Notes under the pieces: model-generated
Seen by the model: only the letters and a program-made list of their open reading frames with translations
Databases searched by the model: none
Told to the model about the DNA's origin: nothing
Program-made: the position numbers and the translations under genes
Assembly (NCBI GenBank): GCA_964556925.1
Contig: CAZKXY010000001.1
Span: 2,790-66,789, forward strand
DNA from: an uncultured Planctomycetales bacterium
GTDB taxonomy: Bacteria; Omnitrophota; Gorgyraeia; Aquiviventales; Aquiviventaceae
Length of the DNA stretch: 64,000 nucleotides
Direction: 5' to 3'
In this document: one piece after another, positions 1 through 64,000 of the stretch
Layout of the letters: every line of letters begins with the position of its first letter
Position numbering within the stretch: the first letter of the stretch is position 1

Positions 1-479
1 CCGAGCTGGCCACGGACGAGGCGACGACGGAATCGGTCCTCAAGCATGCGGTGGAGTGGCTCGACGCGCGCGGCTGCCCCATTGACATCGTCGTCTTTTT
101 GCAGCCGACGGATCTCTTTCGCAAGCGCTGGATGATCGAGGACGCCGTGCGGGCCTTGCTGGAGGACCCCGCGCTCGAGTCGGCCTTCGTCGCCACCCTG
201 GATCACAAGAATTACTGGGGCCAGGTCGACGGCCGCTACGTGCCGGTCTCTCATCGCGGCTACCAGCCGCGGCAGCAGAAGCCACCCGTCTATCGCGAGG
301 ACACCGGGTTGGCCTGCGCGACCCGCGCGGCGATCGTGAAACAGGGCCGGCGGATCGGCGACCGCGTGCACCTGCTGGTGAACCGCGACCAGACGTCGTT
401 CATCGACATCCACGGGGAGTTTGACCTCTGGCTGGCCGAGCGGGTGCTGGCCGAGGGCAAGCGGACCATCAATGACTAG
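1..479 (+). CDS. Acylneuraminate/CMP-sugar cytidylyltransferase family protein (NeuA/KdsB-like), C-terminal part; the 5' end lies outside the window (reading frame begins at nt 3)
   Basis: The open frame runs off the 5' edge. The translation (LQPTDLF ... YREDTGL ... VNRD..SFIDIHGEFDLW) resembles the C-terminal half of CMP-NeuAc/CMP-Kdo synthetases. The stop overlaps the next start (ATGACTAG). Confidence 0.6.
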   Translation, partial: ELATDEATTESVLKHAVEWLDARGCPIDIVVFLQPTDLFRKRWMIEDAVRALLEDPALESAFVATLDHKNYWGQVDGRYVPVSHRGYQPRQQKPPVYREDTGLACATRAAIVKQGRRIGDRVHLLVNRDQTSFIDIHGEFDLWLAERVLAEGKRTIND

Positions 480-1476
480 AGCCCATCCCACGCCCCTCGT
501 GTCGATCGTCATCCCCGCCTACAACGAGGCCGAGGTCCTGCCCCGGTTCTACCAGCAGCTCGCTGAGGCGCTCCGGCCCCTCGAGCCGCGCGCGGACTTC
601 GAGCTGTTGGTCGTGAACAACGGCAGCACCGACGGCACGCTGGCGCTGCTCGAGCAGCTGCGCGTCGCGGATGCGCGCCTGAAGATCGCCACCCTCTCCC
701 GCAATTTCGGCTACCAGGCGGCCATCACCGCCGGGCTCACCCTGGCGCGCGGCGACGCCGTGGCCTGCCTCGACGCGGACGGCGAGGATCCGCCGGCGAT
801 CCTCGCCCGGTTCATCGAGACATGGCTGGAGGGCCACGCCGACATCGTCTATGGCATCCGGGGCCGGCGGCCCGAGAGCGCGCTCATGCAGCTGGGACGG
901 CGCGCGTTCTACCGGCTGACCCGCGCGATCGCGGACAGCGAAATCGTCCTCGACATGTCGGAGTTCGGGCTGCTCGACCGCCGCGTGCGCGACGCCGTGC
1001 TGTCCACGCGCTCCACCTTCCCGTTCGTGCGCGCCCAGGTGGGCTACGTCGGCTTCAGGCGGGTGGGCATCCGCTATGACCGCGCGCCTCGCCTCGGCGG
1101 GCGCAGCCACTACACCCTGCGGCGGGCGCTGCGGTTCGGCCTGGCGGGCATCCTGTCTTCGTCCACCTTCCCGCTGCGCCTCCTGGCCTATGGGGGGGCG
1201 TACCTGGTGCCGGCCGGCCTCGCGGGGACGGTCGCCGTCGCCATCCTGGGGCTGCGCCAGGGCGGCCTCGGCGGCCTGGGGTGGCTCGAGCTGGCGCTGG
1301 CGATGCTGCTGCTGTGGCTCGTCTTCAGCGTCGGCGTCCTCGCCGTCTACATCGCCCGGATCTACAAGGACCAGGTGGGGCTCCCGCTCTATATCGTGGA
1401 CCACCAGCGCTCCTCGCTGCTCGATCCTGGAGCGCCCGACCGTGCGGCGTCAGAGCTTCCGGAGGTCTTGGGATGA
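472..1476 (+). CDS. GT2 polyprenol-phosphate glycosyltransferase (ArnC/DPM1-like) with C-terminal transmembrane helices
   Basis: SIVIPAYNEAEVL, DADGEDPP and a C-terminal hydrophobic tail typical of undecaprenyl-phosphate sugar synthases. An internal ATG at 472 overlaps the upstream stop. Confidence 0.75.
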   Translation: MTRAHPTPLVSIVIPAYNEAEVLPRFYQQLAEALRPLEPRADFELLVVNNGSTDGTLALLEQLRVADARLKIATLSRNFGYQAAITAGLTLARGDAVACLDADGEDPPAILARFIETWLEGHADIVYGIRGRRPESALMQLGRRAFYRLTRAIADSEIVLDMSEFGLLDRRVRDAVLSTRSTFPFVRAQVGYVGFRRVGIRYDRAPRLGGRSHYTLRRALRFGLAGILSSSTFPLRLLAYGGAYLVPAGLAGTVAVAILGLRQGGLGGLGWLELALAMLLLWLVFSVGVLAVYIARIYKDQVGLPLYIVDHQRSSLLDPGAPDRAASELPEVLG

Positions 1477-2192
1477 GCCCTGGGACGAGGCCGCGGGGGG
1501 CCATTCGGTGGGTCATCGTTGGGGCGCTGAGCCTCGGCGCGCTGTGGCAGATCGCCACCCTGCCGTCCACGACCCGGCAAGGGGTGAACTCCCGACTCTC
1601 GATTTCCACCCTCCCCCTGTATGTCAAGGTCATCGACTTCCTGCACCGCCACGCGCACTATCAGCTGCTGGCCGAGGCGATCACGCGCGGGTGCCGCTCG
1701 GATGAGGAGCGGGCCCTGGCGATCTTCGCATGGACCCGGCGGAACATCCGTGAGACGCCCAAGGGCTGGCCCGTCATTGATGACCATGTCCTGGACATCA
1801 TCATCCGGGGCTACGGGGCCAACGATCAGATGGCGGACGTCTTCACCACGCTGGCGAGCTACGCCGGCCTGCCCGCGTTTTGGCGGCAGAGGGACGTGGC
1901 CCTCGCATTTGTCCAGACCGAGGGCCGGTGGCGGATGTTCGATGTGCAGTATGGATTGATCTTCACGGACGCCGACGGCCAGCTGGCCGAGGTCAACGCG
2001 CTGCTCGAGGATCCCGCCCTCATCAAGCAGGCGGCCGGATCGCTGACCGTCAATGGCCGCTCCTACGAGCAGTGCGTGGCCCGGATGGGGCCCTTCCGGG
2101 TTCCGGCCGTGCTGCGCGGCCGGCTCCACATGCCGCTGCCCCGATTGCTCTTCGAAGCCAAACGCCTGCTCCATCGCGCACCGGGAGGGTGA
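1473..2192 (+). CDS. Hypothetical membrane-anchored protein, possibly a degenerate transglutaminase-like fold
   Basis: Its ATG overlaps the upstream TGA (ATGA). It has an N-terminal hydrophobic segment (IRWVIVGALSLGALW) and weak similarity to the transglutaminase-like core, but the catalytic Cys is not evident. Confidence 0.4.
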   Translation: MSPGTRPRGAIRWVIVGALSLGALWQIATLPSTTRQGVNSRLSISTLPLYVKVIDFLHRHAHYQLLAEAITRGCRSDEERALAIFAWTRRNIRETPKGWPVIDDHVLDIIIRGYGANDQMADVFTTLASYAGLPAFWRQRDVALAFVQTEGRWRMFDVQYGLIFTDADGQLAEVNALLEDPALIKQAAGSLTVNGRSYEQCVARMGPFRVPAVLRGRLHMPLPRLLFEAKRLLHRAPGG

Positions 2193-3458
2193 ATGGCTGA
2201 GCGGGGGTGGGCGTCGGTGACGGCGATCGGGCTGGCGGTGCTCTCCGCGGAAGGGGCGGCGTACGCCACCTGGCGGCTGGTCGACGGGCCCGACAAGCTC
2301 GCGGTCTACCAGCAGGAGCAAGCGAGCGTGCCGGGATACCGGTACGTCGACTCGCTGGGCCTCGTCATGCCGGAGCCCGGGCGGGAGTTCGTGTGGCAGC
2401 AGTTTGAGTTCGTTGAGCGGTGCCGGACGTCGGCGGTCCCAGGCCTGGAGGCCGGACTGTTCGACGACGGGCTCGACGCCGGGCGGCCGGTCATCGCCCT
2501 GGCGCTCGGCGACTCCATGACCCGCGGGTTCGGCTCGACCGACTGCCTGCGGCTAGGCTGGGTGGAGCGGCTCGAAGCGGCCTTCCCGTGGCTTGACGTC
2601 GTGAACCTCTCGGTCCTGGCGGCCGGGCAGCACCAGGCGTTCCTGGTGTACGACCGGCTGGCGCCGCGCCTTCCGCACGACTGGGTCCTGATCAGCGTCT
2701 TCAGCGGCAATGACTTTCTGGATGACACGGAGCCGTTTGACTGGAACGTGGCGCTCGGGGCGCTGCCCGCCGGGGAGGATCCCACAGCCGCCCTCCGGCA
2801 CGCGAAAGCCGCCGTGCTGTACCGGCCCTCGGACGAGTGGCTGATGGCAAGGCCGGTGCGGTCGTACGCGGCGTGGCTGCTCCTCCGGATCGTGGAGAAG
2901 GTGGCGATGAGGCCCCTGCTCCCCCGGTGGGTTCGGGAGGGACGGGCCATCGAGGACCGCCTGGCCGCCGGCGCGGCCGATCCGCGGATCCCGGAGGCGC
3001 TGCGGCGCCTGGGGGCGGCGCAGCGGGCCAGCGCCAGGACGGTGCAGGCAGGGAACATGTGGTTCACGCTCTACGACTATCAGGGACGCCCGGACGACGC
3101 GGGGCGGCTGGCCCGGCATGCCGCCGGGCTCATCAACGCGTTCGGGGAGCGGCTCCGGGCGGCCGGGGTTCGGGCCGCCGTCGTGCTCCAGCCGAGCAAG
3201 GAGGAAATCTACCTGCCGGCCGGGCTCTCGGCCTCGCTGGGCCTTGCGCTCGACGCGCCGCTCGACGCGCTGCGCGCGGCGCTGGCGACTGGCTTGCCGG
3301 TGTGCGATCTCCGGGGGCCGCTGCGGGCGCAGGCGGGCGCCGGCGGCCCGCCGCTCTACTACGCGCGCGACGGCCACTACACGCCGGCGGGCTACGAGGC
3401 GGCGGCTGAGGCGATCGGGGCCTGCGTGGAGCGGCTGATGGGCCGGGGGTCCCGATGA
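2193..3458 (+). CDS. SGNH/GDSL-family hydrolase (likely polysaccharide O-acetyl esterase/acetyltransferase, AlgX/AlgJ-like)
   Basis: A GDSx block (ALGDSMTRGFG), an SGNDF block and a C-terminal DGHYT (DxxH) block. The start lies immediately after the upstream TGA. Confidence 0.65.
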   Translation: MAERGWASVTAIGLAVLSAEGAAYATWRLVDGPDKLAVYQQEQASVPGYRYVDSLGLVMPEPGREFVWQQFEFVERCRTSAVPGLEAGLFDDGLDAGRPVIALALGDSMTRGFGSTDCLRLGWVERLEAAFPWLDVVNLSVLAAGQHQAFLVYDRLAPRLPHDWVLISVFSGNDFLDDTEPFDWNVALGALPAGEDPTAALRHAKAAVLYRPSDEWLMARPVRSYAAWLLLRIVEKVAMRPLLPRWVREGRAIEDRLAAGAADPRIPEALRRLGAAQRASARTVQAGNMWFTLYDYQGRPDDAGRLARHAAGLINAFGERLRAAGVRAAVVLQPSKEEIYLPAGLSASLGLALDAPLDALRAALATGLPVCDLRGPLRAQAGAGGPPLYYARDGHYTPAGYEAAAEAIGACVERLMGRGSR

Positions 3459-4699
3459 GGCGGGTGACCGCCTGCCCCGCCTGTTCGTCGACGGAGCGCC
3501 GGGCGCTGATGCACGTGGTGAGCCGGGTGGTGCGGGCGGAGGACCAGCTCGTCTATTGCTACTGTGACCGTTGCGGGTTGGTGTATGCGCAAGACGTGAT
3601 CGACACGCGGGCAGAATGCGACGGGACGTACACCGACCCCTATCGCCGGCTGAGCGACGAGCAGATCCTGCGTGACAGCACCGTGTTTCGCCTCAGGAAA
3701 AACCGCTACCGAAAGGCCTGGTTGGACAAGCAGCTTGCCGCGCTCGGCAAGACGTACCCCGCAGGCAAGCAGGCGCTGGAGATCGGGGCGAAGGACGGGT
3801 CATTCCTCTGGCTGCTCAAGCAGGACGGCTGGCAGGTCGCGGGGATCGACCCCAATCGGCGATATGGGGCCTGGGCGCGTCAGCACTATGGCGTGGACAT
3901 CCAGGACGGCTACTTCCAGCCCGGGAGCGTGAGCGGGACCCCGTATGATCTGGTCGCGCTGTTTTGCGTGTTTGAGCACATCGACAACCCCGGCGCCTTC
4001 CTCGGGGCGGTTCGGAGCGCGTTGCGCGAGGGCGGGCTGCTGTATCTCGAAACGGACAACCTGGCGTACCTGCAACAGCGACAATTGATCCCGATGCATC
4101 CCATCCTGTATTCCCGCCAGACGCTGACGCAGGTGCTGGCGCGCCACGGCTTCAGGATTCTGGCGATGACGGAGAACGCCCCTGGCGGGGCCATGGTATT
4201 TGACCAGTTGGCGGTCTTGGCGGAGGTCGCCGAGGGGCCAGCTCCGCTCACGTGCCAGCCGGCCGAGGACTTCGCGACGGCCAAGCGGATGCTGGAGCGC
4301 GCCCTGAGCGACGATTTTCCGTCTCCCACGCCGACAGGCACGAATCGGCTGTTTCGCGCGGTGAGCCGCGTGCTGGGTGAACGGCTGGCGTCTCTCCTGA
4401 AGGCGGGGTACGTGAGCGTCCGGGGGATGGGCAACCGCCGGCGCCTCGCCACGCGGGAATCCGCCGACGGACAGCCCACGTCCCGCCGATTCCCCGAGCC
4501 GATCCGTGACGCGTTCCTTCAGGGATCCCTGACGGCATCTCACCTGGAGGAACTGGCCAAGCTCGACGACGAGTGTGTGCAGTTGAAGATCTTGGCTCGG
4601 ATCAGGGCGTACCGGCTGTCTGCGGAGGCGACCCGTCAGCTGGTTGAACGCGAACGCGCCCACGACTGCCACGGCATCGAACAGGCGATCGTCTCATGA
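3455..4699 (+). CDS. Class I SAM-dependent methyltransferase with an N-terminal Cys4 zinc ribbon (sugar C-/O-methyltransferase-like, TylCIII-type architecture)
   Basis: CPAC...CDRC zinc ribbon, then LEIGAKDGSFLWLL (SAM-binding motif I) and DLVALFCVFEHIDNP. ATGA overlap with the upstream gene. Confidence 0.7.
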   Translation: MRRVTACPACSSTERRALMHVVSRVVRAEDQLVYCYCDRCGLVYAQDVIDTRAECDGTYTDPYRRLSDEQILRDSTVFRLRKNRYRKAWLDKQLAALGKTYPAGKQALEIGAKDGSFLWLLKQDGWQVAGIDPNRRYGAWARQHYGVDIQDGYFQPGSVSGTPYDLVALFCVFEHIDNPGAFLGAVRSALREGGLLYLETDNLAYLQQRQLIPMHPILYSRQTLTQVLARHGFRILAMTENAPGGAMVFDQLAVLAEVAEGPAPLTCQPAEDFATAKRMLERALSDDFPSPTPTGTNRLFRAVSRVLGERLASLLKAGYVSVRGMGNRRRLATRESADGQPTSRRFPEPIRDAFLQGSLTASHLEELAKLDDECVQLKILARIRAYRLSAEATRQLVERERAHDCHGIEQAIVS

Positions 4700-6588
4700 C
4701 CGTCGTCGAAACCCTGGGACCGGTGAGCTGGTGGGTGCTGCGGCGCCGGCGCGCCACCTGCCCCTGCGGCCGCCTCGTCGTCCTGCGACGCTCCTGGACC
4801 AGCCGGTGGCTTTGCCTGGTCCAGCGGGAGCGGATCCACCACGTGTCCACCGACCAGCTCGGCAGAGCCCGCGTCATCACCTCCTCCCTGACGGCGCGGC
4901 TGATGGACGCCATGCTGGGGCGGGGCGGGGTCGACCCCCAGCTGGAGCAGCTCCTCTTGCGATTCTTCTTTCACGATGAGCACATCCGCTTCGTCTGTCG
5001 GAAGAACCTGTTCCAGTGGGTCCAGGACCAGGCGACGCTCTACCAGGCGGCGTGGGAGATGGCCCGCGCGCGTCGGTGCCCCAGCGCCGCCTTCGTCCCC
5101 ACAGACCCCTATGCCGCAAGGCTGCTGGGGTGTTGGAAAGCGGCTCACGATCCCCAGGCCGCTGCGGGCCTGGAGATCATTGAGCACAACCTGCTCGTCG
5201 GGCTTGGGGTCTGGCGGAACGCGGCCTGGAGTTGGCTCGCCGGAAGCGGATTGCTGGCGGGCGTGCTGGTGCGGGTGGCTCGCCAGGGAATGGTGCGGCG
5301 TCTCCCCGCCCGCCGAGCCTTTCGTGTGGCGTTGCACAACCATCACGGCATCTCGAGACGGCCGCAGGATGTGCGGTTCGCCGAGTGTCTGGTTGACGGG
5401 CAGCGCCTCCGGAAGCAGGACGTGCTGCTGTTGCTCTCAGGGGCCAGGCGCGATCTGAAGCGGCAGCGCCAGTCCCTTGGCGACGGCATCGCGTCGACCC
5501 GCCTCTTCGGGCCGCCGGTTCCGCTGCCGTATCTCGTGCGGCTGGTGCCCCGGTTGCTCCGGGCGGTGGGGGCCTTCTGGGGTGTCCGGGGGACCGCTCA
5601 TGCGGTGCTCCGCTGGCGGGCGGCGGGCGCGATCCGGTATGGGCTCTTGCTCGAGGCGGTGTTGTCCCACTATGCGATCGGCGTGCTCCTGAGCACGGAG
5701 GAGTCGTTCTCCCATCACATTGTGGAGACCGTCGTGTTGAACCACTGGGGGGCTCGGACCGCGTGGATCCCCGAAAGCGTCGCCAGCCGCGACTACAATA
5801 TGACCTACCTGCACTACGATCTGCTCCCCATCCAAGGGCACTTCCCGGCGACCCTCCACGACGGGACGTGGAGCCGACGGATGGCCGTCAAGCCGGTGGG
5901 GATGCTCTGGAATGACGGGACGTCCCATGCCGAGATGGCCTCGGCGAGCGAGCCGGTGCGCGCGATCATCGCCGACGCGAAGCGGCTCAGCCGGAAGATC
6001 CTGGCGGCATTTGCCGGCTCCTACAGCGCCCCGGATGAATTCCTCGTGGAGCGGTATCGGCGGTTCCTCGCGGTGTTGGCGGCGCTGGCGGCGCAGGATC
6101 CGCGGCTGCTCATCCTGCTCAAGCCGAAGGCCAACGCCGATACGCCGCGCCACTTGACGTTTCTGTTCCAGCCGCCGTTTTGGGACGTCCTGGAGCCGGG
6201 GATCCGCCAGGGGACCATCCGCCTCCTCGACCCCCGCGAGGGGCTCACGTGCGCCGCGCAAGACCTGATCGCGGCGGCCGACGCCGTCGTCTCCACCAGC
6301 CAGTACGCGGCGTTTAATTCGGTGTGGGCGGAGGCGCTGTTGCTCGGCAAACCCTCCTATTCCTTCACCCCGTCGGAATTCCGTCGGGCCCTCTCCGCGC
6401 CGGGGTTATTCGACGAATGGCTCTTTGACGATGAGGACGCCCTGCTGGCCAAGCTCCAGGCGGCCCTGCGCGAGCCGCCGGCGCGCCCCCAGGTCGAGGC
6501 GCGGATCCGGTGGCTCTTCGACCCCTACAATGACGGCCGCGCCCTCGAGCGATTCAGGGACGCCGTCTTGTCCCTTGCCGGCGCGTGA
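4696..6588 (+). CDS. Hypothetical 630-aa protein; the C-terminal half resembles a GT-B type nucleotide-sugar-binding domain (KpsS/TagF/capsule-synthesis-like)
   Basis: A long ORF with genome-typical codon usage and ATGA coupling at both ends. The C-terminal segment ILAAFAGSY...LILLKPKAN...DLIAAADAVVSTSQYAAFNSVWAEALLLGKP has the shape of a GT-B C-terminal domain. No confident family assignment. Confidence 0.4.
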   Translation: MTVVETLGPVSWWVLRRRRATCPCGRLVVLRRSWTSRWLCLVQRERIHHVSTDQLGRARVITSSLTARLMDAMLGRGGVDPQLEQLLLRFFFHDEHIRFVCRKNLFQWVQDQATLYQAAWEMARARRCPSAAFVPTDPYAARLLGCWKAAHDPQAAAGLEIIEHNLLVGLGVWRNAAWSWLAGSGLLAGVLVRVARQGMVRRLPARRAFRVALHNHHGISRRPQDVRFAECLVDGQRLRKQDVLLLLSGARRDLKRQRQSLGDGIASTRLFGPPVPLPYLVRLVPRLLRAVGAFWGVRGTAHAVLRWRAAGAIRYGLLLEAVLSHYAIGVLLSTEESFSHHIVETVVLNHWGARTAWIPESVASRDYNMTYLHYDLLPIQGHFPATLHDGTWSRRMAVKPVGMLWNDGTSHAEMASASEPVRAIIADAKRLSRKILAAFAGSYSAPDEFLVERYRRFLAVLAALAAQDPRLLILLKPKANADTPRHLTFLFQPPFWDVLEPGIRQGTIRLLDPREGLTCAAQDLIAAADAVVSTSQYAAFNSVWAEALLLGKPSYSFTPSEFRRALSAPGLFDEWLFDDEDALLAKLQAALREPPARPQVEARIRWLFDPYNDGRALERFRDAVLSLAGA

Positions 6589-6599
6589 GGATCCCCGCG

Positions 6600-8426
6600 A
6601 TGCGACGACTGCTCACGTTCCTTGAGCCCTCCCGGGGCTGGGTGGCGGCGACCGTGCTGTGCTTGACGGTGGCGGCGGTCCTTGAGTCGGTGGGCTTGAG
6701 CCTCTTCGTGCCCCTGATCACCGCGCTCGCCGATGGCCCGGCATCCCCGGCCACCGGGGGCTCGGCGCTCTTCGCGTCCTACCTTCGCTTCCTCGAGGGG
6801 GTGTCCAGGCATCGCGGGGTGGAGATCGTCGTGATCGCGTTGGGGATCGCCCTGGTGCTCAAGAATCTGTTCGGATATCTGGGTCGCCTGCTGGGGGCGT
6901 ATGTCGAGCTGCGGACCGTGAGACTCCTGCGCAGCCGGTTGTTTCAGACCTACCTGGGGTCGAGCTATCAGTTCTTCCTGGATCGGAAGCACGGGCGGCT
7001 GGTCCACGACCTCTTCACGGAGACCACGGTCGTCGGCGAGATGGTCGCGCTCTGCACGGTGTCGCTCTCGCACCTGATCACGATGGCGGCGCTCTACCTG
7101 CTGTTAGTGCTCATCTGCTGGCAAGCGACCCTCGTCGCCTCCGCCATCTTCGCGCTCTTGACCGTTGGCCTGCAGGGCCTGTCAGGGCTGTCCCAGCATG
7201 TGGGGGCGTTGCGCCAGCGGGTGGCCAGCGAATTCGTCGCGCTCGGCACAGAGCTCATCCTCGGCATTCGCCAGGTCAAGGTGTTTGCGGCGGAGCGGCT
7301 GTTTGCCGAGCGGTTCAGGGCGCTCGCGCACCGGTTGAGCCGGGTGAATCTCCGCGTTCGGGCCGTGTCGCTGTCAGCGGAACCGCTCAGCGAGCTGGTG
7401 GTGCTGCTCGTCATGGTCAGCCTGGTCATCCTGGCGAGCCGGGGGATCGTCGGCGCGGCCACCACCCGGCTGTCGATCCTGATCACCTTTGCGGTGGTGC
7501 TCGTCCGGCTGCTGCCGGCGCTTGGCTCGCTCAACAAGGACCTCATCCGGCTGAGCGCCAACCTGAAGTCCGTCGAGGTCATCGCGGACCTGCTGGCGCG
7601 CCCGCCCCAACAGCCGGAGCCCCGGCGGGGCCGGGTCTTCGGCGAATTGCGTGACGCGATCCGGTTCGACGGGGTCGAGTTCTCGTATCCCGGCAGGCCC
7701 GAGGCTCCCGTCTTGCGGGGGGTCACGCTGCCGTTTCCCAAGGGCCGGACGACGGCGATCGTGGGCCCGTCGGGATCCGGCAAATCGACCCTGATCGACC
7801 TCGTCATCCGGCTCTACGAGCCGCGCCAGGGGCGCCTGCTGGTCGATGGGGTGGATCTTCAGGAGTACGAGCTCGCCTCGTGGCGGCGGGCGATCGGCTT
7901 CGTGAGCCAGGAGACCTTCATCTTCAACGCGTCGATTCGGGAGAACATCGCCTTTGCCTGTCCCGAGGCCAGCGAGGCCGACATCCGCTGGGCGGCCCAA
8001 CAGGCCGATGCCCACGAGTTCATCCAGCGGCTCCCCCACGGCTACGACACCGTGGTGGGGGAGCGGGGCCTGAAGCTGTCCGGCGGGGAGCGGCAGCGGA
8101 TCGCGATCGCGCGGGCGGTGCTCCGCCGCCCGCAGATCCTCATCTTCGATGAGGCGACGAGCGCGCTGGACAACGCGTCTGAACAGCGCGTCCAAGAGGC
8201 CATCGCGCGCATCAGCCAGGACCGGACCGTGATCGTGGTCGCGCACCGGCTCTCCACGATCAGCCGGGCCGACCAGATCGTTGTGCTCGATCTGGGCCGG
8301 ATCGCGGAGCAGGGGACGCATGAGGGGCTCCTGGCGCGGCGCGGGGTGTACTGGCGGCTGTATCACGCGGACGGGGTGCCGAGCCCCGACCCTCGCCCGG
8401 CCGAATGGCTGGCGGCGGTCGAATGA
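6600..8426 (+). CDS. ABC exporter with fused permease and ATPase (MsbA/lipid-A or glycolipid flippase-like)
   Basis: Six-TM N-terminal domain, then Walker A GPSGSGKST, the signature LSGGERQRIAIARA and Walker B ILIFDEATSALD. An alternative GTG start at 6585 overlaps the upstream stop. Confidence 0.85.
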   Translation: MRRLLTFLEPSRGWVAATVLCLTVAAVLESVGLSLFVPLITALADGPASPATGGSALFASYLRFLEGVSRHRGVEIVVIALGIALVLKNLFGYLGRLLGAYVELRTVRLLRSRLFQTYLGSSYQFFLDRKHGRLVHDLFTETTVVGEMVALCTVSLSHLITMAALYLLLVLICWQATLVASAIFALLTVGLQGLSGLSQHVGALRQRVASEFVALGTELILGIRQVKVFAAERLFAERFRALAHRLSRVNLRVRAVSLSAEPLSELVVLLVMVSLVILASRGIVGAATTRLSILITFAVVLVRLLPALGSLNKDLIRLSANLKSVEVIADLLARPPQQPEPRRGRVFGELRDAIRFDGVEFSYPGRPEAPVLRGVTLPFPKGRTTAIVGPSGSGKSTLIDLVIRLYEPRQGRLLVDGVDLQEYELASWRRAIGFVSQETFIFNASIRENIAFACPEASEADIRWAAQQADAHEFIQRLPHGYDTVVGERGLKLSGGERQRIAIARAVLRRPQILIFDEATSALDNASEQRVQEAIARISQDRTVIVVAHRLSTISRADQIVVLDLGRIAEQGTHEGLLARRGVYWRLYHADGVPSPDPRPAEWLAAVE

Positions 8427-9151
8427 GCGCGACACGCGTCCTCGCGGTGATCCCGGCGAGAGGCGGCTCGAAGGGGGTGCCGCGGAAGAACCTCAAGCTG
8501 CTCCAGGGCCGGCCGTTGCTGGCCCACATGATCGACGCCGCGCAGCACGCGACCCGCGTCCACCGGCTGGTGGTCTCGACGGAGGATGAGGAGATCGCCG
8601 AGGCGGCGCGGCGCTGCGGGGCCGAGGTGTTTCCGCAGCCGCCGGCATTGGCCGGCGATGGCGTCCCCATGATCGCCGTGACGAAGCACGTGGCGGAATG
8701 CCTGACCCGCGCGGGGTGGAGCGCCGAGATCGTCGTGCAGCTGTCGGCGAGCTGCCCGTTCGTGCCGTCCGCGAAGATCGACGAGGCGGTCGGGTATCTC
8801 CTCGCTGGCGAGACCGATTGCGCGGTGAGCCTCAAGCGGATTGAGCACGAGCATCCCTACCGCGCGAAAGCCCTGGGCGATGGCCACGTCTTTGAGAGCT
8901 TCCTCAAGGACCGGAACGTCGAACAGTATCTCCTGCGCCAGTCGCTTCCGCCGCTCTATTGCACGTCGGGCGCCATTTACGCCTGGACGCGCGCGCTGCT
9001 GTCCGCCTGGAACGGGAAGGATTTTTGCTTCGGCCAGCGCCCGAAGGCGGTGCTGGTCAACGATCGCGAAGCGATCAATATCGACCGGCCGATTGATTTC
9101 GCGTTCGCAGAGTTCCTCGCGGGCCTCGAGCCCCCGCGCCAGGCGGGGTAG
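8423..9151 (+). CDS. Acylneuraminate cytidylyltransferase (CMP-nonulosonic/ketoaldonic acid synthetase, NeuA/KdsB family)
   Basis: VIPARGGSKGVPRKNL is the hallmark N-terminal motif. Its ATG overlaps the ABC exporter stop (ATGA). Confidence 0.8.
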   Translation: MSATRVLAVIPARGGSKGVPRKNLKLLQGRPLLAHMIDAAQHATRVHRLVVSTEDEEIAEAARRCGAEVFPQPPALAGDGVPMIAVTKHVAECLTRAGWSAEIVVQLSASCPFVPSAKIDEAVGYLLAGETDCAVSLKRIEHEHPYRAKALGDGHVFESFLKDRNVEQYLLRQSLPPLYCTSGAIYAWTRALLSAWNGKDFCFGQRPKAVLVNDREAINIDRPIDFAFAEFLAGLEPPRQAG

Positions 9152-9154
9152 GCG

Positions 9155-10438
9155 ATGGACGTCCGGTTGGTGTGGAAGTCCTATTACGGGAATGAGCCGT
9201 TGACGCTGCAGCTGCCTGACGAGTGGGACGCGCAGGTGAGCGGGATGCCGCCGCGCCAGCCGTTGAGCGACGCGGCGATCGCGGACCGGATCGCGCAGGC
9301 GCCGGTTCGCTCGGGCAGGCTGCGCGATCTCGCGCGGGGCAAGCGGCGGGTCGTGATCGCGGTGGATGACCTCACCCGGCCGACCGAAGCCCACCGGCTG
9401 GCCCCTCCCGTGCTGTCCGAGCTGGCCGCCGCCGGCGTCGAGGCGCGGCACATCGTGTTCCTCGTCGCGATGGGCACGCACCGTCCCTATACCCTGCCGG
9501 ACCTCAGGAAGAAGCTCGGGGAGGAGATCGTCCAGACGTACGCCGTCTCGAATCACAGCTGCTACCAGCACCATCGTCTCATCGGCCGCACCTGCCGGGG
9601 CACGCCGGTGCAGATCAATCAGACGTACCTGGACGCCGACCTGAAGATCGGCATCGGCACCGTGATGCCGCACCCGATTGCGGGGTTCAGCGGGGGCGGC
9701 AAGCTCGTGACGATCGGCTTAGGCGGCATTGACACGGTGGAGGGGTTGCATCGGCCTGCGCTGACCAGCCTGCAGGGGACCATCGGGCGCGTCGAGGGCA
9801 ACCCGGTCCGGGAGGAGATCGAGGAGGGCCTCCGCTTGGCGGGGTTGGATTTTTTGGTCAACACCGTCCAAACGAGCACCGGGGCCACCGCGGAGGTCTT
9901 TGCCGGGGAGCCTGCGGCCGCCTACGCGGACGCGGTCCGGGCGGCGCAGCAGGCCTATGCCTGCGACGTCAGGTATCAGAACGACGTCGGGATCTTCAAC
10001 ACCTTCCCGCGGGACACCTGGATGCTCATGTCCTTCACCTCGCTGAACGTGTGGTCGACCCGGTCCCCGGAGAAGGCCGTGGTCCGGCCCGGCGGCTCGA
10101 TCGTCATCGTCAACGCCGCCTCCGAAGGCGTGGGCGAGCACGGCTTGATGACCAAAGGGATGCGGCAGTATCGCTTGAGGGATCAGCACGGCACGTTCAA
10201 GGACATGCTCCGAGACCGCGAGCTGGTGTTTCTCTCGCCGAACATCACGCGAGCCATGATCCGGGACTACTATCAGTGCGAGGTGCAACTCGTTCGGGAC
10301 GGCGACGCCCTGGTCCGGTCTCTCCGGCGGCGTCATCCTGGCCGGGCGCGCGTGTCGGTGTTCCCGCACGGGCCGCTGCAGATGGACGGCAGCTGCCTCA
10401 CCCCGGCCCCGGCGGTCTCGTCAGTCGCCCGTGGATGA
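9155..10438 (+). CDS. LarA-family protein (nickel-pincer-nucleotide dependent 2-hydroxyacid racemase/epimerase homolog, DUF2088)
   Basis: VIAVDDLTRPTE, AMGTHRP, NHSCYQHH...GTPVQINQTYLDADLKIGIGTVMPHPIAGFSGGGK, including the Lys that tethers the NPN cofactor in LarA. Full-length at 427 aa. Confidence 0.65.
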   Translation: MDVRLVWKSYYGNEPLTLQLPDEWDAQVSGMPPRQPLSDAAIADRIAQAPVRSGRLRDLARGKRRVVIAVDDLTRPTEAHRLAPPVLSELAAAGVEARHIVFLVAMGTHRPYTLPDLRKKLGEEIVQTYAVSNHSCYQHHRLIGRTCRGTPVQINQTYLDADLKIGIGTVMPHPIAGFSGGGKLVTIGLGGIDTVEGLHRPALTSLQGTIGRVEGNPVREEIEEGLRLAGLDFLVNTVQTSTGATAEVFAGEPAAAYADAVRAAQQAYACDVRYQNDVGIFNTFPRDTWMLMSFTSLNVWSTRSPEKAVVRPGGSIVIVNAASEGVGEHGLMTKGMRQYRLRDQHGTFKDMLRDRELVFLSPNITRAMIRDYYQCEVQLVRDGDALVRSLRRRHPGRARVSVFPHGPLQMDGSCLTPAPAVSSVARG

Positions 10439-11352
10439 GCCGAGCGCCCCGCGCCCTCATCACCGGCGGCACCGGGCTGCTCGGGCATGCGCTGCTGGAG
10501 GCGGCGCCGTCGGGGTGGGAGGTGGCGGCGACCTACCACTGCCTCCCGCCGGCCGAAGCCTGGCGGGGCCGGTTCCACCGGCTCGATCTGCGCGATGAGG
10601 CCGCGGTCGCCGACGTCCTCGAGGCGGTCCGGCCCGATGTCGTCATCCACTCGGCCTCGGTGGGCTCTGTGGAGCAGGCCGAGCGGGATCCGGACGCCGT
10701 CAGGGCGGTCAATGTGGGCGGCACCCAGGCGATCGGCCGGGCGTGCGGCAGGATCGGCGCGCGGTGCGTGTTCATCTCCTCCAATGCGGTCTTTGACGGG
10801 GCGCACCCCCCCTATAGAGAGGAAGACCCCGTGCGCGCGGTCAACCGGTACGGGGCGATCAAGATTGAGGCGGAGCGCTGGGTGCGGGAGGCGTGCCCGG
10901 TCCCCTGGGTCGTGATCCGGCCCATCCTGATGTACGGCTGGCCGCATCCGGGAGGGCGGGGCAACGTGGTGACGCGGTGGCTGGAGCGCCTTGAGCGGGG
11001 CGAGGCGGTGGAGGTGGACGAGCGGCTCATCACCATGCCGCTCTGGGTGGGCGACTGCTCGGGCGCGATCTGGGCGGCGGTCACGCGCCAACGCACCGGT
11101 CTCTATCATGTGGCCGGCGCGGATCGGCTGAGCTTGCTGACGTTCGCGCGGCGCGTGGCCAGGGTCTTCCAGGGGAACGAGGCGCTCATCCGGCCCGCCT
11201 CGGCATCATGGCTCAGCCGGTTCGCGCCGCGCCCCACGGACACCTCCTTCGTCACGAGGAAGATGGAGCAGGAGCTTGGCATCCGGCCCCTCGGCGTCTT
11301 GGAGGGTCTGGCGATGATGCACCGGGCGCAGGTCGCGCACCGGGGCGGGTGA
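10435..11352 (+). CDS. SDR-family NAD(P)-dependent sugar reductase (dTDP-4-dehydrorhamnose reductase RmlD-like)
   Basis: LITGGTGLLG Rossmann motif, RYGAIK (YxxxK) and the RmlD substrate-binding-domain arrangement. ATGA overlap with the upstream gene. Confidence 0.7.
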   Translation: MSRAPRALITGGTGLLGHALLEAAPSGWEVAATYHCLPPAEAWRGRFHRLDLRDEAAVADVLEAVRPDVVIHSASVGSVEQAERDPDAVRAVNVGGTQAIGRACGRIGARCVFISSNAVFDGAHPPYREEDPVRAVNRYGAIKIEAERWVREACPVPWVVIRPILMYGWPHPGGRGNVVTRWLERLERGEAVEVDERLITMPLWVGDCSGAIWAAVTRQRTGLYHVAGADRLSLLTFARRVARVFQGNEALIRPASASWLSRFAPRPTDTSFVTRKMEQELGIRPLGVLEGLAMMHRAQVAHRGG

Positions 11353-11357
11353 GGGCG

Positions 11358-12392
11358 ATGCGGATCCTGCTCGTGGGGCCGTCGCTGCCGTTTCCCTGGA
11401 TGGCGTACACGGCGCGGGCCCTGCGCCGCCTCGGGCATTCGCCAACGCTGTTCCGGTACACGAACCGGTGGGTCAACCGGATCGCCGGCCTGGGGGCCGG
11501 TCGGATCGCCGGGGTCTCGGCCGCGGCGCGCGCGGCCGCGGCCGCCTGGCGCGCGGCGCGCGACGAGGCGCTGGTGGCCGTGGCCCGCCGGATGCGGCCG
11601 GAGCTGGCGATCGTGCTGCGCGGCGAGCTGATTGCGCCGGCGGCGCTGGCGCAGGTGAAGCGGTCCCTCGCCGGGCCGTTCGTCACCTGGTGGGTCGACG
11701 ATCCCGGCCGCTACCCGGGCTCGGCGGAGCGGCTGCGGCTGTACGACCACGTGTTCCTGTTCGATCGGGCGTGCGTGCGGCGGCTGGCGGCGGGGGGCGC
11801 GCGCGTGACGTTCCTGCCGTGCGCCTGCGACGAGACCGTGTTCCAGCCGAGGGCGTTGAGCGCCAGGGAGCGGCGCCGGTACGGCTGTGACATCGCGCTG
11901 GTGGGGTGGTACTACCCCAACCGCGCCGAGGTGGTGCAGGCCCTCAGCGGGTTCCGGGTCGGCATCTGGGGCCGGGGCTGGGCGCGCGCGGACGCGCGGC
12001 GGGCGCTGAACGGCATCGGGTCCCGGGCGCTGCGCAGCCGTCGCTACGTGAGCGACGGCTGCGCGGCGGCCATCTACAACGCGGCCGCCCTCGGGCTCAA
12101 CGTCCATCACGCGCAGGCCCGCGAGGCCGGCTTGAACACGCGCACCTTCGAGGTGCTGGCGGCCGGCGGGTGCGAGCTGGTCGATGCGGTGCCGGGCCTG
12201 GAGGAGCTGCTGCGACCCGGCGAGGAGCTGCTCATGTACCGCTCGCCCTCGGAAGCGCGCGAGCTGGCGGCCCACTACCTCCGGCGGCCGCGCGAGCGGG
12301 CCCGGATCGCGGCGCGGGGACGCGCCCGGGTGCTGGCCGAGCACACCTATGTGCACCGGATGCGGAGGCTGCTCCGCGCGGTGGCCCGATGA
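11358..12392 (+). CDS. CgeB-family / Glyco_trans_1_2 domain glycosyltransferase
   Basis: The C-terminal FEVLAAGGCELVD...LLMYRSPSEARELAAHYL block is typical of CgeB-like GT-B proteins. The internal ATG lies 5 nt after the upstream stop. Confidence 0.55.
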   Translation: MRILLVGPSLPFPWMAYTARALRRLGHSPTLFRYTNRWVNRIAGLGAGRIAGVSAAARAAAAAWRAARDEALVAVARRMRPELAIVLRGELIAPAALAQVKRSLAGPFVTWWVDDPGRYPGSAERLRLYDHVFLFDRACVRRLAAGGARVTFLPCACDETVFQPRALSARERRRYGCDIALVGWYYPNRAEVVQALSGFRVGIWGRGWARADARRALNGIGSRALRSRRYVSDGCAAAIYNAAALGLNVHHAQAREAGLNTRTFEVLAAGGCELVDAVPGLEELLRPGEELLMYRSPSEARELAAHYLRRPRERARIAARGRARVLAEHTYVHRMRRLLRAVAR

Positions 12393-15154
12393 CGCGCAAG
12401 CTGCATGAGCCGGATGTGACGGCGCGGACGGCGGTCCGCTACGGCTACCTCTGGGATCGCTCCTGCCGCGCGTCGAGCCTGGACGGCGCCCGCCCGCACC
12501 ATTTTGACCGGATGCGGCAGGCCCTGTCGCTGCCGCCGCTCCGGGGGCTGGTGCTGGATGCGGGCTGCGGGGAGGGCCTCGACCTCGCCAACCAGGCCAG
12601 GCGGCCTGGCCTTGAGATCATCGGCGTGGAGCTGAGCAAGGGGGGCTGCCAGGCCAGCGCCGCGCGCACGCGGGGGCTTTCGGCCGCCTCGGTGGTGCAG
12701 GGCGATCTCCGGCGGCTGCCCTTCGCCGACGGCCTGTTCGACTTCATCTATAGTTATGGCGTCCTCCACCACCTGCCCGCGCCGGAGGCAGGGCTGGCGG
12801 AGCTCGTCCGGGTCCTCAAGCCGGGCTCGCGGATCGCCCTGTACCTGTATGAGGATTTTCGAGAGCGGCCGCTCCTCTGGCGCGGGCTCCTGGCGGCGGC
12901 CACGCCGTGCCGCCGGCTGACGACCCGGATGCCGCCCGCGCTGCTGTACCGGTGCTGCCAGGTTGGCTCGCCGATGGTCTACGCCCTCTTCACGGTGCCC
13001 CACCGCCTCTTCCGCGCGATCCCGGGGTGCCGCTCGCTGGCGGCCGGCATGCCGTTCCGGCACGGCACCGGGCCGTTCAGTTTGGTCGGCGACCTCTATG
13101 ACCGGTTCTCCGCGCCGATCGAGCGGCGGTATACCCGGCAGGCTGCGCGGGCGCTCCTTGAGCAGGCTGGCCTGGGGGATCTGCAGATCGTGAACGACCG
13201 AGGATGGATCGTCGCTGGCACCAAGCCGGCCTCGCGCGAGGAGGCGGCGCGGTCGGCGCAGGCCGAGCGGCGGGCGCCAGCCGACCGGCAGGCGGAAGCC
13301 CCCGCCGCCGGCGCGCTCGCCGGCAAAGAGATCCTGTGCCTCTCGTCGATCGATTGGGACTTCATCTGGCAGGGCCACCAGGAGATCATGACAACCCTCG
13401 CCAAGCAGGGCCACCGCGTGCTGTTCATCGAGAACACCGGGGTGCGCGCCCCGCGGCTTCGGGATCTGCCCCGCCTGACGCACCGCCTGCTGAACTGGCT
13501 GCGCAGCACGAAGGGGTTCCGCGAGGAGCGGGAGCGTCTCTTCGTCTACTCGCCCCTGATCCTGCCGTTTCCCTATTCCCCCGCGGCCCGCGGGGTGAAC
13601 CGCTGGTTGCTGCTGCGCGCGCTCCAGCGCTGGATGCGCGCCGCCGGCTTTCAGCGGCCCATCCTGTGGACCTTCCTGCCCACGCCGCTCGCCCTGGATC
13701 TCATCCGGGAGCTGGATCCGGAGCTGACGGTCTACTACTGCATTGACGACCTGGCGTCCAGCTCCACGGCCGCCAAGCGCATCAGCCGCAGCGAAGCCCA
13801 GCTCTTCCGGGCGGCCGACCTCGTGTTCGTGACCTCCGAGAAGCTCCGTGAGCGCGCCGCGCGCCTCAACGACCAGGTCCATGTCTTCCCCTTCGGGGTG
13901 GACTTCGAGGCGTTCACCGAGGTGCGCCTGCGCGTCGAGGAGCCGCCGGCGGACCTGCGGGGCATCCCACGGCCCGTGGTCGGCTATGTGGGCGGGCTGC
14001 ATCGCTGGGTGGACCAGGAGCTGTTGGCGGAGGTGGCCGGCCGCCTGCCGCAGGCCACCTTCCTCCTGATCGGGCCGGCCCAGACGGACCTCTCACGGCT
14101 CCTCCGCTGCCCGAACGTACGGTGGCTGGGCGCCCGGCCCCACGATGAGCTGCCGCGCTATGCCAAATCGTTTGACGTGGGGATCGTGCCCTATTCCCTG
14201 AGCGAGTACACGGCCCACGTCTATCCGACGAAGCTCAACGAGTATCTCGCGATGGGGATCCCCGTGATCGCCACGGCGCTGCCTGAAGTGCAGCGGTTCA
14301 ACGCGCGGCACGGGGAGGTGGTGGCGGTGGCGCGGGATGCCGGCGAGTTCGCCCGGGCGATCCGCGACGCCCTGACGGGCAACTCGCCTGAGCTCATCGG
14401 GCGGCGGATCGAGGCGTCGCGCCAGAACAGCTGGAGCGCCCGGATCGCCCAGATGTCTGCGCTGATTGCGCAGCGGCTGGCGAGCCGCCAGGCGGACGGG
14501 GAGCGGTGGCAGGAGTCGCTGCGGAGCCTCTACCGGACCGCCCGCCGACGGCTGGTGCGGGTGGTGGCGGTCGGCGGGATGGCGTACGCGCTGCTGTTTC
14601 AGAGCCCGCTCCTCTGGCTGGTCGCCGAGCCGCTTCGGGTGACCGCGCCGCCTGCGCACGCTGAGGTGATCGTGGTGTTTGCCGGAGGCGTCGGGGAGTC
14701 AGGCAAGGCGGGTGGCGGGTATCAAGAGCGCGTGAAGCAAGCCGTCGATCTCTACCGGCAGGGGAGCGCCCCGCGGATCATCTTCTCCTCCGGGTACACG
14801 TTTGTCTTCCCGGAAGCCGAAGTGATGCGCGAGCTGGCGGTGGCGCACGGCGTGCCGGCCTCCGCGATCATCTTGGAGCAGCGCGCCGCCACCACCTACG
14901 AGAACGTCGCGCGCGCGGCGGAGATCCTCACCGCGCACGGCTGGCGCTCCGCCCTCCTGGTGAGCTCCCCCTATCACATGCGGCGCGCGCTGCTGGCATG
15001 GCGCAAGGCCGCGCCCCAGATCCGCGTGTCGCCGGCGCCCGTTGCCGACAGCCGCTTCTACGCCCACACGCGCGGGGCGACGCTGGAGCAGATTCGCGGG
15101 ATCCTCCACGAGTACGTCGGGATCGTGTATTACTGGGCCAAGGGATGGATCTAG
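12389..15154 (+). CDS. Tri-domain fusion: class I SAM methyltransferase, then GT4-type glycosyltransferase, then DUF218 (YdcF/ElyC/SanA-like)
   Basis: N-terminus: VLDAGCGEGLDL and FDFIYSYGVLHHL (MTase motifs). Middle: VGYVGGLHRWVDQELL...GIVPY (GT-B C-domain). C-terminus: VIVVFAGG...IIFSSGY...SSPYHMRRA (DUF218). ATGA overlap at the start. Confidence 0.7.
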   Translation: MTRKLHEPDVTARTAVRYGYLWDRSCRASSLDGARPHHFDRMRQALSLPPLRGLVLDAGCGEGLDLANQARRPGLEIIGVELSKGGCQASAARTRGLSAASVVQGDLRRLPFADGLFDFIYSYGVLHHLPAPEAGLAELVRVLKPGSRIALYLYEDFRERPLLWRGLLAAATPCRRLTTRMPPALLYRCCQVGSPMVYALFTVPHRLFRAIPGCRSLAAGMPFRHGTGPFSLVGDLYDRFSAPIERRYTRQAARALLEQAGLGDLQIVNDRGWIVAGTKPASREEAARSAQAERRAPADRQAEAPAAGALAGKEILCLSSIDWDFIWQGHQEIMTTLAKQGHRVLFIENTGVRAPRLRDLPRLTHRLLNWLRSTKGFREERERLFVYSPLILPFPYSPAARGVNRWLLLRALQRWMRAAGFQRPILWTFLPTPLALDLIRELDPELTVYYCIDDLASSSTAAKRISRSEAQLFRAADLVFVTSEKLRERAARLNDQVHVFPFGVDFEAFTEVRLRVEEPPADLRGIPRPVVGYVGGLHRWVDQELLAEVAGRLPQATFLLIGPAQTDLSRLLRCPNVRWLGARPHDELPRYAKSFDVGIVPYSLSEYTAHVYPTKLNEYLAMGIPVIATALPEVQRFNARHGEVVAVARDAGEFARAIRDALTGNSPELIGRRIEASRQNSWSARIAQMSALIAQRLASRQADGERWQESLRSLYRTARRRLVRVVAVGGMAYALLFQSPLLWLVAEPLRVTAPPAHAEVIVVFAGGVGESGKAGGGYQERVKQAVDLYRQGSAPRIIFSSGYTFVFPEAEVMRELAVAHGVPASAIILEQRAATTYENVARAAEILTAHGWRSALLVSSPYHMRRALLAWRKAAPQIRVSPAPVADSRFYAHTRGATLEQIRGILHEYVGIVYYWAKGWI

Positions 15155-15180
15155 CATTTGTTCCGCACCCACCTGTCGCT

Positions 15181-15240
15181 CAGGGCTCAGGGCTCGGGGC
15201 TCAGGGTCCTTGCCCCCAGCCCCCAGCCCAGAGCCTCGAG
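15181..15240. repeat. Family-C GGGCTCA-heptad hairpin repeat, copy C1 (downstream of the tri-domain gene)
   Basis: CAGGGCTCAGGGCTCGGGGCTCAGGGTCCTTGCCCCCAGCCCCCAGCCCAGAGCCTCGAGC. The left arm is GGGCTCN heptads and the right arm is their approximate reverse complement. Confidence 0.65.
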
Positions 15241-15249
15241 CGCCGTTCT

Positions 15250-15930
15250 GTGAGGCGGTTGCCGGCGTCCATCGTCGTGCCGGTTCACAATGAAAACCCG
15301 GAGGTGGTCCGGCGCCTGGCGGAGGCGTGCCGTGCCGCGTACGGCGAGACTGAGCTCATCATTGTCGATGACGGCTCGCGGCCCCCGCAGCCTGTGGCGA
15401 CGCTCCGGCATCCGCGCCAACGCGGGTATGGGGCGGCCATCAAGACCGGCATCGCGGCGGCGCGCCAGCCGTGGATCGTGACGATGGATGGCGACGGCCA
15501 GCATCGGGTCGACGACATCGCCCGGCTCTACGAGGTCGCGACCGCGGCGGGGCTGGACATGGCGATCGGCGACCGGCGCCTGGCGGAGCCGGACGCGCTG
15601 CGGTGGGGGGGCTCGCAGGCCATGAACGCGCTGGCCCGCGTCGTCACCGGATTGCCCATCCGCGATTTGAACTGCGGCCTGCGGCTGTTTCGGAAAGCGC
15701 TCGCGCAGCGGCTGGCCGATCAGCTCTCCGACGGGTTTTCCTTCACCACCACGATCGTCATGGCGTTCTTCGCCGAGGGCGCCCGGGTCGGGTGGGTGCC
15801 GGTGGTGGTGCGGCCGCGGACGCACGGGGGCAGCAAGGTGCGGTTGGTGGAAGACGGGTGCCTGACGGCCGCTGCGATCCTCTGCGCCGGCAGCCGGTGC
15901 CGGCTGAAGCGCTGGCGGCGCCGCGGATGA
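15250..15930 (+). CDS. GT2 glycosyltransferase (small DPM/DPG-synthase-like)
   Basis: IVVPVHNENPEVV, IIVDDGS and TMDGDGQH motifs. A GTG start is proposed at 15250. An in-frame ATG at 15145 would read through the GGGCTCA repeat. Confidence 0.65.
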   Translation: MRRLPASIVVPVHNENPEVVRRLAEACRAAYGETELIIVDDGSRPPQPVATLRHPRQRGYGAAIKTGIAAARQPWIVTMDGDGQHRVDDIARLYEVATAAGLDMAIGDRRLAEPDALRWGGSQAMNALARVVTGLPIRDLNCGLRLFRKALAQRLADQLSDGFSFTTTIVMAFFAEGARVGWVPVVVRPRTHGGSKVRLVEDGCLTAAAILCAGSRCRLKRWRRRG

Positions 15931-16685
15931 CGCGTTCCCTGGCGGAGCTCTGGCGCGTGTCGCGGCTGTCGTTGAGCATCCTGAAGCAGATGACCGTGGA
16001 ACGGGGACCCCGCGAGACGGCGGCGTTCGCCTGGCTCGGGCTCTGCCGAGCGCTCCAGGGCAAGCCGCTGCCGCAGACGCCGGACATCAACCGGCTGTTG
16101 TGGACGCACTATGATTGGTCCCGGGGAGGTCATGAGTGGTCCGACAGCCCGGCCTGGACCGCCAGCGTCGTTGACCATCTGCTCATCCCGCATGTGCCGA
16201 TGGGCAGCCGCGTCCTGGAGATCGGCCCTGGGGCGGGGCGCTGGAGCGAGCCTCTCGCGCGCCGGGCCAGCCGGCTCGTCCTGGTCGATGTCACGCCCAG
16301 GTGCATCGACCTCTGCCGCCGGCGGTTTCAGGCGCTGCCCCAGGTCGAGTGCGTGCTGACGGACGGCACCGACCTCAGCGCCGTGGCGCCGGGCTCCATC
16401 GATCGCGTCTGGTCGTGGGATGTGTTCATCCATTTGCAGCGGTCTGACCAGGAGTCCTACCTGCGGCAGTGTGGCGCCCTCCTGGCGCCGGCAGGGCGCG
16501 GGCTGATCCATCACACGGTCGCGCCCTCTGGGCGAGGGTGGCGCAGCGTCGTCCCCGCCGAGCAGATGGTCCAGATGTGCCGGACGAGCGGGCTGGAGGT
16601 TGTCCGGCAGTTCACCACGTGGGGCGATGGGCGGTGGGCCACGCCGACCCCGGCGGACCTGATCACCGTGTTCGCAAAGGCATGA
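15927..16685 (+). CDS. Class I SAM-dependent methyltransferase
   Basis: VLEIGPGAGRWS (motif I) and RVWSWDVFIHL. ATGA overlap with the upstream gene. Confidence 0.7.
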   Translation: MTRSLAELWRVSRLSLSILKQMTVERGPRETAAFAWLGLCRALQGKPLPQTPDINRLLWTHYDWSRGGHEWSDSPAWTASVVDHLLIPHVPMGSRVLEIGPGAGRWSEPLARRASRLVLVDVTPRCIDLCRRRFQALPQVECVLTDGTDLSAVAPGSIDRVWSWDVFIHLQRSDQESYLRQCGALLAPAGRGLIHHTVAPSGRGWRSVVPAEQMVQMCRTSGLEVVRQFTTWGDGRWATPTPADLITVFAKA

Positions 16686-17989
16686 CGCCGTGCCGACCCT
16701 CCTCCGTCCTGCAATGGCTCACCCTGGGCTACCTCCTGCTGCTGCCCCTCGGCGGCGCCCCGCTTCCGGCGAACATGCAGTGGGCCGATCTGGCGTTTGT
16801 CGCGCTGGGTGCAGCGGTCGTCGCCACGCAGCGTCGGGGCCTCCTGATCAGGCATCCCATGGATTGGCTCGTCGCGGCGTACCTCGCAGGGTCGGTGGTG
16901 TCGTGTTGGCGCAGCACGGATCTCGTGCAGAGCGGCCTGGGGCTCGCCCAGCAGGGCTCGCTCGTGCTCGTCTATCTCGTGTTCAGCGCGATCGCCAGGC
17001 CGCGCGGGATGGTGCCGAAGATCGCCTGCTGGGGCGCGTGGACGGCGATGCTCTTCGCCGGGGCCAGCCTGCTGGCGCTGGGGCTCTACGTGATGACCGG
17101 CGTCGAGCGTGGGCCGTGGCTCTCCGTGGGGCCGATTCCTGGCGCCGGCACCATCGCCCGCATCAAAGGCGCCCTGCTGTCGCCGGGCTTCTTCTGCAAC
17201 TACCTGACCATGGCGCTGCCCTGGCTGATCCTCCTGCCGCAGGGTCCCGCGCATGCGCACGCGACGCGCTGGTGGCGCGCGGCGCGCGCCGTGGTCATGG
17301 GCGCGGCGATGGGCACGGCCACCGCCAGCGTGGCGGGCTTCCTGGCGGGTGGCCTGGCGAGCGTGTGGGCGCTCTGGCGGTCCACCCGGTGGCTGCGCCT
17401 CGCCCGCGCCGGCCTGGCCGCGGCAGCGGCCGTCACGCTGGTGGTGATGAACCTCATGGTGACCGTCGCCGTGCGCGACCTCTCATGGGCCAGCGATCGC
17501 AACTCCCGCGTCGGCGCTGCCGGGCACGAGTACGCGTTCCTGCCGGAGGGCGGCGCCGAGCGGCTCACCGTGAGCGTCTCGTACGTCCCCATCAGTTACG
17601 GCCTGCTCAAGCGCGTCGCGGTCGAGGCGTTCAGGCGCGAGCCGCTGACCGGCATCGGCTTGGGCGCCTTCCACGCCGAGACCGAGCGGGCGTACCAGCA
17701 GGGGACGCTCCATCAGCCCTACCGGGCGGCTGATCCGCACGCCGAATGGCTGGGCCGGCTGGCCGAAACCGGCCTCGTGGGGTTCGTGACGCTGGCGGCG
17801 TTCTGGGTCGGGGTCTTCCGCTTGGCCGCGCGCCTGAGCCGGGGCTCGCGCGCCGACGCGTGGGTGCTGCGGGCGCTGATCGCTGGCTGGATCGGCGTGC
17901 TCGTCAACAGCCTCAACGCCGATGTCATGAACTTTCGCTTCCTCTGGGTGGGGCTGGGCGTGCTGCGGGCGCTGGCGCTGCGATGCTGA
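16682..17989 (+). CDS. O-antigen ligase / Wzy_C-family polytopic membrane protein
   Basis: About 10 predicted TM helices and a periplasmic loop motif, PLTGIGLGAFHAE...H...AHAEWLGRLAETGLVG, typical of WaaL/Wzy_C. ATGA overlap. Confidence 0.65.
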   Translation: MTPCRPSSVLQWLTLGYLLLLPLGGAPLPANMQWADLAFVALGAAVVATQRRGLLIRHPMDWLVAAYLAGSVVSCWRSTDLVQSGLGLAQQGSLVLVYLVFSAIARPRGMVPKIACWGAWTAMLFAGASLLALGLYVMTGVERGPWLSVGPIPGAGTIARIKGALLSPGFFCNYLTMALPWLILLPQGPAHAHATRWWRAARAVVMGAAMGTATASVAGFLAGGLASVWALWRSTRWLRLARAGLAAAAAVTLVVMNLMVTVAVRDLSWASDRNSRVGAAGHEYAFLPEGGAERLTVSVSYVPISYGLLKRVAVEAFRREPLTGIGLGAFHAETERAYQQGTLHQPYRAADPHAEWLGRLAETGLVGFVTLAAFWVGVFRLAARLSRGSRADAWVLRALIAGWIGVLVNSLNADVMNFRFLWVGLGVLRALALRC

Positions 17990-18798
17990 AACTCTTGGTG
18001 CGGGACGCGCTCAGCGTCATGCGGTGGGGGCTCCATCGCCTGCTGCGTCGGCCGGTTCGGTCAGGGGTGCGGATCCTCCTCTACCATGCGATTGCCACGC
18101 TGCCGCGCCGGCGCGATCGATGGCGCCTGAGCGTGCCGCCCGCGCTGCTGGCGGCGCACGTGGCGTGGCTGAGGCGACACGGGTATGCCATCGTGTCCTT
18201 GGAGGACGCGCTGGACATGATTCGGGGCACGCGGCCGATGATCGAGAAAGCCGTGGCGGTGACGTTTGACGACGGCTTCCGGGATGTCCTGACGCAGGCC
18301 TACCCCATCCTCCGGCAGGCGCAGGTGCCGGCCACGGTGTTTGTGGTGCCGGGCTGCCTCGGGTCGCCGGAGCCGTTCCCGTGGGTGGAGCCGTCGGTCG
18401 GGTTTGCCCGACCGCTGCAGTGGGAGGAGCTGCAGACGCTGCTTGGCGATCAGCTGGTGTCCATTGGCTCCCATACGTGGAGCCATCGGACGCTCAGCCG
18501 GCTGCCGGTCGAGGAGCAGGGGCTGGAGCTTGCGCGATCCAAGTCGGCGCTGGAAGCCCGGCTGGGCACGAGCGTCAAATGGCTCGCGTATCCGTACGGT
18601 CATGCCGGCTCGTTCTCCCAGGAGACGATCGCGTGCGTCCAGCGCGTCGGGTTCGAGGCGGCGTTCGCCAACATCATGGGGGTCAATCGCGCGGGCGACT
18701 CGCTCTGGATGGTGAGGCGCACGCGCGTGGGCTGGGACGATCGGCTCTGGCGATTTCATCTGAAAATGGCCGGGGCCTACGACTGGCTGGACCGATGA
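17983..18798 (+). CDS. Polysaccharide deacetylase (NodB / CE4 family)
   Basis: VTFDDGF, HTWSH and LAYPYG motifs. Confidence 0.75.
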   Translation: MLKLLVRDALSVMRWGLHRLLRRPVRSGVRILLYHAIATLPRRRDRWRLSVPPALLAAHVAWLRRHGYAIVSLEDALDMIRGTRPMIEKAVAVTFDDGFRDVLTQAYPILRQAQVPATVFVVPGCLGSPEPFPWVEPSVGFARPLQWEELQTLLGDQLVSIGSHTWSHRTLSRLPVEEQGLELARSKSALEARLGTSVKWLAYPYGHAGSFSQETIACVQRVGFEAAFANIMGVNRAGDSLWMVRRTRVGWDDRLWRFHLKMAGAYDWLDR

Positions 18799-20006
18799 AG
18801 GTGCTGCGGATCATCACGCGGTTGAACATCGGGGGGCCGGCGATCCATGCGGCCCTGTTGTCGACGCAGCTCGATGCCGGGCGCTTCCCCACCTGCCTCG
18901 TCGCGGGAACGCCGCAGGCGGGCGAGGGTGATCTGAGCGGCCTGGTGCGCGGCGGAGCCGTGCGCCTGGTGCGGCTGTCCACGCTCGTCCGGCCGATCCG
19001 CCCGTGGGCGGATGCGAGGACGCTGATCGCGCTGTTGCGGATCCTCTGGGCCGAGCGCCCGCAGGTCATCCACACGCATCTGGCCAAGGCCGGGGCGCTA
19101 GGCCGGCTGGCCGCTTTCCTCTATAATGGCCTCGGGCCCGGCCGGGCCCAGGGGGCGCGGGCCGCGGTGCTGCACACCTTTCACGGGCATGTGCTGGAGG
19201 GGTATTTCTCGCCGGCGCTGTCGCGGGCCTTCCTGGCGGTCGAACGATGGCTGGCGCGCCGGACGGACTGCCTGATCGCGGTCAGCCCGGCGATTCGGGA
19301 GGAGCTGTTGGGGCGCAAGCGGATCGGCCGGCCCGCGCAATGGCGGGTGATCCCGTTGGGGGTGGACCTCTCCGCCCTGGCGGCGCTTCCGTCGTCGGAC
19401 GGCGACTCCCCGGTTCGGATCGGCTTGGTCGGGCGGCTGGTGCCGATCAAAAACCCCGGGTTGTTCCTCGAGGCGGTGGCGCGGCTGGCGCCGCAGACGG
19501 CGCATCCGGTGCGGGGCGTGATGGTCGGTGACGGCCCGCTGCGGCCGGCGTTGGAGCGGCACGCCCGTCGGTTGGGGCTGGAGCAGGCGGTTCGCTTCGC
19601 CGGCTGGCAACAGGCGCTGCCGTCGGTCTACGGCGCGCTGGACATTGTGTGCCTGACCTCGTGGAATGAAGGGACGCCTGTCTCGGTCATCGAGGCGATG
19701 GCGTCCAGCCGCGCGGTCGTGGCGACCGATGTGGGCGGCGTGCGGGACCTGCTGGACGACGGCCAGGGGCCGCGCCAGCCGGTCGCGCCCGGCACGTTCC
19801 ACCTCGCGGCGCGCGGGATGCTCGTCCGCCCTGGGGATGCGCAGGGGCTGGCCGCCGCCCTGCGGGTCATGGTGGAGGATGCGGCGCTGCGCCGCCGGCT
19901 CGGCCAGGCGGCCCGCGCCTACGCGGTGGCGAGCTTCGCCCCCGAGCGGTTGGTGCGGGACATGGCCGCGTGCTACGAGGAGCTGATGGCAGGGAGGCAG
20001 CGATGA
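18795..20006 (+). CDS. GT4-family glycosyltransferase (Glycos_transf_1)
   Basis: N-terminal IGGPAIHAALL and the C-terminal donor-binding block LTSWNEGTPVSVIEAMASSRAVVATDVGG. ATGA overlap. Confidence 0.75.
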   Translation: MKVLRIITRLNIGGPAIHAALLSTQLDAGRFPTCLVAGTPQAGEGDLSGLVRGGAVRLVRLSTLVRPIRPWADARTLIALLRILWAERPQVIHTHLAKAGALGRLAAFLYNGLGPGRAQGARAAVLHTFHGHVLEGYFSPALSRAFLAVERWLARRTDCLIAVSPAIREELLGRKRIGRPAQWRVIPLGVDLSALAALPSSDGDSPVRIGLVGRLVPIKNPGLFLEAVARLAPQTAHPVRGVMVGDGPLRPALERHARRLGLEQAVRFAGWQQALPSVYGALDIVCLTSWNEGTPVSVIEAMASSRAVVATDVGGVRDLLDDGQGPRQPVAPGTFHLAARGMLVRPGDAQGLAAALRVMVEDAALRRRLGQAARAYAVASFAPERLVRDMAACYEELMAGRQR

Positions 20007-20038
20007 AGGCCTTGATGACGGGCGGGGCGGCGAGATGA
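20003..20038 (+). other. Leader mini-ORF MKALMTGGAAR (11 codons) coupled by ATGA overlaps to both the upstream GT4 stop and the downstream epimerase start
   Basis: Read directly from the sequence: atgaaggccttgatgacgggcggggcggcgagatga. The peptide mimics the N-terminus of the downstream protein (MKALITGGAGF). Confidence 0.4.
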
Positions 20039-21108
20039 AGGCGCTCATTACGGGCGGGGCGGGGTTCATCGGATCGCATCTGACCGAGGCGCTCCTCAGG
20101 CGGGGCGATCACGTGACGGTGCTGGACGATCTCTCGACCGGCCGGTACGAGAACCTCGCGCACCTGGACGGCCGCCCGGAGCTCCAGGTCGTCATCGGGA
20201 CGGTCCTGAACGAGACCCTGGTGGACAAGTTCACCGAGCGGTGCGACGTGGTATTCCACCTGGCGGCCGCGGTCGGGGTGGAGCTGATCATCAAGAAGCC
20301 GCTGGAGTCGCTCATGACCAACATCCGCGGCAGCGAGATCATCCTCGAGATGGCCCACCGGTACCGCAAGAAGGTCCTGGTCGCCTCCACCTCCGAGATC
20401 TACGGCAAGAACACCACCGGCCCGCTGCGGGAGGACACCGACCGGGTGCTGGGCTCGGCCCTGAAGACGCGGTGGAGCTACTCGACGTCGAAAGCCGTGG
20501 ATGAAATCCTCGCGTACGTCTACTGGAAAGAGAAGAAGGTCCCGACGGTCATCGTGCGCCTCTTCAACACGGTCGGGCCCAGGCAGAGCGGCGCGTACGG
20601 GATGGTGATCCCGCGGTTTGTCAGCCAGGCGCTGGCGGGCAGGCCCCTCCAGGTGCACGGGGACGGCACGCAGACCCGGTGCTTCCTGCACGTGAACGAT
20701 GTCGTGCAGGCCCTGACGAAGCTCATCGAGCATCCCGGCGCCGTGGGGCAGGTGTTCAACCTCGGCAGCCAGGAGGAGGTGACGATCGAGGAGCTGGCGA
20801 AGCGCATCATCCGCCTCACCGGCAGCGCCTCTCGCATCGAGTACCTCCCGTATGACCAGGCGTATGAGGAAGGCTACGAGGACATGCCGCGGCGGGTGCC
20901 GGATACGAGCAAGGTCCGCGCGCTGATCGGCTTTGCGCCGAGCATGAATCTCGATGAGACCATCCGCAGCGTGGTCAGGAGCATGCGGCCTGAGAGGCCG
21001 GCCGCGCCCGCCACGGATCGCCCCACCCCGCCGGCGCGCCGGCGCCTCCGGAGAGGTGTCAGACACCTTTCAAAGCGGGAAAAGTGTCTGACACCTCTGG
21101 TGCGATGA
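20035..21108 (+). CDS. NAD-dependent epimerase/dehydratase (GalE/WcaG-like nucleotide-sugar 4-epimerase)
   Basis: ITGGAGFIGSHL and YSTSK (YxxxK). The last ~15 codons read through repeat copy A1 (GVRHLSKREKCLTP), so the true C-terminus is uncertain. Confidence 0.8.
   Translation: MKALITGGAGFIGSHLTEALLRRGDHVTVLDDLSTGRYENLAHLDGRPELQVVIGTVLNETLVDKFTERCDVVFHLAAAVGVELIIKKPLESLMTNIRGSEIILEMAHRYRKKVLVASTSEIYGKNTTGPLREDTDRVLGSALKTRWSYSTSKAVDEILAYVYWKEKKVPTVIVRLFNTVGPRQSGAYGMVIPRFVSQALAGRPLQVHGDGTQTRCFLHVNDVVQALTKLIEHPGAVGQVFNLGSQEEVTIEELAKRIIRLTGSASRIEYLPYDQAYEEGYEDMPRRVPDTSKVRALIGFAPSMNLDETIRSVVRSMRPERPAAPATDRPTPPARRRLRRGVRHLSKREKCLTPLVR
21054..21096. repeat. Family-A double-palindrome element, copy A1 (short spacer CAAAGCGGG)
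   Basis: AGGTGTCAGACACCTTT-CAAAGCGGG-AAAAGTGTCTGACACCT. Each arm, GGTGTC-N-GACACC, is itself palindromic. Confidence 0.85.
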
Positions 21109-22952
21109 GTGTCATGGCTCGGCACGTGGAGGCGTGGCTGAGCGCTCCGGTGTGGCAACAGCTCGGGATCGGCTGGCTGGCGGGGCTCACCGCCTTGCTC
21201 GTGACCCTGATGCTGACGCCGCTCGTCCGCGAGATGGCGGTGCGGTTCGGGTGGGTGGCCAGGCCGGTCGGGGACCGGTGGGGCCGGCGCGCCGTCGCGC
21301 GGCTCGGCGGGGTGGCCATGTTCGCCGGCTTTGTGACGGCGGTCCTCATCTGGGCGCCGCTTGAGCCGCGCGTGATCGGGCTCTTGGGGGGCACGGTCCT
21401 GGTGTTCCTCTTGGGTCTGCTCGATGACATCCGGCGGATGCCGGCCCATACGAAGCTCGTGGGGCAGCTGCTCATCGGCTGCGTCGTCGTGCTCAGCGGC
21501 ATCCGCGTGGAGGTGAGCGCCTGGCCCTGGCTGTCGATCCCGCTGTCGGTCTTCTGGTTCGTGCTGGTCATGAACGCCTTCAACCTGCTGGACAACATGG
21601 ACGGCCTGGCGGCCGGCGTCGGGGCCATCGCCGCCGCGTTCTGCGTCGTCCATGCGGCGCTCGCCGGCGAGCGGATCGTGGCGATGCTGGCGGTGATCCT
21701 GTGCGGCACGTGCCTGGGGTTTCTCTTGCTCAACTTCCCTCCGGCGAAGATCTACATGGGCGATTCCGGCAGCCACTTCCTGGGCCTCAGCTTGGCCGCG
21801 TTGGCGCTGCTCGGCGGTTGGCGCCATTCCACGCACCTGTTGAGCGTGCTGGCGGTGCCGTCGCTGATCCTGGCGGTGCCGATCTTCGACACGTGCTTCG
21901 TCACGGTGCAGCGGCTCGCGCACCGGCTGCACCCGTTCGTCGGCGGGCGCGACCACGTGTCGCACCGGCTGGCCATCCTCGGCCTGAGCACCCGCCAGAC
22001 GGTGATCGCCCTCTACGGCCTGAGCGCGTCCCTCGGCGTGCTCAGCGTCGTGTCCCTCTCCCTGCGGCCGCTGGCGACGGTCGTGATGTGGCTGTTTGCC
22101 CTGACGGGGTTCGTCCTGGTCGGTTCGTACCTCTCGAACGTCAAGGTGTATCGGCTGAGCCGAACGCCGGCCGAGGCGGAGGAGGAACCGGATCGGCCCG
22201 TCACCCTGATCGACACCATGCTGATGCACAAACGCCGGCTCGTGGAGATCCTGGTGGACTTCGTCCTGGTGGGCGGCGTCTACGTCGTCGCCTACCTCCT
22301 GCGGTTCGAAGGGGCGCTGACGAGGGACCTCCAGCAGCTGATCGTGCAGTCGCTGCCGGTGATCCTGGTGGTGAAGTTGACATCCTTCGCCGCCTGCGGG
22401 GTGTACCGGGGCATCTGGCGCTACCTGAGCCTGCCGGATGTGGTGACGGTCTTCAAAGCGGTGACGCTCGGCTCGGTGGGTTCGGCGCTGGCGGTCTTGT
22501 ATCTCTGGCGGTTCGGCGGCTATTCCCGCGCGGTGTTCATCATCGACTGGATGCTGACCTTTTTCGCCGTCGGCGGCTCGCGGGTTCTGGAGCGGCTGCT
22601 CGATGAATGGATCAGCGCGGCCTCGGCGCAGGGGACCCCGCTGGTGATCATCGGGGCGGGGGATACCGGCGCGCGCGTGTTGCGGGCGCTGAAAGACGAG
22701 GGCCACGCGCGCCGCGTGATCGGGTTGCTCGATGATAACGTCCGCACGCACGGCGACCGCATCCACGGCGTGCCGGTCTTGGGCGGGCGGGGCAGGCTGC
22801 CGGAGCTGATTCAGGGCGCCGGGGTGCGGGAAATCCTCATCGCGATGAGCGACCCGCCGGGGGAGCTGCTCCACTACATCCAGCGCTGCTGCGAGCCGCA
22901 TGGCGCCTCCTGGAAAATCGTGACCGCGGGGATCATGCATGCCCCCGAATAG
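21105..22952 (+). CDS. Polyprenol-phosphate hexose-/HexNAc-1-phosphate transferase (WecA/MraY GT4 family) fused to a C-terminal CoA/NAD-binding CapD/PglF-like domain
   Basis: NAFNLLDNMDGLAAG and IYMGDSGSHFLG (MraY/WecA motifs), then LVIIGAGDTGARVLRAL...VIGLLDDN. Confidence 0.75.
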   Translation: MSVMARHVEAWLSAPVWQQLGIGWLAGLTALLVTLMLTPLVREMAVRFGWVARPVGDRWGRRAVARLGGVAMFAGFVTAVLIWAPLEPRVIGLLGGTVLVFLLGLLDDIRRMPAHTKLVGQLLIGCVVVLSGIRVEVSAWPWLSIPLSVFWFVLVMNAFNLLDNMDGLAAGVGAIAAAFCVVHAALAGERIVAMLAVILCGTCLGFLLLNFPPAKIYMGDSGSHFLGLSLAALALLGGWRHSTHLLSVLAVPSLILAVPIFDTCFVTVQRLAHRLHPFVGGRDHVSHRLAILGLSTRQTVIALYGLSASLGVLSVVSLSLRPLATVVMWLFALTGFVLVGSYLSNVKVYRLSRTPAEAEEEPDRPVTLIDTMLMHKRRLVEILVDFVLVGGVYVVAYLLRFEGALTRDLQQLIVQSLPVILVVKLTSFAACGVYRGIWRYLSLPDVVTVFKAVTLGSVGSALAVLYLWRFGGYSRAVFIIDWMLTFFAVGGSRVLERLLDEWISAASAQGTPLVIIGAGDTGARVLRALKDEGHARRVIGLLDDNVRTHGDRIHGVPVLGGRGRLPELIQGAGVREILIAMSDPPGELLHYIQRCCEPHGASWKIVTAGIMHAPE

Positions 22953-24171
22953 CCTCGGCGTGTGGGCCCGCCGCCTCCAGCTCGCCGGCCTCTACGTGCT
23001 GCTGGGCGCGTTGCCGTTTTCAAAGGCCGCGGTCGAGATCTGTTTTGGCCTTCTGCTCATCGGGTGGGTGATCGAACGCCTGCAGCCCGCCACGCGGTTC
23101 TTGACGGTGTGGCGCTCGCGGCGCCTGCGCCCGATCCTGACCGGCCTGCTGGCGTACCTCGCGATCTGCGCGGCATCGATCGCCGTCAGCGACTTTCCCG
23201 GCAAGAGCCTGGACGGCTTCGTGTCCAAGTGGCTCGAGTACCTGCTGTTCCTGGTCATTGTCGCGGACCTGGGATCCCGGCCGGGGGTGGCGGCTCGGGG
23301 GCTCGCCATCCTCGCCGGGTCCGGGGGGGCGGTGTTCCTGCTGGGCCTCTGGCAGGAGCAGCAGATTCTGGCGTTCCAGCCGGCGCTGGCAGTCGCTCCC
23401 GCGCATCCGATCGGGGCGTACTGGCGGATGACCGGTCCGTATGAGAACCCCATCGACCTGGCGACCTACCTGATGACGACGACCCCGATCCTGGTGACGT
23501 GGGGCCTGTCCCAGCGCGGGTGGCGGCGCTGGAGCCTGGTGGGCCTGGGGATGCTCCTCCTCGCCTGCCTGGGTCGGACCGAAGCGCTGGGGGCCTGGCT
23601 GGGGCTGGCGGCGGGCCTGGCCGCCGCGGCCTGGATGGACCGGACGTTTCGGTGGCGCGCCCTCGCCATCATGGCGGCGCTGGGACTCGGTGCCGTCGCG
23701 GTGCTGGTCGCCACCGGGCACGCGACCAGGTTTTCGCCGGTGGACGCGGGCACCCGTGACCGCTGGATGATGTGGCAGGCGGCGCTGCGCATGATCGAGG
23801 ACCGCCCGCTGCTCGGCCACGGCGTCAACACCTTCATGGCCAACTACCTGACGTATTGGGTCGGGGGCGAGCGGGTTCCCCGGTACGCCCACAATTGCTA
23901 CCTGCAGGTGGCGGCGGAAACCGGCCTGATCGGCCTGGCCGCGTTCGCCTGGCTCCTGGGCGCGCTCGTGCTCCGCTGGGCCGCCGGGATCAAGGACGCC
24001 TCAGCACCGCAGCGGGCGATGCTCACCGGAGTGACCGCTGGCCTGGTGGCGTTTCTCGTGCAGGCCGGGCTCGACACGAACTTCTACGCGTTGCGCCAGG
24101 CGGCGCTGTTCTGGGTGCTGTCCGGATTCGCCGTTGGGTTGAGCGAGCCGCCCGGCGTCCCGCCGGGTTGA
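22939..24171 (+). CDS. O-antigen ligase / Wzy_C-family membrane protein (second copy)
   Basis: Polytopic membrane protein with a RPLLGHGVNTF...AHNCYLQVAAETGLIG loop motif. Confidence 0.6.
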   Translation: MPPNSLGVWARRLQLAGLYVLLGALPFSKAAVEICFGLLLIGWVIERLQPATRFLTVWRSRRLRPILTGLLAYLAICAASIAVSDFPGKSLDGFVSKWLEYLLFLVIVADLGSRPGVAARGLAILAGSGGAVFLLGLWQEQQILAFQPALAVAPAHPIGAYWRMTGPYENPIDLATYLMTTTPILVTWGLSQRGWRRWSLVGLGMLLLACLGRTEALGAWLGLAAGLAAAAWMDRTFRWRALAIMAALGLGAVAVLVATGHATRFSPVDAGTRDRWMMWQAALRMIEDRPLLGHGVNTFMANYLTYWVGGERVPRYAHNCYLQVAAETGLIGLAAFAWLLGALVLRWAAGIKDASAPQRAMLTGVTAGLVAFLVQAGLDTNFYALRQAALFWVLSGFAVGLSEPPGVPPG

Positions 24172-24199
24172 CCGGCACCTGCCCCGCTGTGAGTCCCCC

Positions 24200-25207
24200 G
24201 TGAGCCCTGCGAGCGACATCCATCGGATCCTCGTCCTGCGAACGGACCGGCTCGGGGAGACCCTCCTCACCCTGCCGGCGGTGGCGGCGCTGCGGACCGT
24301 GATGCCCGGCTCGTCGGTCACCTTGCTCGTGCATCCTGAGCTGGCGTCGCTCTTGGCCGGCTCGCCCGGCGTTGAGGACGTCCTGCCCTACGACCGCGCC
24401 GCGCATCCCGCCTGGGGGGTCCGGGCGTGGCGCCTGGGACGCTCCCTGCGGGAGCGCCGGTTCGATCTGGCGATTGTCTCCAACCCGATGAAAGAATTGC
24501 ATCTGGCCGTGTGGGTGGCCGGCATCACGCGCCGAGTCGGCTACGACCGGAAATGGAGCTGGTGCCTGACCCGCCGCATCCCTGACCGCAAGGCGCTTGG
24601 CGAGCGCCATGAGCTGGAGTATACTATGGATCTCGTGAAGGCCGCTGTTGACGAACCGCTTCCGCCCCTCGTCCCTCGATGGCCCCTCCCAACGTTTGAC
24701 CGTGAGCACGGTGAGGTGCTGCAGCGGCTTGAGGAGCAAGGGATCCAGCGATCAGAGCCGTTCGTGGCGGTCCATCCGTGGACGTCCAATCCCCAGAAGC
24801 AATGGCCGTCCTTGCGCTACCAGACGGTGATCCGGGTCCTCGCGCAACAGCTGCCTGTCGCGGTCGTGGGGGGCGCTGAGGCGCGCCAGGCGGTCCGCCA
24901 CCTGCTCCCCGCTCCCCTGCCGCGCGTGGCCGATCTCGTCGGGCACCTGACCCTTCGGCAGTTGGCGGCGATCCTGCAGCGCGCGAGGCTGCTCCTCTCC
25001 AATGACAGCGGACCGGTGCACCTGGCGGCCGCGATGGGCACGCCGACCGTGGTGCTCTTCGGCACGCCGGATGCGGCGACCGGCCCCAAGCGGTGGGGAC
25101 CGTGGGGGTCCATTCACACGGTGATCTGGAAACCCTCGATGGACGCCATCAGCGTGGATGAGGTGATCGCCGCCGTGGAAGCGGCGGTCGCGCACCGGGC
25201 GCCATGA
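24200..25207 (+). CDS. GT9 glycosyltransferase (ADP-heptose:LPS heptosyltransferase family)
   Basis: ILVLRTDRLGE, and the C-terminal LLLSNDSGPVHLAAAMGTPTVVLFG. Confidence 0.75.
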   Translation: MSPASDIHRILVLRTDRLGETLLTLPAVAALRTVMPGSSVTLLVHPELASLLAGSPGVEDVLPYDRAAHPAWGVRAWRLGRSLRERRFDLAIVSNPMKELHLAVWVAGITRRVGYDRKWSWCLTRRIPDRKALGERHELEYTMDLVKAAVDEPLPPLVPRWPLPTFDREHGEVLQRLEEQGIQRSEPFVAVHPWTSNPQKQWPSLRYQTVIRVLAQQLPVAVVGGAEARQAVRHLLPAPLPRVADLVGHLTLRQLAAILQRARLLLSNDSGPVHLAAAMGTPTVVLFGTPDAATGPKRWGPWGSIHTVIWKPSMDAISVDEVIAAVEAAVAHRAP

Positions 25208-26313
25208 GCGCGATCCAGCGCATCCTCATCATCAATCCCTTCGGCATCGGCGACGTGCTGTTCACGACGCCGCTGATCCGGGCCCTCCGGCAGGCCTTTC
25301 CCGACAGCCGCATCGGGTACCTCTGCAACCGGCGCACCGAGCGGACGCTGCAGGATAACCCCCACCTGGATGAGCTGTTCATCTACGAGAAGGATGAGCT
25401 GGTGCGGCTGTGGCGGGCTTCGTGGTGGCAGGGGGTGGCCTATGCCGCCCGCCTGGTCCGCCGCCTCAGACAGGCGCGGTTCGATCTCGTGATCGACCTG
25501 TCCTTGGGGGAGCGATACAGCTTCCTCGTGAAGCTCCTCGGGGTGCGCCGGCGCATCGGGTTCGATTACCGCCGCCGGGGCCGGTTTCTCACCCAGCGGC
25601 TGGAGATTGACGGCTACCACGACGCCCACGTCGTGGACTACTACGATCGCCTCCTGCGGTTCATGGGGATCCGGACGGCCGACGCCTCGTTGGAGCTGCA
25701 TGTGAACGTCGCCGACGAGCGGTGGGCCTTGGGCTGGATCCGCGCGCGCCGGTTGCAGGACGTGCGCCTGCTCGTGGGCATCGTCCCGGCCGGCGGGGTC
25801 AGTTGGGGCATTGACGCGCCGTTTCGACGCTGGGGGTTGGAGCGCTTCGCGGCGGTGGGCGATGCGCTGATCGAGCGGCACGACGCGACCGTCGTGCTCT
25901 TCGGCGAAGCCACCGATGTCGCGTTGTGCCAGACCGTGGGCCGTCTCATGCGGCATCCGGTCATCGACTTAAGCGGCCAGACCACGTTCGGCCAGTTCGT
26001 GAGCCTGCTCAGCCGGCTGGGGCTGGTCATCTGCAACGACGGCGGGCCGTTGCATCTGGCCGTCAGCCAGGGGGTCAGGACCGTGTCGATTTTCGGGCCG
26101 GTGGACCCGCAGGTCTACGGCCCGTACGGGTCCCCTGGCCGCCACCGGGTCGTGACGAAGCCGCTGCCGTGCCGGCCCTGCTACCATCGGTTCCGGCTGC
26201 CGCCGTGCCCCTATAACCGCGCCTGCCTCAATGAGCTGTCCGTGGAGGACGTGCTGGCGAGCATCGAGGACACCATGCAGGATCTGCGCGCCGGCGCAGC
26301 GGTGCCCTCCTGA
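25204..26313 (+). CDS. GT9 glycosyltransferase (heptosyltransferase family), second copy
   Basis: ILIINPFGIGDVLFTTPLIRAL, and LVICNDGGPLHLAVSQGVRTVSIFGP. ATGA overlap. Confidence 0.75.
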   Translation: MSAIQRILIINPFGIGDVLFTTPLIRALRQAFPDSRIGYLCNRRTERTLQDNPHLDELFIYEKDELVRLWRASWWQGVAYAARLVRRLRQARFDLVIDLSLGERYSFLVKLLGVRRRIGFDYRRRGRFLTQRLEIDGYHDAHVVDYYDRLLRFMGIRTADASLELHVNVADERWALGWIRARRLQDVRLLVGIVPAGGVSWGIDAPFRRWGLERFAAVGDALIERHDATVVLFGEATDVALCQTVGRLMRHPVIDLSGQTTFGQFVSLLSRLGLVICNDGGPLHLAVSQGVRTVSIFGPVDPQVYGPYGSPGRHRVVTKPLPCRPCYHRFRLPPCPYNRACLNELSVEDVLASIEDTMQDLRAGAAVPS

Positions 26314-27425
26314 TGCGGGTGCCCTACGTCGACCTGCCGGCCCAGTCCGTTGAGGTGCATGGCGCCCTCCACCGCGCCTTCGACCGCGTGCTGCGGCGCG
26401 GGGATTTTGTGCTGGGGGAAGCGGTCGAGGCCTTCGAGGCGGCCTTCGCGCGAAGCTGCCAGGCGCCCTACGCGGTGGGCGTCAACTCCGGCACCGACGC
26501 GCTGTGGCTGTCGCTGGCGGCGCTGGGGATCGGGCCGGGCGATGAGGTGATCACGACCGCCTACACCTTCTTCGCCACCGCCTCCGCGATCGCGCTCACG
26601 GGCGCCTCGCCCGTGGCGGCGGACATCGATCCGGTGACGTACACCCTCGATCCGGCCTCCGTGGAGGCGGCCGTGACGAAGCGGACGAAGGCGATCCTGG
26701 CCGTCCATCTGTTCGGCCAGCCGGCGGACATGGACCGCTTGACCAGGATCGCGAGGCGGCACCGGCTCGCGCTGGTGGAGGATTGCGCGCAGGCCCACGG
26801 GGCCGCGTTCCGGGGACAGAGCGTGGGCACGTTCGGGGAGGCGGGCGCCTTCAGTTTTTACCCGACCAAGAACCTCAGCGCGCTGGGAGACGCCGGCCTC
26901 ATCGTCACGACCCGCCGCGCCCTCCGCGACCGGCTGCGGCTGTTGCGGGATCATGGCCAGACCCGACCCTACCGCCACGCGGCGCTGGGTCACAACAGCC
27001 GCCTGGACACGCTCCAGGCGGCGGTGCTGCTGGCGAAGCTGCCGCGCCTGGCCGCGTGGAACCGGCGCCGGGCCCAGCACGCGCGGCGCTACACGGCGCG
27101 CCTTGGCGCGTGCGCCGCGCGGATCGTGCTGCCGCACGCCGCGCCGCATCGGACGCACGTGTACCACGTCTATGCCGTGCAGGTGCCCGGGCGCGACCGG
27201 GTTGTCCGTGGGCTGCGTGCGCGCGGCATCCAGGCCCTGGTCCACTACCCGTCGCTGTTCTACGAGCAGCCGGTCTTCCGGCGGCTCGGGTGCCGTCGGG
27301 GCCGCTGCCCCGTGGCCGAGCGGCTCGCGCGGCGTGCCGTCTCGCTGCCGATCGCGCCACAGCTTCAGCCCGCGCAGATCGACTACGTGGCGGAGCAACT
27401 CATCAACATCGTGGGGGGACGATGA
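26313..27425 (+). CDS. DegT/DnrJ/EryC1/StrS-family PLP-dependent sugar aminotransferase
   Basis: GVNSGTDAL, SFYPTKNLSALGDAG (containing the PLP lysine) and the NSRLD motif. Confidence 0.8.
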   Translation: MRVPYVDLPAQSVEVHGALHRAFDRVLRRGDFVLGEAVEAFEAAFARSCQAPYAVGVNSGTDALWLSLAALGIGPGDEVITTAYTFFATASAIALTGASPVAADIDPVTYTLDPASVEAAVTKRTKAILAVHLFGQPADMDRLTRIARRHRLALVEDCAQAHGAAFRGQSVGTFGEAGAFSFYPTKNLSALGDAGLIVTTRRALRDRLRLLRDHGQTRPYRHAALGHNSRLDTLQAAVLLAKLPRLAAWNRRRAQHARRYTARLGACAARIVLPHAAPHRTHVYHVYAVQVPGRDRVVRGLRARGIQALVHYPSLFYEQPVFRRLGCRRGRCPVAERLARRAVSLPIAPQLQPAQIDYVAEQLINIVGGR

Positions 27426-27518
27426 TCGTTGCTCGATCGTCCCTGCTTCTGGCTGCGGGGCCGGCTCGCCTGCGGTGCGCGGCATCGCTCCGGCCGCCCA
27501 GCGTGCGGCCGGTCGCTC

Positions 27519-27578
27519 AAAAGGTGTCAGACACCTTTCCCGATGCGAGACGAGCGGTCGAAAGGTGTCTGACACCTG
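27519..27578. repeat. Family-A element, copy A2 (long spacer containing GCGAGACGA)
   Basis: AAAGGTGTCAGACACCTTTCC-CGATGCGAGACGAGCGGTCG-AAAGGTGTCTGACACCTG. Lies in a 210-nt gap. Confidence 0.85.
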
Positions 27579-27636
27579 TTGCGATGCGCAGCGGCAGGAC
27601 CCGTCGGGCCAACACAGACCTGCAACAGGTGGCGGG

Positions 27637-28491
27637 ATGGCGCGACGCGTGACGATCGGGGCGGTGTACTGCGTCTACAACGAGGATGAGTACATCGCCT
27701 ATTCGATCCGGTCCATCCTCGGCTTCGCCGACCGGATCTTCGTGCTGCTCGGCCGGGCGCCGTATTCCGCCTATAACGCCAGGGCGCGGGAACAGTTCAC
27801 CGCGGCCGACCGGACCGAGGCGATCGTCGACGCGCTCGCCCGGGAGCATGCCGCCATCACGCTGGTGAAGGGGCTGTGGGACTCCGAGCTCGCGCACCGC
27901 AATGCCGGCTTGCAATGGTGCTGGCGCGAAGGCTGCCGCTACTACTTCCTGATCGACGGCGACGAGGTGTACCGGCGGGACCACCTTGTGCGGCTGCGGG
28001 AGGAGATCCTCGCGCATCCCGAGGCCGGGCAGTTCATCATCAAGTGCGACCTCTTCTGGCGCAGCTTCCGCTACCGGATCCCGGCGAGCGAGCTCGCGTG
28101 GATGCCGCGGCGGGTCTTCAAGCTGACGCGCGTCTCGGAGCTTGGCAAGACGCACCTGCCCGTGCCGCTGCGGTGCCGGTTCACCGGCAACAACAAAACC
28201 AATAGCTGGGGCGCGGTGCACCACCTGGAGCCATCCCAGGTGAAGTTCTACCACTTTTCCTTCGCGCGCTCCCCGGAGAAGATGCGCGAGAAACTGCTCA
28301 CCTACAGCCATGCCCACGAAATCCTGGACGGCTGGTTTGAGCGCGTCTGGTTGCGCTGGCCGCAGCAGCGCGACATGACGAACCTCAACCCGGTGGATCC
28401 GCCCAAGCTGCCCCGGGCCGTCCTCCACGACGTGGCCGATCTACCCGAGGTCATGCGGGACCATCCCTATTACCACCAGGACATCATATGA
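27637..28491 (+). CDS. GT-A fold glycosyltransferase (GT2-like, DxD = IDGDE)
   Basis: VYCVYNEDEYI and FLIDGDEVY. Confidence 0.5.
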   Translation: MARRVTIGAVYCVYNEDEYIAYSIRSILGFADRIFVLLGRAPYSAYNARAREQFTAADRTEAIVDALAREHAAITLVKGLWDSELAHRNAGLQWCWREGCRYYFLIDGDEVYRRDHLVRLREEILAHPEAGQFIIKCDLFWRSFRYRIPASELAWMPRRVFKLTRVSELGKTHLPVPLRCRFTGNNKTNSWGAVHHLEPSQVKFYHFSFARSPEKMREKLLTYSHAHEILDGWFERVWLRWPQQRDMTNLNPVDPPKLPRAVLHDVADLPEVMRDHPYYHQDII

Positions 28492-28492
28492 A

Positions 28493-28537
28493 CAGGTGTC
28501 AGACACCTTTCAAGGCGGGAAAAGTGTCTGACACCTG
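28493..28537. repeat. Family-A element, copy A3 (short spacer)
   Basis: CAGGTGTCAGACACCTTTCAAGGCGGGAAAAGTGTCTGACACCTG. Confidence 0.85.
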
Positions 28538-28616
28538 TGCGGCGGACTGGCCGCGCGTCGTCCGCAAATTCGGTCAGGCCGATGGGTGCACGATCGAGCG
28601 TCTGGGCCAGGACCAG

Positions 28617-29669
28617 GTGGAGGCGCTCTGCGACTTTTTCGCTCGCGCGTACGCCGACCGACCCCTCGCCCAGGCCTTCAGCGATCGGACCCTGATCCGT
28701 CGTCGATGGACGTGGTGGCACGAGGGCAATCCCGCTCGCCTCGACGCCGCGCCCCAGGCGTGGGTGTGCCGCCGCCAGGGTCAGATCATTGGACACATGG
28801 CGGCCCTGCCGGCGGTGGCGCTGGTCAACGGGCGGCCCCTGCCGGTCTGCTGGGGCGCAGACCTCATCGTGGCTCCGGAGCGGCGCCGCCACGGCCTCGG
28901 CCCCGTGCTCGTCATGACGCTCGTGCAGGCGATGCGGCAGCCGGTCATGATCGCCGGGACCAACGAGGACGCCTGCCCGATGTTCCGCCGCCTGGGGTTC
29001 GCGGATTGGGGGCGGCTGCCGCTCTACGTGCGGGTGCTCAGGCCGCGCCCGTTCTTCGACACGATGCCGTGGCCGCCGCTTGTCCGGCGGGTGACCGCCG
29101 CGGGATGGCAGGCCGCCGGCCGGGTCGCGTCTCGAGCCCCTCTCTCGCGACCAGGCGCCGTGGTGCCGTTGGAGCGGTTCGACGAGCGGTTCGATCGATG
29201 GTGGCAGCCCATCGAACGGACCTTTCCCGGCGTCATCCGGCGCACCAGCGACACCATGACCTGGCGGTATCACCAGCATCCTCACCACCACTATCAGGCC
29301 TTTGGCGCGATGTCGGCAGGGGCGCTGCGCGGGGTCGTCGTCCTGCGCCACGGCCGCTCCCGCGGCCTGCCGACAGGATTCATTACCGAGCTCCTCGCCG
29401 ATCCGAACGACCAGCAGACCATGGGGGACTTGCTGGCACACGCGCAGGAGGTCTTCACCGCCCACGCGCAGGAGGCCCCGGTGTTCATTCGATGCGCCGT
29501 CCTCCCTGGGGCGTTTGGGCGGGCCCTGCGGCGCGCCGGGTTCCTCCGGGTTCCCAGCCCGATCCATTGGATGGTGGCGCACGCTGACGGGCCCTCAGGC
29601 CTTAGCGACCTCGCGGGTCGGGACGGATGGTTCCTGAACGCGGGGGATAGCGATCTGGATGTGGTGTAG
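28617..29669 (+). CDS. GNAT-family N-acetyltransferase (two-domain)
   Basis: LIVAPERRRHGLGPVLV is an acetyl-CoA binding motif. The start is uncertain: the ORF-track start at 28488 lies inside repeat A3, and a GTG at 28617 is proposed instead. Confidence 0.55.
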   Translation: MEALCDFFARAYADRPLAQAFSDRTLIRRRWTWWHEGNPARLDAAPQAWVCRRQGQIIGHMAALPAVALVNGRPLPVCWGADLIVAPERRRHGLGPVLVMTLVQAMRQPVMIAGTNEDACPMFRRLGFADWGRLPLYVRVLRPRPFFDTMPWPPLVRRVTAAGWQAAGRVASRAPLSRPGAVVPLERFDERFDRWWQPIERTFPGVIRRTSDTMTWRYHQHPHHHYQAFGAMSAGALRGVVVLRHGRSRGLPTGFITELLADPNDQQTMGDLLAHAQEVFTAHAQEAPVFIRCAVLPGAFGRALRRAGFLRVPSPIHWMVAHADGPSGLSDLAGRDGWFLNAGDSDLDVV

Positions 29670-29678
29670 GCGGTGCGC

Positions 29679-29738
29679 ATGAGCCGCGTGCTGGTGACGG
29701 GCGGGGCGGGGTTCACCCCGCCCCGCCTCCCAAGATGA
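29679..29738 (+). other. Leader mini-ORF MSRVLVTGGAGFTPPRLPR (19 codons) ending in an ATGA overlap with the downstream epimerase start
   Basis: Read directly from the sequence. The peptide duplicates the N-terminus of the downstream protein (MRVLVTGGAGFIGSHL). It also contains the hairpin GGGCGGGGCGGGGTTCACCCCGCCCCGCC. Confidence 0.4.
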
Positions 29739-30853
29739 GAGTCCTGGTTACCGGAGGGGCGGGGTTCATTGGGTCGCATCTGGTGGATGCCCTGGTGCGC
29801 GAGGGGCATCAGGTCCGCGTCCTCGACAACCTGGAGCCGCAGGTGCACGAGGGGCGCCAGCCGGCGTATCTGCATCCTGACGCGGAGTACCGCTGGGGCG
29901 ACCTCCGCGACCGCCAGGCGGTCCGCAAGGCGCTGGAGGGCGTCAAGGTCGTCTTCCACGAGGCCGCCGCGGTCGGCGTCGGGCAGTCCATGTACCAGAT
30001 TGAGAAGTACGTCTCCGCGAACGTCCTGGGGACGGCCGTGTTGCTGGATGTCATCGTGACGGAGCGGGTGTCGATCCACAAGCTGGTGGTCGCCAGCTCC
30101 ATGAGCCTCTACGGCGAGGGCCACTACCGGTGCGAGGCCTGCGGCCCGATGGTCATTGCGCTGCGTCCGGCCGAGCAGCTCGCCGCGCGCCAGTGGGAGC
30201 CGCGCTGCCCGCGCTGTCGCGCGGCGGTGGTTCCGCAGCCGACCCCGGAAGACAAGCCGCTTGTGCCGACGTCGGTGTACGCGGTGTCCAAACGCGACCA
30301 GGAAGAGCTCTGCCTGACGGTCGGCGCCGCGCATCAGATTCCGATGGTCGCCCTGCGCTACTTCAACGTCTATGGGAGCCGCCAGGCGCTCTCCAACCCC
30401 TACACGGGCGTCTGCGCGATCTTCTCCGCCCGCATCAAGCACGCCAAGGCGCCGCTGCTCTTCGAGGATGGCCGGCAGGCGCGCGATTTCACCCACGTGC
30501 GCGACATCGTCCACGCGAACCTGCTGGTCATGCGCGAGGCGCGCGCCGATGGCCGCGTCTTCAACGTGGCCACGGGCCTGCCGACCAGCATCCTGGACAT
30601 CGCCCGGGCGCTGATCCGCTGCTATGGCGCGGCGGTGGAGCCCCAGGTGACGCAGCAGTTCCGCGCCGGCGACATCCGGCACTGTTACGCGGACATCCGG
30701 CGGCTGCGCGAGCTGGGCTTCTCGCCGAGCGTCCGGCTTGACGACGGCCTGCGGGAGCTGGTGGCCTGGGGCAGGCAGGAGCGGGCCGACGATCGCGTGG
30801 AGCTCGCGACGCGGGAGCTGACGAAGTTCGGGCTGGTGCGCGGCCATGGCTGA
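29735..30853 (+). CDS. NAD-dependent epimerase/dehydratase with an inserted Cys4 zinc-ribbon (CxxC...CxxC) before the catalytic YxxxK
   Basis: VTGGAGFIGSHL; the insert YRCEACGP...PRCPRCRA; and YAVSK. Confidence 0.75.
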   Translation: MRVLVTGGAGFIGSHLVDALVREGHQVRVLDNLEPQVHEGRQPAYLHPDAEYRWGDLRDRQAVRKALEGVKVVFHEAAAVGVGQSMYQIEKYVSANVLGTAVLLDVIVTERVSIHKLVVASSMSLYGEGHYRCEACGPMVIALRPAEQLAARQWEPRCPRCRAAVVPQPTPEDKPLVPTSVYAVSKRDQEELCLTVGAAHQIPMVALRYFNVYGSRQALSNPYTGVCAIFSARIKHAKAPLLFEDGRQARDFTHVRDIVHANLLVMREARADGRVFNVATGLPTSILDIARALIRCYGAAVEPQVTQQFRAGDIRHCYADIRRLRELGFSPSVRLDDGLRELVAWGRQERADDRVELATRELTKFGLVRGHG

Positions 30854-32009
30854 GCCGGTCTGCGATCTCGTGCTGTTAAGCTGGAACCACCTGGAGCAGA
30901 CCCGGCCGTGCCTTGAGACGCTGGCCGGCTCCACCACCGTGCCGTGCCGTTTGTTCCTCGTGGATAACGGCAGCGAGCCCCCGGTGCGGGAGTTCCTCCG
31001 CGGCGTGCGCCCAGCCGGCGCGATCCAAGAGGTGGTGCTCCTGCAGAACGAGACAAACGAGGGCTTCCCCCGCGGGATGAACCGCGGCATCCGCGCCTCG
31101 CGCGCGCCGTACGTGTGCCTGCTCAACAACGACCTGCGGTTGACCACCGGCTGGCTCGAGGAGCTCGTGGCGGTGGCCGAGGCCCATCCGACCCTGGGGG
31201 TGCTCAACCCCAACACCAGCAACCTCGACAACACCCCGAAAGGGATCACGCTGGAAGCCTATGCCCAGCGCCTGCGCGCCGCGCGCGGGCAGCATCTGGA
31301 GCTGGGGATGTGCATCGGCTTCTGCATGCTCATCAAGCGGGCGGTGCTGGATGCGATCGGGGGCCTGAGCGAGGAGGTGGAGCGGATCTTTTTTGAAGAC
31401 GAGGACTTCTGCATGCGCGCGCAGCAGGCCGGCTTCCAGTGCGGAGTGGCGCTGGGCGCCTACGTGTTCCACGCCGAGCACCAGACCGTCAAGGAGCTGC
31501 CGGAGCGCGAGGCGCTCTTCGCCCGGAACCGGCGCTGGTGCCACGGCAAGTGGGGGCGCTGGGTGCGGATGGCCTGGCCGCGGTTTACGCCGGTGGTGCC
31601 GGGCTCCAGTGAGCTGCGGCACTGGCTGGAGCAGCTGCTCGGCTTCGTCAGGCGCCGCACGCTGGTCTACGTCTATGGCCCGATGCCGGACGGCTTCAGC
31701 CGCGACGGGTTGTGTCGCTCCGTGGGGCTCGTCCCGCACGCGGACCTGCGCTGGTATGCGGTGCCGCGAGCGCTGGCGCCACTCGCCGCCGCCGCGATGA
31801 TCCTCAAGCGGCGCAAGAAGCGGTTCAACGTGATCACGGCCCCGACGCCAGGCTGGGGACGGTGGATGCGACGGTTCACGCCGCTGCACGGGGCAGCGGT
31901 GGTGCCGGAAGACGATGACGCGCGGCTGCGCGCCGAGTGGGCGCGCGCCGCCTGGCGCGGGCTGGCCGAGCCGGCCGCGCCGCCGAGGGACGGGAAGACG
32001 CGGCCATGA
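30846..32009 (+). CDS. GT2 glycosyltransferase (rhamnosyl/galactosyl-transferase-like) with a C-terminal extension
   Basis: LVDNGS and LLNNDLRLTTGWLEEL motifs. It is paralogous to the second domain of the next gene. Confidence 0.7.
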   Translation: MAEPVCDLVLLSWNHLEQTRPCLETLAGSTTVPCRLFLVDNGSEPPVREFLRGVRPAGAIQEVVLLQNETNEGFPRGMNRGIRASRAPYVCLLNNDLRLTTGWLEELVAVAEAHPTLGVLNPNTSNLDNTPKGITLEAYAQRLRAARGQHLELGMCIGFCMLIKRAVLDAIGGLSEEVERIFFEDEDFCMRAQQAGFQCGVALGAYVFHAEHQTVKELPEREALFARNRRWCHGKWGRWVRMAWPRFTPVVPGSSELRHWLEQLLGFVRRRTLVYVYGPMPDGFSRDGLCRSVGLVPHADLRWYAVPRALAPLAAAAMILKRRKKRFNVITAPTPGWGRWMRRFTPLHGAAVVPEDDDARLRAEWARAAWRGLAEPAAPPRDGKTRP

Positions 32010-32142
32010 CCCCACTACCTGGGCGTGGGCCGGGTCGACGATACGGGGCGTCCGCGACCGACCCGGCCCGGGGTCGCGGCGTCTGGCTGACAACTGTGTG
32101 GGCGACCCGCCCCGCCGCAGGCGGGGCCGCCCAGGTAGTGGG
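32010..32142. promoter_or_regulatory. Structured 133-nt spacer bounded by a perfect 12-bp long-range inverted repeat, upstream of the dual-domain GT2 gene
   Basis: CCACTACCTGGG (32012-32023) / CCCAGGTAGTGG (32128-32139). Inner hairpins: CGCGACCGACCCGG/CCGGGGTCGCG, and GCCCCGCC-gca-GGCGGGGC immediately before the start codon. Confidence 0.45.
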
Positions 32143-34005
32143 ATGAGGGTTCCGGTGTCGGTGGTGATCCTCACCAAAAACGAGGCCGGCCGCATCCGCG
32201 AGTGCCTCGAGAGCGTGCGGTGGGCGGATGAGGTCCTCGTCGTCGATGACAACAGCACCGATGAGACCGTCCCGCTCGCGCAATCGCTCGGCGCCCGGGT
32301 GCTCCGGCGCACCATGGACCTCGAGGGCCGGCACCGCAACTGGGCCGCCGCCCAAGCCGCGCACGAGTGGGTCTTCAGCCTGGACGCGGACGAGCGCGTC
32401 ACCCCGGAGCTGGCGCAGGAGATCACCGCGCTGCTGCAGGGTCCTCCCGTCTACGAGACCTATGCGATCCCTCGGCGCAACTACATCGGGGACCGGTGGA
32501 TTCGGCACGGCGGCTGGTACCCCAGCGCCCAGGTGAAACTGTTCAAGAAATCGGCGTTTCGGTGGGAAGAGACCACCGTCCACCCCCGGGCCATCGGGCC
32601 GGCCGCCGGCGAGCTGACGCACGAGCTGCTTCACTACTCCTATCGTGACCTCGCGGATTTTGTCAGCAAGCTGGATCGCCAGACGACGTTGGAGTCGGAG
32701 AAGTGGGTCGCCGATGGCCGCCGCATGACGCTGGGCAAAGCCCTCTGGCGAAGCGCTGATCGGTTCTGGCGGGCCTTCGTGGGCAAGCAGGGCTGGCGGG
32801 ATGGGGTCTGGGGATTCCTCGTCGCGGTCATGGCCGGCTGCTACCAGATCCTGAGCTACGCGAAATATTGGGAGGCGCTCCTGCGCCTGCGCCACGAGCC
32901 CGCCACCTCTCCCGGCGCGCAGGAGGCGGCCGAGACGACGCCGGTCCTCTGCGACCTGATCGTGCTCACCTGGAACCGCGCGGATTTACTCCGGAGCTGC
33001 GTCGAGCGGCTCCTGGCCCATACGCCGCTTCCCAGCCGGCTCCTCATCGTGGATAACGGCAGCACCGATCCGGAGGCGTTGGGGTACCTGGACGCGCTGC
33101 GCCGGCGCCACCCGCGCGGCGTCGAGGTCATCCGGCATCCGGCCAACATCGGGATCGCCGCCGCGCTCAATGCCGGGCTGGCCCGGACCCGGGCGCCCTG
33201 GATCGGCCTGCTCAACAATGACGCCTTCGTGACCGCCGGCTGGCTGGAGGAGCTGATCGCCGTGGCGGAGTCCGACCCGTCGATCGGCCTGGTCAACCCC
33301 ATGAGCAACCAGTTCGGCCTCGCCCCCCGCGCGCGCGAAACCATCGATGCGGTCGCGCGCCGATGCCGCGCGGCCCGCGGGCGGTGGATCGAGCAGTCCC
33401 GCGCTGAGGGATTTTGCGTCGTGCTGCCCCGCCGGGTCTTCGAGCGCGTGGGCTATTGGGATGACACGCTGGGCGGGATGTTTTACGAGGACGCCGATTA
33501 CGCCCTGCGCGCGCGCCAGGCCGGGTTCCGCTCGGTGGTGGCCGAAGGGGCCTATGTCTATCATGTCGGCGGCGCAACGATCGGGCGGGACCCGGCGCGG
33601 CACGAGCGCTTCGCAGCAAGCGCCGCGCGCTTTGCTCGGAAGTGGCCCCTGGCCCAGCCGCAGCGGATGGGCTGGATCCTGGGGCGCGAACGCGGCCCTG
33701 CGCTGACGCCCGCGGCCTGCGCCATCCGCGAGCTGGCGAACGCGGGCCACAAGCTCTGGGTGTTCGGCGCCGCCGGCCAGGTGCGCGAGCTGCCCCGGCA
33801 TCTGCAGGTCGTCCCGGTGACGCTGCCGCGGGTCGGCGGATCCCTCGTCGCGCTGTGGCGGATCCTGACCAAGAAAAAACGCTTCCAGCGGATCGTCGTC
33901 GAGCCGGGCGCACTCGCGCGCGCGGTGAGGAGCCTCACCCCGCTGCACCGGGCGATGGTGGAGCCGCCTCCGGTCCGGCAGGACTCGCCTGATGGCGTCC
34001 CGTGA
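32143..34005 (+). CDS. Dual-domain glycosyltransferase: GT2 (WaaE/KdtX-like LTKNE type) followed by GT2 (rhamnosyltransferase-like)
   Basis: Domain 1: VSVVILTKNEAGRIRECLESVRWADEVLVVDD. Domain 2: LIVDNGS ... LLNNDAFVTAGWLEEL. Confidence 0.7.
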   Translation: MRVPVSVVILTKNEAGRIRECLESVRWADEVLVVDDNSTDETVPLAQSLGARVLRRTMDLEGRHRNWAAAQAAHEWVFSLDADERVTPELAQEITALLQGPPVYETYAIPRRNYIGDRWIRHGGWYPSAQVKLFKKSAFRWEETTVHPRAIGPAAGELTHELLHYSYRDLADFVSKLDRQTTLESEKWVADGRRMTLGKALWRSADRFWRAFVGKQGWRDGVWGFLVAVMAGCYQILSYAKYWEALLRLRHEPATSPGAQEAAETTPVLCDLIVLTWNRADLLRSCVERLLAHTPLPSRLLIVDNGSTDPEALGYLDALRRRHPRGVEVIRHPANIGIAAALNAGLARTRAPWIGLLNNDAFVTAGWLEELIAVAESDPSIGLVNPMSNQFGLAPRARETIDAVARRCRAARGRWIEQSRAEGFCVVLPRRVFERVGYWDDTLGGMFYEDADYALRARQAGFRSVVAEGAYVYHVGGATIGRDPARHERFAASAARFARKWPLAQPQRMGWILGRERGPALTPAACAIRELANAGHKLWVFGAAGQVRELPRHLQVVPVTLPRVGGSLVALWRILTKKKRFQRIVVEPGALARAVRSLTPLHRAMVEPPPVRQDSPDGVP

Positions 34006-34894
34006 ACCCCGCCCCACGGCCTGCCCGCCCCGCTCCGCTGGAGCGGGCCAGCGATCTCACCCGCTCGATGAACGGGCTGGGCTCACAGGCGGGGCTTCCG
34101 TGGGGCGGGGTGAACGGCTGACCGCGCTGCTCTTGACGAAGAACGAGGAAGCGCAATTGCGGCGCTGCCTGGACAGCGTCCGGTGGGCCGATGAGGTCGT
34201 GGTCGTCGATGGCCAGAGCACCGACCGCACCCCCCAGATCGCTCGAGACTACGGCGCAACCGTGGTGTCGCGGCCGTTCAGCGGCTCCTTCGCCGAGGAG
34301 CGCAACGCCGGCCTGGCGGTCGCCACCGGCGACTGGGTGCTCCAGATGGACGCGGACGAGCAGGTCAGCCCGGGCCTGCGCGCGGCGATCGAGCGGCTCT
34401 TGGCCGACGGCTCGCCCCACGCGGCGTTCAAGCTGAGGCGGCTCAACACGTTCCTCGGCCGGACGATGCGCCACGGTGGCTGGTACCACTACCACACGGC
34501 GCTGTTCCGCCGGCAGGGCGCGCGGTACGAGGGGCTGGTGCATGAGCGGCTGCGCCACCAGGGGAGCGTGGGCGTCCTGGAGGCGGACCTGTGCCACGAG
34601 CCGTTTCAGTCGATCAGCCAGTTCCTCGCGCGCCAGAACCGCTACACCAGTCTGCAGGCGCGCGAGCTGTTCGAGCGCCAGGGGCGACTGCCGCTGGCGC
34701 GCGTGAGGCGCCAATTGTGGGCCCGCCCGCTCAAGCTGTTCTGGAAAGCGTACGTCAAGAAGCAGGGCTTCCGCGAGGGCCGGCACGGCTTGATGTTCTC
34801 GATCCTGTTTGCGTGGGTGGATTTCCTCTTGTGGGCCAAGTATTGGGAACTGGTCTGGGCGGGATCCAGCGGAGACGCGCGCCGCCATGCGTGA
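33992..34894 (+). CDS. GT2 glycosyltransferase (WaaE/KdtX-like), paralog of domain 1 of the preceding gene
   Basis: LTALLLTKNEEAQLRRCLDSVRWADEVVVVDGQSTD. The start is ambiguous. The ATG at 33992 would place a strong hairpin inside the N-terminal coding region. An alternative GTG near 34100 lies just after that hairpin. Confidence 0.6.
   Translation: MASREPRPTACPPRSAGAGQRSHPLDERAGLTGGASVGRGERLTALLLTKNEEAQLRRCLDSVRWADEVVVVDGQSTDRTPQIARDYGATVVSRPFSGSFAEERNAGLAVATGDWVLQMDADEQVSPGLRAAIERLLADGSPHAAFKLRRLNTFLGRTMRHGGWYHYHTALFRRQGARYEGLVHERLRHQGSVGVLEADLCHEPFQSISQFLARQNRYTSLQARELFERQGRLPLARVRRQLWARPLKLFWKAYVKKQGFREGRHGLMFSILFAWVDFLLWAKYWELVWAGSSGDARRHA
34001..34116. promoter_or_regulatory. Structured element bounded by a perfect 14-bp long-range inverted repeat, upstream of (or within the 5' end of) the paralogous GT2 gene
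   Basis: ACCCCGCCCCACGG (34006-34019) / CCGTGGGGCGGGGT (34098-34111). Flanking direct GTGAAC repeats. Inner hairpin CCGCTCC-gct-GGAGCGG. Confidence 0.45.
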
Positions 34895-36419
34895 GCGGTC
34901 GCGGCCGGACTGGGTCATCGCCGGGCTCTTCGCCCTGGCCGGCCTCCTGCTCCTCGCCAACCTGGAGAACGGCTTGCTGTGGCAGGACGAGGCGGAAACG
35001 GCGCTGCTGGCCCGTCACGTCTTGCGCTTCGGCTACCCTCGGGCGTTCGACGGCCGCCATTGGCTTGAGCTGGCCGGCTACGGCTTTGGGCCCGGGGAGG
35101 CCTGGATCTACAGCCCCTGGCTGCCGTTCTATCTGCTCGCCGGCGTGTTTGCGCTGGCGGGCGAGGCGACCTGGATCGCCCGGCTGCCCTTCGCCCTGTG
35201 CGGGCTGGCCACGGTCTGGCTCACCTGGCGGCTGGCCTGTCGCCTGACGCCCGATGCGCGGATCCAGCGCCTCAGCGTGGCGCTGCTCGCCTGCTCGGTG
35301 CCGTTCCTGCTGCACATGCGGCAGTGCCGCTACTACGCCATGGCGACGGCGCTGTTGACCGCCGTCTGCCTCGCCTACCTGAACTTCCTCGCGCGCCCGT
35401 CCCTCCGCCGGGCCGCGGCCCTGACGCTGAGCCTGGTGCTGTTGTTTCACACGAACTTCGGGACGTTCCTGCCCGCGCTCGCCGCGCTGTTCCTCCATCA
35501 GGCCGTCTGGGGCACCCGGCAGACCAGCCGCCCCTTCCTCTGGAGCCTGGGGCTGGTCGTGCTGGTGACGTTTCCCTGGGCCCTGTACTTCTATCAGCCC
35601 GCCTTCCTTGGGGAGCTGTCGCCTGCGCGGGTATACCGGCATCTCGAATACTACGTGCGGATCACCAACAAGTACCTGATGCCGCTGGCGGCGATGGCGG
35701 CGACGTCGCTCGGCTTCCTCCTCTGGCGCGGGCGGGCCGCGTCCCTGCGGGCCGTCCCCTCCACCCCGCCCTTAAGGGCGGGGTCCACCCTGCCGCCTTC
35801 GATCCGCTGGTGGCTCATCCTGCTGGTGGGGCTGCAGGTGGCGTTCCTGACGCTGCCGGACCAGCGGCATATGCGCTACCTCATCCCGGCGCTGCCCGTG
35901 TTGGTGATCGCCGAGGCCTGGTGGCTGGCGTCCCTGGGGTTGCGCAACGGTCGGCGATCCCTCGGATGGGTGCTGGTGGCGCTGGCCGTGCTCACGAACG
36001 CCTTGCAAGCGGTGCCGCCGTCCATCCCCCTGCTGGATCTTGCGGAGGAGCTCACCCATCCGTACATCGGGCCGATGGAGGGCGTGGTGGGGTATCTGCG
36101 CGCCCACGGACGGCCCGGCCAGGTGGTGAAGATCCCCTACGATGACCGGACCCTGATCTTTTACACGGACCTGACGATCCAGCGTCCCTCAGAATTCCTG
36201 CGGGAGACCTACCCCGATTGGGTGGTCATCCGGCGCGGCTGGACCCCGGCCCACTTTTTCAAGTCCGCGCAGTACCGCCGGCTTGAAGCCACGTACGAGC
36301 GGATTGACTTGGATGCGCCGGACGCCTTTTGGCAGAACCGGGAGGACCCGGGCTTGCATCACTTCCGGCGGGCGTGGTGGCCCCCGCCCGTCCTCATGTT
36401 CCGGAAGCGGGTGGGATGA
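34887..36419 (+). CDS. GT-C fold glycosyltransferase of the ArnT/PMT (GT39/GT83) family
   Basis: LLWQDEAETALLARHVLRFGYP (first-loop DE motif) and about 11 predicted TM helices. Confidence 0.65.
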   Translation: MRERSRPDWVIAGLFALAGLLLLANLENGLLWQDEAETALLARHVLRFGYPRAFDGRHWLELAGYGFGPGEAWIYSPWLPFYLLAGVFALAGEATWIARLPFALCGLATVWLTWRLACRLTPDARIQRLSVALLACSVPFLLHMRQCRYYAMATALLTAVCLAYLNFLARPSLRRAAALTLSLVLLFHTNFGTFLPALAALFLHQAVWGTRQTSRPFLWSLGLVVLVTFPWALYFYQPAFLGELSPARVYRHLEYYVRITNKYLMPLAAMAATSLGFLLWRGRAASLRAVPSTPPLRAGSTLPPSIRWWLILLVGLQVAFLTLPDQRHMRYLIPALPVLVIAEAWWLASLGLRNGRRSLGWVLVALAVLTNALQAVPPSIPLLDLAEELTHPYIGPMEGVVGYLRAHGRPGQVVKIPYDDRTLIFYTDLTIQRPSEFLRETYPDWVVIRRGWTPAHFFKSAQYRRLEATYERIDLDAPDAFWQNREDPGLHHFRRAWWPPPVLMFRKRVG

Positions 36420-37150
36420 CCGCCAGGCCGCAGCTGTCCGTCGTCATCCCGGTCTACAACGAGGCCGACGTGCTCCGCCAGACGGTGCGGGAGGTGGCGG
36501 CGTACCTGACCGCGTCGCAGCTTGCCCACGAGATCCTCTTGGTGGATGACGGCTCAACCGACGGGACGCCGGCGATCGCCCGGCAGCTGGCGCGCGATCT
36601 GCCCGGGGTCCGCCTCATCCAGGCGTCGCACCAGGGCAAAGGGGCGGCGGTCAAGCGGGGCGCGCTGGACGCCGTCGGCGCCTGGGTGCTGTTCATGGAT
36701 GCGGACCACTCCACCCGGATCGAGGAGCTCCGGAAGTGCCTGCCGGGCCTGACGGACGGCTTCGAGGTTGTGATCGGCTCGCGCAAGATTCCAGGTGCCG
36801 ACGTGCGCGTCCATCAGCCGGCGCTGCGCGAAGCGATGGGCAAGGTCTTCACCTGGCTGACCAACACGCTCCTAGGCACGCGGGTCTCCGACATCACCTG
36901 CGGCTTTAAGTGCTTCCAGGCCGACGCGGCCCGGCGGATTTTCTCCCTCCAGCGGTTGACCGGCTGGGGGTTCGACGCGGAGATTTTGTTTATCGCGCGG
37001 CGCTTGGGTCTTCGGATCACCGAGGTGCCGGTGGTCTGGCAGGATCACGCCTCCACCAAGGTGCGGCTGGTCAAGGACGCGGTAGGCTCGTGCCTCGAGC
37101 TCGTCCGGATCCGCCTCGGCGCCTGGCGCGGCCACTACGCGGAGCCGTGA
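36416..37150 (+). CDS. GT2 polyprenol-phosphate sugar synthase (DPM1/dolichyl-phosphate glucosyltransferase-like)
   Basis: LSVVIPVYNEADVL, LLVDDGSTDGT, FMDADHS. ATGA overlap with the upstream GT-C gene. Confidence 0.75.
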   Translation: MTARPQLSVVIPVYNEADVLRQTVREVAAYLTASQLAHEILLVDDGSTDGTPAIARQLARDLPGVRLIQASHQGKGAAVKRGALDAVGAWVLFMDADHSTRIEELRKCLPGLTDGFEVVIGSRKIPGADVRVHQPALREAMGKVFTWLTNTLLGTRVSDITCGFKCFQADAARRIFSLQRLTGWGFDAEILFIARRLGLRITEVPVVWQDHASTKVRLVKDAVGSCLELVRIRLGAWRGHYAEP

Positions 37151-37154
37151 GGCC

Positions 37155-37958
37155 ATGCAGAAGCTGGCGCGAAAGATCCTGCGGGCGGTTGCGGATTACG
37201 ACCCGGACTATTACGATATGTATGCGGACCCGAACGAGGCCGCGTTTGCCACGCTCTATCTCACGCGGATTACGCGTCATGCCGAGGCGGCCGGCATCCG
37301 CCCGCCCGCCCGCGTGCTGGAAGCCGGCTGCCAGGCCGGGCGGCTCGTGGTGCCGCTGGCCAAGCTGGGCTTTGACGTCACCGGGATCGACACGTCAGGG
37401 TTTGCGCTGCGGCGCGCCGCGGCCCATGCCACAGCGGCCGGGGTGGACGCGGCCTGGCTCAAGGGAGACCTGGTGGACGTGTTAGCCGGCGCGGCGCCGG
37501 AGCAGTACGACCTCGTCATCTGCGCGGAGGTGGTCTACCTCAGCCCGCAGTACCGCGAGATGCTGCGGGTCCTGGCGCGCGCGGCGCGGCCGGGCGGGCT
37601 GCTCTGCGTGTCGCACCGGCCCCTGTGGTACTACCTCATCGAAGCGCTCCGGGCGCAGGATCGCGAGGCCGCGGCGGACGTGCTGCGGCGGCGCGAGGGG
37701 CCCTTTCGAGAGACCCGGTACGTGAACTGGCAGACGGAGGAGGAGCTGCGCAGCCTGTACGCGTCGTTGGGCGTGGCGTGGCTGGGGTGCTACCCGATCG
37801 ACCGGCTGGCGTGGTTGACGCAGACCGACCTGTCGCAGCTCTCGGCGGCCGAGCGGGCGGCGTGGCTCGAGCAGGAACTGACGCTGGCCGCTGAGGCCGC
37901 GACCTGCGCTCGGTACGCGCTGGTCGTGGCGCAGAAACCGCATGGGGCTGGGGGATGA
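37155..37958 (+). CDS. Class I SAM-dependent methyltransferase
   Basis: VLEAGCQAGRLVVPLA (motif I) and DLVICAEVVYL. Confidence 0.65.
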   Translation: MQKLARKILRAVADYDPDYYDMYADPNEAAFATLYLTRITRHAEAAGIRPPARVLEAGCQAGRLVVPLAKLGFDVTGIDTSGFALRRAAAHATAAGVDAAWLKGDLVDVLAGAAPEQYDLVICAEVVYLSPQYREMLRVLARAARPGGLLCVSHRPLWYYLIEALRAQDREAAADVLRRREGPFRETRYVNWQTEEELRSLYASLGVAWLGCYPIDRLAWLTQTDLSQLSAAERAAWLEQELTLAAEAATCARYALVVAQKPHGAGG

Positions 37959-38277
37959 TCCACCACCTGCCGCTGGCGGCGCACAGGCCGAGCGCGCCGC
38001 CGACGTGTACCTGATGCAGAGCCGTCTGGATGGTAGCTTCGACGTCGGGTGGACGACGGATCCTGTGCGCCGCCTGGTTGAGCACAACGCCGGCGGCTCC
38101 CGCTGGACCAGCCACAAGCGCCCCTGGCGGCTCCTGGGCGTCGAGCGGCAGCCGACCAGGGACGCCGCCAAGCGGTACGAGCGCACGCTGAAGCGGAGCC
38201 CCCACAAACTGGCGATCTTCAAGAAGCGGGTGCTCAACCGGGCGGCCAATGGCCGCCCGCGGCAGGTTGTGGGATGA
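37942..38277 (+). CDS. GIY-YIG nuclease-family protein (UPF0213/YhbQ-like)
   Basis: VYLMQSRLDGSFDVGWTTD...RRLVEHN...W...L.R is a GIY-YIG core. Overlaps both neighbouring genes. Confidence 0.55.
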   Translation: MGLGDDPPPAAGGAQAERAADVYLMQSRLDGSFDVGWTTDPVRRLVEHNAGGSRWTSHKRPWRLLGVERQPTRDAAKRYERTLKRSPHKLAIFKKRVLNRAANGRPRQVVG

Positions 38278-38984
38278 GCCGCTGGCGCTACCACCTGCCG
38301 ATTCTGGGCTACCATCGCGTGGGGCCGTTTCGCCCCGATCACGTGCCGACCGTCTCCGCGGAGGCCTTTGCACGGCAGCTGCGCTGGCTGACGCGCTGGG
38401 GCTACCAGGTGGTGAGCCTGGATGAGGTGGTGGCGCGCCTCGAGCGCCGGCAGCCGCTGCCGAGGCGCCGCACGGTCATTACGTTCGACGACGGCTATGA
38501 AGAAACCTGCTCAATCGCCTGGCCCCTCCTCAAGCGCTTCGGCATGACGGCGACGGTCTTCGTGACGCCCAACGAAGTCGGCTTGCCGGGATTCGCGACC
38601 TGGGACCAGCTGCAGGCCCTGGCCCGCGGCGGCATCACCATCGGCAGCCACACGTTGCACCACTGCTATCTGCCGCTCGTGGAGGCCCATCGCCTGCCGG
38701 ACGAGATCGCCGGCTCGAAACGCGTCTTGGAGGACCGGCTGCAGCAGCCCGTCCAGTACCTCAGCTATCCGGTGGGCGGATTTAACCCCAGGGTCCAGGC
38801 GTTGGTCCAGGAGGCCGGCTACCGGGCCGCCTGCACGACAAACCGCGCCGAGCCGCGCAACGGCCTGGATCGGTTCGCGCTGCGCCGGATCAAGGTGAAC
38901 GAGCAGGATGCGAATCCGGTTCGGCTCCTGGCCAAACTGTCCGGCTACTACGATCTCTTCCGACGGGTGAACGCGCCCGCATAG
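38274..38984 (+). CDS. Polysaccharide deacetylase (NodB/CE4)
   Basis: ITFDDGY, SHTLHH and LSYPVG motifs. Confidence 0.75.
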   Translation: MSRWRYHLPILGYHRVGPFRPDHVPTVSAEAFARQLRWLTRWGYQVVSLDEVVARLERRQPLPRRRTVITFDDGYEETCSIAWPLLKRFGMTATVFVTPNEVGLPGFATWDQLQALARGGITIGSHTLHHCYLPLVEAHRLPDEIAGSKRVLEDRLQQPVQYLSYPVGGFNPRVQALVQEAGYRAACTTNRAEPRNGLDRFALRRIKVNEQDANPVRLLAKLSGYYDLFRRVNAPA

Positions 38985-39008
38985 GCGGCGGCTGCCATCG
39001 CGATTCGT

Positions 39009-40139
39009 GTGCTGATCGGCTACGTGACGGCGGGCACGGGGCACCGCCGGGCCGCCGAGGCGCTGGCCCAGGCGGTGCGCGCCCGCGACCCGCAGGCCGA
39101 GGTGGCGTGCCTCGATGTGCTCGCCGACGCGCCGGGCCGGTTCGCGGCGTTCTACGACCGCACCTACCTCCTCATGGTGCGGCATCTCTCCGGGGTCTGG
39201 AAGCTCAGCTACGGCCTGTTGGATCAGCCGTGGGTCTACCGCCTGGTCCAACCGCTGCGGCGGCGATGGAACCGCTGGATTGCCCGCCGGTTCATTGACC
39301 GGGTGAAGGCCTGGCGGCCGGACGTCGTCCTGGCCACCCATTTTTTGCCCGCGGATCTCTGCAACACGGGCCGGGCGGGGGGCTGGCTGAGCGCCCCGCT
39401 GGTCGTCGTCGTGACCGATTGGCATCCCCACCGGTTTTGGCTCGCGCCGGCGGCGGACGCGATGGTCGTCAGCACGGCCCACGCGGCGGCCGTGCTGGAG
39501 CGCCGCGGCATCGCCCGCGATCGGATCCGGGTCGTCGGCATTCCGATCGGCCGGGCGTTCCTCCAGCCTCCAGCCCCCGCGGCGCTGCGCCGGCGGTTTG
39601 CTCTTCAACCGGGCCGGCAGACGGTGCTGGTGACCAGCGGGGGCACCACCGTCGGGCAATTTGCGCGCGTCGTGCGCGCGCTGGCCGAGCTCGAGCGGGT
39701 GATCCCCGGCCGGCTGCAGCTCGTGGTGGTCTGCGGGGAAGACCATGCCATGCAGCGACGGTTGGGGCGGTTCGCGCAGACGTGCGCCATGCCCATGCGC
39801 GTGTTCGACTTCGTCGACTTCATGGCGGAGCTGATGGCCGTGAGCGATCTCGCGGTGGCGAAAGCCGGCGGGCTGACGGTGAGCGAGGCGTTGAGCTGCG
39901 GGTTGCCGCTGGTGCTGTATCACGTCATCCCGGGGCAGGAACGGTTGAACGCGGCGTACGTCGAGCGGCACGGGGCGGCGCGCATCGCGCGGGGACCGGG
40001 CGAGGTGGCGGCGAGGGTTCGCGAGCTGATCGGACAGCCCACACGGCTGGCGGCCATGCGAGCCGCGGCCCGTACCCTGAGCCATCCGGATGCGGCCGCG
40101 CGGATCATCAGCGAGATCGTGGAGCCGCTCGCGCGATGA
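39009..40139 (+). CDS. GT28-family glycosyltransferase (MGDG-synthase / MurG-like diacylglycerol or lipid glycosyltransferase)
   Basis: The N-terminal GTGHRRAAEAL and overall colinearity with monogalactosyldiacylglycerol synthase/UgtP-type proteins. Confidence 0.6.
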   Translation: MLIGYVTAGTGHRRAAEALAQAVRARDPQAEVACLDVLADAPGRFAAFYDRTYLLMVRHLSGVWKLSYGLLDQPWVYRLVQPLRRRWNRWIARRFIDRVKAWRPDVVLATHFLPADLCNTGRAGGWLSAPLVVVVTDWHPHRFWLAPAADAMVVSTAHAAAVLERRGIARDRIRVVGIPIGRAFLQPPAPAALRRRFALQPGRQTVLVTSGGTTVGQFARVVRALAELERVIPGRLQLVVVCGEDHAMQRRLGRFAQTCAMPMRVFDFVDFMAELMAVSDLAVAKAGGLTVSEALSCGLPLVLYHVIPGQERLNAAYVERHGAARIARGPGEVAARVRELIGQPTRLAAMRAAARTLSHPDAAARIISEIVEPLAR

Positions 40140-40526
40140 CAGTTTTCTCATGGCGCGCGTCTTGCCAGCTGCGGGATTGGCTCGCGGTCGGGTCGCGGCA
40201 TCGCGTCCCCGCCGCTCACGGGCGGGGCGCCGGCGGCGGGGCCTGGCGCCGCGCCGGCCCCCGCGGCGCCACCCGCCGCTAGCGGTCCCCCCGCTGGGGG
40301 GCGGGCGGCGAGGCGGCCTGAGGCGCATGCCGCCCGGACCGAGGCGTGGAGCGGGGAGCCAGGCAGGGGACGCCGAAACTGACCGAGGGCGCAGCCCGAG
40401 GGAATTTCGGAGGGGCCTCCCCGCCTGGCCGGCGGGGCGAGGGAGGACGGCGCGCCGAAGGCTGCTCGCCGCCCGCACCTGGCGAGGGACCCGGCGGGCC
40501 ATTGCCGACTCACAGCAGGTGCTTGG

Positions 40527-41267
40527 ATGACCGTGGTTGACCGGCGGGCGATGGCCCGCGCATTGCAGCGGCATGTGGAAGGGCTGCGGCTCATGGGCGT
40601 GACGCATCTGCCTGCCTGCCGCGCCGATGATCAGTCGGACTGGGCGTCATGGCGCGGCGCGGGATCAGGAACACCCTCCAGGTCTGAGCGGCTGGCCCGG
40701 CTGGCCGCGGAGGTGGCGCGCTGCCGGCGCTGTCCGCTCTACCGCACGAGGACGCACGCGGTTGTCAGCGACGGCAGCCCCGAGGCCCGCCTCGTGTTTG
40801 TCGGGGAAGCCCCGGGTCGAGAGGAAGACCTCCAGGGCAAGCCGTTCGTCGGGGCCGCGGGGCAGCTCCTGACCAAGATGATCGCGGCGATGGGGATGCG
40901 GCGGCAGGACGTGTACATCTGCAACGTGTTGAAGGACCGGCCGCCGGCCAACCGCACCCCGCTGCCGGAGGAGATGGACGCGTGCCTGCCGTTTTTGGAG
41001 CAGCAGCTCGCCATCGTCCACCCGCGCGTCATCTGCACGCTCGGCGCGGTCGCCACGAAGGCGCTCCTGGGCCCCTCGGTCCCCCTCTCCGCCATCCGGG
41101 GCACGGTGCGCGACTTCCGCGGCACCCCGCTCGTGCCGACGTTCCACCCCGCGTACCTGCTGCGCAATCCCGCCGCCAAGAAGTTCGCCTGGGCCGACCT
41201 CAAGACCGTGAAGTCGCTCTTAGAAGAAAAGGTGTCAGACACTTTTCAAAGCGGGAAAAGTGTCTGA
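40527..41267 (+). CDS. Uracil-DNA glycosylase, family 4 (4Fe-4S type)
   Basis: CRRCPLY, GEAPGREED and HPAYLLR motifs. The last ~12 codons read through repeat A4. Confidence 0.8.
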   Translation: MTVVDRRAMARALQRHVEGLRLMGVTHLPACRADDQSDWASWRGAGSGTPSRSERLARLAAEVARCRRCPLYRTRTHAVVSDGSPEARLVFVGEAPGREEDLQGKPFVGAAGQLLTKMIAAMGMRRQDVYICNVLKDRPPANRTPLPEEMDACLPFLEQQLAIVHPRVICTLGAVATKALLGPSVPLSAIRGTVRDFRGTPLVPTFHPAYLLRNPAAKKFAWADLKTVKSLLEEKVSDTFQSGKSV

Positions 41268-41274
41268 CACCCTT
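41227..41274. repeat. Family-A element, copy A4 (short spacer), between udg and priA
   Basis: AAAAGGTGTCAGACACTTTTCAAAGCGGGAAAAGTGTCTGACACCCTTT. Confidence 0.85.
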
Positions 41275-41275
41275 T

Positions 41276-43381
41276 ATGACGATGATTGCTGAAGTGGTGT
41301 TCAACCTTCCGCTGGAGAAATCCTTCCACTACCTGATCCCGGAGGCAGCGCGCGACACGCTGGAGCCGGGGATGCGCGTGTTGGCGCCGTTCGGCCCGCG
41401 CGAGCGGATGGGCTTCGTCGTGGAGCGCCTCGAGCGCAGCCCCATCCGTCACCTGAAAGCGATCCGGCGCGTGGTGGATCCCGTGCCCGTCATTGCGGAG
41501 GAGCGCTGGGCGCTGGCGTCGTGGCTCTCCGGCTACTACTGCTGCAGCCTCGGCGAGGTGCTGGCCGCGATGGTCCCGAGTGCGTTGCGGCTTGCTGTCC
41601 CGGTGCCAGGCACTTCAACGCCGGTGCCTGGCTCTTCGGCGCCAGTCACCGAAGCCCTAGGCGCCGAAGTGCCTGGCACCGGAAGAGAGCCAGATGCCGG
41701 CGGGGAGCCAGGCACCGACATTGAACTGACCGCCGACCAGCGGCGCGCCCTCGCGGCGATTCGGGACGCGATGGCCGCGCCGAGGTCCCGCACCGTGCTG
41801 CTCAACGGGGTGACCGGGTCAGGGAAGACCGAACTCTACCTGCGGGCGATCGCCGAAGGGCTCTCGCAGGGCCGGTCGGCGATCTGCCTCATCCCGGAGA
41901 TTGCGCTGACCCCCCAGACGATCGACCGGTTCCGCGCCCGGTTCGGCGGGATGGTCGCCGTCTGGCACAGCCGGATGGGCGACGCGCAGCGCGCCACAGC
42001 CTGGCAGCGGCTGCGACGGGGCGAGGCGCGCATCGTCGTCGGCGCCCGCTCGGCGGTGTTCGCGCCCGTGACGCGCCTGGGCCTTGTGATCCTCGATGAG
42101 GAGCACGAGCCGACGTACAAGCAGGAAGACACCCCGCGCTACCACGCGCGTGAGGTCGCGGTCGCTCGGGCCAAGCTGGTGGGTGCGACGGTGGTGCTGG
42201 GCAGCGCCACCCCGTCGGTGGAAAGCCGCTACGCGGCCGGCCGGCCGGGCGGCATCCTCGTCACGCTGCCGCAACGGGTGAAGGGCCGCCCGATGCCGAC
42301 GGTGGAGCTCGTGGACATGCGGGACGAGCTGATGGCGCGGCATCGGCTCGGCCCGCTCTCCGCCCGGCTGACGCGGGCCCTGGCGCACACCGTGGACCGT
42401 GGCGAGCAGGCGATGCTCCTCCTCAACCGGCGCGGGTTCGCCCGTGTCGCCTCCTGCCCGTCCTGCGGCTACGTGGCCCGGTGCGTGCGCTGCGCCGTGC
42501 CGCTCGTCTATCACGCCGGCCGCCAGGCGCTCCTCTGCCACTATTGCAACTTTCACGAGCCGCCGCCGGAGCTGTGCCCGGCGTGCCGCAAAGGCTACCT
42601 GCGGTTCCGCGGCTCCGGGACGGAGCGGGTGGAGTCGGAGCTGCACCGGCTGTTTCCTCTCGCCGCCATCGCCCGCATGGACCGGGATACGACGAGACGG
42701 GCGCAACGGTACCGGGAGGTCTATGACGCGGTGCGGACGCAGCAGGTGGGTGTCTTGGTTGGGACGCAGATGATTGCGAAGGGGCTGGATTTCCCGCAGG
42801 TGACGCTGGTCGGGGTGGTCTCGGCGGATACCGCCCTCAACCTGCCGGATTTCCGGGCGGGGGAGCGGACGTTTGATCTGTTGACGCAGATGGCCGGCCG
42901 GGCCGGCCGCGGACAGCAGCCGGGGCGCGTGCTGATCCAGACATTTTGCCCGCGCCACTACGCAATCCAGGCGGCCCAGCACCACGACTACCGGCGGTTC
43001 TATGAGGAGGAGCTGGCGATGCGCCGCCGCCTGCGCCTGCCGCCGTTCGTCCACCTTGTGGAGCTGACCGTGATCGGCTCATCCCTCGCTGGCGTCCAGG
43101 AGGCTTCGCAGCGATTGGCCGACGCGCTGCGCCGCGCGGCAACTCCGCGCCTGCCTGCCGCGCCGAGCGAACGGCGCCAACGGCGCACGACGCAGGCAGG
43201 GCGCATCACCGTGCTCGGCCCGGCGCCCCACCGGCTGGTTCGGCTGCGGCGGGCCTATCGCATGTGCGTGCTCCTGAAGGCGAAGTCGGTGGAGCCGATC
43301 GGGCGCCTGCTGCGGCAGGTCCTGGACCCGGGACGGAAGTTCCGCGGTCTGCCCGTGCTGGTGAACGTGGACCCCCTGTGA
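41276..43381 (+). CDS. priA: Primosomal protein N' (PriA replication-restart helicase)
   Basis: GVTGSGKTE (Walker A), DEEHE, the Cys-rich zinc-binding region CPSCG...CVRCAVPL...CHYCNF...CPAC and the C-terminal domain. Contains an in-frame palindromic insert at 41602-41680. Confidence 0.9.
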   Translation: MTMIAEVVFNLPLEKSFHYLIPEAARDTLEPGMRVLAPFGPRERMGFVVERLERSPIRHLKAIRRVVDPVPVIAEERWALASWLSGYYCCSLGEVLAAMVPSALRLAVPVPGTSTPVPGSSAPVTEALGAEVPGTGREPDAGGEPGTDIELTADQRRALAAIRDAMAAPRSRTVLLNGVTGSGKTELYLRAIAEGLSQGRSAICLIPEIALTPQTIDRFRARFGGMVAVWHSRMGDAQRATAWQRLRRGEARIVVGARSAVFAPVTRLGLVILDEEHEPTYKQEDTPRYHAREVAVARAKLVGATVVLGSATPSVESRYAAGRPGGILVTLPQRVKGRPMPTVELVDMRDELMARHRLGPLSARLTRALAHTVDRGEQAMLLLNRRGFARVASCPSCGYVARCVRCAVPLVYHAGRQALLCHYCNFHEPPPELCPACRKGYLRFRGSGTERVESELHRLFPLAAIARMDRDTTRRAQRYREVYDAVRTQQVGVLVGTQMIAKGLDFPQVTLVGVVSADTALNLPDFRAGERTFDLLTQMAGRAGRGQQPGRVLIQTFCPRHYAIQAAQHHDYRRFYEEELAMRRRLRLPPFVHLVELTVIGSSLAGVQEASQRLADALRRAATPRLPAAPSERRQRRTTQAGRITVLGPAPHRLVRLRRAYRMCVLLKAKSVEPIGRLLRQVLDPGRKFRGLPVLVNVDPL
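41602..41680. repeat. Family-B palindromic element inside the priA coding sequence (in-frame, encodes a Pro/Gly/Thr-rich linker)
   Basis: GGTGCCAGGCACTTC ... (49 nt) ... GAAGTGCCTGGCACC is a perfect 15-bp inverted repeat. It translates as VPVPGTSTPVPGSSAPVTEALGAEVPGTG. Confidence 0.7.
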
Positions 43382-43386
43382 GCACA

Positions 43387-43493
43387 AAAGTGCCAGGCAC
43401 TTTCCCGGTTGGATTTTTGGTTTAGCTGTGTCACACCGAAGTTTTCCACAGGTTGGCGGAAATTGGAAGCGGGAAAGTGCCTGGCACTTTTTT
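43387..43493. terminator. Family-B palindromic element forming a long hairpin with T-runs on both strands: a candidate bidirectional intrinsic terminator between convergent priA and the TPR gene
   Basis: AAAAGTGCCAGGCACTTTCCCG ... CGGGAAAGTGCCTGGCACTTTTTT. The 21-22-bp arms are separated by about 60 nt. TTTTTT follows the hairpin on the + strand, and TTTTGTG follows it on the - strand. Confidence 0.55.
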
Positions 43494-44088
43494 ACGCGGC
43501 GAAACCTTTCTTGAGGGTGCCGAGGGCGTCGAGGTTGCGGAGGCTCTGTTGCGCTTCGAGGTCGCCGGGATGGAGCTTGAGGAGGCGCTCGAAGCACTGC
43601 CGCGCTTGCGCGTCGTTGCCGTGCTTCATACCCAGCCGCGCCAGCTTCCGCAGCGCCCCGAGATGGTTGGGGTCGATCGACAACAGCTCGTCGTAGATCT
43701 GCACCGCCGCCTCGTCCAAGCCGCTCTTCGCCAGGCTGAAGGCCAGGCGCATCAGCAGCGACCGGGAGCGGGGCAGCCGGCCCAGCAGCCATTCGTACAG
43801 CTGGATCGCCTGGCGGGTCTTGCCCTGCCACTGCGCGAGCACGGCAACTGCGCGCAGCGGAAGCGTCACGAGGGCCATCCCGAGCTGCGCCAGCGTCGAG
43901 GGCGGATGCTCGGCGAAGCGTTTTTGGACGGCCAGGCGCAGATACCGGCGCGCGTCGGTCGCGTCGGGGGCGAACCGGACGATGTACGCGAAGAGATCGA
44001 CGGCGTACTCGTAGCTGCCCTGCGTATAGGCCGCGACGCCTTTCTCGTAGTAGGGGACAAGGTCCGCGGGCACCGCCGAGACGGCCAT
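43492..44088 (-). CDS. TPR-repeat protein (only minus-strand gene in the window)
   Basis: Tandem TPR-like helices (AYTQGSYEYAVDLFAYIV...; AIQLYEWLL; AAVQIYDELLSIDPNH; AQARQCFERLLKLHPGD). An upstream in-frame ATG at 44148 would read into repeat A5. Confidence 0.6.
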   Translation of the reverse strand: MAVSAVPADLVPYYEKGVAAYTQGSYEYAVDLFAYIVRFAPDATDARRYLRLAVQKRFAEHPPSTLAQLGMALVTLPLRAVAVLAQWQGKTRQAIQLYEWLLGRLPRSRSLLMRLAFSLAKSGLDEAAVQIYDELLSIDPNHLGALRKLARLGMKHGNDAQARQCFERLLKLHPGDLEAQQSLRNLDALGTLKKGFAA

Positions 44089-44134
44089 GGCCGCATTATC
44101 GCCGAATCGACCGGTGGCGTCAACGGCCGCCCCA

Positions 44135-44181
44135 AAGGTGTCAGACACCTTTTCCGCTTTGAAAAGTGTCTGACACCTTTT
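44135..44181. repeat. Family-A element, copy A5 (short spacer, opposite orientation), between the TPR gene and def
   Basis: AAAGGTGTCAGACACCTTTTCCGCTTTGAAAAGTGTCTGACACCTTTT, the reverse complement of the A1/A4 spacer. Confidence 0.85.
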
Positions 44182-44201
44182 AGAATAGCAGCAGGTCCGT
44201 C

Positions 44202-44720
44202 ATGAGCGTCCAGCCGCTGTGCCAGGAGCCCCACCCCGTGTTGCGCAGTCTGGCGAAACCGGTGCAGGCATTCACGGATGAGATCAGGCGGCTGGGCGAG
44301 GATCTCATTGACACGATGTACGCCCACGACGGCATCGGGCTGGCCGCCCCGCAGATCGGGCGGGCGCTGCAGGCGATCGTCGTCAATCCCTCGCAGGTGT
44401 CCGGGAGGGAAGTCGTGCTGATCAACCCGGTGCTGGAGGCGGCCGAGGGACGCGCCGGGATTGTGGAAGGGTGTCTGAGCGTGCCCAAGGTCTGGCACCG
44501 GGTGAGCCGCGCGGCCCGCGTGCGCGTGCGCGGACACGATCCCGCAGGCCATTCGCTGACGGTCGACGCCAAGGGGTTGTTGGCCATTGTGCTCCAACAC
44601 GAGTTGGACCATCTGCAAGGGCGGCTGTTCGTCGACCGCCTCTCCTGGGTCCGTCGCTGCTGGGCGTATGCCCGGATCCGCGCGCTGGGGCGTCAGTCCG
44701 CGCTCGCCGGATGCGGGTGA
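44202..44720 (+). CDS. def: Peptide deformylase
   Basis: GIGLAAPQIG, EGCLS and HELDHL motifs. Confidence 0.9.
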   Translation: MSVQPLCQEPHPVLRSLAKPVQAFTDEIRRLGEDLIDTMYAHDGIGLAAPQIGRALQAIVVNPSQVSGREVVLINPVLEAAEGRAGIVEGCLSVPKVWHRVSRAARVRVRGHDPAGHSLTVDAKGLLAIVLQHELDHLQGRLFVDRLSWVRRCWAYARIRALGRQSALAGCG

Positions 44721-45652
44721 TGTTCTTCGGCACGTCCGCGTTCGCCGTGCCGAGCCTGGAGCGCCTGGCGGCATCCCACGCTGTCGTCCACTGCATCACC
44801 CAGCCTGATCGCCCGCAGGGGCGAGGGCTCGCCCGCGCGCCCTCGCCGGTGAAGGTGGCGGCGCAGCGGCTGCGCCTGCCGCTTGTGCAGCCGGCGCGGC
44901 TGCGGGCCGAAGACGCTGCCGGGGTGGCCGCTGACATCGGCGTAGCCGCGGCGTACGGCCAGTTCATCCCCAAGGCGCTGCTTGCCCTGCCGGCCCACGG
45001 GATGCTGGGCGTGCATCCGTCGCTGTTGCCGAAGTACCGCGGGGCCGCCCCGGTGGCCTGGGCGATCGTGAACGGCGAGGCGACCACCGGCGTGACGATC
45101 TTCCGCATGAACGAGCGGCTCGACGCCGGCGAGGTGGTGGCGCAGGAGGAGGTGGCCATCGAGCCGCACGAGGATGCGCAGCAGCTCACCGCGCGTCTGG
45201 CGCGCCTCGGCGCCGAGGCGCTGCTTGGCGCCCTGGAGCGGATCGCGCAGGGCCAGGCGACCTTCATTCCGCAGGATGAGTCGCGGGCGATCCCGGCGCC
45301 GAAGCTGACCAAGGCCCACGGCCGGATCGACTGGGCCCGTCCGGCCGAGCAGATCGTGCGGCTGGTGCGCGCAACCGTCCCCTGGCCAGGCGCCTGGACC
45401 GAGTGGCGCGGCGGCCTGCTGAAGATCTGGGCGGCCGTGGCGCGCGCGGAGCCGACGGCCGTTGCGCCGGGGACCGTGGCGCGCGCGGCCGGCGATGCGC
45501 TGGCGATCGCCGCCGGCGGGGACCTAGTGGAGCTGGTGGAGGTGCAGCCGGCCGGCCGGCGGCGCATGCGCATCCAGGAGTTCCTCGCCGGCCACAGAAT
45601 TGATGTTGGTGAGCGTTTTGGGACAGGGGACAGGAGACAGGGGGCAGGTTGA
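44711..45652 (+). CDS. fmt: Methionyl-tRNA formyltransferase
   Basis: MRVMFFGT..FA, HPSLLPKYRG, and a C-terminal domain. The canonical def-fmt pair. An alternative ATG at 44720 overlaps the def stop. Confidence 0.85.
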   Translation: MRVMFFGTSAFAVPSLERLAASHAVVHCITQPDRPQGRGLARAPSPVKVAAQRLRLPLVQPARLRAEDAAGVAADIGVAAAYGQFIPKALLALPAHGMLGVHPSLLPKYRGAAPVAWAIVNGEATTGVTIFRMNERLDAGEVVAQEEVAIEPHEDAQQLTARLARLGAEALLGALERIAQGQATFIPQDESRAIPAPKLTKAHGRIDWARPAEQIVRLVRATVPWPGAWTEWRGGLLKIWAAVARAEPTAVAPGTVARAAGDALAIAAGGDLVELVEVQPAGRRRMRIQEFLAGHRIDVGERFGTGDRRQGAG

Positions 45653-45705
45653 GATGCTCGCTGCGACCTGTCTCCTGTCTCCGGTCTCCTGTCTTAGCCG
45701 TTCCG

Positions 45706-46758
45706 ATGCCTGAGCTCCGCAAGGACCCCCTGATCGGCCGGTGGGTGATCATCGCGACGGATCGCGCCAAGCGGCCGGTGGACTTTGTCGCCTCCCATGA
45801 TGAGGCGCTCTCGCCGGACACCTGTCCCTTTTGCGCTGGCCACGAGGGCGAGACCCCCACGGAGATCTTCGCGATCCGCCCGAACGGGGGCAAGGGCAAC
45901 GGGCCGGGCTGGACGGTCCGGGTGATTCCCAGCATCAAGCCGGTCTTGCGCATTGAAGGCCAGCTCAACCGGCATGGGAAGGGGATGTACGACCTCATGG
46001 ATGGCATCGGCGCCCACGAAGTGATCATCGAGACGCCGGACCACATCCCGAACGCGGCGGATCTTCCGGTGGAGCACCTCCACGCGGCGCTCGATGCCTC
46101 GCGGATCCGGATGGTGGACCTGGAGCGGGACCCGCGGTTCCGCTACGTCCTCTGGTTCAAAAACTACGGGTCGGTGGCGGGCGCCGGACGGATCCAGCAC
46201 AGCCGCTCGCAGCTCATCGCCACCCCGGTCACCCCGCTGCGGGTCAAGGAGGAGTTGGTGGGCACGCGCCGGTACTTCGAGGACAAGGAGCGCTGCCTCG
46301 TCTGCGACCTCGCCGCCCAGGAGCGGCAGGCGCGGGTCCGCGTCGTGATCGACACGCCCCATATCCTGGCGCTGTGTCCGTTCGCCTCGCGGTTCCCCTT
46401 CGAGCTGTGGATTGTGCCGAAGCGGCACGGCTGCGATTTCGACAAGCTCTCGCCGGAGGAGCTCAGCGACCTCGCGGCGGTGTTCAAGCAGCTCCTCAGC
46501 CGGCTGAAGGCGGTCCTGAACGACCCGCCGTACAACGCGCTGCTGCACACCGCGCCGTTCCGGGGCCGCCACACCCGGGTCGGCTACTGGAAAACGATCG
46601 AGGATGACTACCACTGGCATTTCGAGCTCATCCCCCGTCTGACCCGCGTGGCCGGCTTCGAGTGGGGCAGCGGCTTCTACATCAACCCCACCCCGCCGGA
46701 AGAGGCGGCGAAGTACCTGCGCGAGGCTGTCATCGAGGAGCCCCTCGCCCATGTCTGA
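45706..46758 (+). CDS. Galactose-1-phosphate uridylyltransferase-family protein (GalT-like HIT nucleotidyltransferase), copy 1
   Basis: CPFCAGHE zinc motif and the active-site HSRSQL (HxHxQ-type). Confidence 0.75.
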   Translation: MPELRKDPLIGRWVIIATDRAKRPVDFVASHDEALSPDTCPFCAGHEGETPTEIFAIRPNGGKGNGPGWTVRVIPSIKPVLRIEGQLNRHGKGMYDLMDGIGAHEVIIETPDHIPNAADLPVEHLHAALDASRIRMVDLERDPRFRYVLWFKNYGSVAGAGRIQHSRSQLIATPVTPLRVKEELVGTRRYFEDKERCLVCDLAAQERQARVRVVIDTPHILALCPFASRFPFELWIVPKRHGCDFDKLSPEELSDLAAVFKQLLSRLKAVLNDPPYNALLHTAPFRGRHTRVGYWKTIEDDYHWHFELIPRLTRVAGFEWGSGFYINPTPPEEAAKYLREAVIEEPLAHV

Positions 46759-47752
46759 GCTGCGGCGCGATCCCATCATCGGCCGGTGGAACATCATCGA
46801 GGCCGACGACCCGGCGGGGCCGGAGGCCTTCGAGGTCGAGACGCACGCGAACAGCGGCGGCAAATGCCCGTTCTGCTTCGGCAACGAGGGCATGACCCCG
46901 CCGGAGATCTACGTCGTCCGGCCGCCGGGCGGCGCTGCGAACGGCCCGGGCTGGAGCCTGCGCGTGGTGGCGAACAAGTTCCCCGCGCTGAAGATCGAGG
47001 GCGACCTCGACCGGCAGGGGATGGGGGTGTACGACTGGTGCAACGGCGTCGGCGCCCACGAAGTGATCGTCGAGACGCCCGACCACAACCGCCAGATGGC
47101 GGACCTCAGCATCGCCGAGCTGACCGAGGTCGTGAAGGCCTTCAAGGCCCGCTCGCTAGACCTGCGCGGGGACAAGCGCCTGAAGTACACGCTCATCTTC
47201 AAGAACTTCGGGCTGTCGGCCGGGGCCTCGCTGGAGCACACGCATTCGCAGCTCATCGCGCTGCCGATCGTGCCGAAGCGGGTCCAGGAGGAGCTGCGGG
47301 GTGCGGAGCGGTATTTCGAGTTCCGCGAGCGCTGCCCGTACTGCGACATGCTCCGCCACGAGCTGCAAGAGCACGAGCGCGTCATCTGCGAAAACCGCAG
47401 CTTCGTGGCGATCTGCCCGTTCATGTCGAGCTTCCCCTTCGAGCTCTGGGTGCTGCCGAAGGAGCACGGGGCCGACTTCGCGCAGCTCGCGCCGGAGCCG
47501 GCGGGGGATTTCGCGCGCATCCTCAAGGAGACGCTGCTGCGGCTGCGGACCGCCCTCCGGGATCCGTCCTACAACTTCATCATCCACTCCGCGCCCATTG
47601 AGCGGCAGGCGCGGGAGGAGTACCACTGGCATCTGGAGCTGATCCCCAAGCTCACCAAGATCGCGGGCTTTGAGTGGGGCACCGGCTTCTACATCAACCC
47701 GACGTCCCCCGAGCAGGCCGCCACGCTGCTCCGGGACATCCAGATCGGCTAA
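46751..47752 (+). CDS. Galactose-1-phosphate uridylyltransferase-family protein (GalT-like), copy 2 (tandem paralog)
   Basis: CPFCFGNE and HTHSQL. Overlaps the copy 1 stop. Confidence 0.75.
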   Translation: MSELRRDPIIGRWNIIEADDPAGPEAFEVETHANSGGKCPFCFGNEGMTPPEIYVVRPPGGAANGPGWSLRVVANKFPALKIEGDLDRQGMGVYDWCNGVGAHEVIVETPDHNRQMADLSIAELTEVVKAFKARSLDLRGDKRLKYTLIFKNFGLSAGASLEHTHSQLIALPIVPKRVQEELRGAERYFEFRERCPYCDMLRHELQEHERVICENRSFVAICPFMSSFPFELWVLPKEHGADFAQLAPEPAGDFARILKETLLRLRTALRDPSYNFIIHSAPIERQAREEYHWHLELIPKLTKIAGFEWGTGFYINPTSPEQAATLLRDIQIG

Positions 47753-47767
47753 CCGATGACACCGTTC

Positions 47768-47842
47768 CGGTGTCAGGCACTTCGCTCCGCCTACAATGGT
47801 GTCAGACACTTTTCAAAGCGGGAAAAGTGTCTGACACCTTTT
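47768..47842. repeat. Family-A element, copy A6 (short spacer), preceded by an A/B hybrid half-site, between galT-like copy 2 and gap
   Basis: GGTGTCAGGCACTTCGC ... GGTGTCAGACACTTTTCAAAGCGGGAAAAGTGTCTGACACCTTTT. Confidence 0.8.
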
Positions 47843-47856
47843 AACGGGAGGATGTG

Positions 47857-48909
47857 ATGGCGATTCGGGTCGGCATTAACGGGTTCGGACGGATCGGGCG
47901 CAACGTCTTCCGCGCCGGCGTCAACCGGGCGGGGATCGAGTTCGTGGCGGTGAACGACCTGCCGACCCCGACGGAGACGCTGGCCCACCTGCTCAAGTAC
48001 GACTCGATCCTGGGCACGTTTCAGGCCGACGTCCGCGCCAGCCAGGACGCCGTGGTCGTCAACGGCAAGCCCCTGAAGGTCTTCACGAGCAAGACCCCGG
48101 CCGAGATCCCCTGGAACGACCTGGGGGTCGAGCTCGTGGTGGAGTCCAGCGGCGTCTTCACCGACAAGGAGCGGGCATCCGGCCACCTCGCCAGGGGGGT
48201 CAAGAAGGTCGTCATCACCGCCCCGGCGAAGAACGAGGACCTCACCATCGTGCTGGGGGTCAACGAGCAGGCCTACGACCCGGCCAAGCACCACGTGCTC
48301 TCCAACGCCTCCTGCACGACCAACTGCGTCGTGCCGATGGCCAAGCTGATCCATGAGCGGTTCACGATCGTGCGCGGGTTCATGACCACGATCCACTCGT
48401 ACACCAACGACCAGCGCCTGCTGGACCTGACGCACAAGGACCTGCGCCGGGCGCGGGCCGCGGCGCTGTCGATGATCCCGAGCACGACCGGGGCGGCCAA
48501 GACGGTCGGGGTGGTGTTCCCGGAGCTCAAGGGGCGCATCGACGGGCTCTCGATCCGGGTGCCGACGCCGAACGTCTCGATCGTCGATCTCTCCTGCCAG
48601 GTGGAGCAGCCGACGACGGCCGAGGCGGTGAACCAGCTCTTCAAGGCCGCCGCCGAGGGGCCCATGAAGGGGATCCTGCAGTACTGCGCCGACCCGCTCG
48701 TCTCGCGGGACTTCAACGGCAACGCGCACTCGTGCATCTTCGACGCCACGATGACGGCGGTGATCGACAGGCAGCTCGTCAAGGCCTTCGGCTGGTACGA
48801 CAACGAGTGGGGCTACTCGAACCGCGTCGTGGACCTCATCGAGTACGTCGCGAAGCGCGGGCTCGGCGCCACCGCAGGCAGCGCGGCCAAGGCTGCAGTT
48901 GGGGCCTAG
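47857..48909 (+). CDS. gap: Glyceraldehyde-3-phosphate dehydrogenase
   Basis: INGFGRIGR and SCTTNC motifs. A GGGAGG Shine-Dalgarno lies 8 nt upstream. Confidence 0.92.
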   Translation: MAIRVGINGFGRIGRNVFRAGVNRAGIEFVAVNDLPTPTETLAHLLKYDSILGTFQADVRASQDAVVVNGKPLKVFTSKTPAEIPWNDLGVELVVESSGVFTDKERASGHLARGVKKVVITAPAKNEDLTIVLGVNEQAYDPAKHHVLSNASCTTNCVVPMAKLIHERFTIVRGFMTTIHSYTNDQRLLDLTHKDLRRARAAALSMIPSTTGAAKTVGVVFPELKGRIDGLSIRVPTPNVSIVDLSCQVEQPTTAEAVNQLFKAAAEGPMKGILQYCADPLVSRDFNGNAHSCIFDATMTAVIDRQLVKAFGWYDNEWGYSNRVVDLIEYVAKRGLGATAGSAAKAAVGA

Positions 48910-48943
48910 CGAGACAGAGAAAGAACGCAGGGTTCTCACCTGG

Positions 48944-50200
<1,257 letters not shown>

Positions 50201-50215
50201 GCGATTGGGTTGCTG

Positions 50216-50989
50216 ATGCGCAAACCGCTCATTGCCGGCAACTGGAAATGCCACACGACGCTCCGGGAGGCCGCGGCGCTGGTCGAGCAGGTGAAGCGCT
50301 CCTGCCAGCTGCCGACGGTGGAGGCGGCGGTCTTCCCCCCGTTTCCCGCGCTGTCGTCGGCGGGCCAGTGGCTGGACGGGTCGACGATCCGCTTGGGCGC
50401 GCAGGACGTGTTCTGGGAGCCGCAGGGCGCGTTTACCGGCGAGGTCTCCCCGCGGATGCTCGTGGATGTCGGCTGCCGGTTCGTGATCATCGGCCACTCG
50501 GAGCGCCGGACGCTCTTCGGGGAGACCGATGAGACGGTGCGCCGCAAGCTCCTCGCCGTCCTGAGGGAGCCGCTGACGCCCATCGTCTGCATCGGCGAAA
50601 CGCTGGCCGAGCGCGATGCCAATCGGACGTTCGACGTCATCACGCGTCAACTGACCGACGGCCTCCAGGGGCTGGCCGGGGAGCAGGCTGGGCAGGTCAT
50701 CGTGGCGTACGAGCCACTCTGGGCCATCGGCACCGGCCGCAACGCGACCCCGGAGCAGGCGCAGGAGGCGCATGCGTTCGTCCGTCAGCGGCTGGCGAAC
50801 GCGTGGGGCAAGGAGACCGCCCAAGCCATTCGGATTCTCTACGGCGGCAGCGTCAACGGGACGAACGCCGAGTCGTTGCTCGCCCAGCCGGATGTGGATG
50901 GGGCGTTGGTGGGCGGCGCCAGCCTGAAGGCCGAGTCGTTCAGCGCGATCGTGAAAGCGGCTGCAGAAGCCAAAACCGTGAGGCGATAA
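50216..50989 (+). CDS. tpiA: Triosephosphate isomerase
   Basis: AGNWK, IGHSERR and AYEPLWAIGTG motifs. Confidence 0.92.
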   Translation: MRKPLIAGNWKCHTTLREAAALVEQVKRSCQLPTVEAAVFPPFPALSSAGQWLDGSTIRLGAQDVFWEPQGAFTGEVSPRMLVDVGCRFVIIGHSERRTLFGETDETVRRKLLAVLREPLTPIVCIGETLAERDANRTFDVITRQLTDGLQGLAGEQAGQVIVAYEPLWAIGTGRNATPEQAQEAHAFVRQRLANAWGKETAQAIRILYGGSVNGTNAESLLAQPDVDGALVGGASLKAESFSAIVKAAAEAKTVRR

Positions 50990-50992
50990 CCG

Positions 50993-51376
50993 ATGTTTGT
51001 CTTCCTCCTCGTCATTCATGTGCTGGTGGCCCTGTTCCTGATCGGCGTCATCCTCATCCAAGGGGGTCGGGGCGGGCTCGGCGAGGCCTTGGGCGGGGCG
51101 GCGGCGCAGTCGCTCTTCGGCGGCGGCGCCAACCTCGTCATGGCGCGAGTCACCACGGCGGCCGCGGCGCTGTTCATGGTCACCTGCCTCTCGCTGGCGG
51201 CGATTTCCACGGCCCGCGGCCGGTCGGTGATCGAGCAGCTGCCGGCGTCGGTCGACCAATTGCCGTTGACGTTGCCGGGGGAGCCCGTGCAGCCGACCGC
51301 TCCTCCGGCGGTGCCGACGAGCGTCGGGGAAGCCGAAACCGCACCTTCCCAACCCGCTCAGCCCACTCCCCCCTAG
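50993..51376 (+). CDS. secG: Preprotein translocase subunit SecG
   Basis: Small two-TM protein, LLVIHVLVALFLIGVILIQGGRGG, in the typical tpiA-secG arrangement. Confidence 0.85.
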   Translation: MFVFLLVIHVLVALFLIGVILIQGGRGGLGEALGGAAAQSLFGGGANLVMARVTTAAAALFMVTCLSLAAISTARGRSVIEQLPASVDQLPLTLPGEPVQPTAPPAVPTSVGEAETAPSQPAQPTPP

Positions 51377-51390
51377 GCCTCCCAAAGGGC

Positions 51391-51452
51391 AAAAGGTGTC
51401 AGACACCTTCTTCGCTGCGAGACGACCGCTCAACAGGTGTCTGACACCTTTT
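51391..51452. repeat. Family-A element, copy A7 (long spacer), between secG and the peptide-binding protein
   Basis: AAAAGGTGTCAGACACCTTCTTCGCTGCGAGACGACCGCTCAACAGGTGTCTGACACCTTTT. Confidence 0.85.
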
Positions 51453-53042
51453 GTTGTTGTGGCGGCGCTGGCGCTCCTTGCCCCCGCGCTTCGCGCCACG
51501 CCCCCTGCCGAGCCGGTGACCGGCGATGCGCTGGTCGACGGCGCTATCGGCGACGCGAGCCGGCTGCTGCCCCTCCTGGCGACCGACAGCGCCTCCGGCA
51601 CCATCGTCTCGCTGCTCTTCAACGGCCTCGTGAAATACAACGAGCGGCTCGAGATCGTCGGCGATCTGGCCGAGTCGTGGGCCGTCAGCGACGGGGGCCT
51701 GACGATCACCTTCGTCCTGCGCCCGAACGCCCGCTGGCATGACGGGGCTCCGGTGACGGCGGAGGATGTCCGCTTCACCTACGAGAAGCTCATCGATCCT
51801 GCCGTGCGCACGCCGTATGCCAGCAGCTATGAGCGCATCCAGTCGGTCGAGGTGCTGGATGCGCACACCGTCCGCGTCCGGTATCGGGAGCCGTTCGCGC
51901 CAGCGCTCGAAAGCTGGATGATGGGGATCATGCCCAAGCACCTCCTGCAGGGCGAGGACCTCAACACGACCCCGTGGCTCCGCCGCCCGGTCGGCCACGG
52001 CCCCTATCGGTTCGTCCGGTGGAAGACCGGCGAGCTGATCGAGCTTTCCGCCAACCCGGACTACTTCGAGCACCGCCCCTTCCTCGACCGCTACCTCTAC
52101 CGGGTCATCCCGGACGCCGCGACGATGTTCTTGGAGCTGTTGACCGGCGGCATCGATCAGACCGGCTTGACCCCTCTGCAGTACGCCCGGCAGACGGGCG
52201 GCGAGCGGTTTGCGCGCGCCTACCGGAAATTTCGCTACCCCTCCTTCGGCTTCACGTACCTCGGCTACAACCTCCAGGATCCGCGGTTCGCGGACCTCCG
52301 CGTGCGCCGCGCGATCGACCGCGCGATCGACAAGCAGGCGATCCTCGACAACGTGCTGTACGGGCTAGGGGCTGTGGCCACCGGCCCGTACCCCGAAGAG
52401 TCCTGGGCGCACAACCCCGAGGTGCGGCCCGCGCCCTGCGACCTGCAGGCCGCCGCGGCGCTCTTGGCGCAGGCCGGCTGGAGCGACCATGACGGCGACG
52501 GCTGGCTCGACCGGGAGGGGGCGCCGTTCCGCTTCACCGTGATCACGAACCAGGGCAACGACGTGCGCCGCCAGGTGGCGGAGATCGTCCAACAGCAGCT
52601 GGCGAAGCTGGGCATCGACGTGACGATCCGGATCATCGAGTGGGCCACGTTCGTGCACGAGTTCATCGACAAGCGCCGGTTCGAGGCGGTGCTGCTCGGC
52701 TGGGGCCTGTCGCGCGATCCGGACCTGTACGATCTGTTCCACTCCTCCAAGACGAAGGAAGGGGAGTACAACTTCGTCGGCTATGCCAACCCTGAGGTGG
52801 ACCGGCTGCTGGAGGAGGGCCGTCGCACGTTCGATCAGGCCGCGCGGCAGCGGATCTACCGGGAGGTCCACCGCCGGCTGGCCGAGGACCAGCCCTACAC
52901 GTTTCTCTTCGTCGCGGATGCGCTGCCGGTGGTGGCCTCGCGGGTGCGCAACGTCAGGGCCAGCCCCGCCGGCATCGGCTACAACGTCATCGAGTGGTAC
53001 GTCCCGCTGCCCGAGCAGCGCTACAAGCGGCTGGCCCAATAA
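51396..53042 (+). CDS. ABC transporter substrate-binding protein, family 5 (Opp/Dpp/Nik-type peptide/nickel binding)
   Basis: SBP_bac_5 architecture. The start is uncertain. A GTG at 51396 lies inside repeat A7 and would give a canonical signal peptide whose Arg-rich n-region is repeat-encoded. An alternative GTG is at 51459. Confidence 0.75.
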   Translation: MSDTFFAARRPLNRCLTPFVVVAALALLAPALRATPPAEPVTGDALVDGAIGDASRLLPLLATDSASGTIVSLLFNGLVKYNERLEIVGDLAESWAVSDGGLTITFVLRPNARWHDGAPVTAEDVRFTYEKLIDPAVRTPYASSYERIQSVEVLDAHTVRVRYREPFAPALESWMMGIMPKHLLQGEDLNTTPWLRRPVGHGPYRFVRWKTGELIELSANPDYFEHRPFLDRYLYRVIPDAATMFLELLTGGIDQTGLTPLQYARQTGGERFARAYRKFRYPSFGFTYLGYNLQDPRFADLRVRRAIDRAIDKQAILDNVLYGLGAVATGPYPEESWAHNPEVRPAPCDLQAAAALLAQAGWSDHDGDGWLDREGAPFRFTVITNQGNDVRRQVAEIVQQQLAKLGIDVTIRIIEWATFVHEFIDKRRFEAVLLGWGLSRDPDLYDLFHSSKTKEGEYNFVGYANPEVDRLLEEGRRTFDQAARQRIYREVHRRLAEDQPYTFLFVADALPVVASRVRNVRASPAGIGYNVIEWYVPLPEQRYKRLAQ

Positions 53043-53230
53043 TGGTACCGGGTCTTGCTCTGTCGAACAGCCACGGTTCCAGAGCAAAACGTGTCAGACA
53101 CGTTTCCCGCTGCGAGACGACCGGTCGAAAGGTGTCTGACACCTGTTGCGGTCGTCCCAGCGGCTGTTCGACAGAGCAACCGGGTCTCATTTTTTCCTCC
53201 GAGGACGATAGAAAAATGAGACCCGGTACC
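53043..53230. repeat. Family-A element, copy A8 (long spacer, core about 53087-53150), nested in a larger palindromic intergenic structure that includes an AT-rich 13-bp stem hairpin
   Basis: Core: GTGTCAGACACGTTTCCCGCTGCGAGACGACCGGTCGAAAGGTGTCTGACACCTGTTGCGGTCGTCCCAGCGGCTGTTCGACAGAGC. Outer pair: GGTACCGGGTCTTGCTCTGTCGAACAG / CTGTTCGACAGAGCAACCGGGTCTC ... GAGACCCGGTACC. Inner hairpin: GGGTCTCATTTTT...AAAAATGAGACCC. Confidence 0.8.
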
Positions 53231-53241
53231 AATTTTCCCTT

Positions 53242-54234
53242 TTGCGTGCGATGAGTGGCTATCTTGTGCGTCGCCTCATCGGGCTGGTGCCGGTGCTGCT
53301 GTGGATCACGGTGATTTCGTTCGGGATCATCCACCTCGCGCCGGGCAAGCCCACCGACGCCGCGATGTCGTTCAACCCCAAGGTCTCGCTCGAGGCCCGG
53401 CAGCGCATGGAGCTGCTCTACGGCCTGGACCAGCCGGTGCACGTCCAGTACGTCGCCTGGCTGCGGCGGCTGGCGCGCCTCGACTTTGGGCGGTCGTTCC
53501 TCGATGATCGGCCGGTGACGGCCAAGATCGTCGAGCGGCTGCCGATCACCCTGATGATCAACCTCCTGTCGCTGGCGCTGATCTTGGCGGTTACGATCCC
53601 CCTGGGCGTCGTGGCGGCCGCGCGCCCCCACGGACTGTTCGATCGGCTGACAACGGTCTTCGTCTTCATCGGCTACTCCACGCCCTCGTTCTGGCTGGCG
53701 CTGTTGTGCATGGCCTTCTTCGGGGTGCATCTGCGGTGGCTGCCGGTCTCCGGGATCCACTCGTTGGACCATGAGTCGTTCCCCCTCCTGCGGCAATGGC
53801 TGGATCTCGCGTGGCACCTGGCGCTGCCGGTCGGGATCGCGGCGTTCGTCAGCCTCGCGGGCATGTCCCGCTACGCGCGCGCGAGCATGGTCGACATCCT
53901 GCGCCAGGACTACATCCGCTGCGCCCGCGCCAAGGGGCTTCCGGCCTCGCGGGTGCTGTTCCACCACGGCCTGCGCAACGCGCTGTTGCCCGTCATCACG
54001 ATCCTGGGGCTGTCGCTGCCGGATCTCATCGGCGGCAGCGTGATCGCCGAGACGATCTTCTCGATCCCCGGGATGGGGCGGCTGTTCTACGAGGCGGTGA
54101 TGGCGCGGGACTACCCGGTGGTCATGGCGCTGGTGACGATCGGCGCGGTGCTCACGATGCTCGGCAACCTCCTAGCCGATCTCGCCTACGCGTATGCCGA
54201 CCCGCGCATCCGCGTCGGCCCATCCACCAGCTGA
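53242..54234 (+). CDS. ABC transporter permease (OppB/DppB-like)
   Basis: Six TM helices and the EAA-like loop RCARAKGL. Confidence 0.85.
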   Translation: MRAMSGYLVRRLIGLVPVLLWITVISFGIIHLAPGKPTDAAMSFNPKVSLEARQRMELLYGLDQPVHVQYVAWLRRLARLDFGRSFLDDRPVTAKIVERLPITLMINLLSLALILAVTIPLGVVAAARPHGLFDRLTTVFVFIGYSTPSFWLALLCMAFFGVHLRWLPVSGIHSLDHESFPLLRQWLDLAWHLALPVGIAAFVSLAGMSRYARASMVDILRQDYIRCARAKGLPASRVLFHHGLRNALLPVITILGLSLPDLIGGSVIAETIFSIPGMGRLFYEAVMARDYPVVMALVTIGAVLTMLGNLLADLAYAYADPRIRVGPSTS

Positions 54235-55028
54235 TGGCGAAGAATCGGTTGACGGTGTGTGGCGGGGTGGTGCTGCTGCTATTGGCGCTGGTCGCCGGGG
54301 CGGCGCCGTGGCTGTCGCCCCACGATCCCCTGCAGGTGAACCTGCCGGATGCGCTCCTGCCGCCCTCGGCCGCCTATCCGCTGGGGACCGACCAGCTCGG
54401 CCGGGACGTGCTCAGCCGGCTCCTCTACGGCACCCGCATCTCGCTGCTGATCGGGTTCATCGCGGTCGGAATCGCCGTCGTCATCGGCACCGGCATCGGC
54501 GCGATCGCCGGCTTCTACGGCGGCTGGGTGGATGCGATCCTCATGCGGTTCGTCGATACGATGCTGTCCATCCCGACGATCTTCCTGCTGCTGTCCATCA
54601 TCGCGGTGCTGGGTCCCAGCATCCAGGTCGTCATGGCCGTCATCGGCCTGACGAGCTGGATGGGGGTGGCCCGGCTGGTGCGGGCGGAGCTCCTCAGCCT
54701 CAAGGAGCGGGAGTTCGTCTTGGCGGCGCGCGTGCTGGGCGCGTCGCCGGTGAGGCTCATCACGAGGCACCTGCTGCCCAACGCGATGGCGCCGGTGGTG
54801 GTCAGCGCAACGCTGGGCGTCGGGGGCGCGATCCTGACCGAATCGGTCCTGAGCTACCTGGGGCTCGGGGTGCAGCCGCCGACGCCGAGCTGGGGCAACA
54901 TCCTGAACGAGGGCCGGATCGCGCTGGGGGTGGCGTGGTGGCTGACGGTGAGCCCCGGCGTGTGCATCCTCATGACGGTGCTGGCGTTCAACCTCCTCGG
55001 CGAAGGGCTCCGCGAACGCTACAAATGA
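54234..55028 (+). CDS. ABC transporter permease (OppC/DppC-like)
   Basis: TM topology and the YGTRISLLIG block. TGATG overlap with the upstream gene. Confidence 0.85.
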   Translation: MAKNRLTVCGGVVLLLLALVAGAAPWLSPHDPLQVNLPDALLPPSAAYPLGTDQLGRDVLSRLLYGTRISLLIGFIAVGIAVVIGTGIGAIAGFYGGWVDAILMRFVDTMLSIPTIFLLLSIIAVLGPSIQVVMAVIGLTSWMGVARLVRAELLSLKEREFVLAARVLGASPVRLITRHLLPNAMAPVVVSATLGVGGAILTESVLSYLGLGVQPPTPSWGNILNEGRIALGVAWWLTVSPGVCILMTVLAFNLLGEGLRERYK

Positions 55029-55032
55029 GCGA

Positions 55033-55050
55033 AAAAGTGCCAGGCACTTC
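55033..55050. repeat. Family-B half-site between the OppC-like and OppD-like genes
   Basis: AAAAGTGCCAGGCACTTCGCC, a single arm with no partner within 100 nt. Confidence 0.5.
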
Positions 55051-55060
55051 GCCGCTTGGA

Positions 55061-55852
55061 ATGCCACTGCTAACTGTGGAAAACCTCTCCGTCACCTACC
55101 GGCAGGACGGCGCGCCGGTTCGCGCGGTGGACGGGGTGAGCTTTGCCATCGAGCCGGGCGAGGTGCTTGCGCTGGTGGGCGAATCCGGCTCGGGGAAGAG
55201 CAGCGTCGCGCTGGCGCTGGCTCGGCTGCTGCCCCCGATGGCGTCGGTGTCCGGGCGGGTGATGCTGAGCGAGGCCGATCTTCTCGACGCGCCCGAAGCG
55301 ACCCTGCGGGCCATCCGCGGCGGCACGATCGCGTATGTCTTCCAGGATCCGGCTGCGTCGTTGAACCCGGTGCTCACCATCGGGGAGCAGCTGGTCGAAA
55401 TGCTGACCCGGCACACGCCGTTGCGCGGGCGGGACGCGGAGCGGGCGGCCGTGGAGTGGCTGGGCCGCATGGGGATCGCCTCGGCCGCGGAGCGGCTGCA
55501 CGCGTATCCGCACGAGTTTTCCGGCGGCATGCAGCAGCGCGTGTGCCTGGCGATGGCGCTGTGCGCGAGCCCCTCGCTGCTGGTCGCCGATGAGCCGACG
55601 ACGGCGCTCGACGTGACCGTGCAGGTTGCGATCCTGCGGCTGCTCCGGGAGCTGCAGCGGCGCCTAGGGCTGGCGGTGCTGCTGATCTCGCATGACCTGC
55701 TCGTCGTGGAGCGGCTGGCGCACCGGATCGGCATCATGGCCGGCGGCCGGCTGGTCGAGCTGGGGCCGGCCGAGCAGGTGCTGCGCCGGCCCGCGCACGA
55801 CCAGACGAAGCTGCTGCTGCGCGCCCGCGCGGCGATGACGCTGCGCCGATGA
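55061..55852 (+). CDS. ABC transporter ATP-binding protein (OppD/DppD-like)
   Basis: GESGSGKS, FSGGMQQR and LLVADEPTTALD motifs. An upstream in-frame ATG at 55025 would read through half-repeat B3. Confidence 0.85.
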   Translation: MPLLTVENLSVTYRQDGAPVRAVDGVSFAIEPGEVLALVGESGSGKSSVALALARLLPPMASVSGRVMLSEADLLDAPEATLRAIRGGTIAYVFQDPAASLNPVLTIGEQLVEMLTRHTPLRGRDAERAAVEWLGRMGIASAAERLHAYPHEFSGGMQQRVCLAMALCASPSLLVADEPTTALDVTVQVAILRLLRELQRRLGLAVLLISHDLLVVERLAHRIGIMAGGRLVELGPAEQVLRRPAHDQTKLLLRARAAMTLRR

Positions 55853-55858
55853 CCTGGC

Positions 55859-55950
55859 AAACGGTGTCAGACACCTTTCCCGAGGCGAGACGACAGGTCG
55901 AAAGGTGTCTGACACCGTTTGCGGTCGTCCCGACGGGTTTTCGACACAGC
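55859..55950. repeat. Family-A element, copy A9 (long spacer plus a 3' extension shared with A8), between the two ABC ATPase genes
   Basis: AAACGGTGTCAGACACCTTTCCCGAGGCGAGACGACAGGTCGAAAGGTGTCTGACACCGTTTGCGGTCGTCCCGACGGGTTTTCGACACAGC. Confidence 0.85.
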
Positions 55951-55973
55951 AAGGTGAGATGAAATCGTGAGCG

Positions 55974-56771
55974 ATGGCATCTCCCATTCTTGAGGCGATC
56001 GAGGTCAGCAAGGTGTACCCGCGGCGCGCCGGCGTGCTGCGGCGCGCGGTCGGGGACGTTCGCGCCGTGGACCGGGTCAGCTGCGTGCTGGCAGCCGGCG
56101 AGACGCTGGGCCTGGTGGGGGAGTCGGGGTGCGGCAAGACCACGCTGGCAAAGCTGCTGCTCGGGTTGCTCGCGCCCAGTCAGGGTGAGGTCCGGCTGCA
56201 TGGCGAGCCGCTGGCGGGGTTGACCGGCGCGCGCCTGCGCGCGGCGAGGCGCGCCGTGCAGTTCGTGTTTCAGGATCCGCTGAACAGCCTCAACCCCCGC
56301 CTGACGGTGGCCCAGACGCTGAGCGAACCGTTCATCATCCATCGGCTGGCGAGCGGCGCCGCCAGGCGCGCGCGCCTCGAGGCGCTGCTGGACGCCGTGC
56401 AGCTTCCCGCCGGCTCCCTGGCGCGGCTGCCTCGCGAGTTGAGCGGGGGGGAGCGCCAGCGGGTCGGGATCGCCCGGGCGCTGGCGCTGGATCCTGAGCT
56501 GGTGATTTGCGACGAGCCGATTGCCTCGCTGGACGTCTCGGTCGGCGCGCAGATCCTGGAGCTGTTGCGCGGCCTCTGCCGGGCGCGCCGGATGGCGCTT
56601 TTGTTCATCTCGCATGACCTGGGCGCGGTCGGCTCCGTCTGCGAGCGGCTGGCCGTGATGCAGCACGGTCGGATCCTTGAGACCGGCCCGACCCAGACCC
56701 TCCTGCAGCAGCCCGCCCACCCGTATACCGTGCTGCTCATCCGCAGCGCCTCCCTCGATCTCGACGCCTAG
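55974..56771 (+). CDS. ABC transporter ATP-binding protein (OppF/DppF-like)
   Basis: GESGCGKTT, LSGGERQRV and ICDEPIASLD motifs. Confidence 0.85.
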   Translation: MASPILEAIEVSKVYPRRAGVLRRAVGDVRAVDRVSCVLAAGETLGLVGESGCGKTTLAKLLLGLLAPSQGEVRLHGEPLAGLTGARLRAARRAVQFVFQDPLNSLNPRLTVAQTLSEPFIIHRLASGAARRARLEALLDAVQLPAGSLARLPRELSGGERQRVGIARALALDPELVICDEPIASLDVSVGAQILELLRGLCRARRMALLFISHDLGAVGSVCERLAVMQHGRILETGPTQTLLQQPAHPYTVLLIRSASLDLDA

Positions 56772-56795
56772 GCGTCCAGACGCTATAATCGTAGG

Positions 56796-57374
56796 ATGGA
56801 GCGGTTCTGGCACGCCTTCATCCCGCTGTTCGTCGCGTTTGACAGCGTCGGCATGCTGCCCCTCTATTGGGGCCTGGCGCACCGGCTCTCCCGCCGCGAG
56901 CGGCGGCGGGCGGTCGTCGAGGCGGTCGGCACGGCGCTGTGGGTCGCGGTCGGCTTCCTGCTCGTCAGCCGGTTCGTGTTCGCCCTCATGGGGCTTCAGC
57001 TGGCCGACGTCATGATCGCCGGCGGCGGCATCCTGCTCGTCATCTGCCTGCGGGACCTGCTGCTGCCGGAGTCGCTGCCGGAGGGGCATTATCCCAGCCC
57101 CGGCGTCGTGCCGCTGGGGGTGCCGCTCCTCTCCGGCCCGGCGGTTTTGACGACGCTGCTGTTGGTGCGGGACCAGCACGGCTGGGGGATGACGCTGCTC
57201 GCGCTGGCCGCGAACCTCGCGGTCATCTGGGCGGTGCTGCAGGCGGCCGACCGGCTCATGCGCCTGCTCGGCCAGCACGGCGCGGCGGTCATCTCGAAGA
57301 TCGCCAACCTGGTGCTGACCGCGTTCGGCGTCATGCTGATCCGCAAGGGGCTCACGCACGTCGTGGCACCGTGA
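56796..57374 (+). CDS. MarC-family integral membrane protein (UPF0056)
   Basis: Six-TM small membrane protein with MarC-like conserved blocks (FIPLFVAFDSVGMLPLY ... LLSGPAVLTT). Confidence 0.65.
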   Translation: MERFWHAFIPLFVAFDSVGMLPLYWGLAHRLSRRERRRAVVEAVGTALWVAVGFLLVSRFVFALMGLQLADVMIAGGGILLVICLRDLLLPESLPEGHYPSPGVVPLGVPLLSGPAVLTTLLLVRDQHGWGMTLLALAANLAVIWAVLQAADRLMRLLGQHGAAVISKIANLVLTAFGVMLIRKGLTHVVAP

Positions 57375-58627
57375 TGCGCGGGATCCTCACCTTCATCATG
57401 GCGGGGGGCAAGGGGGAGCGGCTGCTGCCCCTGACGAAGGACCGCGCGAAGCCGGCGGTGCCGTTCGGCGGCGTCTACCGGATCATCGACTTTACGCTGT
57501 CGAACTGCATCAACTCCGGCATCCGGAAGATCCATGTGCTGATCCAGTACAAGTCGCACTCGCTGCAGCGCCATGTCATCATGGGCTGGAACATCTTCAA
57601 CAGCGAGCTGGGCGAGTACATCGACGTCATCCCCGCGCAGCAGCGCACCGGGGACTACTGGTACCGGGGCACCGCCGACGCGATCTACCAGAACATCAAC
57701 GCCATCGAGCACGAGCGGCCCGACCACGTGCTCGTGCTGGCCGGCGACCACGTCTACAAGATGAACTACGCGGACATGGCCGCGTTCCACAAGGCGCATG
57801 GCGCCGCGGTGACGGTCGGGGTCATCGAGATGGAGCGGGACCGGGCCGCGCAGGGCTTCGGCATCATCGAGGTGGACGCCGAGGGGCGGATCATCGGCTT
57901 CGAGGAGAAACCCCGGCAGCCGAAGACGATTCCGGACGACCCGACGCGCTGCTACGTCTCGATGGGGATCTACCTCTTCAACCGGCTCTTCCTGGAGGCC
58001 GCCTTGATCGAGGACGCCACGCGGGAGGACTCCACCCATGATTTCGGGCGCGATGTGATCCCGCGCGCGCAACAGGCGGTCAAGGTCATGGCGTACAACT
58101 TCAAGGACGAGAACAAGAAAGAGTCCAAGTACTGGCGGGACATCGGCACCCTCGACGCCTACTACGAGGCGAACATGGATCTGGTCCAGGTGACGCCGCA
58201 GTTCAACCTCTACGACCGCAGCTGGCCCATCCGGACCTACCACGAGCAGTGGCCGCCCACGAAGACGGTCTTTGCGGATGAAGGCACCGGGCGCATCGGG
58301 ACCATCCTGGATTCCCTGGTCTCGAACGGCTGCATCATCAGCGGCGGCCGGGTCGTGCGCAGCGTCCTGTCGCCCGACGTGCGGGTCAACAGCTTCGCCC
58401 ACGTGGAGGACGCGATCCTGATGGAGCATGTGGAGGTCGGCCGCTACGCGAAGATCCGGCGGGCGATCGTCGACAAGGATGTCGTGATCCCGCGCTACGC
58501 GGAGATCGGCTATCACCCGGAGGAGGACCGCCGCCGGTTCGTCGTCACGGAGTCCGGCATCGTCGTCGTGGCGAAGGGCACCGTGATCGAGGAGCCCCGG
58601 CCGGCCATCTCGCTCGTCGGGACATAG
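57374..58627 (+). CDS. glgC: Glucose-1-phosphate adenylyltransferase
   Basis: [14 protein letters not shown]...KPAVPFGG, with the left-handed beta-helix C-terminus. Confidence 0.88.
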
Positions 58628-58635
58628 CGCGTTCC

Positions 58636-58659
58636 ATGTCACAGGTGACATGTCACATG
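58636..58659. promoter_or_regulatory. Palindrome ATGTCAC-AG-GTGACAT(GTCACATG) immediately upstream of the thiG start, a candidate operator-like site
   Basis: A 7-2-7 perfect inverted repeat plus a third partial half-site in the 30-nt glgC-thiG spacer. Confidence 0.25.
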
Positions 58660-59463
58660 TTACGAATTGGAGACAAGACGTTCGGCTCGCGGTTGATCGT
58701 CGGCACCGGCAAGTACGCGTCGTTCGCGCTGATGCGGGAGGCGATCGAGGCGTCCGGCGCCGAGATCGTCACCGTCGCGGTCCGCCGGCTGACCCTCGAG
58801 CGGCCCAACGAAGCGAGCCTCCTGGACTACCTGGACCGCTCCCGCATCACGCTGCTGCCGAACACCGCCGCCTGCTACACCGCGGAGGAGGCGATCCGCA
58901 CCGCCCGCTTGGGCCGCGAGGCCGGGCTGTCCCACCTCGTCAAGCTGGAGGTCATCGGCGACCCCAAGACGCTGCTGCCGGATACACCGGCGTTGTTGGA
59001 GGCGACCCGCGCGCTCGTCAAGGACGGCTTCCTCGTCATGCCGTATACCAACGATGACCCGATCATGGCCAAGAAGCTTGAGGAGGCGGGAGCCGCCTGC
59101 GTCATGCCGCTGGCTGCGCCGATCGGGTCAGGGCAAGGGGTGCTCAACCCGCTCAACATCCGGTTGATCCTCGAGGCGGTGTCGGTGCCGGTCATTGTGG
59201 ACGCCGGGGTCGGCACGGCGTCTGACGCGAGCGTCGCGATGGAGCTGGGCGCGGACGGGGTGCTCATGAACACCGCCATCGCCGCCGCGGCTGATCCGGT
59301 GAAGATGGCGCAGGCGATGCGCCTGGCCGTGGAGGCCGGCCGGCTCGCGTACGAGGCCGGCCGCATCCCGAAAAAACCCTACGCGAGCGCGTCCAGCCCA
59401 GCCGAAGGGGTCGTCGCGCCGCCTCCTGCCCGCGCCCCTGCGGGCGAGCCGCTGCGCCGCTGA
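58657..59463 (+). CDS. thiG: Thiazole synthase
   Basis: [13 protein letters not shown], and the [10 protein letters not shown] motif. Confidence 0.88.
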
Positions 59464-59616
59464 TCCCCCCACCTGCCGTAGGCGGTGCCTGATGGTGAAG
59501 AGCGATGGATCACAACGACGAAGAGACGGTGGTGGCACCGCCGTGGCCGGCTTGGCGGATCGATGGGCCGGGGCCGGCCGGGGCCCGCGTTCGGCGGGCC
59601 CGCGGCAGCTGGTGGG

Positions 59617-62600
59617 ATGAGGGAGCCGGCGGTCCAGGAGCCGGAGCGCCGCGCGACGCCGCCAGCCGCGAGGCCGGCGACGGATGAGACGCGGACCATC
59701 CTCCGCAACGTCGCCGGCTGCTACTTCCTCTCGGGCGCCCTCGGCCTGATCTACCAGGTCCTGTGGTTGCGGAAGCTGCTCCTCGTGTTCGGCAGCACGG
59801 TGCACGCGGTCAGCACCGTGCTCACCGTCTTCTTCAGCGGGCTGGCGCTGGGCAGCTGGCTCTTCGGGCGGCTCATCGACCGCCGCCCGAGCGGATCCGG
59901 GCTGCGCTGGTACGCCATCCTGGAAGTCGGCGTGGGGCTGTATGCGTTTCTCACCCTGCCGCTCTTTGACTGGATCCGGCAGCTCTACATTCCGGCCTAT
60001 CAGGCCTCAGGGTTCTCGCAGGCGGCGCTCGTGAGCGCGTCGTTCGCCTGCGCGGCGCTGATCTTGCTCGTGCCGACCACGCTGATGGGCGGGACGTTCC
60101 CGGTGTTGAGCCGGTTCCTGATCCGCTCGGACCGGGAGCGGGGGGTGACGATCGCGAACCTGTATGCGATCAACACGGTCGGCGCTATGGCCGGCACGCT
60201 GGCGGTGTATTACGCGGGGCTGCCGGTGCTGGGCGTCTCGCGGACGCTCATCTGCGCCGGCGTGACGAATCTCGGCATCGGGCTGTTGTGCCTGGTGTTC
60301 GCCCGGCACCTGGAGAGCCTCGGGTTTCACGCGGCGGCGCCGGCCGCGGCCCGTGTCGGGGCGCCGGAGGCGTCCCCCCAGCCGGCGGGATCCGCCCAGG
60401 CGTCGGGATCCAGCCAGCCGGACCCCATCGTGCGCTGGCTGTTCGCCGCGTTTGCGCTGTCAGGATTCTCGGCGATGGCGTATGAAGTGGCATGGACCCG
60501 GGCGCTCAGCCTCGTACTGGGCAGCTCCATCTACGCGTTCTGCATCATGCTGGCGACGTTCCTGGGCGGCATCGCGCTCGGCAGCCTCTGGATGCGGCGG
60601 GATGTGCGCGCCGGGCGGGCGGGATTGGTCCAGTTCATCCAGCTGGAGGGCCTGCTGGGGCTCTACGGGCTGTTTTCGGTGTGGTTCCTGCCGCAGCTTC
60701 CGGATTGGTTCCTCTGGGCCTGGCCGATGACCGGCGGGTCGTTTGCCGGCCTGTCGGCGCTGCAGTGGGCGCTCAGCGTCGCGGCGATGCTCCTGCCGAC
60801 GCTCACGATGGGAATGCTCTTCGTGCTGGTCAGCGACTTCGTCACCGGAACGCCCGGCCGGTTGGGCCGCCGCCTGGGGACCGCCTACGCCGTCAACACC
60901 GTCGGTGGCATCATCGGCTCGTTCCTGAGCGGGTTCGTCCTGATCCCCTGGCTGGGGCTGCCGTGGGCGATCGTGGCGGCGGCGGTCGTCAACCTGCTCG
61001 CGGCGGGGCTGATCTACGTGCGCGCCGCGCACGCGCGCTCGCGGCCGCTGCGGCTGGGCCTGGCCGCGGCGTGCGTGGCGGCGGCGATCGGCGCCAGCGC
61101 CGTGGGGATCGTCCCGTCCTGGCGGCGCCAGGCGCTGACCGCCGGGGTGTACCTGTTTCCGGAGCTGTACCAGAACCGCTCGGTCGCCCAGATCACCGCG
61201 GGCACCAAGCTGCTCTACTATCGGGACAGCCTGAACGCGACGGTCAGCGTCCATCAAGACGAGAATGGCCTCTTTCTCAAAGTTGGCGGCAAGACCGATG
61301 CCTCGGATGGCATCGATATGGGGACCCAGGCGCTCTCGGCGCACCTGCCCCTGCTGCTCCATCGCGATCCGAAGCGCGTGCTCGTCATCGGGCTGGGCAG
61401 CGGCATCACGCTGGGCCACGCGGGGCGGTATCCGGTCGAGCGGCTCGATTGCGCGGAGATCGACCCCGCGGTGATCGAGGCGGCCCGGCTGTTTGCGGCG
61501 CACAACTTCCGCATCCATGACGATCCGCGGGTGCGGATTGCGCCGGCGGACGGGCGCAACTTTCTCCTCGCCAGTCGGGAGACGTACGACGTCATCATCT
61601 CCGAGCCCTCGAATCCCTGGATGGCGGGGTTGGGCTACCTCTTTACCAAGGAGTACTACGACTTGGCCAAGCAGCGGCTGGCGCCCGGCGGCGTGATGTG
61701 CCAGTGGGTGCAGCTCTACAAGATCTTCCCGGAAGACCTGAAGCTGCTGCTGCGGACGTTCCATGCGGCCTTTCCGTCCATGTCGGTCTGGTCCTCGCTG
61801 CCCGGCGATCTCCTGCTTGTCGGCTCGCAGGACCCGCTGCCGCTCACATACGAGTGGTTGGCGCAGCGGATGGCGCAGCCGGGCATTCGCGAGACGCTGG
61901 CACTCATCCAGGCGGAGCGGCCGGAGCTGCTCCTGCAGCTGTTGGTGCTCGGCGACCGGGAGGTCGAGGAGGTGACGGCGGACATGCCGTGGCTGCATGA
62001 AGATGACCTGCCCTGGCTTGAGTTCAATGCGCCGAAGGCCCTGTACGTGGCTCACACCATGACGGTCAATTATGAGGGCCTGATGCGGTTCCAGCGGCCG
62101 CCGAGCGAGACGGTCCCGGGCTATCCGAAAGATGTGGAGGATGCCGCGTTTTTCCACGCGATGGCCGACCTCTGGGAGTCCCGGCAGGACTGGGACAAGG
62201 CGTTGCAGTCGGCCCGTCGCGCGGTGGAGCGGGCTCCGGATGCCGCCGGGAGCTGGGTCCGGGTGGGCGAGCTGGCGGCGACGCTCAGGCGGGCGTGGGA
62301 GGCCGAAGAAGCGTTGAGCCGGGCGGTGGAGCTGGATCCGTCGAATGTCGCGCCGCACCGGTTGCTGGCCAAGCTGCTGGACTCGCAGAGGCGACACGAG
62401 GAGGCCCGACGGCACTACCGGGACGCGGCCATGTTGCGGCCGCCTGACGAGCGCTTCGCCGAGGAGTTGGCCACGTACCTGTTGCCGCGCCAGGAAGCCG
62501 CCTTGGCCGCCGAGTACGCGCGCTCGGCGGTGTCCCAGGGCGGCGGCGATCGCCTTTCAGCCGTGATGAGCTACGCGACCGCCTTGAAGCAAGTGCAGGA

Positions 62601-62904
62601 TTGGCCGGCGGCTGAACAGGTCATGCGGTTTGGCCTGGAGGCGTTTCCTGAAGAAGCCGCATGGCCGTTGTGGCTGGGCGAGGTCAGCGCGGCGCAGGGA
62701 CGGGACGAGGAGGCGGTAGCCTGGTTCCGGCAGGCGCTGGCGCGCGTCCCGACGGCCGCGGAGGCCTACTTCGGCTTGGGGCGGATTGCGGCCAGCCGGG
62801 GTCAGCCGCGCGAGGCCGCCAGGTATTTGCGGCGCGGCCTGCAGTACCGGCCGTACGAGCGCGAGATGCTCCAATTGTTGCTGCAGCTGCAGCGCACGCT
62901 CTGA
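59617..62904 (+). CDS. Fusion protein: N-terminal polytopic membrane domain, then spermidine-synthase-like aminopropyltransferase domain, then C-terminal TPR repeats
   Basis: About 8 TM helices, then VLVIGLGSGIT...DCAEIDPAV...DVIISEPSNPW (spermidine synthase fold), then TPR-like helices. The start is ambiguous, with in-frame candidates at 59485 (GTG), 59563 and 59617. Confidence 0.65.
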   Translation: MREPAVQEPERRATPPAARPATDETRTILRNVAGCYFLSGALGLIYQVLWLRKLLLVFGSTVHAVSTVLTVFFSGLALGSWLFGRLIDRRPSGSGLRWYAILEVGVGLYAFLTLPLFDWIRQLYIPAYQASGFSQAALVSASFACAALILLVPTTLMGGTFPVLSRFLIRSDRERGVTIANLYAINTVGAMAGTLAVYYAGLPVLGVSRTLICAGVTNLGIGLLCLVFARHLESLGFHAAAPAAARVGAPEASPQPAGSAQASGSSQPDPIVRWLFAAFALSGFSAMAYEVAWTRALSLVLGSSIYAFCIMLATFLGGIALGSLWMRRDVRAGRAGLVQFIQLEGLLGLYGLFSVWFLPQLPDWFLWAWPMTGGSFAGLSALQWALSVAAMLLPTLTMGMLFVLVSDFVTGTPGRLGRRLGTAYAVNTVGGIIGSFLSGFVLIPWLGLPWAIVAAAVVNLLAAGLIYVRAAHARSRPLRLGLAAACVAAAIGASAVGIVPSWRRQALTAGVYLFPELYQNRSVAQITAGTKLLYYRDSLNATVSVHQDENGLFLKVGGKTDASDGIDMGTQALSAHLPLLLHRDPKRVLVIGLGSGITLGHAGRYPVERLDCAEIDPAVIEAARLFAAHNFRIHDDPRVRIAPADGRNFLLASRETYDVIISEPSNPWMAGLGYLFTKEYYDLAKQRLAPGGVMCQWVQLYKIFPEDLKLLLRTFHAAFPSMSVWSSLPGDLLLVGSQDPLPLTYEWLAQRMAQPGIRETLALIQAERPELLLQLLVLGDREVEEVTADMPWLHEDDLPWLEFNAPKALYVAHTMTVNYEGLMRFQRPPSETVPGYPKDVEDAAFFHAMADLWESRQDWDKALQSARRAVERAPDAAGSWVRVGELAATLRRAWEAEEALSRAVELDPSNVAPHRLLAKLLDSQRRHEEARRHYRDAAMLRPPDERFAEELATYLLPRQEAALAAEYARSAVSQGGGDRLSAVMSYATALKQVQDWPAAEQVMRFGLEAFPEEAAWPLWLGEVSAAQGRDEEAVAWFRQALARVPTAAEAYFGLGRIAASRGQPREAARYLRRGLQYRPYEREMLQLLLQLQRTL

Positions 62905-62911
62905 GGGACGC

Positions 62912-64000
62912 ATGGCACACCCGATGACGCAACGGACCGCACGACGAACCGCCACGCGGACATACCAGATCGCCGTGATTCCGGGCGATGGCACCGGGCC
63001 TGAGGTGATCGCCGAGGGACGCAAGGTGCTGGACGCGACCGCCCGCCAGCAGGGCTTCCGTCTCGAGTGGCGCCCCTATGACCTGGGCGGCGAGCGATAT
63101 CGGCGCACCGGCGAGACGCTGCCCGCCACGGTGCTGAAGGAGCTGCGGGAAGCGGACGCCATCTACCTGGGCGCGATCGGCCATCCCGACGTCAAGCCCG
63201 GGATCCTGGAGCAGGGGATTTTGCTCACGATTCGCTTCGAGCTGGACCAGTACATCAACCTGCGTCCGGTGAAGCTCTACCCCGGCGTGTGGACCCCGTT
63301 GAAGGACAAAGGGCCGGAGCACATCGACTTCGTCGTCGTGCGCGAGAACACCGAGGGGCTCTATGCCGGGGTCGGGGGCTTCCTGCGGAAAGGCACGCCC
63401 GAGGAGGTCGCGCTGCAGACGTCGGTCAACACCCGGCACGGGGTGGAGCGCTGCATCCGCTTCGCGTTCGAGCTGACCCGCCGGCGGGCCAAGGGCAAGA
63501 AGCTGACGCTGTGCGGCAAGACCAACGTGCTGACCTTCGCGCACGACCTCTGGCAGCGGGTGTTCAACGAGGTGGCCGCGGAGTACGCAGCTATCCAGAC
63601 CGACTACGCGCACGTTGACGCCTGCTGCATGTGGATGGTGAAGAACCCGGAGTGGTTTGACGTGATCGTCACCGACAACATGTTCGGGGACATCATCACG
63701 GATCTGGGCGCGATGATCCAGGGCGGCATGGGCATCGCCGCCGGCGGCAACCTCAACCCCGAGGGCGTGTCGATGTTCGAGCCGATCGGCGGTTCCGCCC
63801 CGAAGTACACCGGGAAGGGCGTGATCAATCCGCTGGCCGCGATCTGCGCCGGCGGGATGCTGCTGGATGCGCTCGGCGAGGCGCGGGCGGCGCAGGCGAT
63901 CGAGCAGGCCGTCATGCAGGTGACCGGCACCAAGCTCAAGAGCCTCGCCGCCGGCCAGATGGGCTTTTCGACGAGCGAGGTGGGTGATCTCGTCGTGCAA
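62912..64000 (+). CDS. Isopropylmalate/isocitrate/tartrate dehydrogenase-family protein (TtuC/LeuB-like), 3' end lies outside the window
   Basis: IAVIPGDGTGPEV, NLRPV and NMFGDIITD motifs. The frame is open to the window edge, so this ORF is absent from the closed-ORF track. Confidence 0.8.
   Translation, partial: MAHPMTQRTARRTATRTYQIAVIPGDGTGPEVIAEGRKVLDATARQQGFRLEWRPYDLGGERYRRTGETLPATVLKELREADAIYLGAIGHPDVKPGILEQGILLTIRFELDQYINLRPVKLYPGVWTPLKDKGPEHIDFVVVRENTEGLYAGVGGFLRKGTPEEVALQTSVNTRHGVERCIRFAFELTRRRAKGKKLTLCGKTNVLTFAHDLWQRVFNEVAAEYAAIQTDYAHVDACCMWMVKNPEWFDVIVTDNMFGDIITDLGAMIQGGMGIAAGGNLNPEGVSMFEPIGGSAPKYTGKGVINPLAAICAGGMLLDALGEARAAQAIEQAVMQVTGTKLKSLAAGQMGFSTSEVGDLVVQ

Follow-up and report, generated by a model that had tools for sequence, protein, structure and literature searches.

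The window, as we call the whole 64,000-nucleotide stretch of DNA analysed here, carries on its forward strand a GT4 glycosyltransferase gene, an 11-codon mini-ORF (mini-ORF 1), and a gene for a NAD-dependent epimerase/dehydratase (epimerase 1), which are chained by two ATGA overlaps (Table 1). The stop codon of the GT4 gene (TGA, 20004-20006) overlaps the start codon of mini-ORF 1 (ATG, 20003-20005) in an ATGA at 20003-20006, and the TGA of mini-ORF 1 (20036-20038) overlaps in turn the ATG of epimerase 1 (20035-20037) in a second ATGA at 20035-20038. Mini-ORF 1 comprises the codons ATG AAG GCC TTG ATG ACG GGC GGG GCG GCG AGA TGA, and the epimerase behind it is a protein of 357 aa that reads MKALITGGAGFIGSHL from its N-terminus. 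The GT4 gene was called on an identical contig, L001, in which positions 1761-2972 correspond to 18795-20006 of the window. An 11-codon frame encoding MKALMTGGAAR between two ATGA overlaps had been pointed out in a preliminary description of this DNA and is confirmed by the sequence.

Table 1. Features at the two junctions (copy 1 and copy 2), in window coordinates.
Feature	Position	Strand	Basis and remarks
GT4 glycosyltransferase gene	18795-20006	+	Pfam Glyco_trans_1_4 / Glycos_transf_1; gene call on L001; sequence
Shine-Dalgarno GGGAGG	19992-19997	+	Sequence; 5 nt before the mini-ORF 1 ATG
Mini-ORF 1 (MKALMTGGAAR*)	20003-20038	+	Sequence; 11 codons
Direct repeat, two 32-nt units head to tail	20003-20066 (20003-20034 + 20035-20066)	+	Sequence; repeat family D13
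NAD-dependent epimerase/dehydratase 1	20035-21108	+	Pfam Epimerase, E=3.5e-55; ATG overlaps the mini-ORF 1 stop
SD-like AGGCGG	29668-29673	+	Sequence; 5 nt before the mini-ORF 2 ATG
Mini-ORF 2 (MSRVLVTGGAGFTPPRLPR*)	29679-29738	+	Sequence; 19 codons
Perfect 12-bp GC hairpin GGCGGGGCGGGG-TTCA-CCCCGCCCCGCC	29700-29727	+	TTCA loop; left arm = Gly-Ala-Gly codons of mini-ORF 2
49-nt insert-like segment	29716-29764	+	Same layout and 53-nt period in L032, L034 and L036
NAD-dependent epimerase/dehydratase 2	29735-30853	+	ATG overlaps the mini-ORF 2 stop; no SD upstream

The mini-ORF and the beginning of the epimerase gene fall on the two units of the 32-nt direct repeat, which agree at 24 of their first 28 bases and at 25 of 32 over the whole period. 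Three of the four differences within the first 28 nt are silent (GCC/GCG, TTG/CTC), and the fourth, ATG/ATT, is a third-position Met/Ile change; the mini-ORF is, as originally proposed, a degenerate copy of the epimerase start. A degenerate pattern for the repeat matched at these two sites and nowhere else (expectation from shuffles, 0.00). Both units are equally close to the orthologues, and mini-ORF 1 matches the real N-termini of the latter at up to 26 of 28 nt. This degree of divergence fits a diverged allele and an old duplication alike. The junction recurs unchanged in L001, which was assembled independently (ENA/MEGAHIT).

A comparable junction (copy 2) precedes the gene for epimerase 2. 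The preliminary description had presented it as a recurrence of the same architecture 9.7 kb downstream; this holds for its downstream side, where the TGA of mini-ORF 2 overlaps the ATG of epimerase 2 at 29735, but not for its upstream side, where there is no ATGA coupling and the preceding GNAT gene stops at a TAG (29667-29669) 9 nt ahead of mini-ORF 2. As epimerases 1 and 2 are only 30% identical, the two copies do not represent a duplicated gene block. The first 12 residues of mini-ORF 2 equal the N-terminus MSRVLVTGGAGF of the closest orthologue, L023, and mini-ORF 2 retains an extra Ser codon of this orthologue that the new start does not have. The hairpin of copy 2 (fold of -36.1 kcal/mol, z = -3.0) is missing from copy 1, whose fold is no better than that of shuffled sequences (z = -0.57). 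The 49-nt segment consists, in this order, of a C-run, a 7-nt spacer remainder (29728-29734), the new ATGA start with five codons, and a G-run; its ends form an inverted repeat (CCCCGCCCC ... GGGGCGGGG), and TTCA flanks it at 29712-29715 and 29765-29768. Two candidate routes to copy 2 were rejected: a simple 56-nt tandem duplication, given that the tail CCCCGCCCCGCCTCCCAAG is unlike the corresponding gene segment and the copies differ by one codon, and a hairpin derived from snap-back synthesis or a native 5'-UTR C-run, for which the leaderless relatives examined offered no supporting sequence. No intrinsic terminator or promoter was found near either mini-ORF, the hairpin of copy 2 being without a U-tract, and Rfam gave no match at the gathering score across the window. 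A sub-threshold Rfam match to C4 antisense (E = 0.35) falls on the copy 2 hairpin.

A search of homologous loci in relatives for the same leader, as had been suggested at the outset, showed the mini-ORF to be absent from 21 orthologous loci; the only epimerase-1 orthologue with a leader is L037. In L002-L004 and the contigs with P0003 and P0004, a direct 4-nt overlap joins the upstream gene to the epimerase ATG; L005-L012 and L031 have an SD 5-9 nt ahead of this ATG; and L013-L021 are likewise without the mini-ORF. The SD of the leaderless orthologues stands at the same distance from the real ATG as GGGAGG from the ATG of mini-ORF 1. Because the GT4 stop or an SD abuts the epimerase ATG in the orthologues, the ATG of mini-ORF 1, together with its GGGAGG, is the ancestral start, displaced by the 32-nt repeat. 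This position, and the absence of the repeat from the 21 orthologous loci, support the idea of a duplication footprint in the preliminary description, insofar as it concerns the origin of the leader; we infer from the sequences that copy 1 arose either through duplication or because a diverged allele, with 4 nt of upstream sequence of its own, replaced the original one, and slippage, allele replacement, and insertion are all candidate routes. The leader is missing in the nearest orthologues of both epimerases. Two candidates were discarded at this point: inheritance of the leader by the window and L037 as sister lineages, a relationship that a quick neighbour-joining tree does not support, and, for the nearest relatives, a conserved regulatory leader of the GT4-epimerase operon, 21 orthologous loci being without it.

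Predicted pairing with the anti-SD sequence separates the two starts of each junction. In copy 1 it amounts to -11.1 kcal/mol before the ATG of mini-ORF 1 versus -6.5 before the ATG at 20035, and in copy 2 to -7.0 kcal/mol before the ATG of mini-ORF 2 versus +1.9 before the real ATG. Across the six high-GC loci of the wider set described below, the pairing of the mimic start (that of the mini-ORF) lies between -6.6 and -11.1 kcal/mol in all but L036, which is at -3.0, and the starts of the leaderless high-GC orthologues fall mostly between -5.6 and -13.5 kcal/mol, with L005 at -2.9. The real start has no SD in copy 2, L032, L034, and L036 (+1.2 to +1.9 kcal/mol), and four of the five high-GC hairpin-type loci have an SD before the mimic start only. 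As the G-rich stretch ahead of the ATG at 20035 pairs moderately with the anti-SD, independent initiation is possible there.

A metagenome scan for the same arrangement recovered seven loci, which together with the two copies in the window and L040, added from relatives, make ten, so that the layout of copy 1 recurs in at least nine other genes. The search pattern fixed no frame and called for an intact mimic ATG plus motif no more than 32 nt from the real ATG; remnants that are decayed or lie far away are consequently invisible to it, and in the set that it yielded only frame, ATGA, and hairpin count as unbiased observations. The carriers belong to Omnitrophota, Patescibacteria, and others, and the genes downstream are related enzyme genes in these distant bacteria. 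The offset between mimic and real start is 32, 53, 56, 59, or 62 nt, which equals 2 mod 3 in 10/10 loci, and in all ten the second start reads ATGA, the TGA of the mimic overlapping the real ATG. Assuming roughly 5-6 independent origins, the chance of such an invariant frame is ~(1/3)^5 or lower. Since neither the frame nor the ATGA was imposed by any search criterion, their invariance indicates selection on the position at which the mini-ORF ends. A long upstream ORF terminates on the ATGA of the mimic in 7/9 loci; the mimic start is therefore an ordinary coupled gene start.

Further comparison within this set illustrates how the leaders have evolved. The mimics of L035 and L040 match L039 and L043 in 30-31 of 35 nt at the real start of the latter two, and the new starts are of a separate, AT-richer type; overall, the new start is AT-richer than the mimic in eight of the ten loci. 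Copy 1 has neither the hairpin nor the AT-rich new start common to most other members. Two Patescibacteria rmlB genes carry a homologous leader with the mimic ORF still intact and 28/30 identical spacer positions, in front of gene bodies that are only 79% identical (55% at third positions), and a hairpin-type leader likewise precedes two RfbB-like orthologues that are 67% identical. In the pairs L035/L040 and L032/L036, the mimics differ mostly by synonymous or conservative changes, a mode of evolution that a pure relay leaves unexplained, except in the case of independent acquisition of the mimics. Among the ten downstream genes, L033 (259 aa) and L038 (251 aa) look truncated and may be pseudogenes. 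The same pattern gave no match in viral contigs, a search of the copy 2 leader against plasmids returned ordinary SDR N-termini only, and unusually long homologues (P0039, P0239, P0227, and others) have in-frame N-terminal extensions without a duplicated motif.

Taken as a whole, these observations lead us to favour, with moderate confidence, the reading that mini-ORF 1 is the orphaned original start of the epimerase gene, working as a termination-reinitiation relay, and that it is a by-product of a 5'-end rearrangement, not a dedicated sensor. The head-to-tail repeat of the 5' end of the gene would have set a second complete start behind the original one, stranding a unit made up of the GGGAGG SD, the ATG overlapping the GT4 stop, and the first nine epimerase codons. 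With a repeat of 3n+2 nt and a start that reads ATGA, the old frame runs into a TGA overlapping the new ATG. Ribosomes would come from the GT4 gene by way of the first ATGA, or be recruited at the SD, translate the 11 codons of the mini-ORF, terminate at the overlapping UGA, and restart at the AUG of the epimerase, the whole path forming a two-step ATGA relay. Judged from the sequence, mini-ORF 1 probably hands ribosomes to the real epimerase gene in this manner; it would accordingly be translated, and epimerase 1 would depend on that translation. A relay was among the possibilities named in the preliminary description, and it gains comparative support from the ATGA overlap found at every locus of an any-frame search, together with the strong SD before the mini-ORF and its absence before the real start in four loci. 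Copy 1 would then belong to a recurrent class of N-terminal-mimic mini-ORFs ahead of extended short-chain dehydrogenase/reductase (SDR) sugar-nucleotide genes, a class that would survive, or be selected, only in the frame that preserves ATGA coupling. Its leaders may be described as tolerated or selected by-products of 5'-end duplication or insertion that would now carry the translation initiation of the gene.

The hairpin-type leaders invite a different account, which we regard as unlikely. Those of copy 2, L032, L034, and L036 would have been made by a tiny inverted-repeat element of about 40-50 nt (~49), with a C-run at one end and a G-run at the other, spreading among SDR genes, and copy 1 would be a hairpin-less, 24-nt deletion derivative. 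Such a self-rescuing insertion, of a kind not described before, would arrive by landing or by short-homology template switching at the TTCA of the Gly-Phe codons in the Rossmann GXGXXG motif of SDR sugar-nucleotide enzymes, with TTCA as the target duplication. As the insert would carry its own ATGA start and the first beta-strand codons, the host gene would be rebuilt behind it, its expression then proceeding by termination-reinitiation from the original start, now orphaned; and with conserved motif DNA on both sides as homology arms, the segment could spread among paralogous SDR genes and lineages. In keeping with this, the inverted-repeat ends, the TTCA on both sides, and the same 53-nt period occur in four loci, L032 and L034, SDR genes on a single contig that are otherwise unrelated, share at 95% identity a 76-nt block spanning the insert, and copy 1 can be aligned to the L037 leader, from the same gene family, as a version shorter by 24 nt. 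Elements with these ends and with TTCA or TCCA flanks are also present in the same genomes at sites other than SDR genes (window 34007-34110 and 35763-35784; L034 about 3980-4165), and leader 2 and the look-alike element are the only places with the 14-mer GGGGCGGGGTTCAC (2 matches versus 0.01 expected); the Ser codon retained by the copy 2 mimic and the AT-richness of the new starts point in the same direction. However, inverted ends and TTCA flanks arise automatically whenever the motif is duplicated and a complementary arm is present, no transposase is linked to these elements, copy 1 has neither the C-run nor the TTCA flanks, and only a handful of copies are known. The Patescibacteria spacer, moreover, also occurs as ordinary intergenic DNA without a mimic in L043, so that allele recombination fits better than insertion in that group. 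Improbable to a similar degree is a neutral scar, in which duplication or recombination left the 32-nt repeat as a harmless footprint, the epimerase starts alone at the ATG at 20035, and the mini-ORF is idle. The absence of the leader from the closest orthologues, its sporadic occurrence on the tree (where the window and L037 are not sisters), the moderate SD-like pairing before the real ATG of copy 1, the lack of significant structure there, and the two truncated-looking genes would all suit this account, but the invariant frame and ATGA, the four loci with no SD at all before the real start, and a leader kept intact while the Patescibacteria gene bodies diverged speak against it.

Considerably less probable is a regulatory leader, in which translation of, or stalling on, the mimic toggles alternative RNA structures and so controls transcription or translation of the epimerase. 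The C-run of the hairpin-type leaders can indeed pair with the G-run of the mimic or with that of the real gene, the second pairing enclosing the AUG (-27 to -31 kcal/mol with the mimic masked), and the tail encodes Thr/Ile-Pro-Pro in most hairpin-type leaders, L037 being the exception; yet such an alternative pairing is unavoidable once the G-run exists twice. Neither a U-tract terminator nor a promoter-like site lies nearby, no Rfam family matches, copy 1, L033, L035, and L038 are without significant structure, and the leader is not conserved in the nearest orthologues. With no run of regulatory codons either, the attenuator sensing stalling on the GGAGF codons that had been proposed for this site finds no support. 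Translational bypassing, with take-off at the Gly/Phe codons of the mimic, landing on the matching codons 32-62 nt downstream, and an enzyme that keeps the mimic N-terminus, we consider very improbable indeed. It would account for a mimic peptide that stays SDR-like, and the gap is of similar size to known cases, five loci having a hairpin where take-off would occur; the matching take-off and landing codons are present trivially through the direct repeat, and this criterion does not discriminate. Against it, the putative take-off codon is followed by neither a stop nor an unreadable codon, the mimic frame running 1-10 further sense codons past Gly/Phe; the intervening segment keeps an intact ATG and N-terminal codons; the mini-ORF stop lies exactly on the ATGA in all ten loci, which bypassing does not need; and copy 1 has no hairpin. 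Finally, this is a metagenome assembly and the region is G-rich, which might raise concern over a stutter or chimera of assembly or sequencing; the preliminary description itself had cautioned against an assembly stutter. An assembler stutter is excluded by the differences between the units at 7 of 32 positions and by the identical junction in the independent L001 contig, and with a frame-specific layout common to ten loci from different studies and assemblers, the probability of an artefact is negligible.

Should the relay reading be correct, a gene can outlive the rearrangement of its own start, its old ribosome-binding site acting at a distance through the overlapping stop and start. Annotation pipelines would then miss the element that controls initiation of these polysaccharide-pathway enzymes, because ORFs of 11-19 codons are never called. 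The recurrence in one frame across Omnitrophota, Patescibacteria, and others raises the question of whether Rossmann-motif DNA is a hot spot of recombination or insertion, and the near-identical block, seen at least once, in two genes of one genome that of whether a tiny coding insert propagates among paralogues without destroying them. If the leaders are merely tolerated scars, their value lies in a clean natural data set of 5'-end rearrangements that have passed selection.

Literature searches turned up nothing specific on leader ORFs that repeat the N-terminus of the gene behind them, and several known systems resemble the present loci in part. If the relay reading is correct, the loci are natural counterparts of the engineered bicistronic designs (BCD) of Mutalik and colleagues from 2013 (Mutalik et al. 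2013), in which the stop of a leader cistron reportedly overlaps the start of the gene of interest, as the mini-ORFs do here, and the translating ribosome is said to melt local structure and restart, with the SD of the second cistron inside the leader; four of the natural cases here, in contrast, have no SD for the second cistron, and the present loci would have arisen by rearrangement. Attenuators of the trp, pheL, and erm types share with these leaders a short ORF ahead of the gene and, where the leader is of the hairpin type, helices that exclude each other, whereas the leaders described here have no regulatory-codon run, terminator U-tract, or sequestered SD, copy the N-terminus of the gene, and are unconserved among the nearest orthologues. 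In bypassing of the T4 gene 60 type, a stop or unreadable codon directly follows the take-off codon, within a take-off hairpin. Like programmed bypass elements (T4 gene 60 and the mobile byp inserts of Magnusiomyces mitochondria), the present leaders involve a short insert (about 30-60 nt), sometimes hairpin-forming, in a coding region between matching codons, with the host gene functional; unlike them, they have no stop after the take-off codon, and the rescue would come from the new start codon of the insert and reinitiation rather than from hopping. The insert of copy 2 also recalls MITE or REP-type palindromic insertions in its inverted-repeat ends, 4-nt direct flanks, and look-alikes elsewhere in the genome, but it is only ~49 nt long, lies inside a coding motif, and rebuilds the host gene with its coding sequence, and copy 1 is without these features. 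ATGA-overlapping gene pairs showed strict translational coupling in 13 of 14 cases tested (Huber et al. 2019, PMC6728339), a result that counts in favour of the relay, as does the integron case below; they have the same 4-nt stop/start overlap on one strand, and their downstream start often has no strong SD of its own, the difference being that the upstream partner here is no gene but a piece, 11-19 codons long, of the very gene downstream. In integrons, the SD-bearing 11-codon ORF-11 of attI1 (ORF-11/ORF-18) lies at the recombination junction and drives translation of start-site-deficient cassettes (Hanau-Bercot et al. 2002, reviewed in PMC8876359); its peptide sequence is unimportant, and short ORFs can also relieve attC hairpins (PMC8876359). 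Both there and here, a short SD-bearing ORF of 11 codons across a junction would feed ribosomes to a gene without its own initiation region; Pfam on the neighbouring genes showed no integrase here, the mini-ORF copies the N-terminus of the downstream gene, and its stop exactly overlaps the start; the analogy is a functional one only.

Copy 1 reads as claimed in the preliminary description: a mini-ORF at 20003-20038 is joined by ATGA overlaps to the GT4 gene on one side and to epimerase 1 on the other, and it duplicates the start of the latter. The two starts lie head to tail with a 32-nt period and, when aligned, share 24 of their first 28 bases; a degenerate pattern for this repeat matched these two sites only, against an expectation of 0.00. 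An assembler stutter was rejected as the source, since the identical junction is present in an independent MEGAHIT contig (L001) and the copies are not identical. The mini-ORF is a real finding, not a product of chance.

The source organism is a high-GC Candidatus Omnitrophota. Homologous loci in relatives had been proposed as a place to look for the same duplicated leader; the nearest orthologues are without it, the mini-ORF being absent at 21 orthologous epimerase 1 loci (L002-L004, L005-L021, L031 and the contigs carrying proteins P0003 and P0004). The sole positive is L037 (P0089), an orthologue of 80% identity from another Omnitrophota genome. A direct 4-nt overlap joins the upstream gene to the epimerase ATG in L002-L004 and on the contigs of P0003 and P0004; L005-L012 and L031 have a Shine-Dalgarno (SD) site 5-9 nt ahead of that ATG. 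Because the ATG of mini-ORF 1, with GGGAGG 5 nt upstream, occupies the epimerase-start position of these mini-ORF-less relatives, it is the ancestral epimerase start, with the 32 nt as an addition. A quick tree does not place the window and L037 as sisters, and leaders are missing from the closest relatives of the window, indicating repeated gains or losses.

The same architecture had been reported 9.7 kb downstream. There, the TGA/ATG overlap with epimerase 2 holds, but the upstream ATGA is absent, as the GNAT gene stops 9 nt before mini-ORF 2. Epimerase 2 is only 30% identical to epimerase 1, and its orthologues lack the mini-ORF. The closest of them (L023, 82% identical) begins MSRVLVTGGAGF, the exact mini-ORF 2 peptide; the present start, MRVLV, lacks the Ser codon found in both. 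Synteny breaks at mini-ORF 2: upstream, the window has GT9-GT9-DegT-unknown-GNAT and the relatives GT9-GT9-hypothetical-Glyco_trans_1_2, with the downstream GT2-GT2 pair conserved. At 26313-29669, the relatives' 'hypothetical + Glyco_trans_1_2' pair is replaced by a DegT aminotransferase gene, an unassigned ORF that a REP-like pair (27514-27588) interrupts, and the GNAT gene, a cassette swap in an otherwise syntenic polysaccharide cluster.

Features of the two leaders, look-alike elements and compared junctions (window coordinates unless a locus is named)
Feature	Position	Remarks
GT4 gene stop TGA	20004-20006	Pfam GT4/GT1 domains
Mini-ORF 1, MKALMTGGAAR then stop	ATG 20003; TGA 20036-20038	read from the sequence
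Epimerase 1, NAD-dependent epimerase/dehydratase, 357 aa	ATG 20035	overlapped by mini-ORF 1 TGA
Mini-ORF 2, MSRVLVTGGAGFTPPRLPR then stop, 19 codons	29679-29738	TGA overlaps ATG 29735 of epimerase 2
Perfect 12-bp hairpin in mini-ORF 2	29700-29727	TTCA loop
Roughly 104-nt element, CCCCGCCCCACGG ... CCGTGGGGCGGGG	34007-34110 within 34003-34114, minus	TTCA on both sides
Counterpart of 104-nt element	L034 4062-4169	same ends, different interior
Perfect GC palindrome, 20-22 nt, CCCCGCCC-TTAA/TGAA-GGGCGGGG	35763-35784; L034 about 3980-4002	
Leaderless rmlB junction	L045	TAATG overlap
Leaderless rmlB junction	L039	stop-AG-ATG
Leaderless rmlB junction	L043	stop-AG-spacer-ATG
REP-like element	21055/21083, 27523/27564, 28495/28523, 41231/41259, 44137/44165, 47798/47826, 51395/51436, 53090/53131, 55863/55904	
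REP-like element	L032 5698-5749; L034 1645-1694	

A metagenome scan, open to any frame, for a T-G-G-A motif begun by ATGA with a short-chain dehydrogenase/reductase (SDR) start 2-32 nt further on returned seven loci, none on the window's own contig; an eighth (L040-L042) was added via relatives of one match. As the pattern demanded an intact mimic near the real start, decayed or distant remnants lay outside its view and breakpoint positions are uninformative. Besides L037, leaders precede patescibacterial rmlB genes (L035), RfbB-like orthologues that are 67% mutually identical on a high-GC (L032, 68% GC) and a moderately high-GC contig (L036, 60%), and, on the same contig as L032, another SDR gene (L034). 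At every one of the ten loci, the start-to-start offset (32, 53, 56, 59 or 62 nt) equals 2 mod 3, and the second start reads ATGA, the mimic TGA overlapping the real ATG. The search required neither property and could equally have matched a read-through frame or an in-frame fusion. Given about five or six independent origins, chance is an unlikely source of such an invariant frame (about (1/3)^5); the invariance points to selection on the place at which the mini-ORF stops. The mimic ATGA is the end point of a long upstream ORF in 7/9 loci, and the order rmlA, mimic, rmlB was seen twice. N-terminal-mimic mini-ORFs form a class that is small, recurrent and apparently undescribed. Behind two further mimics lie SDR genes (L033 9-788, minus strand; L038 2398-3153) that encode only 259 and 251 aa, below normal GalE/RfbB-type length; they look truncated and may be pseudogenes or contain assembly errors.

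The presently most likely role of mini-ORF 1, judged from sequence, is that of a termination-reinitiation relay. Ribosomes would initiate at the old start, SD-equipped or coupled to the upstream gene, translate the fragment, melting the hairpin where one exists, terminate at the UGA within AUGA and reinitiate on the real gene. Consistent with this relay, which the preliminary description had put forward, are the ATGA frame in all ten loci and the absence of anti-SD pairing (+1.2 to +1.9 kcal/mol) at the real starts of copy 2, L032, L034 and L036; the values for copy 1 and L037 lie in between (-6.5 kcal/mol). Mimic starts of the high-GC members pair at -6.6 to -11.1 kcal/mol in 5/6 cases (L036, -3.0), much as in most high-GC orthologues that have no leader (-5.6 to -13.5 kcal/mol). 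In 8/10 loci, copy 1 not among them, the new start opens with codons of higher AT content than the mimic. Of 14 ATGA gene pairs tested in published work, 13 showed strict coupling (PMC6728339), and at the integron attI1 junction an SD-bearing 11-codon ORF drives translation of cassettes without their own initiation region (PMC8876359). On this reading, mini-ORF 1 is a variant of translational coupling, acting through a short ORF born at a junction. A pure relay leaves the mostly synonymous or conservative mimic divergence unexplained, unless mimics were independently acquired from functional gene starts. The competing proposal of an attenuator sensing ribosome stalling is not supported: no terminator-like or promoter-like site was found at the mini-ORFs, folding gave no significant RNA structure at copy 1, L033, L035 or L038, no Rfam family matched, and the nearest orthologues lack the mini-ORF. 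Either G-run can serve as partner for the C-run of the hairpin-type leaders, and one of these pairings encloses the AUG; this carries little weight, because the repeat produces it automatically.

As to origin, mini-ORF 1 appears to be a rearranged gene start. Of the slipped-duplication footprint suggested earlier, the 32-nt addition and the rearranged start stand. In Patescibacteria, the leaders of L035 and L040 are homologous (mimic 28/35 identical and an intact ORF in both, spacer 28/30, new start 32/35), their gene bodies being 79% identical and third positions 55%. Three relatives at equal distance are leaderless, each with a different junction, L043 having the homologous spacer without the mimic. 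The mimics group with the real starts of these relatives (30-31/35), and the new starts constitute a type of their own. Such a pattern fits either recombination between alleles with different junctions, e.g. homology-facilitated illegitimate recombination, or the insertion into the gene of a unit made up of spacer and new start; a simple recent tandem duplication fits it less well. Both starts of copy 1 are equally close to the orthologues and do not discriminate between processes. The 27-nt intergenic spacer of L043 (1172-1200) resembles a decayed upstream-gene-end/ATGA junction when set against L045 1190-1203 (AAGCTTGAAATGA vs AAGCTTTAATGA); there are hints of repeated rounds of junction duplication at these rmlB loci.

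For the longer form (copy 2, L032, L034, L036), the evidence suggests, as a minority possibility, an insertion that rebuilds its host gene. All four carry a 49-nt segment between two TTCA tetranucleotides, starting CCCCGCCCC and ending GGGGCGGGG, and thus have inverted-repeat ends flanked by a 4-nt direct repeat. The leaders L032 and L034, ahead of unrelated SDR genes on one contig, have in common a 76-nt block, 95% identical, which spans exactly this segment. Elements with the same ends and similar flanks lie outside SDR genes in the window and L034, and leader 2 and the 104-nt element are the only places with the 14-mer GGGGCGGGGTTCAC (2 matches against 0.01 expected). Against insertion, motif duplication plus a complementary arm also produces this anatomy, no transposase is known, and copy 1 bears none of the marks. 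Copy 1 could be a deletion derivative of the longer form, since its alignment with the leader of L037, a member of the same gene family, shows it to be 24 nt shorter, with the hairpin arm and spacer missing. The 104-nt element, which has no Rfam match, directly follows the stop of a GT2 gene (31915-34005), and an opposite-strand ORF appears to begin just outside it and read through. The 20-22-nt palindrome sits between 4-nt direct repeats, which read TCCA in the window and TTCA in L034, and looks to be a minimal form of the element family that includes the copy 2 hairpin.

Gene junctions repeatedly carry a REP-like element, a pair of 13-nt palindromes (GGTGTCAGACACC ... GGTGTCTGACACC) separated by 15-28 nt (36 pattern matches against 1.5 expected). 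Since the L032/L034 contig shares it, that contig is assigned to the window's lineage; metagenome contig Ga0137796_10000142 is tied to the lineage by copies 92-100% identical to the window's. The epimerase 1 frame enters one such element, its C-terminal stretch (21046-21108) extending ~13 residues beyond orthologues (357 vs about 344 aa) and overlapping the next gene (21084-22952).

Follow-up and report, generated by a model that had tools for sequence, protein, structure and literature searches.

Inverted palindrome doublets at gene boundaries of an uncultured lineage labelled Omnitrophota: a probable REPIN population with a candidate RAYT

What are the nine low-GC double palindromes that occupy gene boundaries in a 64-kb stretch of DNA (the window, meaning the whole stretch analysed), and which agency placed them there? 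The window is a metagenome contig whose nearest named relatives are labelled Omnitrophota, and the initial annotation had described its repeats as a REP- or MITE-like family, possibly served by a REP-associated tyrosine transposase (RAYT), with operators for a dimeric protein as an equal alternative. We consider it highly probable that these repeats, designated family A, constitute a population of non-autonomous REPINs (inverted REP doublets), with a RAYT proposed to copy them. The observations behind this reading comprise the anatomy of the elements, their copy number and placement, their absence from relatives, the lineage specificity of their sites, a RAYT gene flanked by them and the recurrence of this arrangement elsewhere. 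A gene for the likely transposase has a copy on either side of it on a second contig from the same metagenome population, which places family A among elements already known in kind; it stands out chiefly for a 13-base core that recurs in many bacterial phyla. The nine copies and a tenth, variant doublet are as follows.

21055..21095, + strand: A1, short-type doublet (arms 21055-21067 and 21083-21095; spacer TTTCAAAGCGGGAAA; fold -31.1 kcal/mol)
27517..27582, + strand: A2, long-type doublet (arms 27523-27535 and 27564-27576; 28-nt spacer with GCGAGACGA; outer TCAAAA/TGTTGC; fold -41.4 kcal/mol)
28495..28535, + strand: A3, short-type doublet (arm starts 28495 and 28523; spacer TTTCAAGGCGGGAAA)
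41227..41275, + strand: A4, short-type doublet (arm starts 41231 and 41259; gene table taken from contig L108, offset 37856)
43385..43491, no strand assigned: tenth, variant doublet with core GTGCC-W-GGCAC (arms 43389-43401 and 43476-43488; AAAAGTGCCAGGCACTTT ... AAAGTGCCTGGCACTTTT)
44134..44181, - strand: A5, short-type doublet in reverse orientation (arm starts 44137 and 44165; spacer TTTTCCGCTTTGAAA)
47798..47842, + strand: A6, short-type doublet between galT and gap (arm starts 47798 and 47826)
51389..51454, + strand: A7, long-type doublet between secG and a solute-binding-protein gene (arm starts 51395 and 51436)
53055..53179, + strand: A8, composite long-type element (inner doublet 53090-53143; arm starts 53090 and 53131)
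55857..55952, + strand: A9, long-type doublet with a 3' tail (doublet 55863-55916; arm starts 55863 and 55904)

A pattern search located all nine family A elements at the positions initially annotated, which corresponds to a density of about 140 copies per Mb. Each consists of two GGTGTC-W-GACACC arms with A at the centre of the first and T at the centre of the second, and the arms are separated by 15 nt in the short type or 28 nt in the long type. The consensus is flanked by AAAAG ahead of GTGTC and by CTTTT behind GACAC, the usual tail being CTTTT or CTGTT. The proposed division into five short and four long copies was recovered by a repeat finder, with GCGAGACGA common to the long copies; A5, counted among the five short copies, is a reverse copy whose spacer reads TTTTCCGCTTTGAAA. 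The exact pattern GGTGTCNGACACC was found 10 times in the window vs 0.00 times in shuffled sequences, and 22 times vs 3.8 +/- 1.6 when up to two mismatches were allowed. As had been claimed from the inverted arms, every copy folds into a single long hairpin (-28 to -55 kcal/mol, z from -3.2 to -8.2), RNA and DNA folds alike being much more stable than those of shuffled sequences. The consensus doublet as single-stranded DNA reaches -24.7 kcal/mol (z = -10.3); one arm alone, with a stem of 8 bp closed by a loop of 3 nt, reaches -6.5 kcal/mol. The low GC content of the elements (43-55% vs about 70% for the window) and the common 3' tail of A8 and A9, which are 86% identical across 96 nt with the tail included, were likewise borne out. 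No GTAG or GTGG stands beside the stem in the consensus, hence the canonical 5' GT[AG]G tetranucleotide of REPs is missing; Rfam at gathering thresholds returned no match in the window, and a literature search with the raw motif gave no relevant match. The viral contigs scanned for the doublet contained none, and hence give no pointer to a phage origin.

It had also been stated that none of the copies disrupts a gene, which is nearly true, with two qualifications. The central TGA of A4 arm 2 (41265-41267) serves as the stop codon of the uracil-DNA glycosylase (UDG) gene, the priA start following at 41276, 8 nt beyond that stop, and an epimerase-like ORF (20035-21108) runs through the whole of A1. 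A3 is located 3 nt 3' of the stop codon of a glycosyltransferase-like ORF ending at 28491. A5, flanked by a TPR gene on the - strand and def on the + strand, supplies TTGAAA 16 nt upstream of the TAGAAT preceding def, where relatives have TTGCAA-17-TAGAAT, and hence one copy appears to have donated a promoter -35 box. An annotation oddity of another kind is a start codon called inside an element. A8 is nested in a larger 18-bp inverted repeat, TTGCTCTGTCGAACAGCC, at 53055-53072 and 53162-53179; its 3' tail CGGTCGTCCC is complementary to its own spacer, and a full-length 140-nt relative is present in contig L115. The right-hand outer repeat recurs, diverged, in the tail of A9. The variant doublet at 43385..43491 differs from family A by a T-to-C and A-to-G change that leaves each arm palindromic.

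Beyond the window, a metagenome scan revealed about 230 further copies: contigs from the same samples, amounting to about 0.99 Mb, contain 233 elements, 183 of them two-armed, and an orientation could be assigned to 157 distinct copies with both arms. The A-then-T order of arm centres is kept in 173 of the 183 doublets; 135 copies have 17 nt between the 11-mer cores and 34 have 30 nt. Measured from the stop codon, elements lie at a median distance of 4 nt (interquartile range -4 to 15, n=155), mostly at 0-15 nt, and in 20 instances arm 2 itself provides the stop through its TGA. Among about 130 classified copies, 14 lie between convergent genes and only 5 between divergent genes. With short and long types pooled, the reference strand (spacer CAAAGCGGG or GCGAGACGA) is the coding strand of the flanking genes in 49 of 75 cases, which is a weak bias (p = 0.01).

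The sites are specific to lineages. Syntenic relatives with a GAPDH 86-87% identical to that of the window carry no copy of family A, and one relative, L112, has junctions of 0-40 nt where the window carries elements (13 nt at the site of A7). The family is found at different junctions in contigs L226 and L162, which are about 70% identical, and L163 and L135, at 90% identity, have one site in common. The occupation of different sites in related genomes suggests, from such comparisons of sequence, the mobility by which REP/REPIN systems are recognised. Three contigs (L108-L110) are 99.8-100% identical to the window, and hence no insertion polymorphism is obtainable from them; neither excision nor insertion between strains was seen among the close relatives compared, all of which share that degree of identity.

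Such placement raises the explanation that the elements are intrinsic terminators or mRNA-stabilising hairpins which evolved in the host and resemble each other through selection or gene conversion, not through transposition. This we judge improbable, even if it is the better of the alternatives. The elements are sited at gene 3' ends, often directly upstream of TTGACA-type promoters, and like bidirectional intrinsic terminators they place a stable hairpin, bordered by an A-run and a T-run, immediately behind stop codons. The largest composite sits at the junction of a solute-binding-protein gene and a permease gene, where L111 and L113 carry other hairpins (in L112 these two genes overlap by 4 nt). 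However, a near-identical sequence, with loop and both orientations included, is present at more than 100 unrelated junctions, is missing from the syntenic relatives, occupies lineage-specific sites and flanks a RAYT gene. Terminators also differ in that family A is one dispersed sequence with a 20-24-bp stem of only 43-55% GC and a T-run mostly of 3-4 T; a scan with a terminator consensus did not pick them out, and between 40000 and 58000 (GC-rich stem and at least 5 T in 8) its sole match was arm 2 of A7. If the elements do act as terminators or stabilisers, this is better understood as an exapted, secondary role than as an account of how the family arose.

The REPIN reading is supported by contig L198 (5.1 kb), where an ORF of 213 amino acids is located between two mutually inverted element copies, one about 150 nt upstream of it and the other overlapping its stop codon. 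The suggestion that a RAYT gene be sought elsewhere was thus fruitful: the product scores 94.9 bits against the NCBIfam model NF047646 for REP-associated tyrosine transposases, above its cut-off of 80, and reaches 51 bits with Pfam Y1_Tnp. Its alignment to E. coli TnpA-REP (PDB 4ER8; E = 3.6e-7) matches the HUH and Tyr motifs, which form part of MPNHAHL and YVHLNPV. The gene lies outside the window and the protein is on record in a single contig. Overlapping contigs of sample Ga0114945, which holds L198, and of samples Ga0137796 and Ga0209399 are 99.7-100% identical, and Ga0209399 includes a contig 100% identical to the window; L198 and the window would therefore belong to the same genome, as judged from strain identity at the level of samples and the shared repeat, not from assembly. 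With well over 100 distinct copies at lineage-specific sites and this gene between two of them, the REP-like family possibly served by a RAYT, as first proposed, has gained substance, and the L198 RAYT would be the enzyme that cuts and joins family A hairpins. A second, different Y1 gene was found in the same population, on L208; GGGGACAG in its flank fits the GGGG[AT][CG]A[CG] motif published for TIRYT (subclass 2.1) flanking repeats, and AGGGACAG on the other side nearly fits. In the same comparison of flanking repeats, those beside the L198 gene contain GGTGTCAG, which agrees with the motif at 7 of 8 positions, and L232 carries GGGTCAGACC.

By its motifs, the L198 protein seems to resemble most the subclass 2.1 ("TIRYT") or Group 1 enzymes. 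TIRYT and its TIRtrons (Di Nocera et al. 2013, PMC3733652) correspond to TnpA-Y1 subclass 2.1 (Quentin et al. 2018, PMC6006769), whose published motifs are NH[VYF]H for HUH and Y[IV]HLNP or YIELNP for Tyr (PMC6006769, Table 1); the L198 protein has NHAH and YVHLNP at these places. Members of this subclass usually have a helix-turn-helix domain at the C-terminus (Bac_DnaA_C, HTH_23 or HTH_28) and were reported without REP-like sequences nearby (PMC6006769). Homologues of the L198 protein at 48-49% identity have the Bac_DnaA_C (PF08299) tail as in TIRYT; the L198 protein itself differs, since Pfam detects Y1_Tnp only and no helix-turn-helix tail. The TIR families are described as "moderately abundant", with self-complementary and "double palindromic" TIRs occurring as dimers (PMC3733652, PMC6006769), whereas family A is a dispersed doublet of high copy number.

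The same core accompanies RAYT homologues in other lineages. GTGTCWGACAC is present on both sides of the L198 homologues in L229 and L231 (63% and 50% identity), and on both flanks of a homologue with 33% identity in a Ferruginibacter MAG of the Bacteroidota (L099). The flanks of other homologues have GTATCWGATAC (L236), GTGCCWGGCAC (L235), which is also the core of the variant doublet in the window, and GTACCSGGTAC (L230), and hence the core changes by paired substitutions that keep the palindrome: GTGTC/GACAC becomes GTATC/GATAC, GTGCC/GGCAC or GTACC/GGTAC. At 107 cross-phylum loci of the motif, all-against-all clustering of ORFs gave only widely recurring gene families nearby, and a RAYT was later found by tblastn and profile HMM in only one of them, L099. 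That the cross-phylum matches are an artefact of the exact 22-base pattern used for the search was considered and rejected, because in 46-49 of 59 assemblies the positions adjoining each arm, which the search had left free, are occupied by G and C.

The shape of the arms bears on the operator reading as well, according to which they are sites for a dimeric double-strand-binding protein, such as a global regulator, a nucleoid protein or the helix-turn-helix tail of a transposase-like protein, with the tandem pair bound cooperatively. The 13 bp of each arm are perfectly palindromic about one central base, the classic form of a dimer site, and the usual presence of a C-terminal helix-turn-helix in subclass 2.1 proteins (PMC6006769), with Bac_DnaA_C in the closer homologues, would provide a binder; the maintenance of arm palindromy where the core changes agrees with this, but is explained equally by the 8-bp hairpin with a 3-nt loop that each arm can form. 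The copies follow stop codons and rarely occupy divergent promoter regions, number in the hundreds and have centre spacings of 28 and 41 bp, which are no whole helical turns, and the L198 protein has Y1_Tnp alone by Pfam. Hence operators do not stand as the equal alternative they were taken for, and we rate them as a shade less probable than the already improbable host hairpins. Least credible, and scarcely to be entertained, is a MITE of a conventional (DDE) insertion sequence with the palindromes as terminal inverted repeats and the RAYT neighbourhood a coincidence: full-length long-type copies of about 140 nt do have outer inverted repeats ending in GTGTCAGACAG, and A8 lies inside its 18-bp repeat, but the MITE half of the initial proposal would mean terminal inverted repeats plus a target-site duplication, and no duplication is visible (no direct repeats beside 100 oriented short-type copies, outer flanks weakly related in inverted rather than direct sense, with complementarity barely above the shuffled control, 2.7 vs 2.0 bp), about 1.9 Mb of flanking DNA holds no recurrent DDE transposase, and several independent lineages show the association with a RAYT, which is therefore not a coincidence.

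As a REPIN population, family A has its closest counterparts in the REP/REPIN-RAYT systems of Proteobacteria, such as E. coli REP/BIME with TnpA-REP (PDB 4ER8) and the REPINs of Pseudomonas fluorescens (PMC3116915, PMC3479197, PMC5581495). Both are short extragenic palindromes of high copy number whose inverted doublets form a long hairpin, both follow coding regions between co-directional or convergent genes, and each has a Y1/HUH transposase gene with copies of the repeat on either side; family A also forms mosaics with other palindromes, as BIMEs do. Differences are the lack of the 5' GT[AG]G tag, a REP unit that is a perfect palindrome with a 3-nt loop and not a 12-20-bp imperfect stem, a RAYT that resembles subclass 2.1/Group 1 where the proteobacterial ones belong to Groups 2 and 3, and a host from an uncultured lineage labelled Omnitrophota instead of a proteobacterium. 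Correia elements of Neisseria and the RPEs of Rickettsia are likewise small non-autonomous repeats at gene boundaries. MITEs, too, at times supply stop codons or promoter boxes and occasionally lie in frame within genes; their DDE-recognised terminal inverted repeats and target-site duplications are not seen in family A.

The following course of events can be envisaged. The basic REP unit is about 19 nt, AAAG-GTGT-CWG-ACAC-CTTT, and can adopt as a single strand the 8-bp stem with its 3-nt loop; two inverted units joined by a 15-nt or 28-nt linker form one hairpin of 20-24 bp. The copying agent would be a RAYT, a HUH/Y1 single-strand DNA nuclease-ligase, for which the gene on L198 is the candidate. 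Copies may persist only at sites of low harm, which in this tightly packed genome would be the short gaps that separate a stop codon from the promoter or start codon that follows. An inserted copy would be transcribed within the 3' end of the upstream gene, where its A-run, hairpin and T-run would probably act as a 3'-end barrier or weak bidirectional terminator. A terminator or mRNA-stabilising role is thus plausible; given the weak orientation bias and the single arm flagged by the terminator scan, a function at the RNA level is something that we infer.

A broader proposal concerns the core itself. We advance tentatively, giving it slightly less than even weight, that GGTGTC-W-GACACC is a recognition hairpin common across phyla to a clade of subclass 2.1/Group 1 RAYTs, which would maintain REPIN populations with it, the core being kept from Bacteroidota (35% GC) via Omnitrophota-like lineages to Achromobacter and Bordetella (67% GC). 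Published surveys scored these proteins as IS-like or as having no REPs. If true, a shared core would run counter to the rule that REPs are species-specific. As a separate observation, the "Bor" repeats described in Bordetella (PMC1590033) may or may not represent the same motif.

Locally, family A accounts for annotation oddities, namely stop codons supplied by elements, a start called within an element and an apparently donated -35 box, and its core would be useful as a marker to annotate intergenic repeats in MAGs. Of all long-lived, vertically inherited mobile DNA in bacteria, REPIN-RAYT systems are the best studied. To our knowledge, Groups 2 and 3 of Proteobacteria are the source of almost everything learned about them. 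Should the pairing of family A with the L198 enzyme hold, the largest and most widespread RAYT group (Group 1/subclass 2.1) would also run REPIN populations of high copy number, and would do so in a candidate phylum. A small, fully palindromic core, common to many phyla and varying only by compensatory pairs, would then provide a compact, testable code for hairpin recognition by Y1 nucleases.

In the window, the exact pattern GGTGTCNGACACC is matched 10 times as compared to none in 100 shuffles, and 22 times when up to two mismatches are allowed as compared to 3.8 +/- 1.6 in shuffles. These matches group into nine elements, A1 to A9 (family A), in each of which the first arm is centred on A and the second on T, and the search with shuffles recovers all nine copies where the initial annotation had placed them. 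Five of the nine are of a short type with a 15-nt linker, TTTCAAAGCGGGAAA, between the 13-mers, and the other four are of a long type, whose 28-nt linker contains the conserved GCGAGACGA; this division, first proposed from the spacers, is borne out by a repeat finder, which retrieved both subfamilies and also aligned A8 with A9 at 86% identity across 96 nt. A5 is a copy in reverse orientation. The hairpin fold and the GC content below that of the host DNA, both claimed at the outset, also hold, with a single long hairpin for each of the nine copies (dG -28 to -55 kcal/mol; z -3.2 to -8.2) and 43-55% GC in the elements vs approximately 70% in the window. The assertion that no copy disrupts a gene stands for nearly all of them, which lie at gene junctions, but the upstream UDG gene takes its TGA stop codon from A4, with the start of priA 8 nt further on, and the ORF upstream of A1 runs through the whole element. 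At A7, the public call of the solute-binding-protein gene starts at a GTG inside arm 1 (window 51396; 13540 in the near-identical contig L108), while in the near-identical contig L109 (11233) it starts 63 nt further downstream, and the GTG start probably reflects a mis-annotation brought about by the element.

JGI metagenome contigs match the window at 99.995-100% identity and one ENA contig matches it at 99.8%, and the window sequence occurs in sample Ga0209399. A metagenome scan with a family-specific pattern gave at least 115 loci (approximately 0.92 Mb). Since overlapping contigs of samples Ga0114945, Ga0137796 and Ga0209399 are 99.7-100% identical, they represent one strain-level population. 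Among the loci listed together with the window, 233 elements were counted, and 183 of these are two-armed, with the A-then-T order in 173; the 11-mer cores stand 17 nt apart in 135 copies and 30 nt apart in 34, and both spacer orientations are common. The upstream stop codon and the first arm are a median of 4 nt apart (interquartile range -4 to 15, n=155), and in 20 cases arm 2 itself provides the stop codon through its central TGA. Neighbouring genes are co-directional for the majority of copies, convergent for 14 and divergent for only 5, with a weak bias relative to transcription, as the flanking genes have the reference strand (spacer CAAAGCGGG / GCGAGACGA) as their coding strand in 49 of 75 cases, short and long types pooled. 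The initial annotation had regarded a pair of operators, each arm binding a transcription factor, as an equal alternative to a mobile repeat; this is unlikely, given that the copies hug stop codons and so few separate divergent genes. Its suggestion of a MITE is likewise unlikely, as no target-site duplication is visible around the copies. Conservation of the element ends is lost within approximately 5 nt of the 13-mers, and full-length long-type copies of approximately 140 nt carry outer inverted repeats, a mosaic structure like that of BIMEs.

The REP reading, with a REP-associated tyrosine transposase (RAYT) as a possible partner, is supported by these many copies, by their lineage-specific sites and by a RAYT gene located between elements. 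A screen for ORFs between two nearby family A elements revealed, on the 5.1-kb contig L198 of sample Ga0114945, a 213-aa ORF with the motifs GGIYHLTVRGNN, MPNHAHL and YVHLNPV. Its product scores 51 bits against Pfam Y1_Tnp and 94.9 bits against NCBIfam NF047646 'REP-associated tyrosine transposase' (cut-off 80), and aligns to E. coli TnpA-REP (PDB 4ER8) with E = 3.6e-7 across the catalytic core. One element lies approximately 150 nt upstream and another overlaps the stop codon, their spacers mutually inverted, which is the layout known for RAYTs as a REPtron (PMC6006769, PMC3733652). The window itself contains no Y1 gene, and L198 is tied to the genome of the window by population-level identity only, which is the remaining weak point. 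A second, different Y1-transposase-like gene of the same population (L208, 602-1297; motifs NHVHLVV and YVERNPV) is flanked by AGGGACAGG and CCTGTCCCC; CCTGTCCCC agrees with the published GGGGWSAS motif and AGGGACAGG comes close to it.

Homologues of the L198 protein were fetched together with their flanking DNA.

Homologues of the L198 protein and the palindromes at their genes
L229, 63% identity: GTGTCAGACAC...GTGTCTGACAC on both sides
L231, 50% identity: GTGTCAGACAC...GTGTCTGACAC on both sides
L236, 54% identity: flanks GGTATCAGATACC...GGTATCTGATACC
L235, 49% identity: flanks are AAAAGTGCCAGGCACTTT doublets, a variant also found at window 43389-43488
L230, Omnitrophica MAG, 59% identity: AAAAGTACCGGGTACTT-CTCAAAGCAGAAA-AAGTACCGCGTACTTTTT upstream; no palindrome copy seen downstream, where the 3' end abuts an FtsA-like gene
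L232, 49% identity, with a Bac_DnaA_C tail: flanks are GGGTCAGACC units
Ferruginibacter MAG (Bacteroidota, 35% GC), RAYT-like ORF with 33% identity: between six- and four-arm GTGTCWGACAC arrays

Because these flanks carry the GTGTCWGACAC core or palindromic variants of it, the RAYT protein and the palindrome travel together. Changes of the core between lineages fall at paired positions, so that the palindromy of each arm is kept, and a single arm as ssDNA forms an 8-bp stem with a 3-nt loop (-6.5 kcal/mol), a pattern that fits recognition of the hairpin formed by each arm. As a second doublet family with the AAAAGTGCCAGGCACTTT core lies in the window and this core also flanks the RAYT homologue in L235, a second REPIN-RAYT pair may operate in the organism.

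When one genome per GTDB species was scanned for the doublet, with 22 of its bases specified, at least 107 loci in at least 59 assemblies matched, against less than one match expected at random for this exact pattern in 596 Gb by our own estimate. The matches listed include Achromobacter, Bordetella petrii, Thermoleophilia, Gaiellales, Acidimicrobiia, Planctomycetota, Acidobacteriota, Armatimonadota, Omnitrophota, Aminicenantes, Treponema, Firmicutes and Bacteroidota. Unspecified bases, G before and C after each arm, recur in 46-49 of the 59 assemblies among these matches, hence the shared core is truly the 13-mer and no search artefact. Each lineage has spacers and outer flanks of its own. 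Whole doublets of the 13-mer are repeated head to tail in a Thermoleophilia MAG and Achromobacter (L002 7836-7998, L055, L068, L072), at periods of 56, 82 to 89, and roughly 135 to 195 nt, like BIME-2-type clusters.

The nearest named GAPDH sequences, labelled Candidatus Omnitrophica/Omnitrophota, are at most 86% identical to that of the window, and three syntenic relatives (L111, L112 and L113; GAPDH 86-87% identical) all lack the family A motif. Where the window has elements, L112 has junctions of only 0-40 nt, and L111 and L113 have quite different hairpin repeats, inverted arrays of tandem 7-8-mers, at several of these boundaries. Family A thus occupies gene junctions in a lineage-specific manner, and such junctions attract hairpin repeats in this group. 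Its sites differ in a lineage approximately 70% identical (L226 vs L162) and are common to both in one 90% identical (L163 vs L135). The arrays of L111 and L113 consist of CATTGAGC, CTATGGAC, GTCAGAN and CACGGAG, form long hairpins, and several of the boundaries concerned carry family A in the window.

Other palindromic repeats in the window
15177-15242 and 50138-50203: separate hairpin repeat in which GGGCTCAG-like octamers precede their inverse, copies 82% identical, one at the end of pgk
41598-41690, inside priA (41276-43381): in-frame palindromic repeat CCGGTGCCAGGCACTTC...GAAGTGCCTGGCACCGG, encoding VPGT...VPGT in a variable linker that is approximately 21-25 residues shorter in L112
43385-43491 (arms 43389-43488): tenth, variant doublet, core GTGCC-W-GGCAC, AAAAGTGCCAGGCACTTT ... 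AAAGTGCCTGGCACTTTT, approximately 74 nt between arms
45660-45705: tandem 7-8-mers CTGTCTCC as an inverted array, a long hairpin at a gene boundary
47769-47781: GGTGTCAGGCACT, upstream of A6
53055-53072 and 53162-53179: larger inverted repeat within which A8 is nested
53044-53055 and 53219-53230: GGTACCGGGTCT and its reverse complement, enclosing the whole A8 composite
53186-53230: hairpin GGGTCTCATTTTTT...AAAAATGAGACCC, adjoining A8

The priA repeat appears to be a REP-like element inserted within a gene for replication restart. GGTGTCAGGCACT is no third family A arm but a fragment of the CCGGTGTCAGGCACTTCGC...GAAGAGCCAGACACCGG family, found on several population contigs (L164, L173, L184, L197, L223). 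A8, the GGTACCGGGTCT pair and the adjoining hairpin together make the solute-binding-protein/permease intergenic region a mosaic of three or more palindromic units.

The elements could plausibly have a secondary role in RNA, as each has a 20-24-bp hairpin between an A-run and a T-run, frequently just upstream of a TTGACA promoter; a simple terminator scan gave no support for it, and purely host-evolved terminators are unlikely. Window 44159-44186 is a promoter-like site, with TTGAAA inside the reverse-oriented copy A5 16 nt upstream of a TAGAAT before def. Because L112 and L113 have TTGCAA-17-TAGAAT upstream of def, the element seems to have taken the place of the -35 box, and A5 may have been co-opted.

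REPs, REPINs, BIMEs and RAYTs have been described in detail (PMC3116915, PMC2817692, PMC3479197), but family A departs from them in two defining or typical respects. It lacks the 5' GT[AG]G tag, and the motifs NHAH and YVHLNP of the L198 protein and its relatives carrying Bac_DnaA_C point to TnpA-Y1 subclass 2.1, which corresponds to Group 1 of Bertels and 'TIRYT' of Di Nocera. Quentin et al. found no REP-like sequences for this subclass (PMC6006769), Bertels et al. found only low-frequency 16-mers flanking Group 1 (PMC5581495), and Di Nocera et al. reported TIRYT genes flanked by inverted repeats with a common GGGGWSAS, some self-complementary or 'double palindromic', with moderately abundant dimers (PMC3733652). 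GGTGTCAG matches GGGGWSAS at 7 of 8 positions, and at the L208 gene GGGGACAG on one side fits it and AGGGACAG on the other nearly does. The anatomy of the elements, their placement, their lineage-specific distribution and the association of gene and repeat are established by the observations above. By analogy with known HUH/Y1 enzymes, the RAYT would bind the arm hairpin on single-stranded DNA, cut and rejoin it and thereby copy doublets to new sites, with selection presumably sparing copies only where a few neutral bases follow a stop codon. From the missing tag, the protein motifs and the published TIRYT repeats, family A is best classed with the TIRYT/subclass 2.1 system, as a REPIN-like variant that has reached high copy number in a new lineage, rather than as a new kind of element.

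Follow-up and report, generated by a model that had tools for sequence, protein, structure and literature searches.

An N-terminus-like mini-ORF as the probable displaced start of an epimerase gene, probably kept as a translational relay, in an Omnitrophota genome

Results

An N-terminus-like mini-ORF lies directly upstream of an epimerase gene in the window analyzed here (the whole 64,000-nt stretch of an Omnitrophota contig). We conclude that it is probably the original start of that gene, displaced by an insertion and retained as a termination-reinitiation relay, i.e., an evolutionary scar and not a new regulatory switch.

Under this explanation, the original epimerase start would have consisted of the SD, the ATG and the first 12 codons that now make up the mini-ORF. 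Imprecise recombination or duplication at the G-rich site coding for the Rossmann motif (GGC GGG GCG GGG TTC A) would have severed this start from the gene and placed 53 nt after codon 12, made up of a brief filler followed by another, slightly altered copy of the start codon and 11 codons. Because the offset between the two ATGs became 56 nt (2 mod 3) and the new start reads ATGA, the old frame would terminate exactly on the new start codon. Ribosomes would load at the old SD or come from the GNAT gene 9 nt upstream, read the 19-codon relic and thereby melt two predicted helices (a:b and b:d; Table 1), terminate at the UGA, and reinitiate at the overlapping, SD-less AUG. Reinitiation would then be the main route to the epimerase, and the relic a relay ORF that keeps the epimerase within the translational-coupling chain of the operon. 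A second mini-ORF in the same cluster (copy 1) would record the same kind of event at a second SDR gene, with a 32-nt offset.

Table 1 Coordinates of the features at the epimerase locus and at the second SDR gene.
Feature	Position in window	Strand	Description
GNAT acetyltransferase gene, upstream	28488-29669	+	Pfam Acetyltransf_1, E = 1e-11; from the ORF list and a gene call on L001
SD-like AGGCGG	29668-29673	+	5 nt 5' of the leader ATG; anti-SD duplex -7.0 kcal/mol
Candidate relay/leader mini-ORF, copy 2	29679-29738	+	19 codons, MSRVLVTGGAGFTPPRLPR, then stop; read from the sequence
Hairpin a:b	29699-29728	+	12 G-C pairs plus one G-U, loop TTCA
Inserted block	29716-29768	+	53 nt after codon 12: CCCCGCCCCGCC (b), TCCCAAG (c) and ATGAGAGTCCTGGTTACCGGAGGGGCGGGGTTCA (d); from the alignment with L162
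Alternative helix b:d	29716-29764	+	CCCCGCCCC pairs with GGGGCGGGG (codons 8-10 of the epimerase gene), enclosing the real start codon
Epimerase gene	29735-30853	+	372 aa, MRVLVTGGAGFIGSHL; Pfam Epimerase, E = 2.7e-53, two stretches
Candidate relay mini-ORF, copy 1	20003-20038	+	MKALMTGGAAR, then stop; ATGA overlaps at both ends
Second SDR gene	20035-21108	+	Start inside the copy 1 ATGA overlap

Anatomy of the mini-ORF and the epimerase gene

From its start codon (29679-29681), the copy 2 mini-ORF reads ATG AGC CGC GTG CTG GTG ACG GGC GGG GCG GGG TTC ACC CCG CCC CGC CTC CCA AGA TGA. Its first 12 codons are what was once the 5' end of the epimerase gene, now displaced, and in codons 13-19 its frame runs through the inserted filler. 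As described in the initial annotation, both the mini-ORF and its overlap with the epimerase start are present in the sequence: the stop (TGA, 29736-29738) and the ATG (29735-29737) share an ATGA. The overlap stems from codon 2 of the epimerase, AGA, which accounts for 1.0% of the 956 Arg codons in 20 window genes. The epimerase itself is an extended SDR with an internal CxxC...CxxC insert, and its homologues align over the full length; the JGI label on these homologues is dTDP-L-rhamnose 4-epimerase. Upstream, the GNAT gene ends with TAG (29667-29669), and 9 nt separate this stop from the leader ATG. The true GNAT start may lie further downstream than 28488, because a palindromic repeat occupies 28492-28538.

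The likeness of the mini-ORF to the epimerase N-terminus exceeds chance. The sequence GGNGGNGCNGGNTTY occurs three times in the window (0.17 expected), and a 28-nt direct repeat links the two 5' ends (29688-29715 and 29741-29768; 86% identity, 53 nt apart), being one of eight short-range direct-repeat families in the 64 kb.

Origin from the start of the gene

The closest relative of the epimerase, L162 (82% amino acid identity), has no leader, and its gene opens with MSRVLVTGGAGF-IGSHL behind a strong SD (GAGGAGG-N6-ATG AGT CGG GTT CTG GTG ACG GGC GGC GCG GGG TTC ATC). Among 184 SDR 5' ends, the real L162 5' end is the nearest to the window leader, with three differences over 31 nt (RVLVTGGAGF). 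The extra Ser codon of the MSRVLV N-terminus, a feature that only L162/P0002 shows among the 120 best homologues, is also found in the window leader. The mini-ORF had been taken for a purpose-built leader that mimics the N-terminus; its likeness is explained by descent, the leader being the ancestral first 12 codons as retained in the L162 start.

Alignment with L162 delimits the inserted block, of which segment d is the new start plus 11 codons. Deleting the 53 nt in silico restores a single gene, MSRVLVTGGAGFIGSHL. Between the two copies of the 5' end, which differ at 6 of 31 positions, lies a 19-nt filler with no relation to the flanks. The second copy resembles the L092 gene more closely than it does either the first copy or the sister gene L162. 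A clean 56-nt tandem duplication was rejected, as the tails of the two units are unrelated. Copy 1 is nearer to a tandem-duplication pattern (32-nt period, 78% identity). Snap-back (fold-back) synthesis of the 3' arm was not adopted either: the TTCA loop offers no primer pairing, and in L092 the arm complements the downstream copy, not the adjacent one. A search of 162 loci yielded no donor 5' UTR with TTCACCCCGCCCC outside the leader-bearing loci.

The distribution of the leader is patchy. It is absent from about 170 orthologous loci, and leaders occur in two other lineages, L092/L163 (identical to each other) and L167 (a variant form). The L092 leader is nearest to the real L086 start (four differences), with the same AGGAG-N8 context. 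The leaders of L092 and L167 are an in-frame 27-nt deletion apart, with the overlap preserved in L167, and the leader peptide has diverged in these lineages through non-synonymous changes that include G->E within the Rossmann motif (about six non-synonymous and four synonymous differences between L092 and L167). Within a clade of 89-95% identical proteins, L164-166, L172 and L173 are leaderless; the last two, at 94-95% identity to the L092 epimerase, are preceded by unrelated genes and begin with different codons, which makes the 5' boundary of the epimerase gene a recombination hotspot. A strict TGGAG-like upstream motif, which misses L092 (G->E), found no leader in 80 genome and 79 metagenome loci; a search allowing two mismatches detected the L092 leader and a duplication in L008. 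A fresh exact duplication of the same kind was found in an archaeal MAG. The event is recurrent, having affected two genes of the cluster, at least one other Omnitrophota lineage and the archaeal MAG.

A second mini-ORF in the cluster

The second leader copy reported by the initial annotation is indeed present with the same layout. The copy 1 ATG overlaps the stop of the upstream glycosyltransferase (GT4) gene (TGA, 20004-20006), and its own TGA overlaps the ATG of the second SDR gene at 20035. Relatives show a direct overlap of the GT4 stop with the SDR ATG, by sequence in L169/L171 (CGATGAA) and by gene coordinates in P0153 and P0152, so the copy 1 leader ATG stands at the site of the ancestral ATGA overlap between GT4 and SDR genes. 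The further SDR gene at 10435, for which no leader had been claimed, is of the RmlD type and overlaps its upstream gene directly by ATGA.

Ribosome-binding signals and translational coupling

The SD-like AGGCGG is probably the ancestral ribosome-binding site of the epimerase gene. At the equivalent place, the leaderless sister L162 has GAGGAGG (-12.7 kcal/mol), and the copy 1 leader ATG is preceded by GGGAGG (-11.1 kcal/mol). The epimerase ATG at 29735 is without an SD: the 20 nt preceding it gave +0.5 kcal/mol, the weakest value among 24 starts tested. Translation of the copy 2 mini-ORF is thus plausible, given an SD-like motif 5 nt upstream of its ATG versus the SD-less real ATG. Both mini-ORFs carry initiation signals of their own and stand where they could themselves be coupled, copy 2 with AGGCGG and a GNAT stop 9 nt away, copy 1 with GGGAGG and the GT4 overlap. 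Coupling may be non-obligatory in L092, L167 and copy 1, since their real ATGs have a moderate SD-like GGAG (-6 to -7 kcal/mol). Many genes in the window lack an SD.

The leader-to-gene offsets (56, 65, 38 and 32 nt) are 2 mod 3 in four of four cases, and all four leaders end on an ATGA (at 29735 and 20035 in the window, 3001 in L092 and 1440 in L167). The probability of such a pattern is about (1/3)^3 = 0.04 or less. Only the reading frame and the ATGA overlap are kept across the leaders, the peptide and the hairpin being unconserved, and this points to simple translational coupling and not to sensing.

The arrangement resembles the termination-reinitiation coupling at ATGA overlaps treated by Huber et al. 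2019 (PMC6728339) and in a review (PMC12548453), in that the leader stop overlaps the gene start and the downstream SD is weak or absent. In PMC6728339, ATGA-overlapped pairs were strictly coupled in 13 of 14 tested cases. The predicted b:d helix at the real start, in the window and in L092, would be melted by the upstream ribosome, in keeping with the model of coupling by RNA unfolding that PMC12548453 reviews. Moreover, the leaders sit in a chain of coupled genes, copy 2 at 9 nt from the GNAT stop and copy 1 in an ATGA overlap. They differ in that the upstream partner is an 11-22 codon relic of the 5' end of the downstream gene itself and not a gene, and in that the arrangement would be secondary, arising when an insertion bearing a start codon entered out of frame.

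Alternatively, the relic may be a neutral scar without a role, with the epimerase initiated independently at 29735 (SD-independent or weak) or poorly expressed. The ATGA would then reflect survivorship, as insertions in other frames would have destroyed expression and been lost. The patchy distribution of the leader with its seemingly easy loss (L164-166, L172 and L173), the roughly neutral evolution of the peptide between L092 and L167, and the lack of an SD at many window genes are all compatible with this, yet we consider it rather unlikely. Survivorship implies that the overlap matters for expression, and in this respect the explanation differs from a relay only in degree. Of the 24 starts, none has a weaker SD than the real ATG, which a -32 kcal/mol hairpin immediately precedes. 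The 27-nt deletion in L167 was in frame and preserved the overlap.

Hairpin and alternative helix

The hairpin pairs GGCGGGGCGGGG (29700-29711) with CCCCGCCCCGCC (29716-29727) around a TTCA loop, and a wobble of G29699 with U closes it. Its 5' arm (a) is the Rossmann-motif coding sequence of the relic, and its 3' arm (b) consists of the opening 12 nt of the insert. With a folding energy of -32.4 kcal/mol (z = -5.1), it was equalled by none of 200 shuffles. The initial annotation was thus right about a strong hairpin, but its 13 perfect pairs are 12 Watson-Crick G-C pairs and one G-U wobble. The alternative helix b:d was predicted at -29 kcal/mol in the window, and the equivalent L092 helix at -33 kcal/mol. 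Among 187 SDR 5' ends, an upstream complement of at least 9 nt to the gene's own Rossmann-coding stretch was detected only in leader-bearing loci.

Hairpin a:b has been lost elsewhere. Its 5' arm has decayed in L092, leaving only b:d, and the 27-nt deletion in L167 removed both a:b and segment b; for the copy 1 leader, no significant structure was predicted (z = -1.1). The hairpin could be under selection in the window lineage, because the a:b pairing is perfect (12/12) though a and d have diverged. A hairpin of -32 kcal/mol within the mini-ORF could also hinder the ribosome instead of being neutral.

The mini-ORF had further been proposed to pause ribosomes or to act as a structure-dependent switch. 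In its full form, such a dedicated cis-regulatory leader peptide or attenuator-like switch would tune epimerase synthesis by a signal, either through pausing (e.g., at Pro-Pro codons) or through a choice between a:b and b:d. Segments a, b and d indeed permit mutually exclusive helices (-32 and -29 kcal/mol), of which b:d encloses the real start, the window a:b pairing is perfect, and T-P-P is encoded by the filler of the window as well as by that of L092. However, a and d complement b merely as duplicate coding sequences, and both the Pro-Pro pair and the start-enclosing helix follow from the C-rich filler. The leader is missing from the sister gene and from the roughly 170 orthologues, its peptide has diverged, and the structure is reduced to b:d in L092 and gone in L167, with none of significance in copy 1. 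No run of sensing codons was seen. In Rfam 15, searched with permissive thresholds over 29400-30000, the best match was a C4 antisense RNA (25.1 bits against a threshold of 45), the remainder being sub-threshold generic hairpin matches. A scan of 28400-31000 detected neither a promoter-like site nor, at the hairpin, a T-tract terminator. The proposal of a pausing or structural switch was thus not borne out, and we regard a dedicated switch as improbable. Compared with trpL, ermCL and pyrL attenuation or switches, the locus shares a short ORF directly 5' of a gene and three segments that can pair into alternative helices, but not regulatory codons, a terminator, or conservation of the peptide or helix, and its closest orthologue is leaderless.

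The junction shared with L092

The window and L092 have the exact junction TTCA|CCCCGCCCC in common, although their epimerases are only 68% identical in protein, their resident 5' ends differ, and many leaderless lineages separate them. Window segment d is nearest to the L092 d (three differences; next best, five), the two being reciprocal nearest neighbours among 184 SDR 5' ends. The window gene carries a mosaic signal: nt 1-34 are 91% identical to L092 and 79% to L162, and nt 35-150 are 63% identical to L092 and 80% to L162 (Fisher p = 0.044). A simple local scar does not predict the shared junction, which needs lateral spread of a 5' block, many losses, or a site-specific process.

A mobile or laterally spreading insertion would be one such process. 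Here, a GC-rich block with inverted ends (CCCCGCCCC...GGGGCGGGG) and a flanking 4-nt direct repeat (TTCA) would home into the Rossmann-coding sequence of SDR genes, and it would be tolerated, or self-healing, because it supplies a start codon of its own along with substitute N-terminal codons and sets the stop of the old frame on the new start. If true, this would explain the same junction in two distantly related epimerase genes with different 5' ends, and the reciprocal d segments and the mosaic signal would be in line with it. A similar structure (TGAA[CCCCGCCCCACGG...CCGTGGGGCGGGG]TGAA; -83 kcal/mol, z = -4.7) occurs at 34003-34117, and only four such C..G pairs were found in the 1.0 Mb of loci analyzed. 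Against this stand the small number of instances (two or three, with three independent cases in 1.0 Mb) and interiors that differ in sequence and length (49, 61 and 104 nt). What looks like an inverted end on the right and a TSD is a set of conserved codons (G-A-G-F-I), and the transposon-like form is possibly illusory. No transposase or other copies were seen, and copy 1 and L167 are without inverted ends. We therefore give mobility only a slim chance, and similarly slight weight to a laterally spreading, self-healing block that arrived by short-homology recombination or by a transposon-like step leaving the TTCA duplication. Like MITE, REP and Rickettsia palindromic element insertions, the block formally shows inverted ends within a 4-nt direct repeat; unlike them, it is known from two to three copies, its interior is unconserved, and one end is ordinary coding sequence. 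The window also has an unrelated palindromic intergenic repeat family (GGTGTCAGACACC pairs).

Bypass and assembly error

Translational bypassing elements are known from T4 gene 60 and from the GC-rich 'byps' insertions of Magnusiomyces mitochondria, which, like the block described here, are insertions of about 50 nt, GC-rich and hairpin-forming, between identical codons of a coding sequence. A programmed bypass at this locus would start at 29679, take off at the hairpin-loop TTC (29712-29714) and land 53 nt further on, at a second TTC (29765-29767), to give MSRVLVTGGAGF-IGSHL; the N-terminus of its product would read MSRVLVTGGAGFIGS..., and that of the reinitiation product MRVLV.... The take-off and landing codons match, with identical 5' contexts (GGGGCGGGGTTCA) in the window and TTC at both L092 sites, and a stable hairpin is found at the take-off site. 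However, the matching codons are an automatic by-product of the duplication, and the take-off codon is followed by ACC and not by a stop. The insertion, unlike those known elements, carries an in-frame AUG (29735) within the gap that gives the full protein and makes hopping unnecessary, and the take-off context is missing in L167 and copy 1. Bypass is accordingly a very remote prospect.

An assembly artefact, such as strain variants joined into a chimera or an error induced by the palindrome, might be suspected given the metagenomic source and a palindrome and short repeats of the kind known to trouble assemblers, but it is hardly credible: the independently assembled ENA contig L001, which differs in length (36 kb, the window contig having at least 64 kb), is identical over 7.1 kb including the leader, the exact epimerase protein is on five contigs, homologous architecture occurs in independent metagenomes (L092 from JGI equals L163 from ENA, with a variant in L167), and the 28-nt repeats are far below the k = 141 to which the contig names, with their k141_ prefix, point. 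Leaderless orthologous loci combined with misassembly had been named as grounds for dismissing the leader; the former exist, and the latter is contradicted by L001 and by the homologous leaders in other metagenomes.

Implications for gene survival and annotation

The displaced start, probably kept as a relay, illustrates how a bacterial gene can survive an out-of-frame insertion in its first codons. Where the inserted start reads ATGA in the right register, the old start would turn into a relay ORF, and reinitiation would preserve both expression and the coupling chain. A partial parallel is the icd' fragment that reportedly adjoins prophage e14 or phage 21 in E. coli as a duplicated gene end at the integration junction. 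In both cases, a fragment of a gene terminus that differs mainly at synonymous sites lies beside the functional gene, and incoming DNA supplied the replacement end. Here, in contrast, the 5' end is involved, 19-31 nt lie between fragment and gene, there is no element cargo, and the fragment is still an ORF that would be translationally linked to the gene.

Through its recurrence, the event singles out the G-rich stretch of SDR genes that codes for the Rossmann motif as a breakpoint at which polysaccharide gene clusters exchange cassettes. In annotation, relics of this kind account for N-terminus-like mini-ORFs, which should not be taken for regulatory leaders, and they affect the calling of start codons. 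The locus is of modest biological importance unless the shared junction reflects a mobile, self-healing insertion.

Anatomy and origin of the leader

The window (69.6% GC) contains a long same-strand polysaccharide-biosynthesis cluster encoding glycosyltransferases of families 1, 2, 4, and 9, a Wzy-like ligase, a DegT aminotransferase, a deacetylase, a GNAT protein, and three SDR enzymes. The 19-codon mini-ORF described in the initial annotation, with its TGA overlapping the epimerase ATG, is present (copy 2), as is the similar leader of a second SDR gene (copy 1). The RmlD-type SDR gene at 10435 is leaderless as had been stated, and has a plain ATGA overlap with the preceding gene. The epimerase ATG has no Shine-Dalgarno (SD) sequence (+0.5 kcal/mol) and is preceded by CCUCCC; the SD strengths of the leader ATGs are -7.0 (copy 2) and -11.1 kcal/mol (copy 1).

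Positions of the leaders, neighboring features, and paired repeats in the window
Feature	Position	Details	Basis
GNAT stop	29667-29669	TAG	
SD-like motif	29668-29673	AGGCGG, 5 nt 5' of mini-ORF ATG	
Mini-ORF (copy 2)	29679-29738	19 codons, MSRVLVTGGAGFTPPRLPR, then stop	sequence
Hairpin a:b	29700-29727	GGCGGGGCGGGG / loop TTCA / CCCCGCCCCGCC; 12 G-C pairs + closing G-U	
Mini-ORF stop	29736-29738	TGA, overlapping epimerase ATG 29735	sequence
Extended-SDR epimerase	ATG 29735	372 aa, MRVLVTGGAGFIGSHL	sequence, ORF list
Mini-ORF (copy 1)	20003-20038	MKALMTGGAAR, then stop; ATGA overlap at both ends (GT4 stop; second SDR ATG 20035)	sequence
Paired palindromic repeats	21052-21099, 27518-27581, 28492-28539, 41227-41275, 44134-44181, 47795-47842, 51392-51452, 53087-53147, 55857-55922	AAAGGTGTCAGACACCTTTC/AAAAGTGTCTGACACCTTTT	

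The epimerase family is common in Candidatus Omnitrophota groundwater MAGs, and identity reaches 69-70% for the best matches in the genome collection. An upstream N-terminus-like motif was found at none of 80 genome loci and at one of 79 metagenome loci (L092). The closest relative, P0002 at locus L162 (82% aa identity; hereafter, the sister), has no leader and starts with GAGGAGG-N6-ATG AGT CGG GTT CTG GTG ACG GGC GGC GCG GGG TTC ATC, encoding MSRVLVTGGAGF-IGSHL. Its MSRVLV N-terminus, unique among the 120 best homologues, matches the window leader peptide exactly through codon 12. Of the 184 SDR 5' ends in the loci retrieved, the real start of the sister comes closest to the leader, differing at 3 of 31 nt. 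Given this identity and proximity, the leader is, as judged from the aligned 5' ends, the displaced original start of the epimerase gene. Removing 29716-29768 (53 nt) gives a single ORF of the sister's type.

The leader is real and no assembly artefact. Misassembly, which the initial annotation had named as part of a possible refutation, is not indicated: over 7.1 kb that include the leader, the window agrees in every base with L001, a 36-kb ENA contig from a separate assembly, the exact epimerase protein occurs on five contigs, and homologous leader architectures are found in other metagenomes (L092/L163, L167).

Leaders at other loci

The comparison of epimerase orthologues proposed in the initial annotation showed that most loci, the sister included, lack a leader, and that L092/L163 and L167 have one. 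L163 (ENA) is identical to L092 (JGI). Their epimerase shares 68% aa identity with that of the window, and the gene upstream is a Glyco_trans_1_2 transferase, not GNAT. Their leader, ATG CGC ACC CTC GTG ACG GGC GAG GCC GGC TTC ACC CCG CCC CTT ... GCA TGA (MRTLVTGEAGFTPPLTADGASA, then stop), overlaps the real epimerase ATG with its TGA; its context, AGGAG-N8, matches that of the real start at the related locus L086, which is also the closest 5' end (4 differences). L167 (88% aa identity to the L092 epimerase, same upstream context) has a shorter, ATGA-overlapped leader, ATG TGC GCC CTC GTA GCG GGT GGG GCG GGA GCC CCT CGA TGA (MCALVAGGAGAPR, then stop), from which an in-frame 27-nt deletion relative to L092 took out TTCA and the 3' hairpin arm (b).

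L164-166, L168, L172, and L173 are leaderless despite 83-95% protein identity to the L092 epimerase; in L172 and L173 the upstream genes are unrelated and the first codons differ. The epimerases at L172 1258 and L173 446 are 94-95% identical to that at L092 3001, and the starts seen in this comparison are MRVLV, MTTVLV, and MKVLV. In polysaccharide clusters of Omnitrophota, recombination frequently breaks at the 5' boundary of the epimerase gene. An NJ tree places P0031, which has no leader, between L092 and L167, so either the leader was lost there or the topology is not settled.

Copy 1 has, on the evidence of its relatives, the same history as copy 2. In those relatives the SDR ATG is overlapped directly by the GT4 stop, as the sequence shows for L169/L171 (CGATGAA) and the gene coordinates show for P0153 and P0152. 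The copy 1 leader ATG (20003) occupies this ancestral overlap position, 32 nt upstream of the functional ATG. The MKALM start occurs in none of 120 copy 1 relatives, and MKALI in 40.

Frame and overlap are maintained

Leaders were detected independently of reading frame, and all four are open, are offset from the gene start by 2 mod 3 (56, 65, 38, and 32 nt), and stop within ATGA, a pattern with a chance probability of about 0.04 or lower. The second codons making ATGA are AGA, AAA, AAC, and AAG; most leaderless relatives start with ATGCGC. The leader peptide is not conserved: a Gly of the Rossmann motif is Glu in L092, and many residues distinguish the leader of L092 from that of L167, with non-synonymous changes about as many as synonymous ones.

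The a:b hairpin folds at -32.4 kcal/mol (z = -5.1); it had been described as a perfect 13-bp hairpin, which is slightly overstated given the one G-U pair. Arm b is also complementary to GGGGCGGGG in epimerase codons 8-10, within segment d (the new start plus 11 codons), and the resulting b:d helix (-29 kcal/mol) surrounds the epimerase start codon. The a:b hairpin is not conserved, being deleted in L167, absent from copy 1 (fold z = -1.1), and decayed in L092, where arm a reads GGGCGAGGCCGGC and only the b:d helix is left (-33 kcal/mol). From these four leaders, only frame and overlap can be seen to be maintained.

At 29735-29740, the epimerase gene of the window has AGA as codon 2, where the sister has CGG. 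No Arg codon is rarer in this DNA: AGA accounts for 10 of 956 (1.0%) in 20 window genes. Either selection for the ATGA overlap or foreign descent of the first ~34 nt would fit this codon choice.

Origin of the inserted block

The inserted block consists of b, c (TCCCAAG), and d. A clean tandem duplication was rejected, the filler CCCCGCCCCGCCTCCCAAG being unrelated to the flanks and the copies differing at 6 of 31 positions. Segment d is reciprocally closest to that of L092 (3 differences; next best 4-5). Nucleotides 1-34 of the window gene are 91% identical to L092 and 79% to the sister, whereas nucleotides 35-150 are 63% and 80% identical, respectively (Fisher p = 0.044 for the contrast). 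The junction TTCA|CCCCGCCCC is common to the window and L092 and occurs at no other of the 162 loci searched. This mosaic identity and the common junction suggest homology of the block between two lineages with gene bodies only 68% identical. The block may have spread laterally by recombination in the conserved Rossmann-coding flanks, or be an old insertion with many losses since, or result from a site-specific or mobile process. That the block is itself a mobile element is very improbable: TTCA[CCCCGCCCC...GGGGCGGGG]TTCA does resemble a target-site duplication with inverted ends, and a similar structure exists at 34003-34117, but one "end" is merely conserved codons and the copies are too few.

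The element at 34003-34117, TGAA[CCCCGCCCCACGG...78 nt...CCGTGGGGCGGGG]TGAA, is strongly structured (-83 kcal/mol, z = -4.7) and has the inverted-end motif of the epimerase insertion (CCCCGCCCC/GGGGCGGGG) as well as its form of 4-nt flanking direct repeats; its first TGA is the stop of a GT2 gene ending at 34005, and another GT2 domain starts immediately 3' of the element. At L008 3617-3815 (Methanobacteriota archaeon MAG, JAKFXM010000208.1), another SDR gene carries an exact ~64-nt direct repeat of its 5' end, AAAATGTTTGATAGAATCTTAATCACGGGCGGTGCAGGATTCATAGGCTCGCACCTTGCTGAATA; the first copy stops after MFDRILITGGAGFIGSHLAE, and between it and the full gene lies a 70-nt A/T-rich filler with the palindrome ACAAACCCTTTTCTTT / AAAGAAAAGTGTTTGT. 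The event is a fresh one and shares the overall layout of a 5' relic, a filler with a hairpin, and an intact gene.

A probable relay ORF coupled to the epimerase gene

Translation of the mini-ORF, and its coupling to the epimerase gene, are probable. Ribosomes would enter at the old SD, or arrive from the GNAT gene 9 nt upstream, translate the relic while unwinding a:b and b:d, stop at UGA, and restart at the AUG that overlaps it. We infer ordinary termination-reinitiation coupling, the relay ORF being what is left of the downstream gene's original 5' end. Of 14 ATGA/TGATG pairs tested, 13 are described as strictly coupled (PMC6728339), and an RNA-unfolding component of coupling has been reviewed (PMC12548453). 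Leader and epimerase have the structural features of ATGA-coupled gene pairs and would work like one, and differ from them in that the upstream partner is a 5'-end relic of the downstream gene.

The interpretation as an N-terminus-mimicking leader or structure-dependent switch is partly supported: it holds for a probably translated, coupled mini-ORF and not for a designed device. The leader is probably a relic-derived relay ORF rather than a designed mimic or switch. A leader-peptide attenuator is not supported: leader and helices are not conserved among orthologues, and there is neither a run of sensing codons nor a T-tract terminator; a Pro-Pro pair and the b:d helix around the start are present, both following from the C-rich filler. 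The leader region matches no Rfam family. Bypass of the gene-60 type was also rejected, with no stop after the take-off site and an internal in-frame ATG. The patchy distribution of leaders fits an event tolerated in this register only, and the 13-nt direct repeats GGGGCGGGGTTCA make the insertion easy to undo by deletion. The recurrence of leaders and the junction common to distant lineages are worth following.

Other repeats in the window

In each of the nine paired palindromic repeats, AAAGGTGTCAGACACCTTTC is followed by its complement AAAAGTGTCTGACACCTTTT 28 or 41 nt on (start to start), and at a gene boundary the pair folds into a hairpin whose stem is ~20 bp long. Their appearance suggests either a family of REP-like intergenic elements or terminators or operators in common use. 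Because one copy falls within the N-terminus called for the GNAT ORF, the start assigned to that ORF is doubtful. A long imperfect palindrome at 50138-50203 (36-nt arms, 83% complementary, centre CAATTG) reads CGCTCCGGGCTCAGGGCTGTGGGCTCTGGGCAATTGCCCCGAGCCCCGAGCCCAGAACCCTGAGCG. An inverted repeat at 53179-53227 that is perfect over 16 nt and contains A/T runs (ACCGGGTCTCATTTTT...17 nt...AAAAATGAGACCCGGT) adjoins one GGTGTCAGACACC repeat pair and resembles a bidirectional intrinsic terminator.
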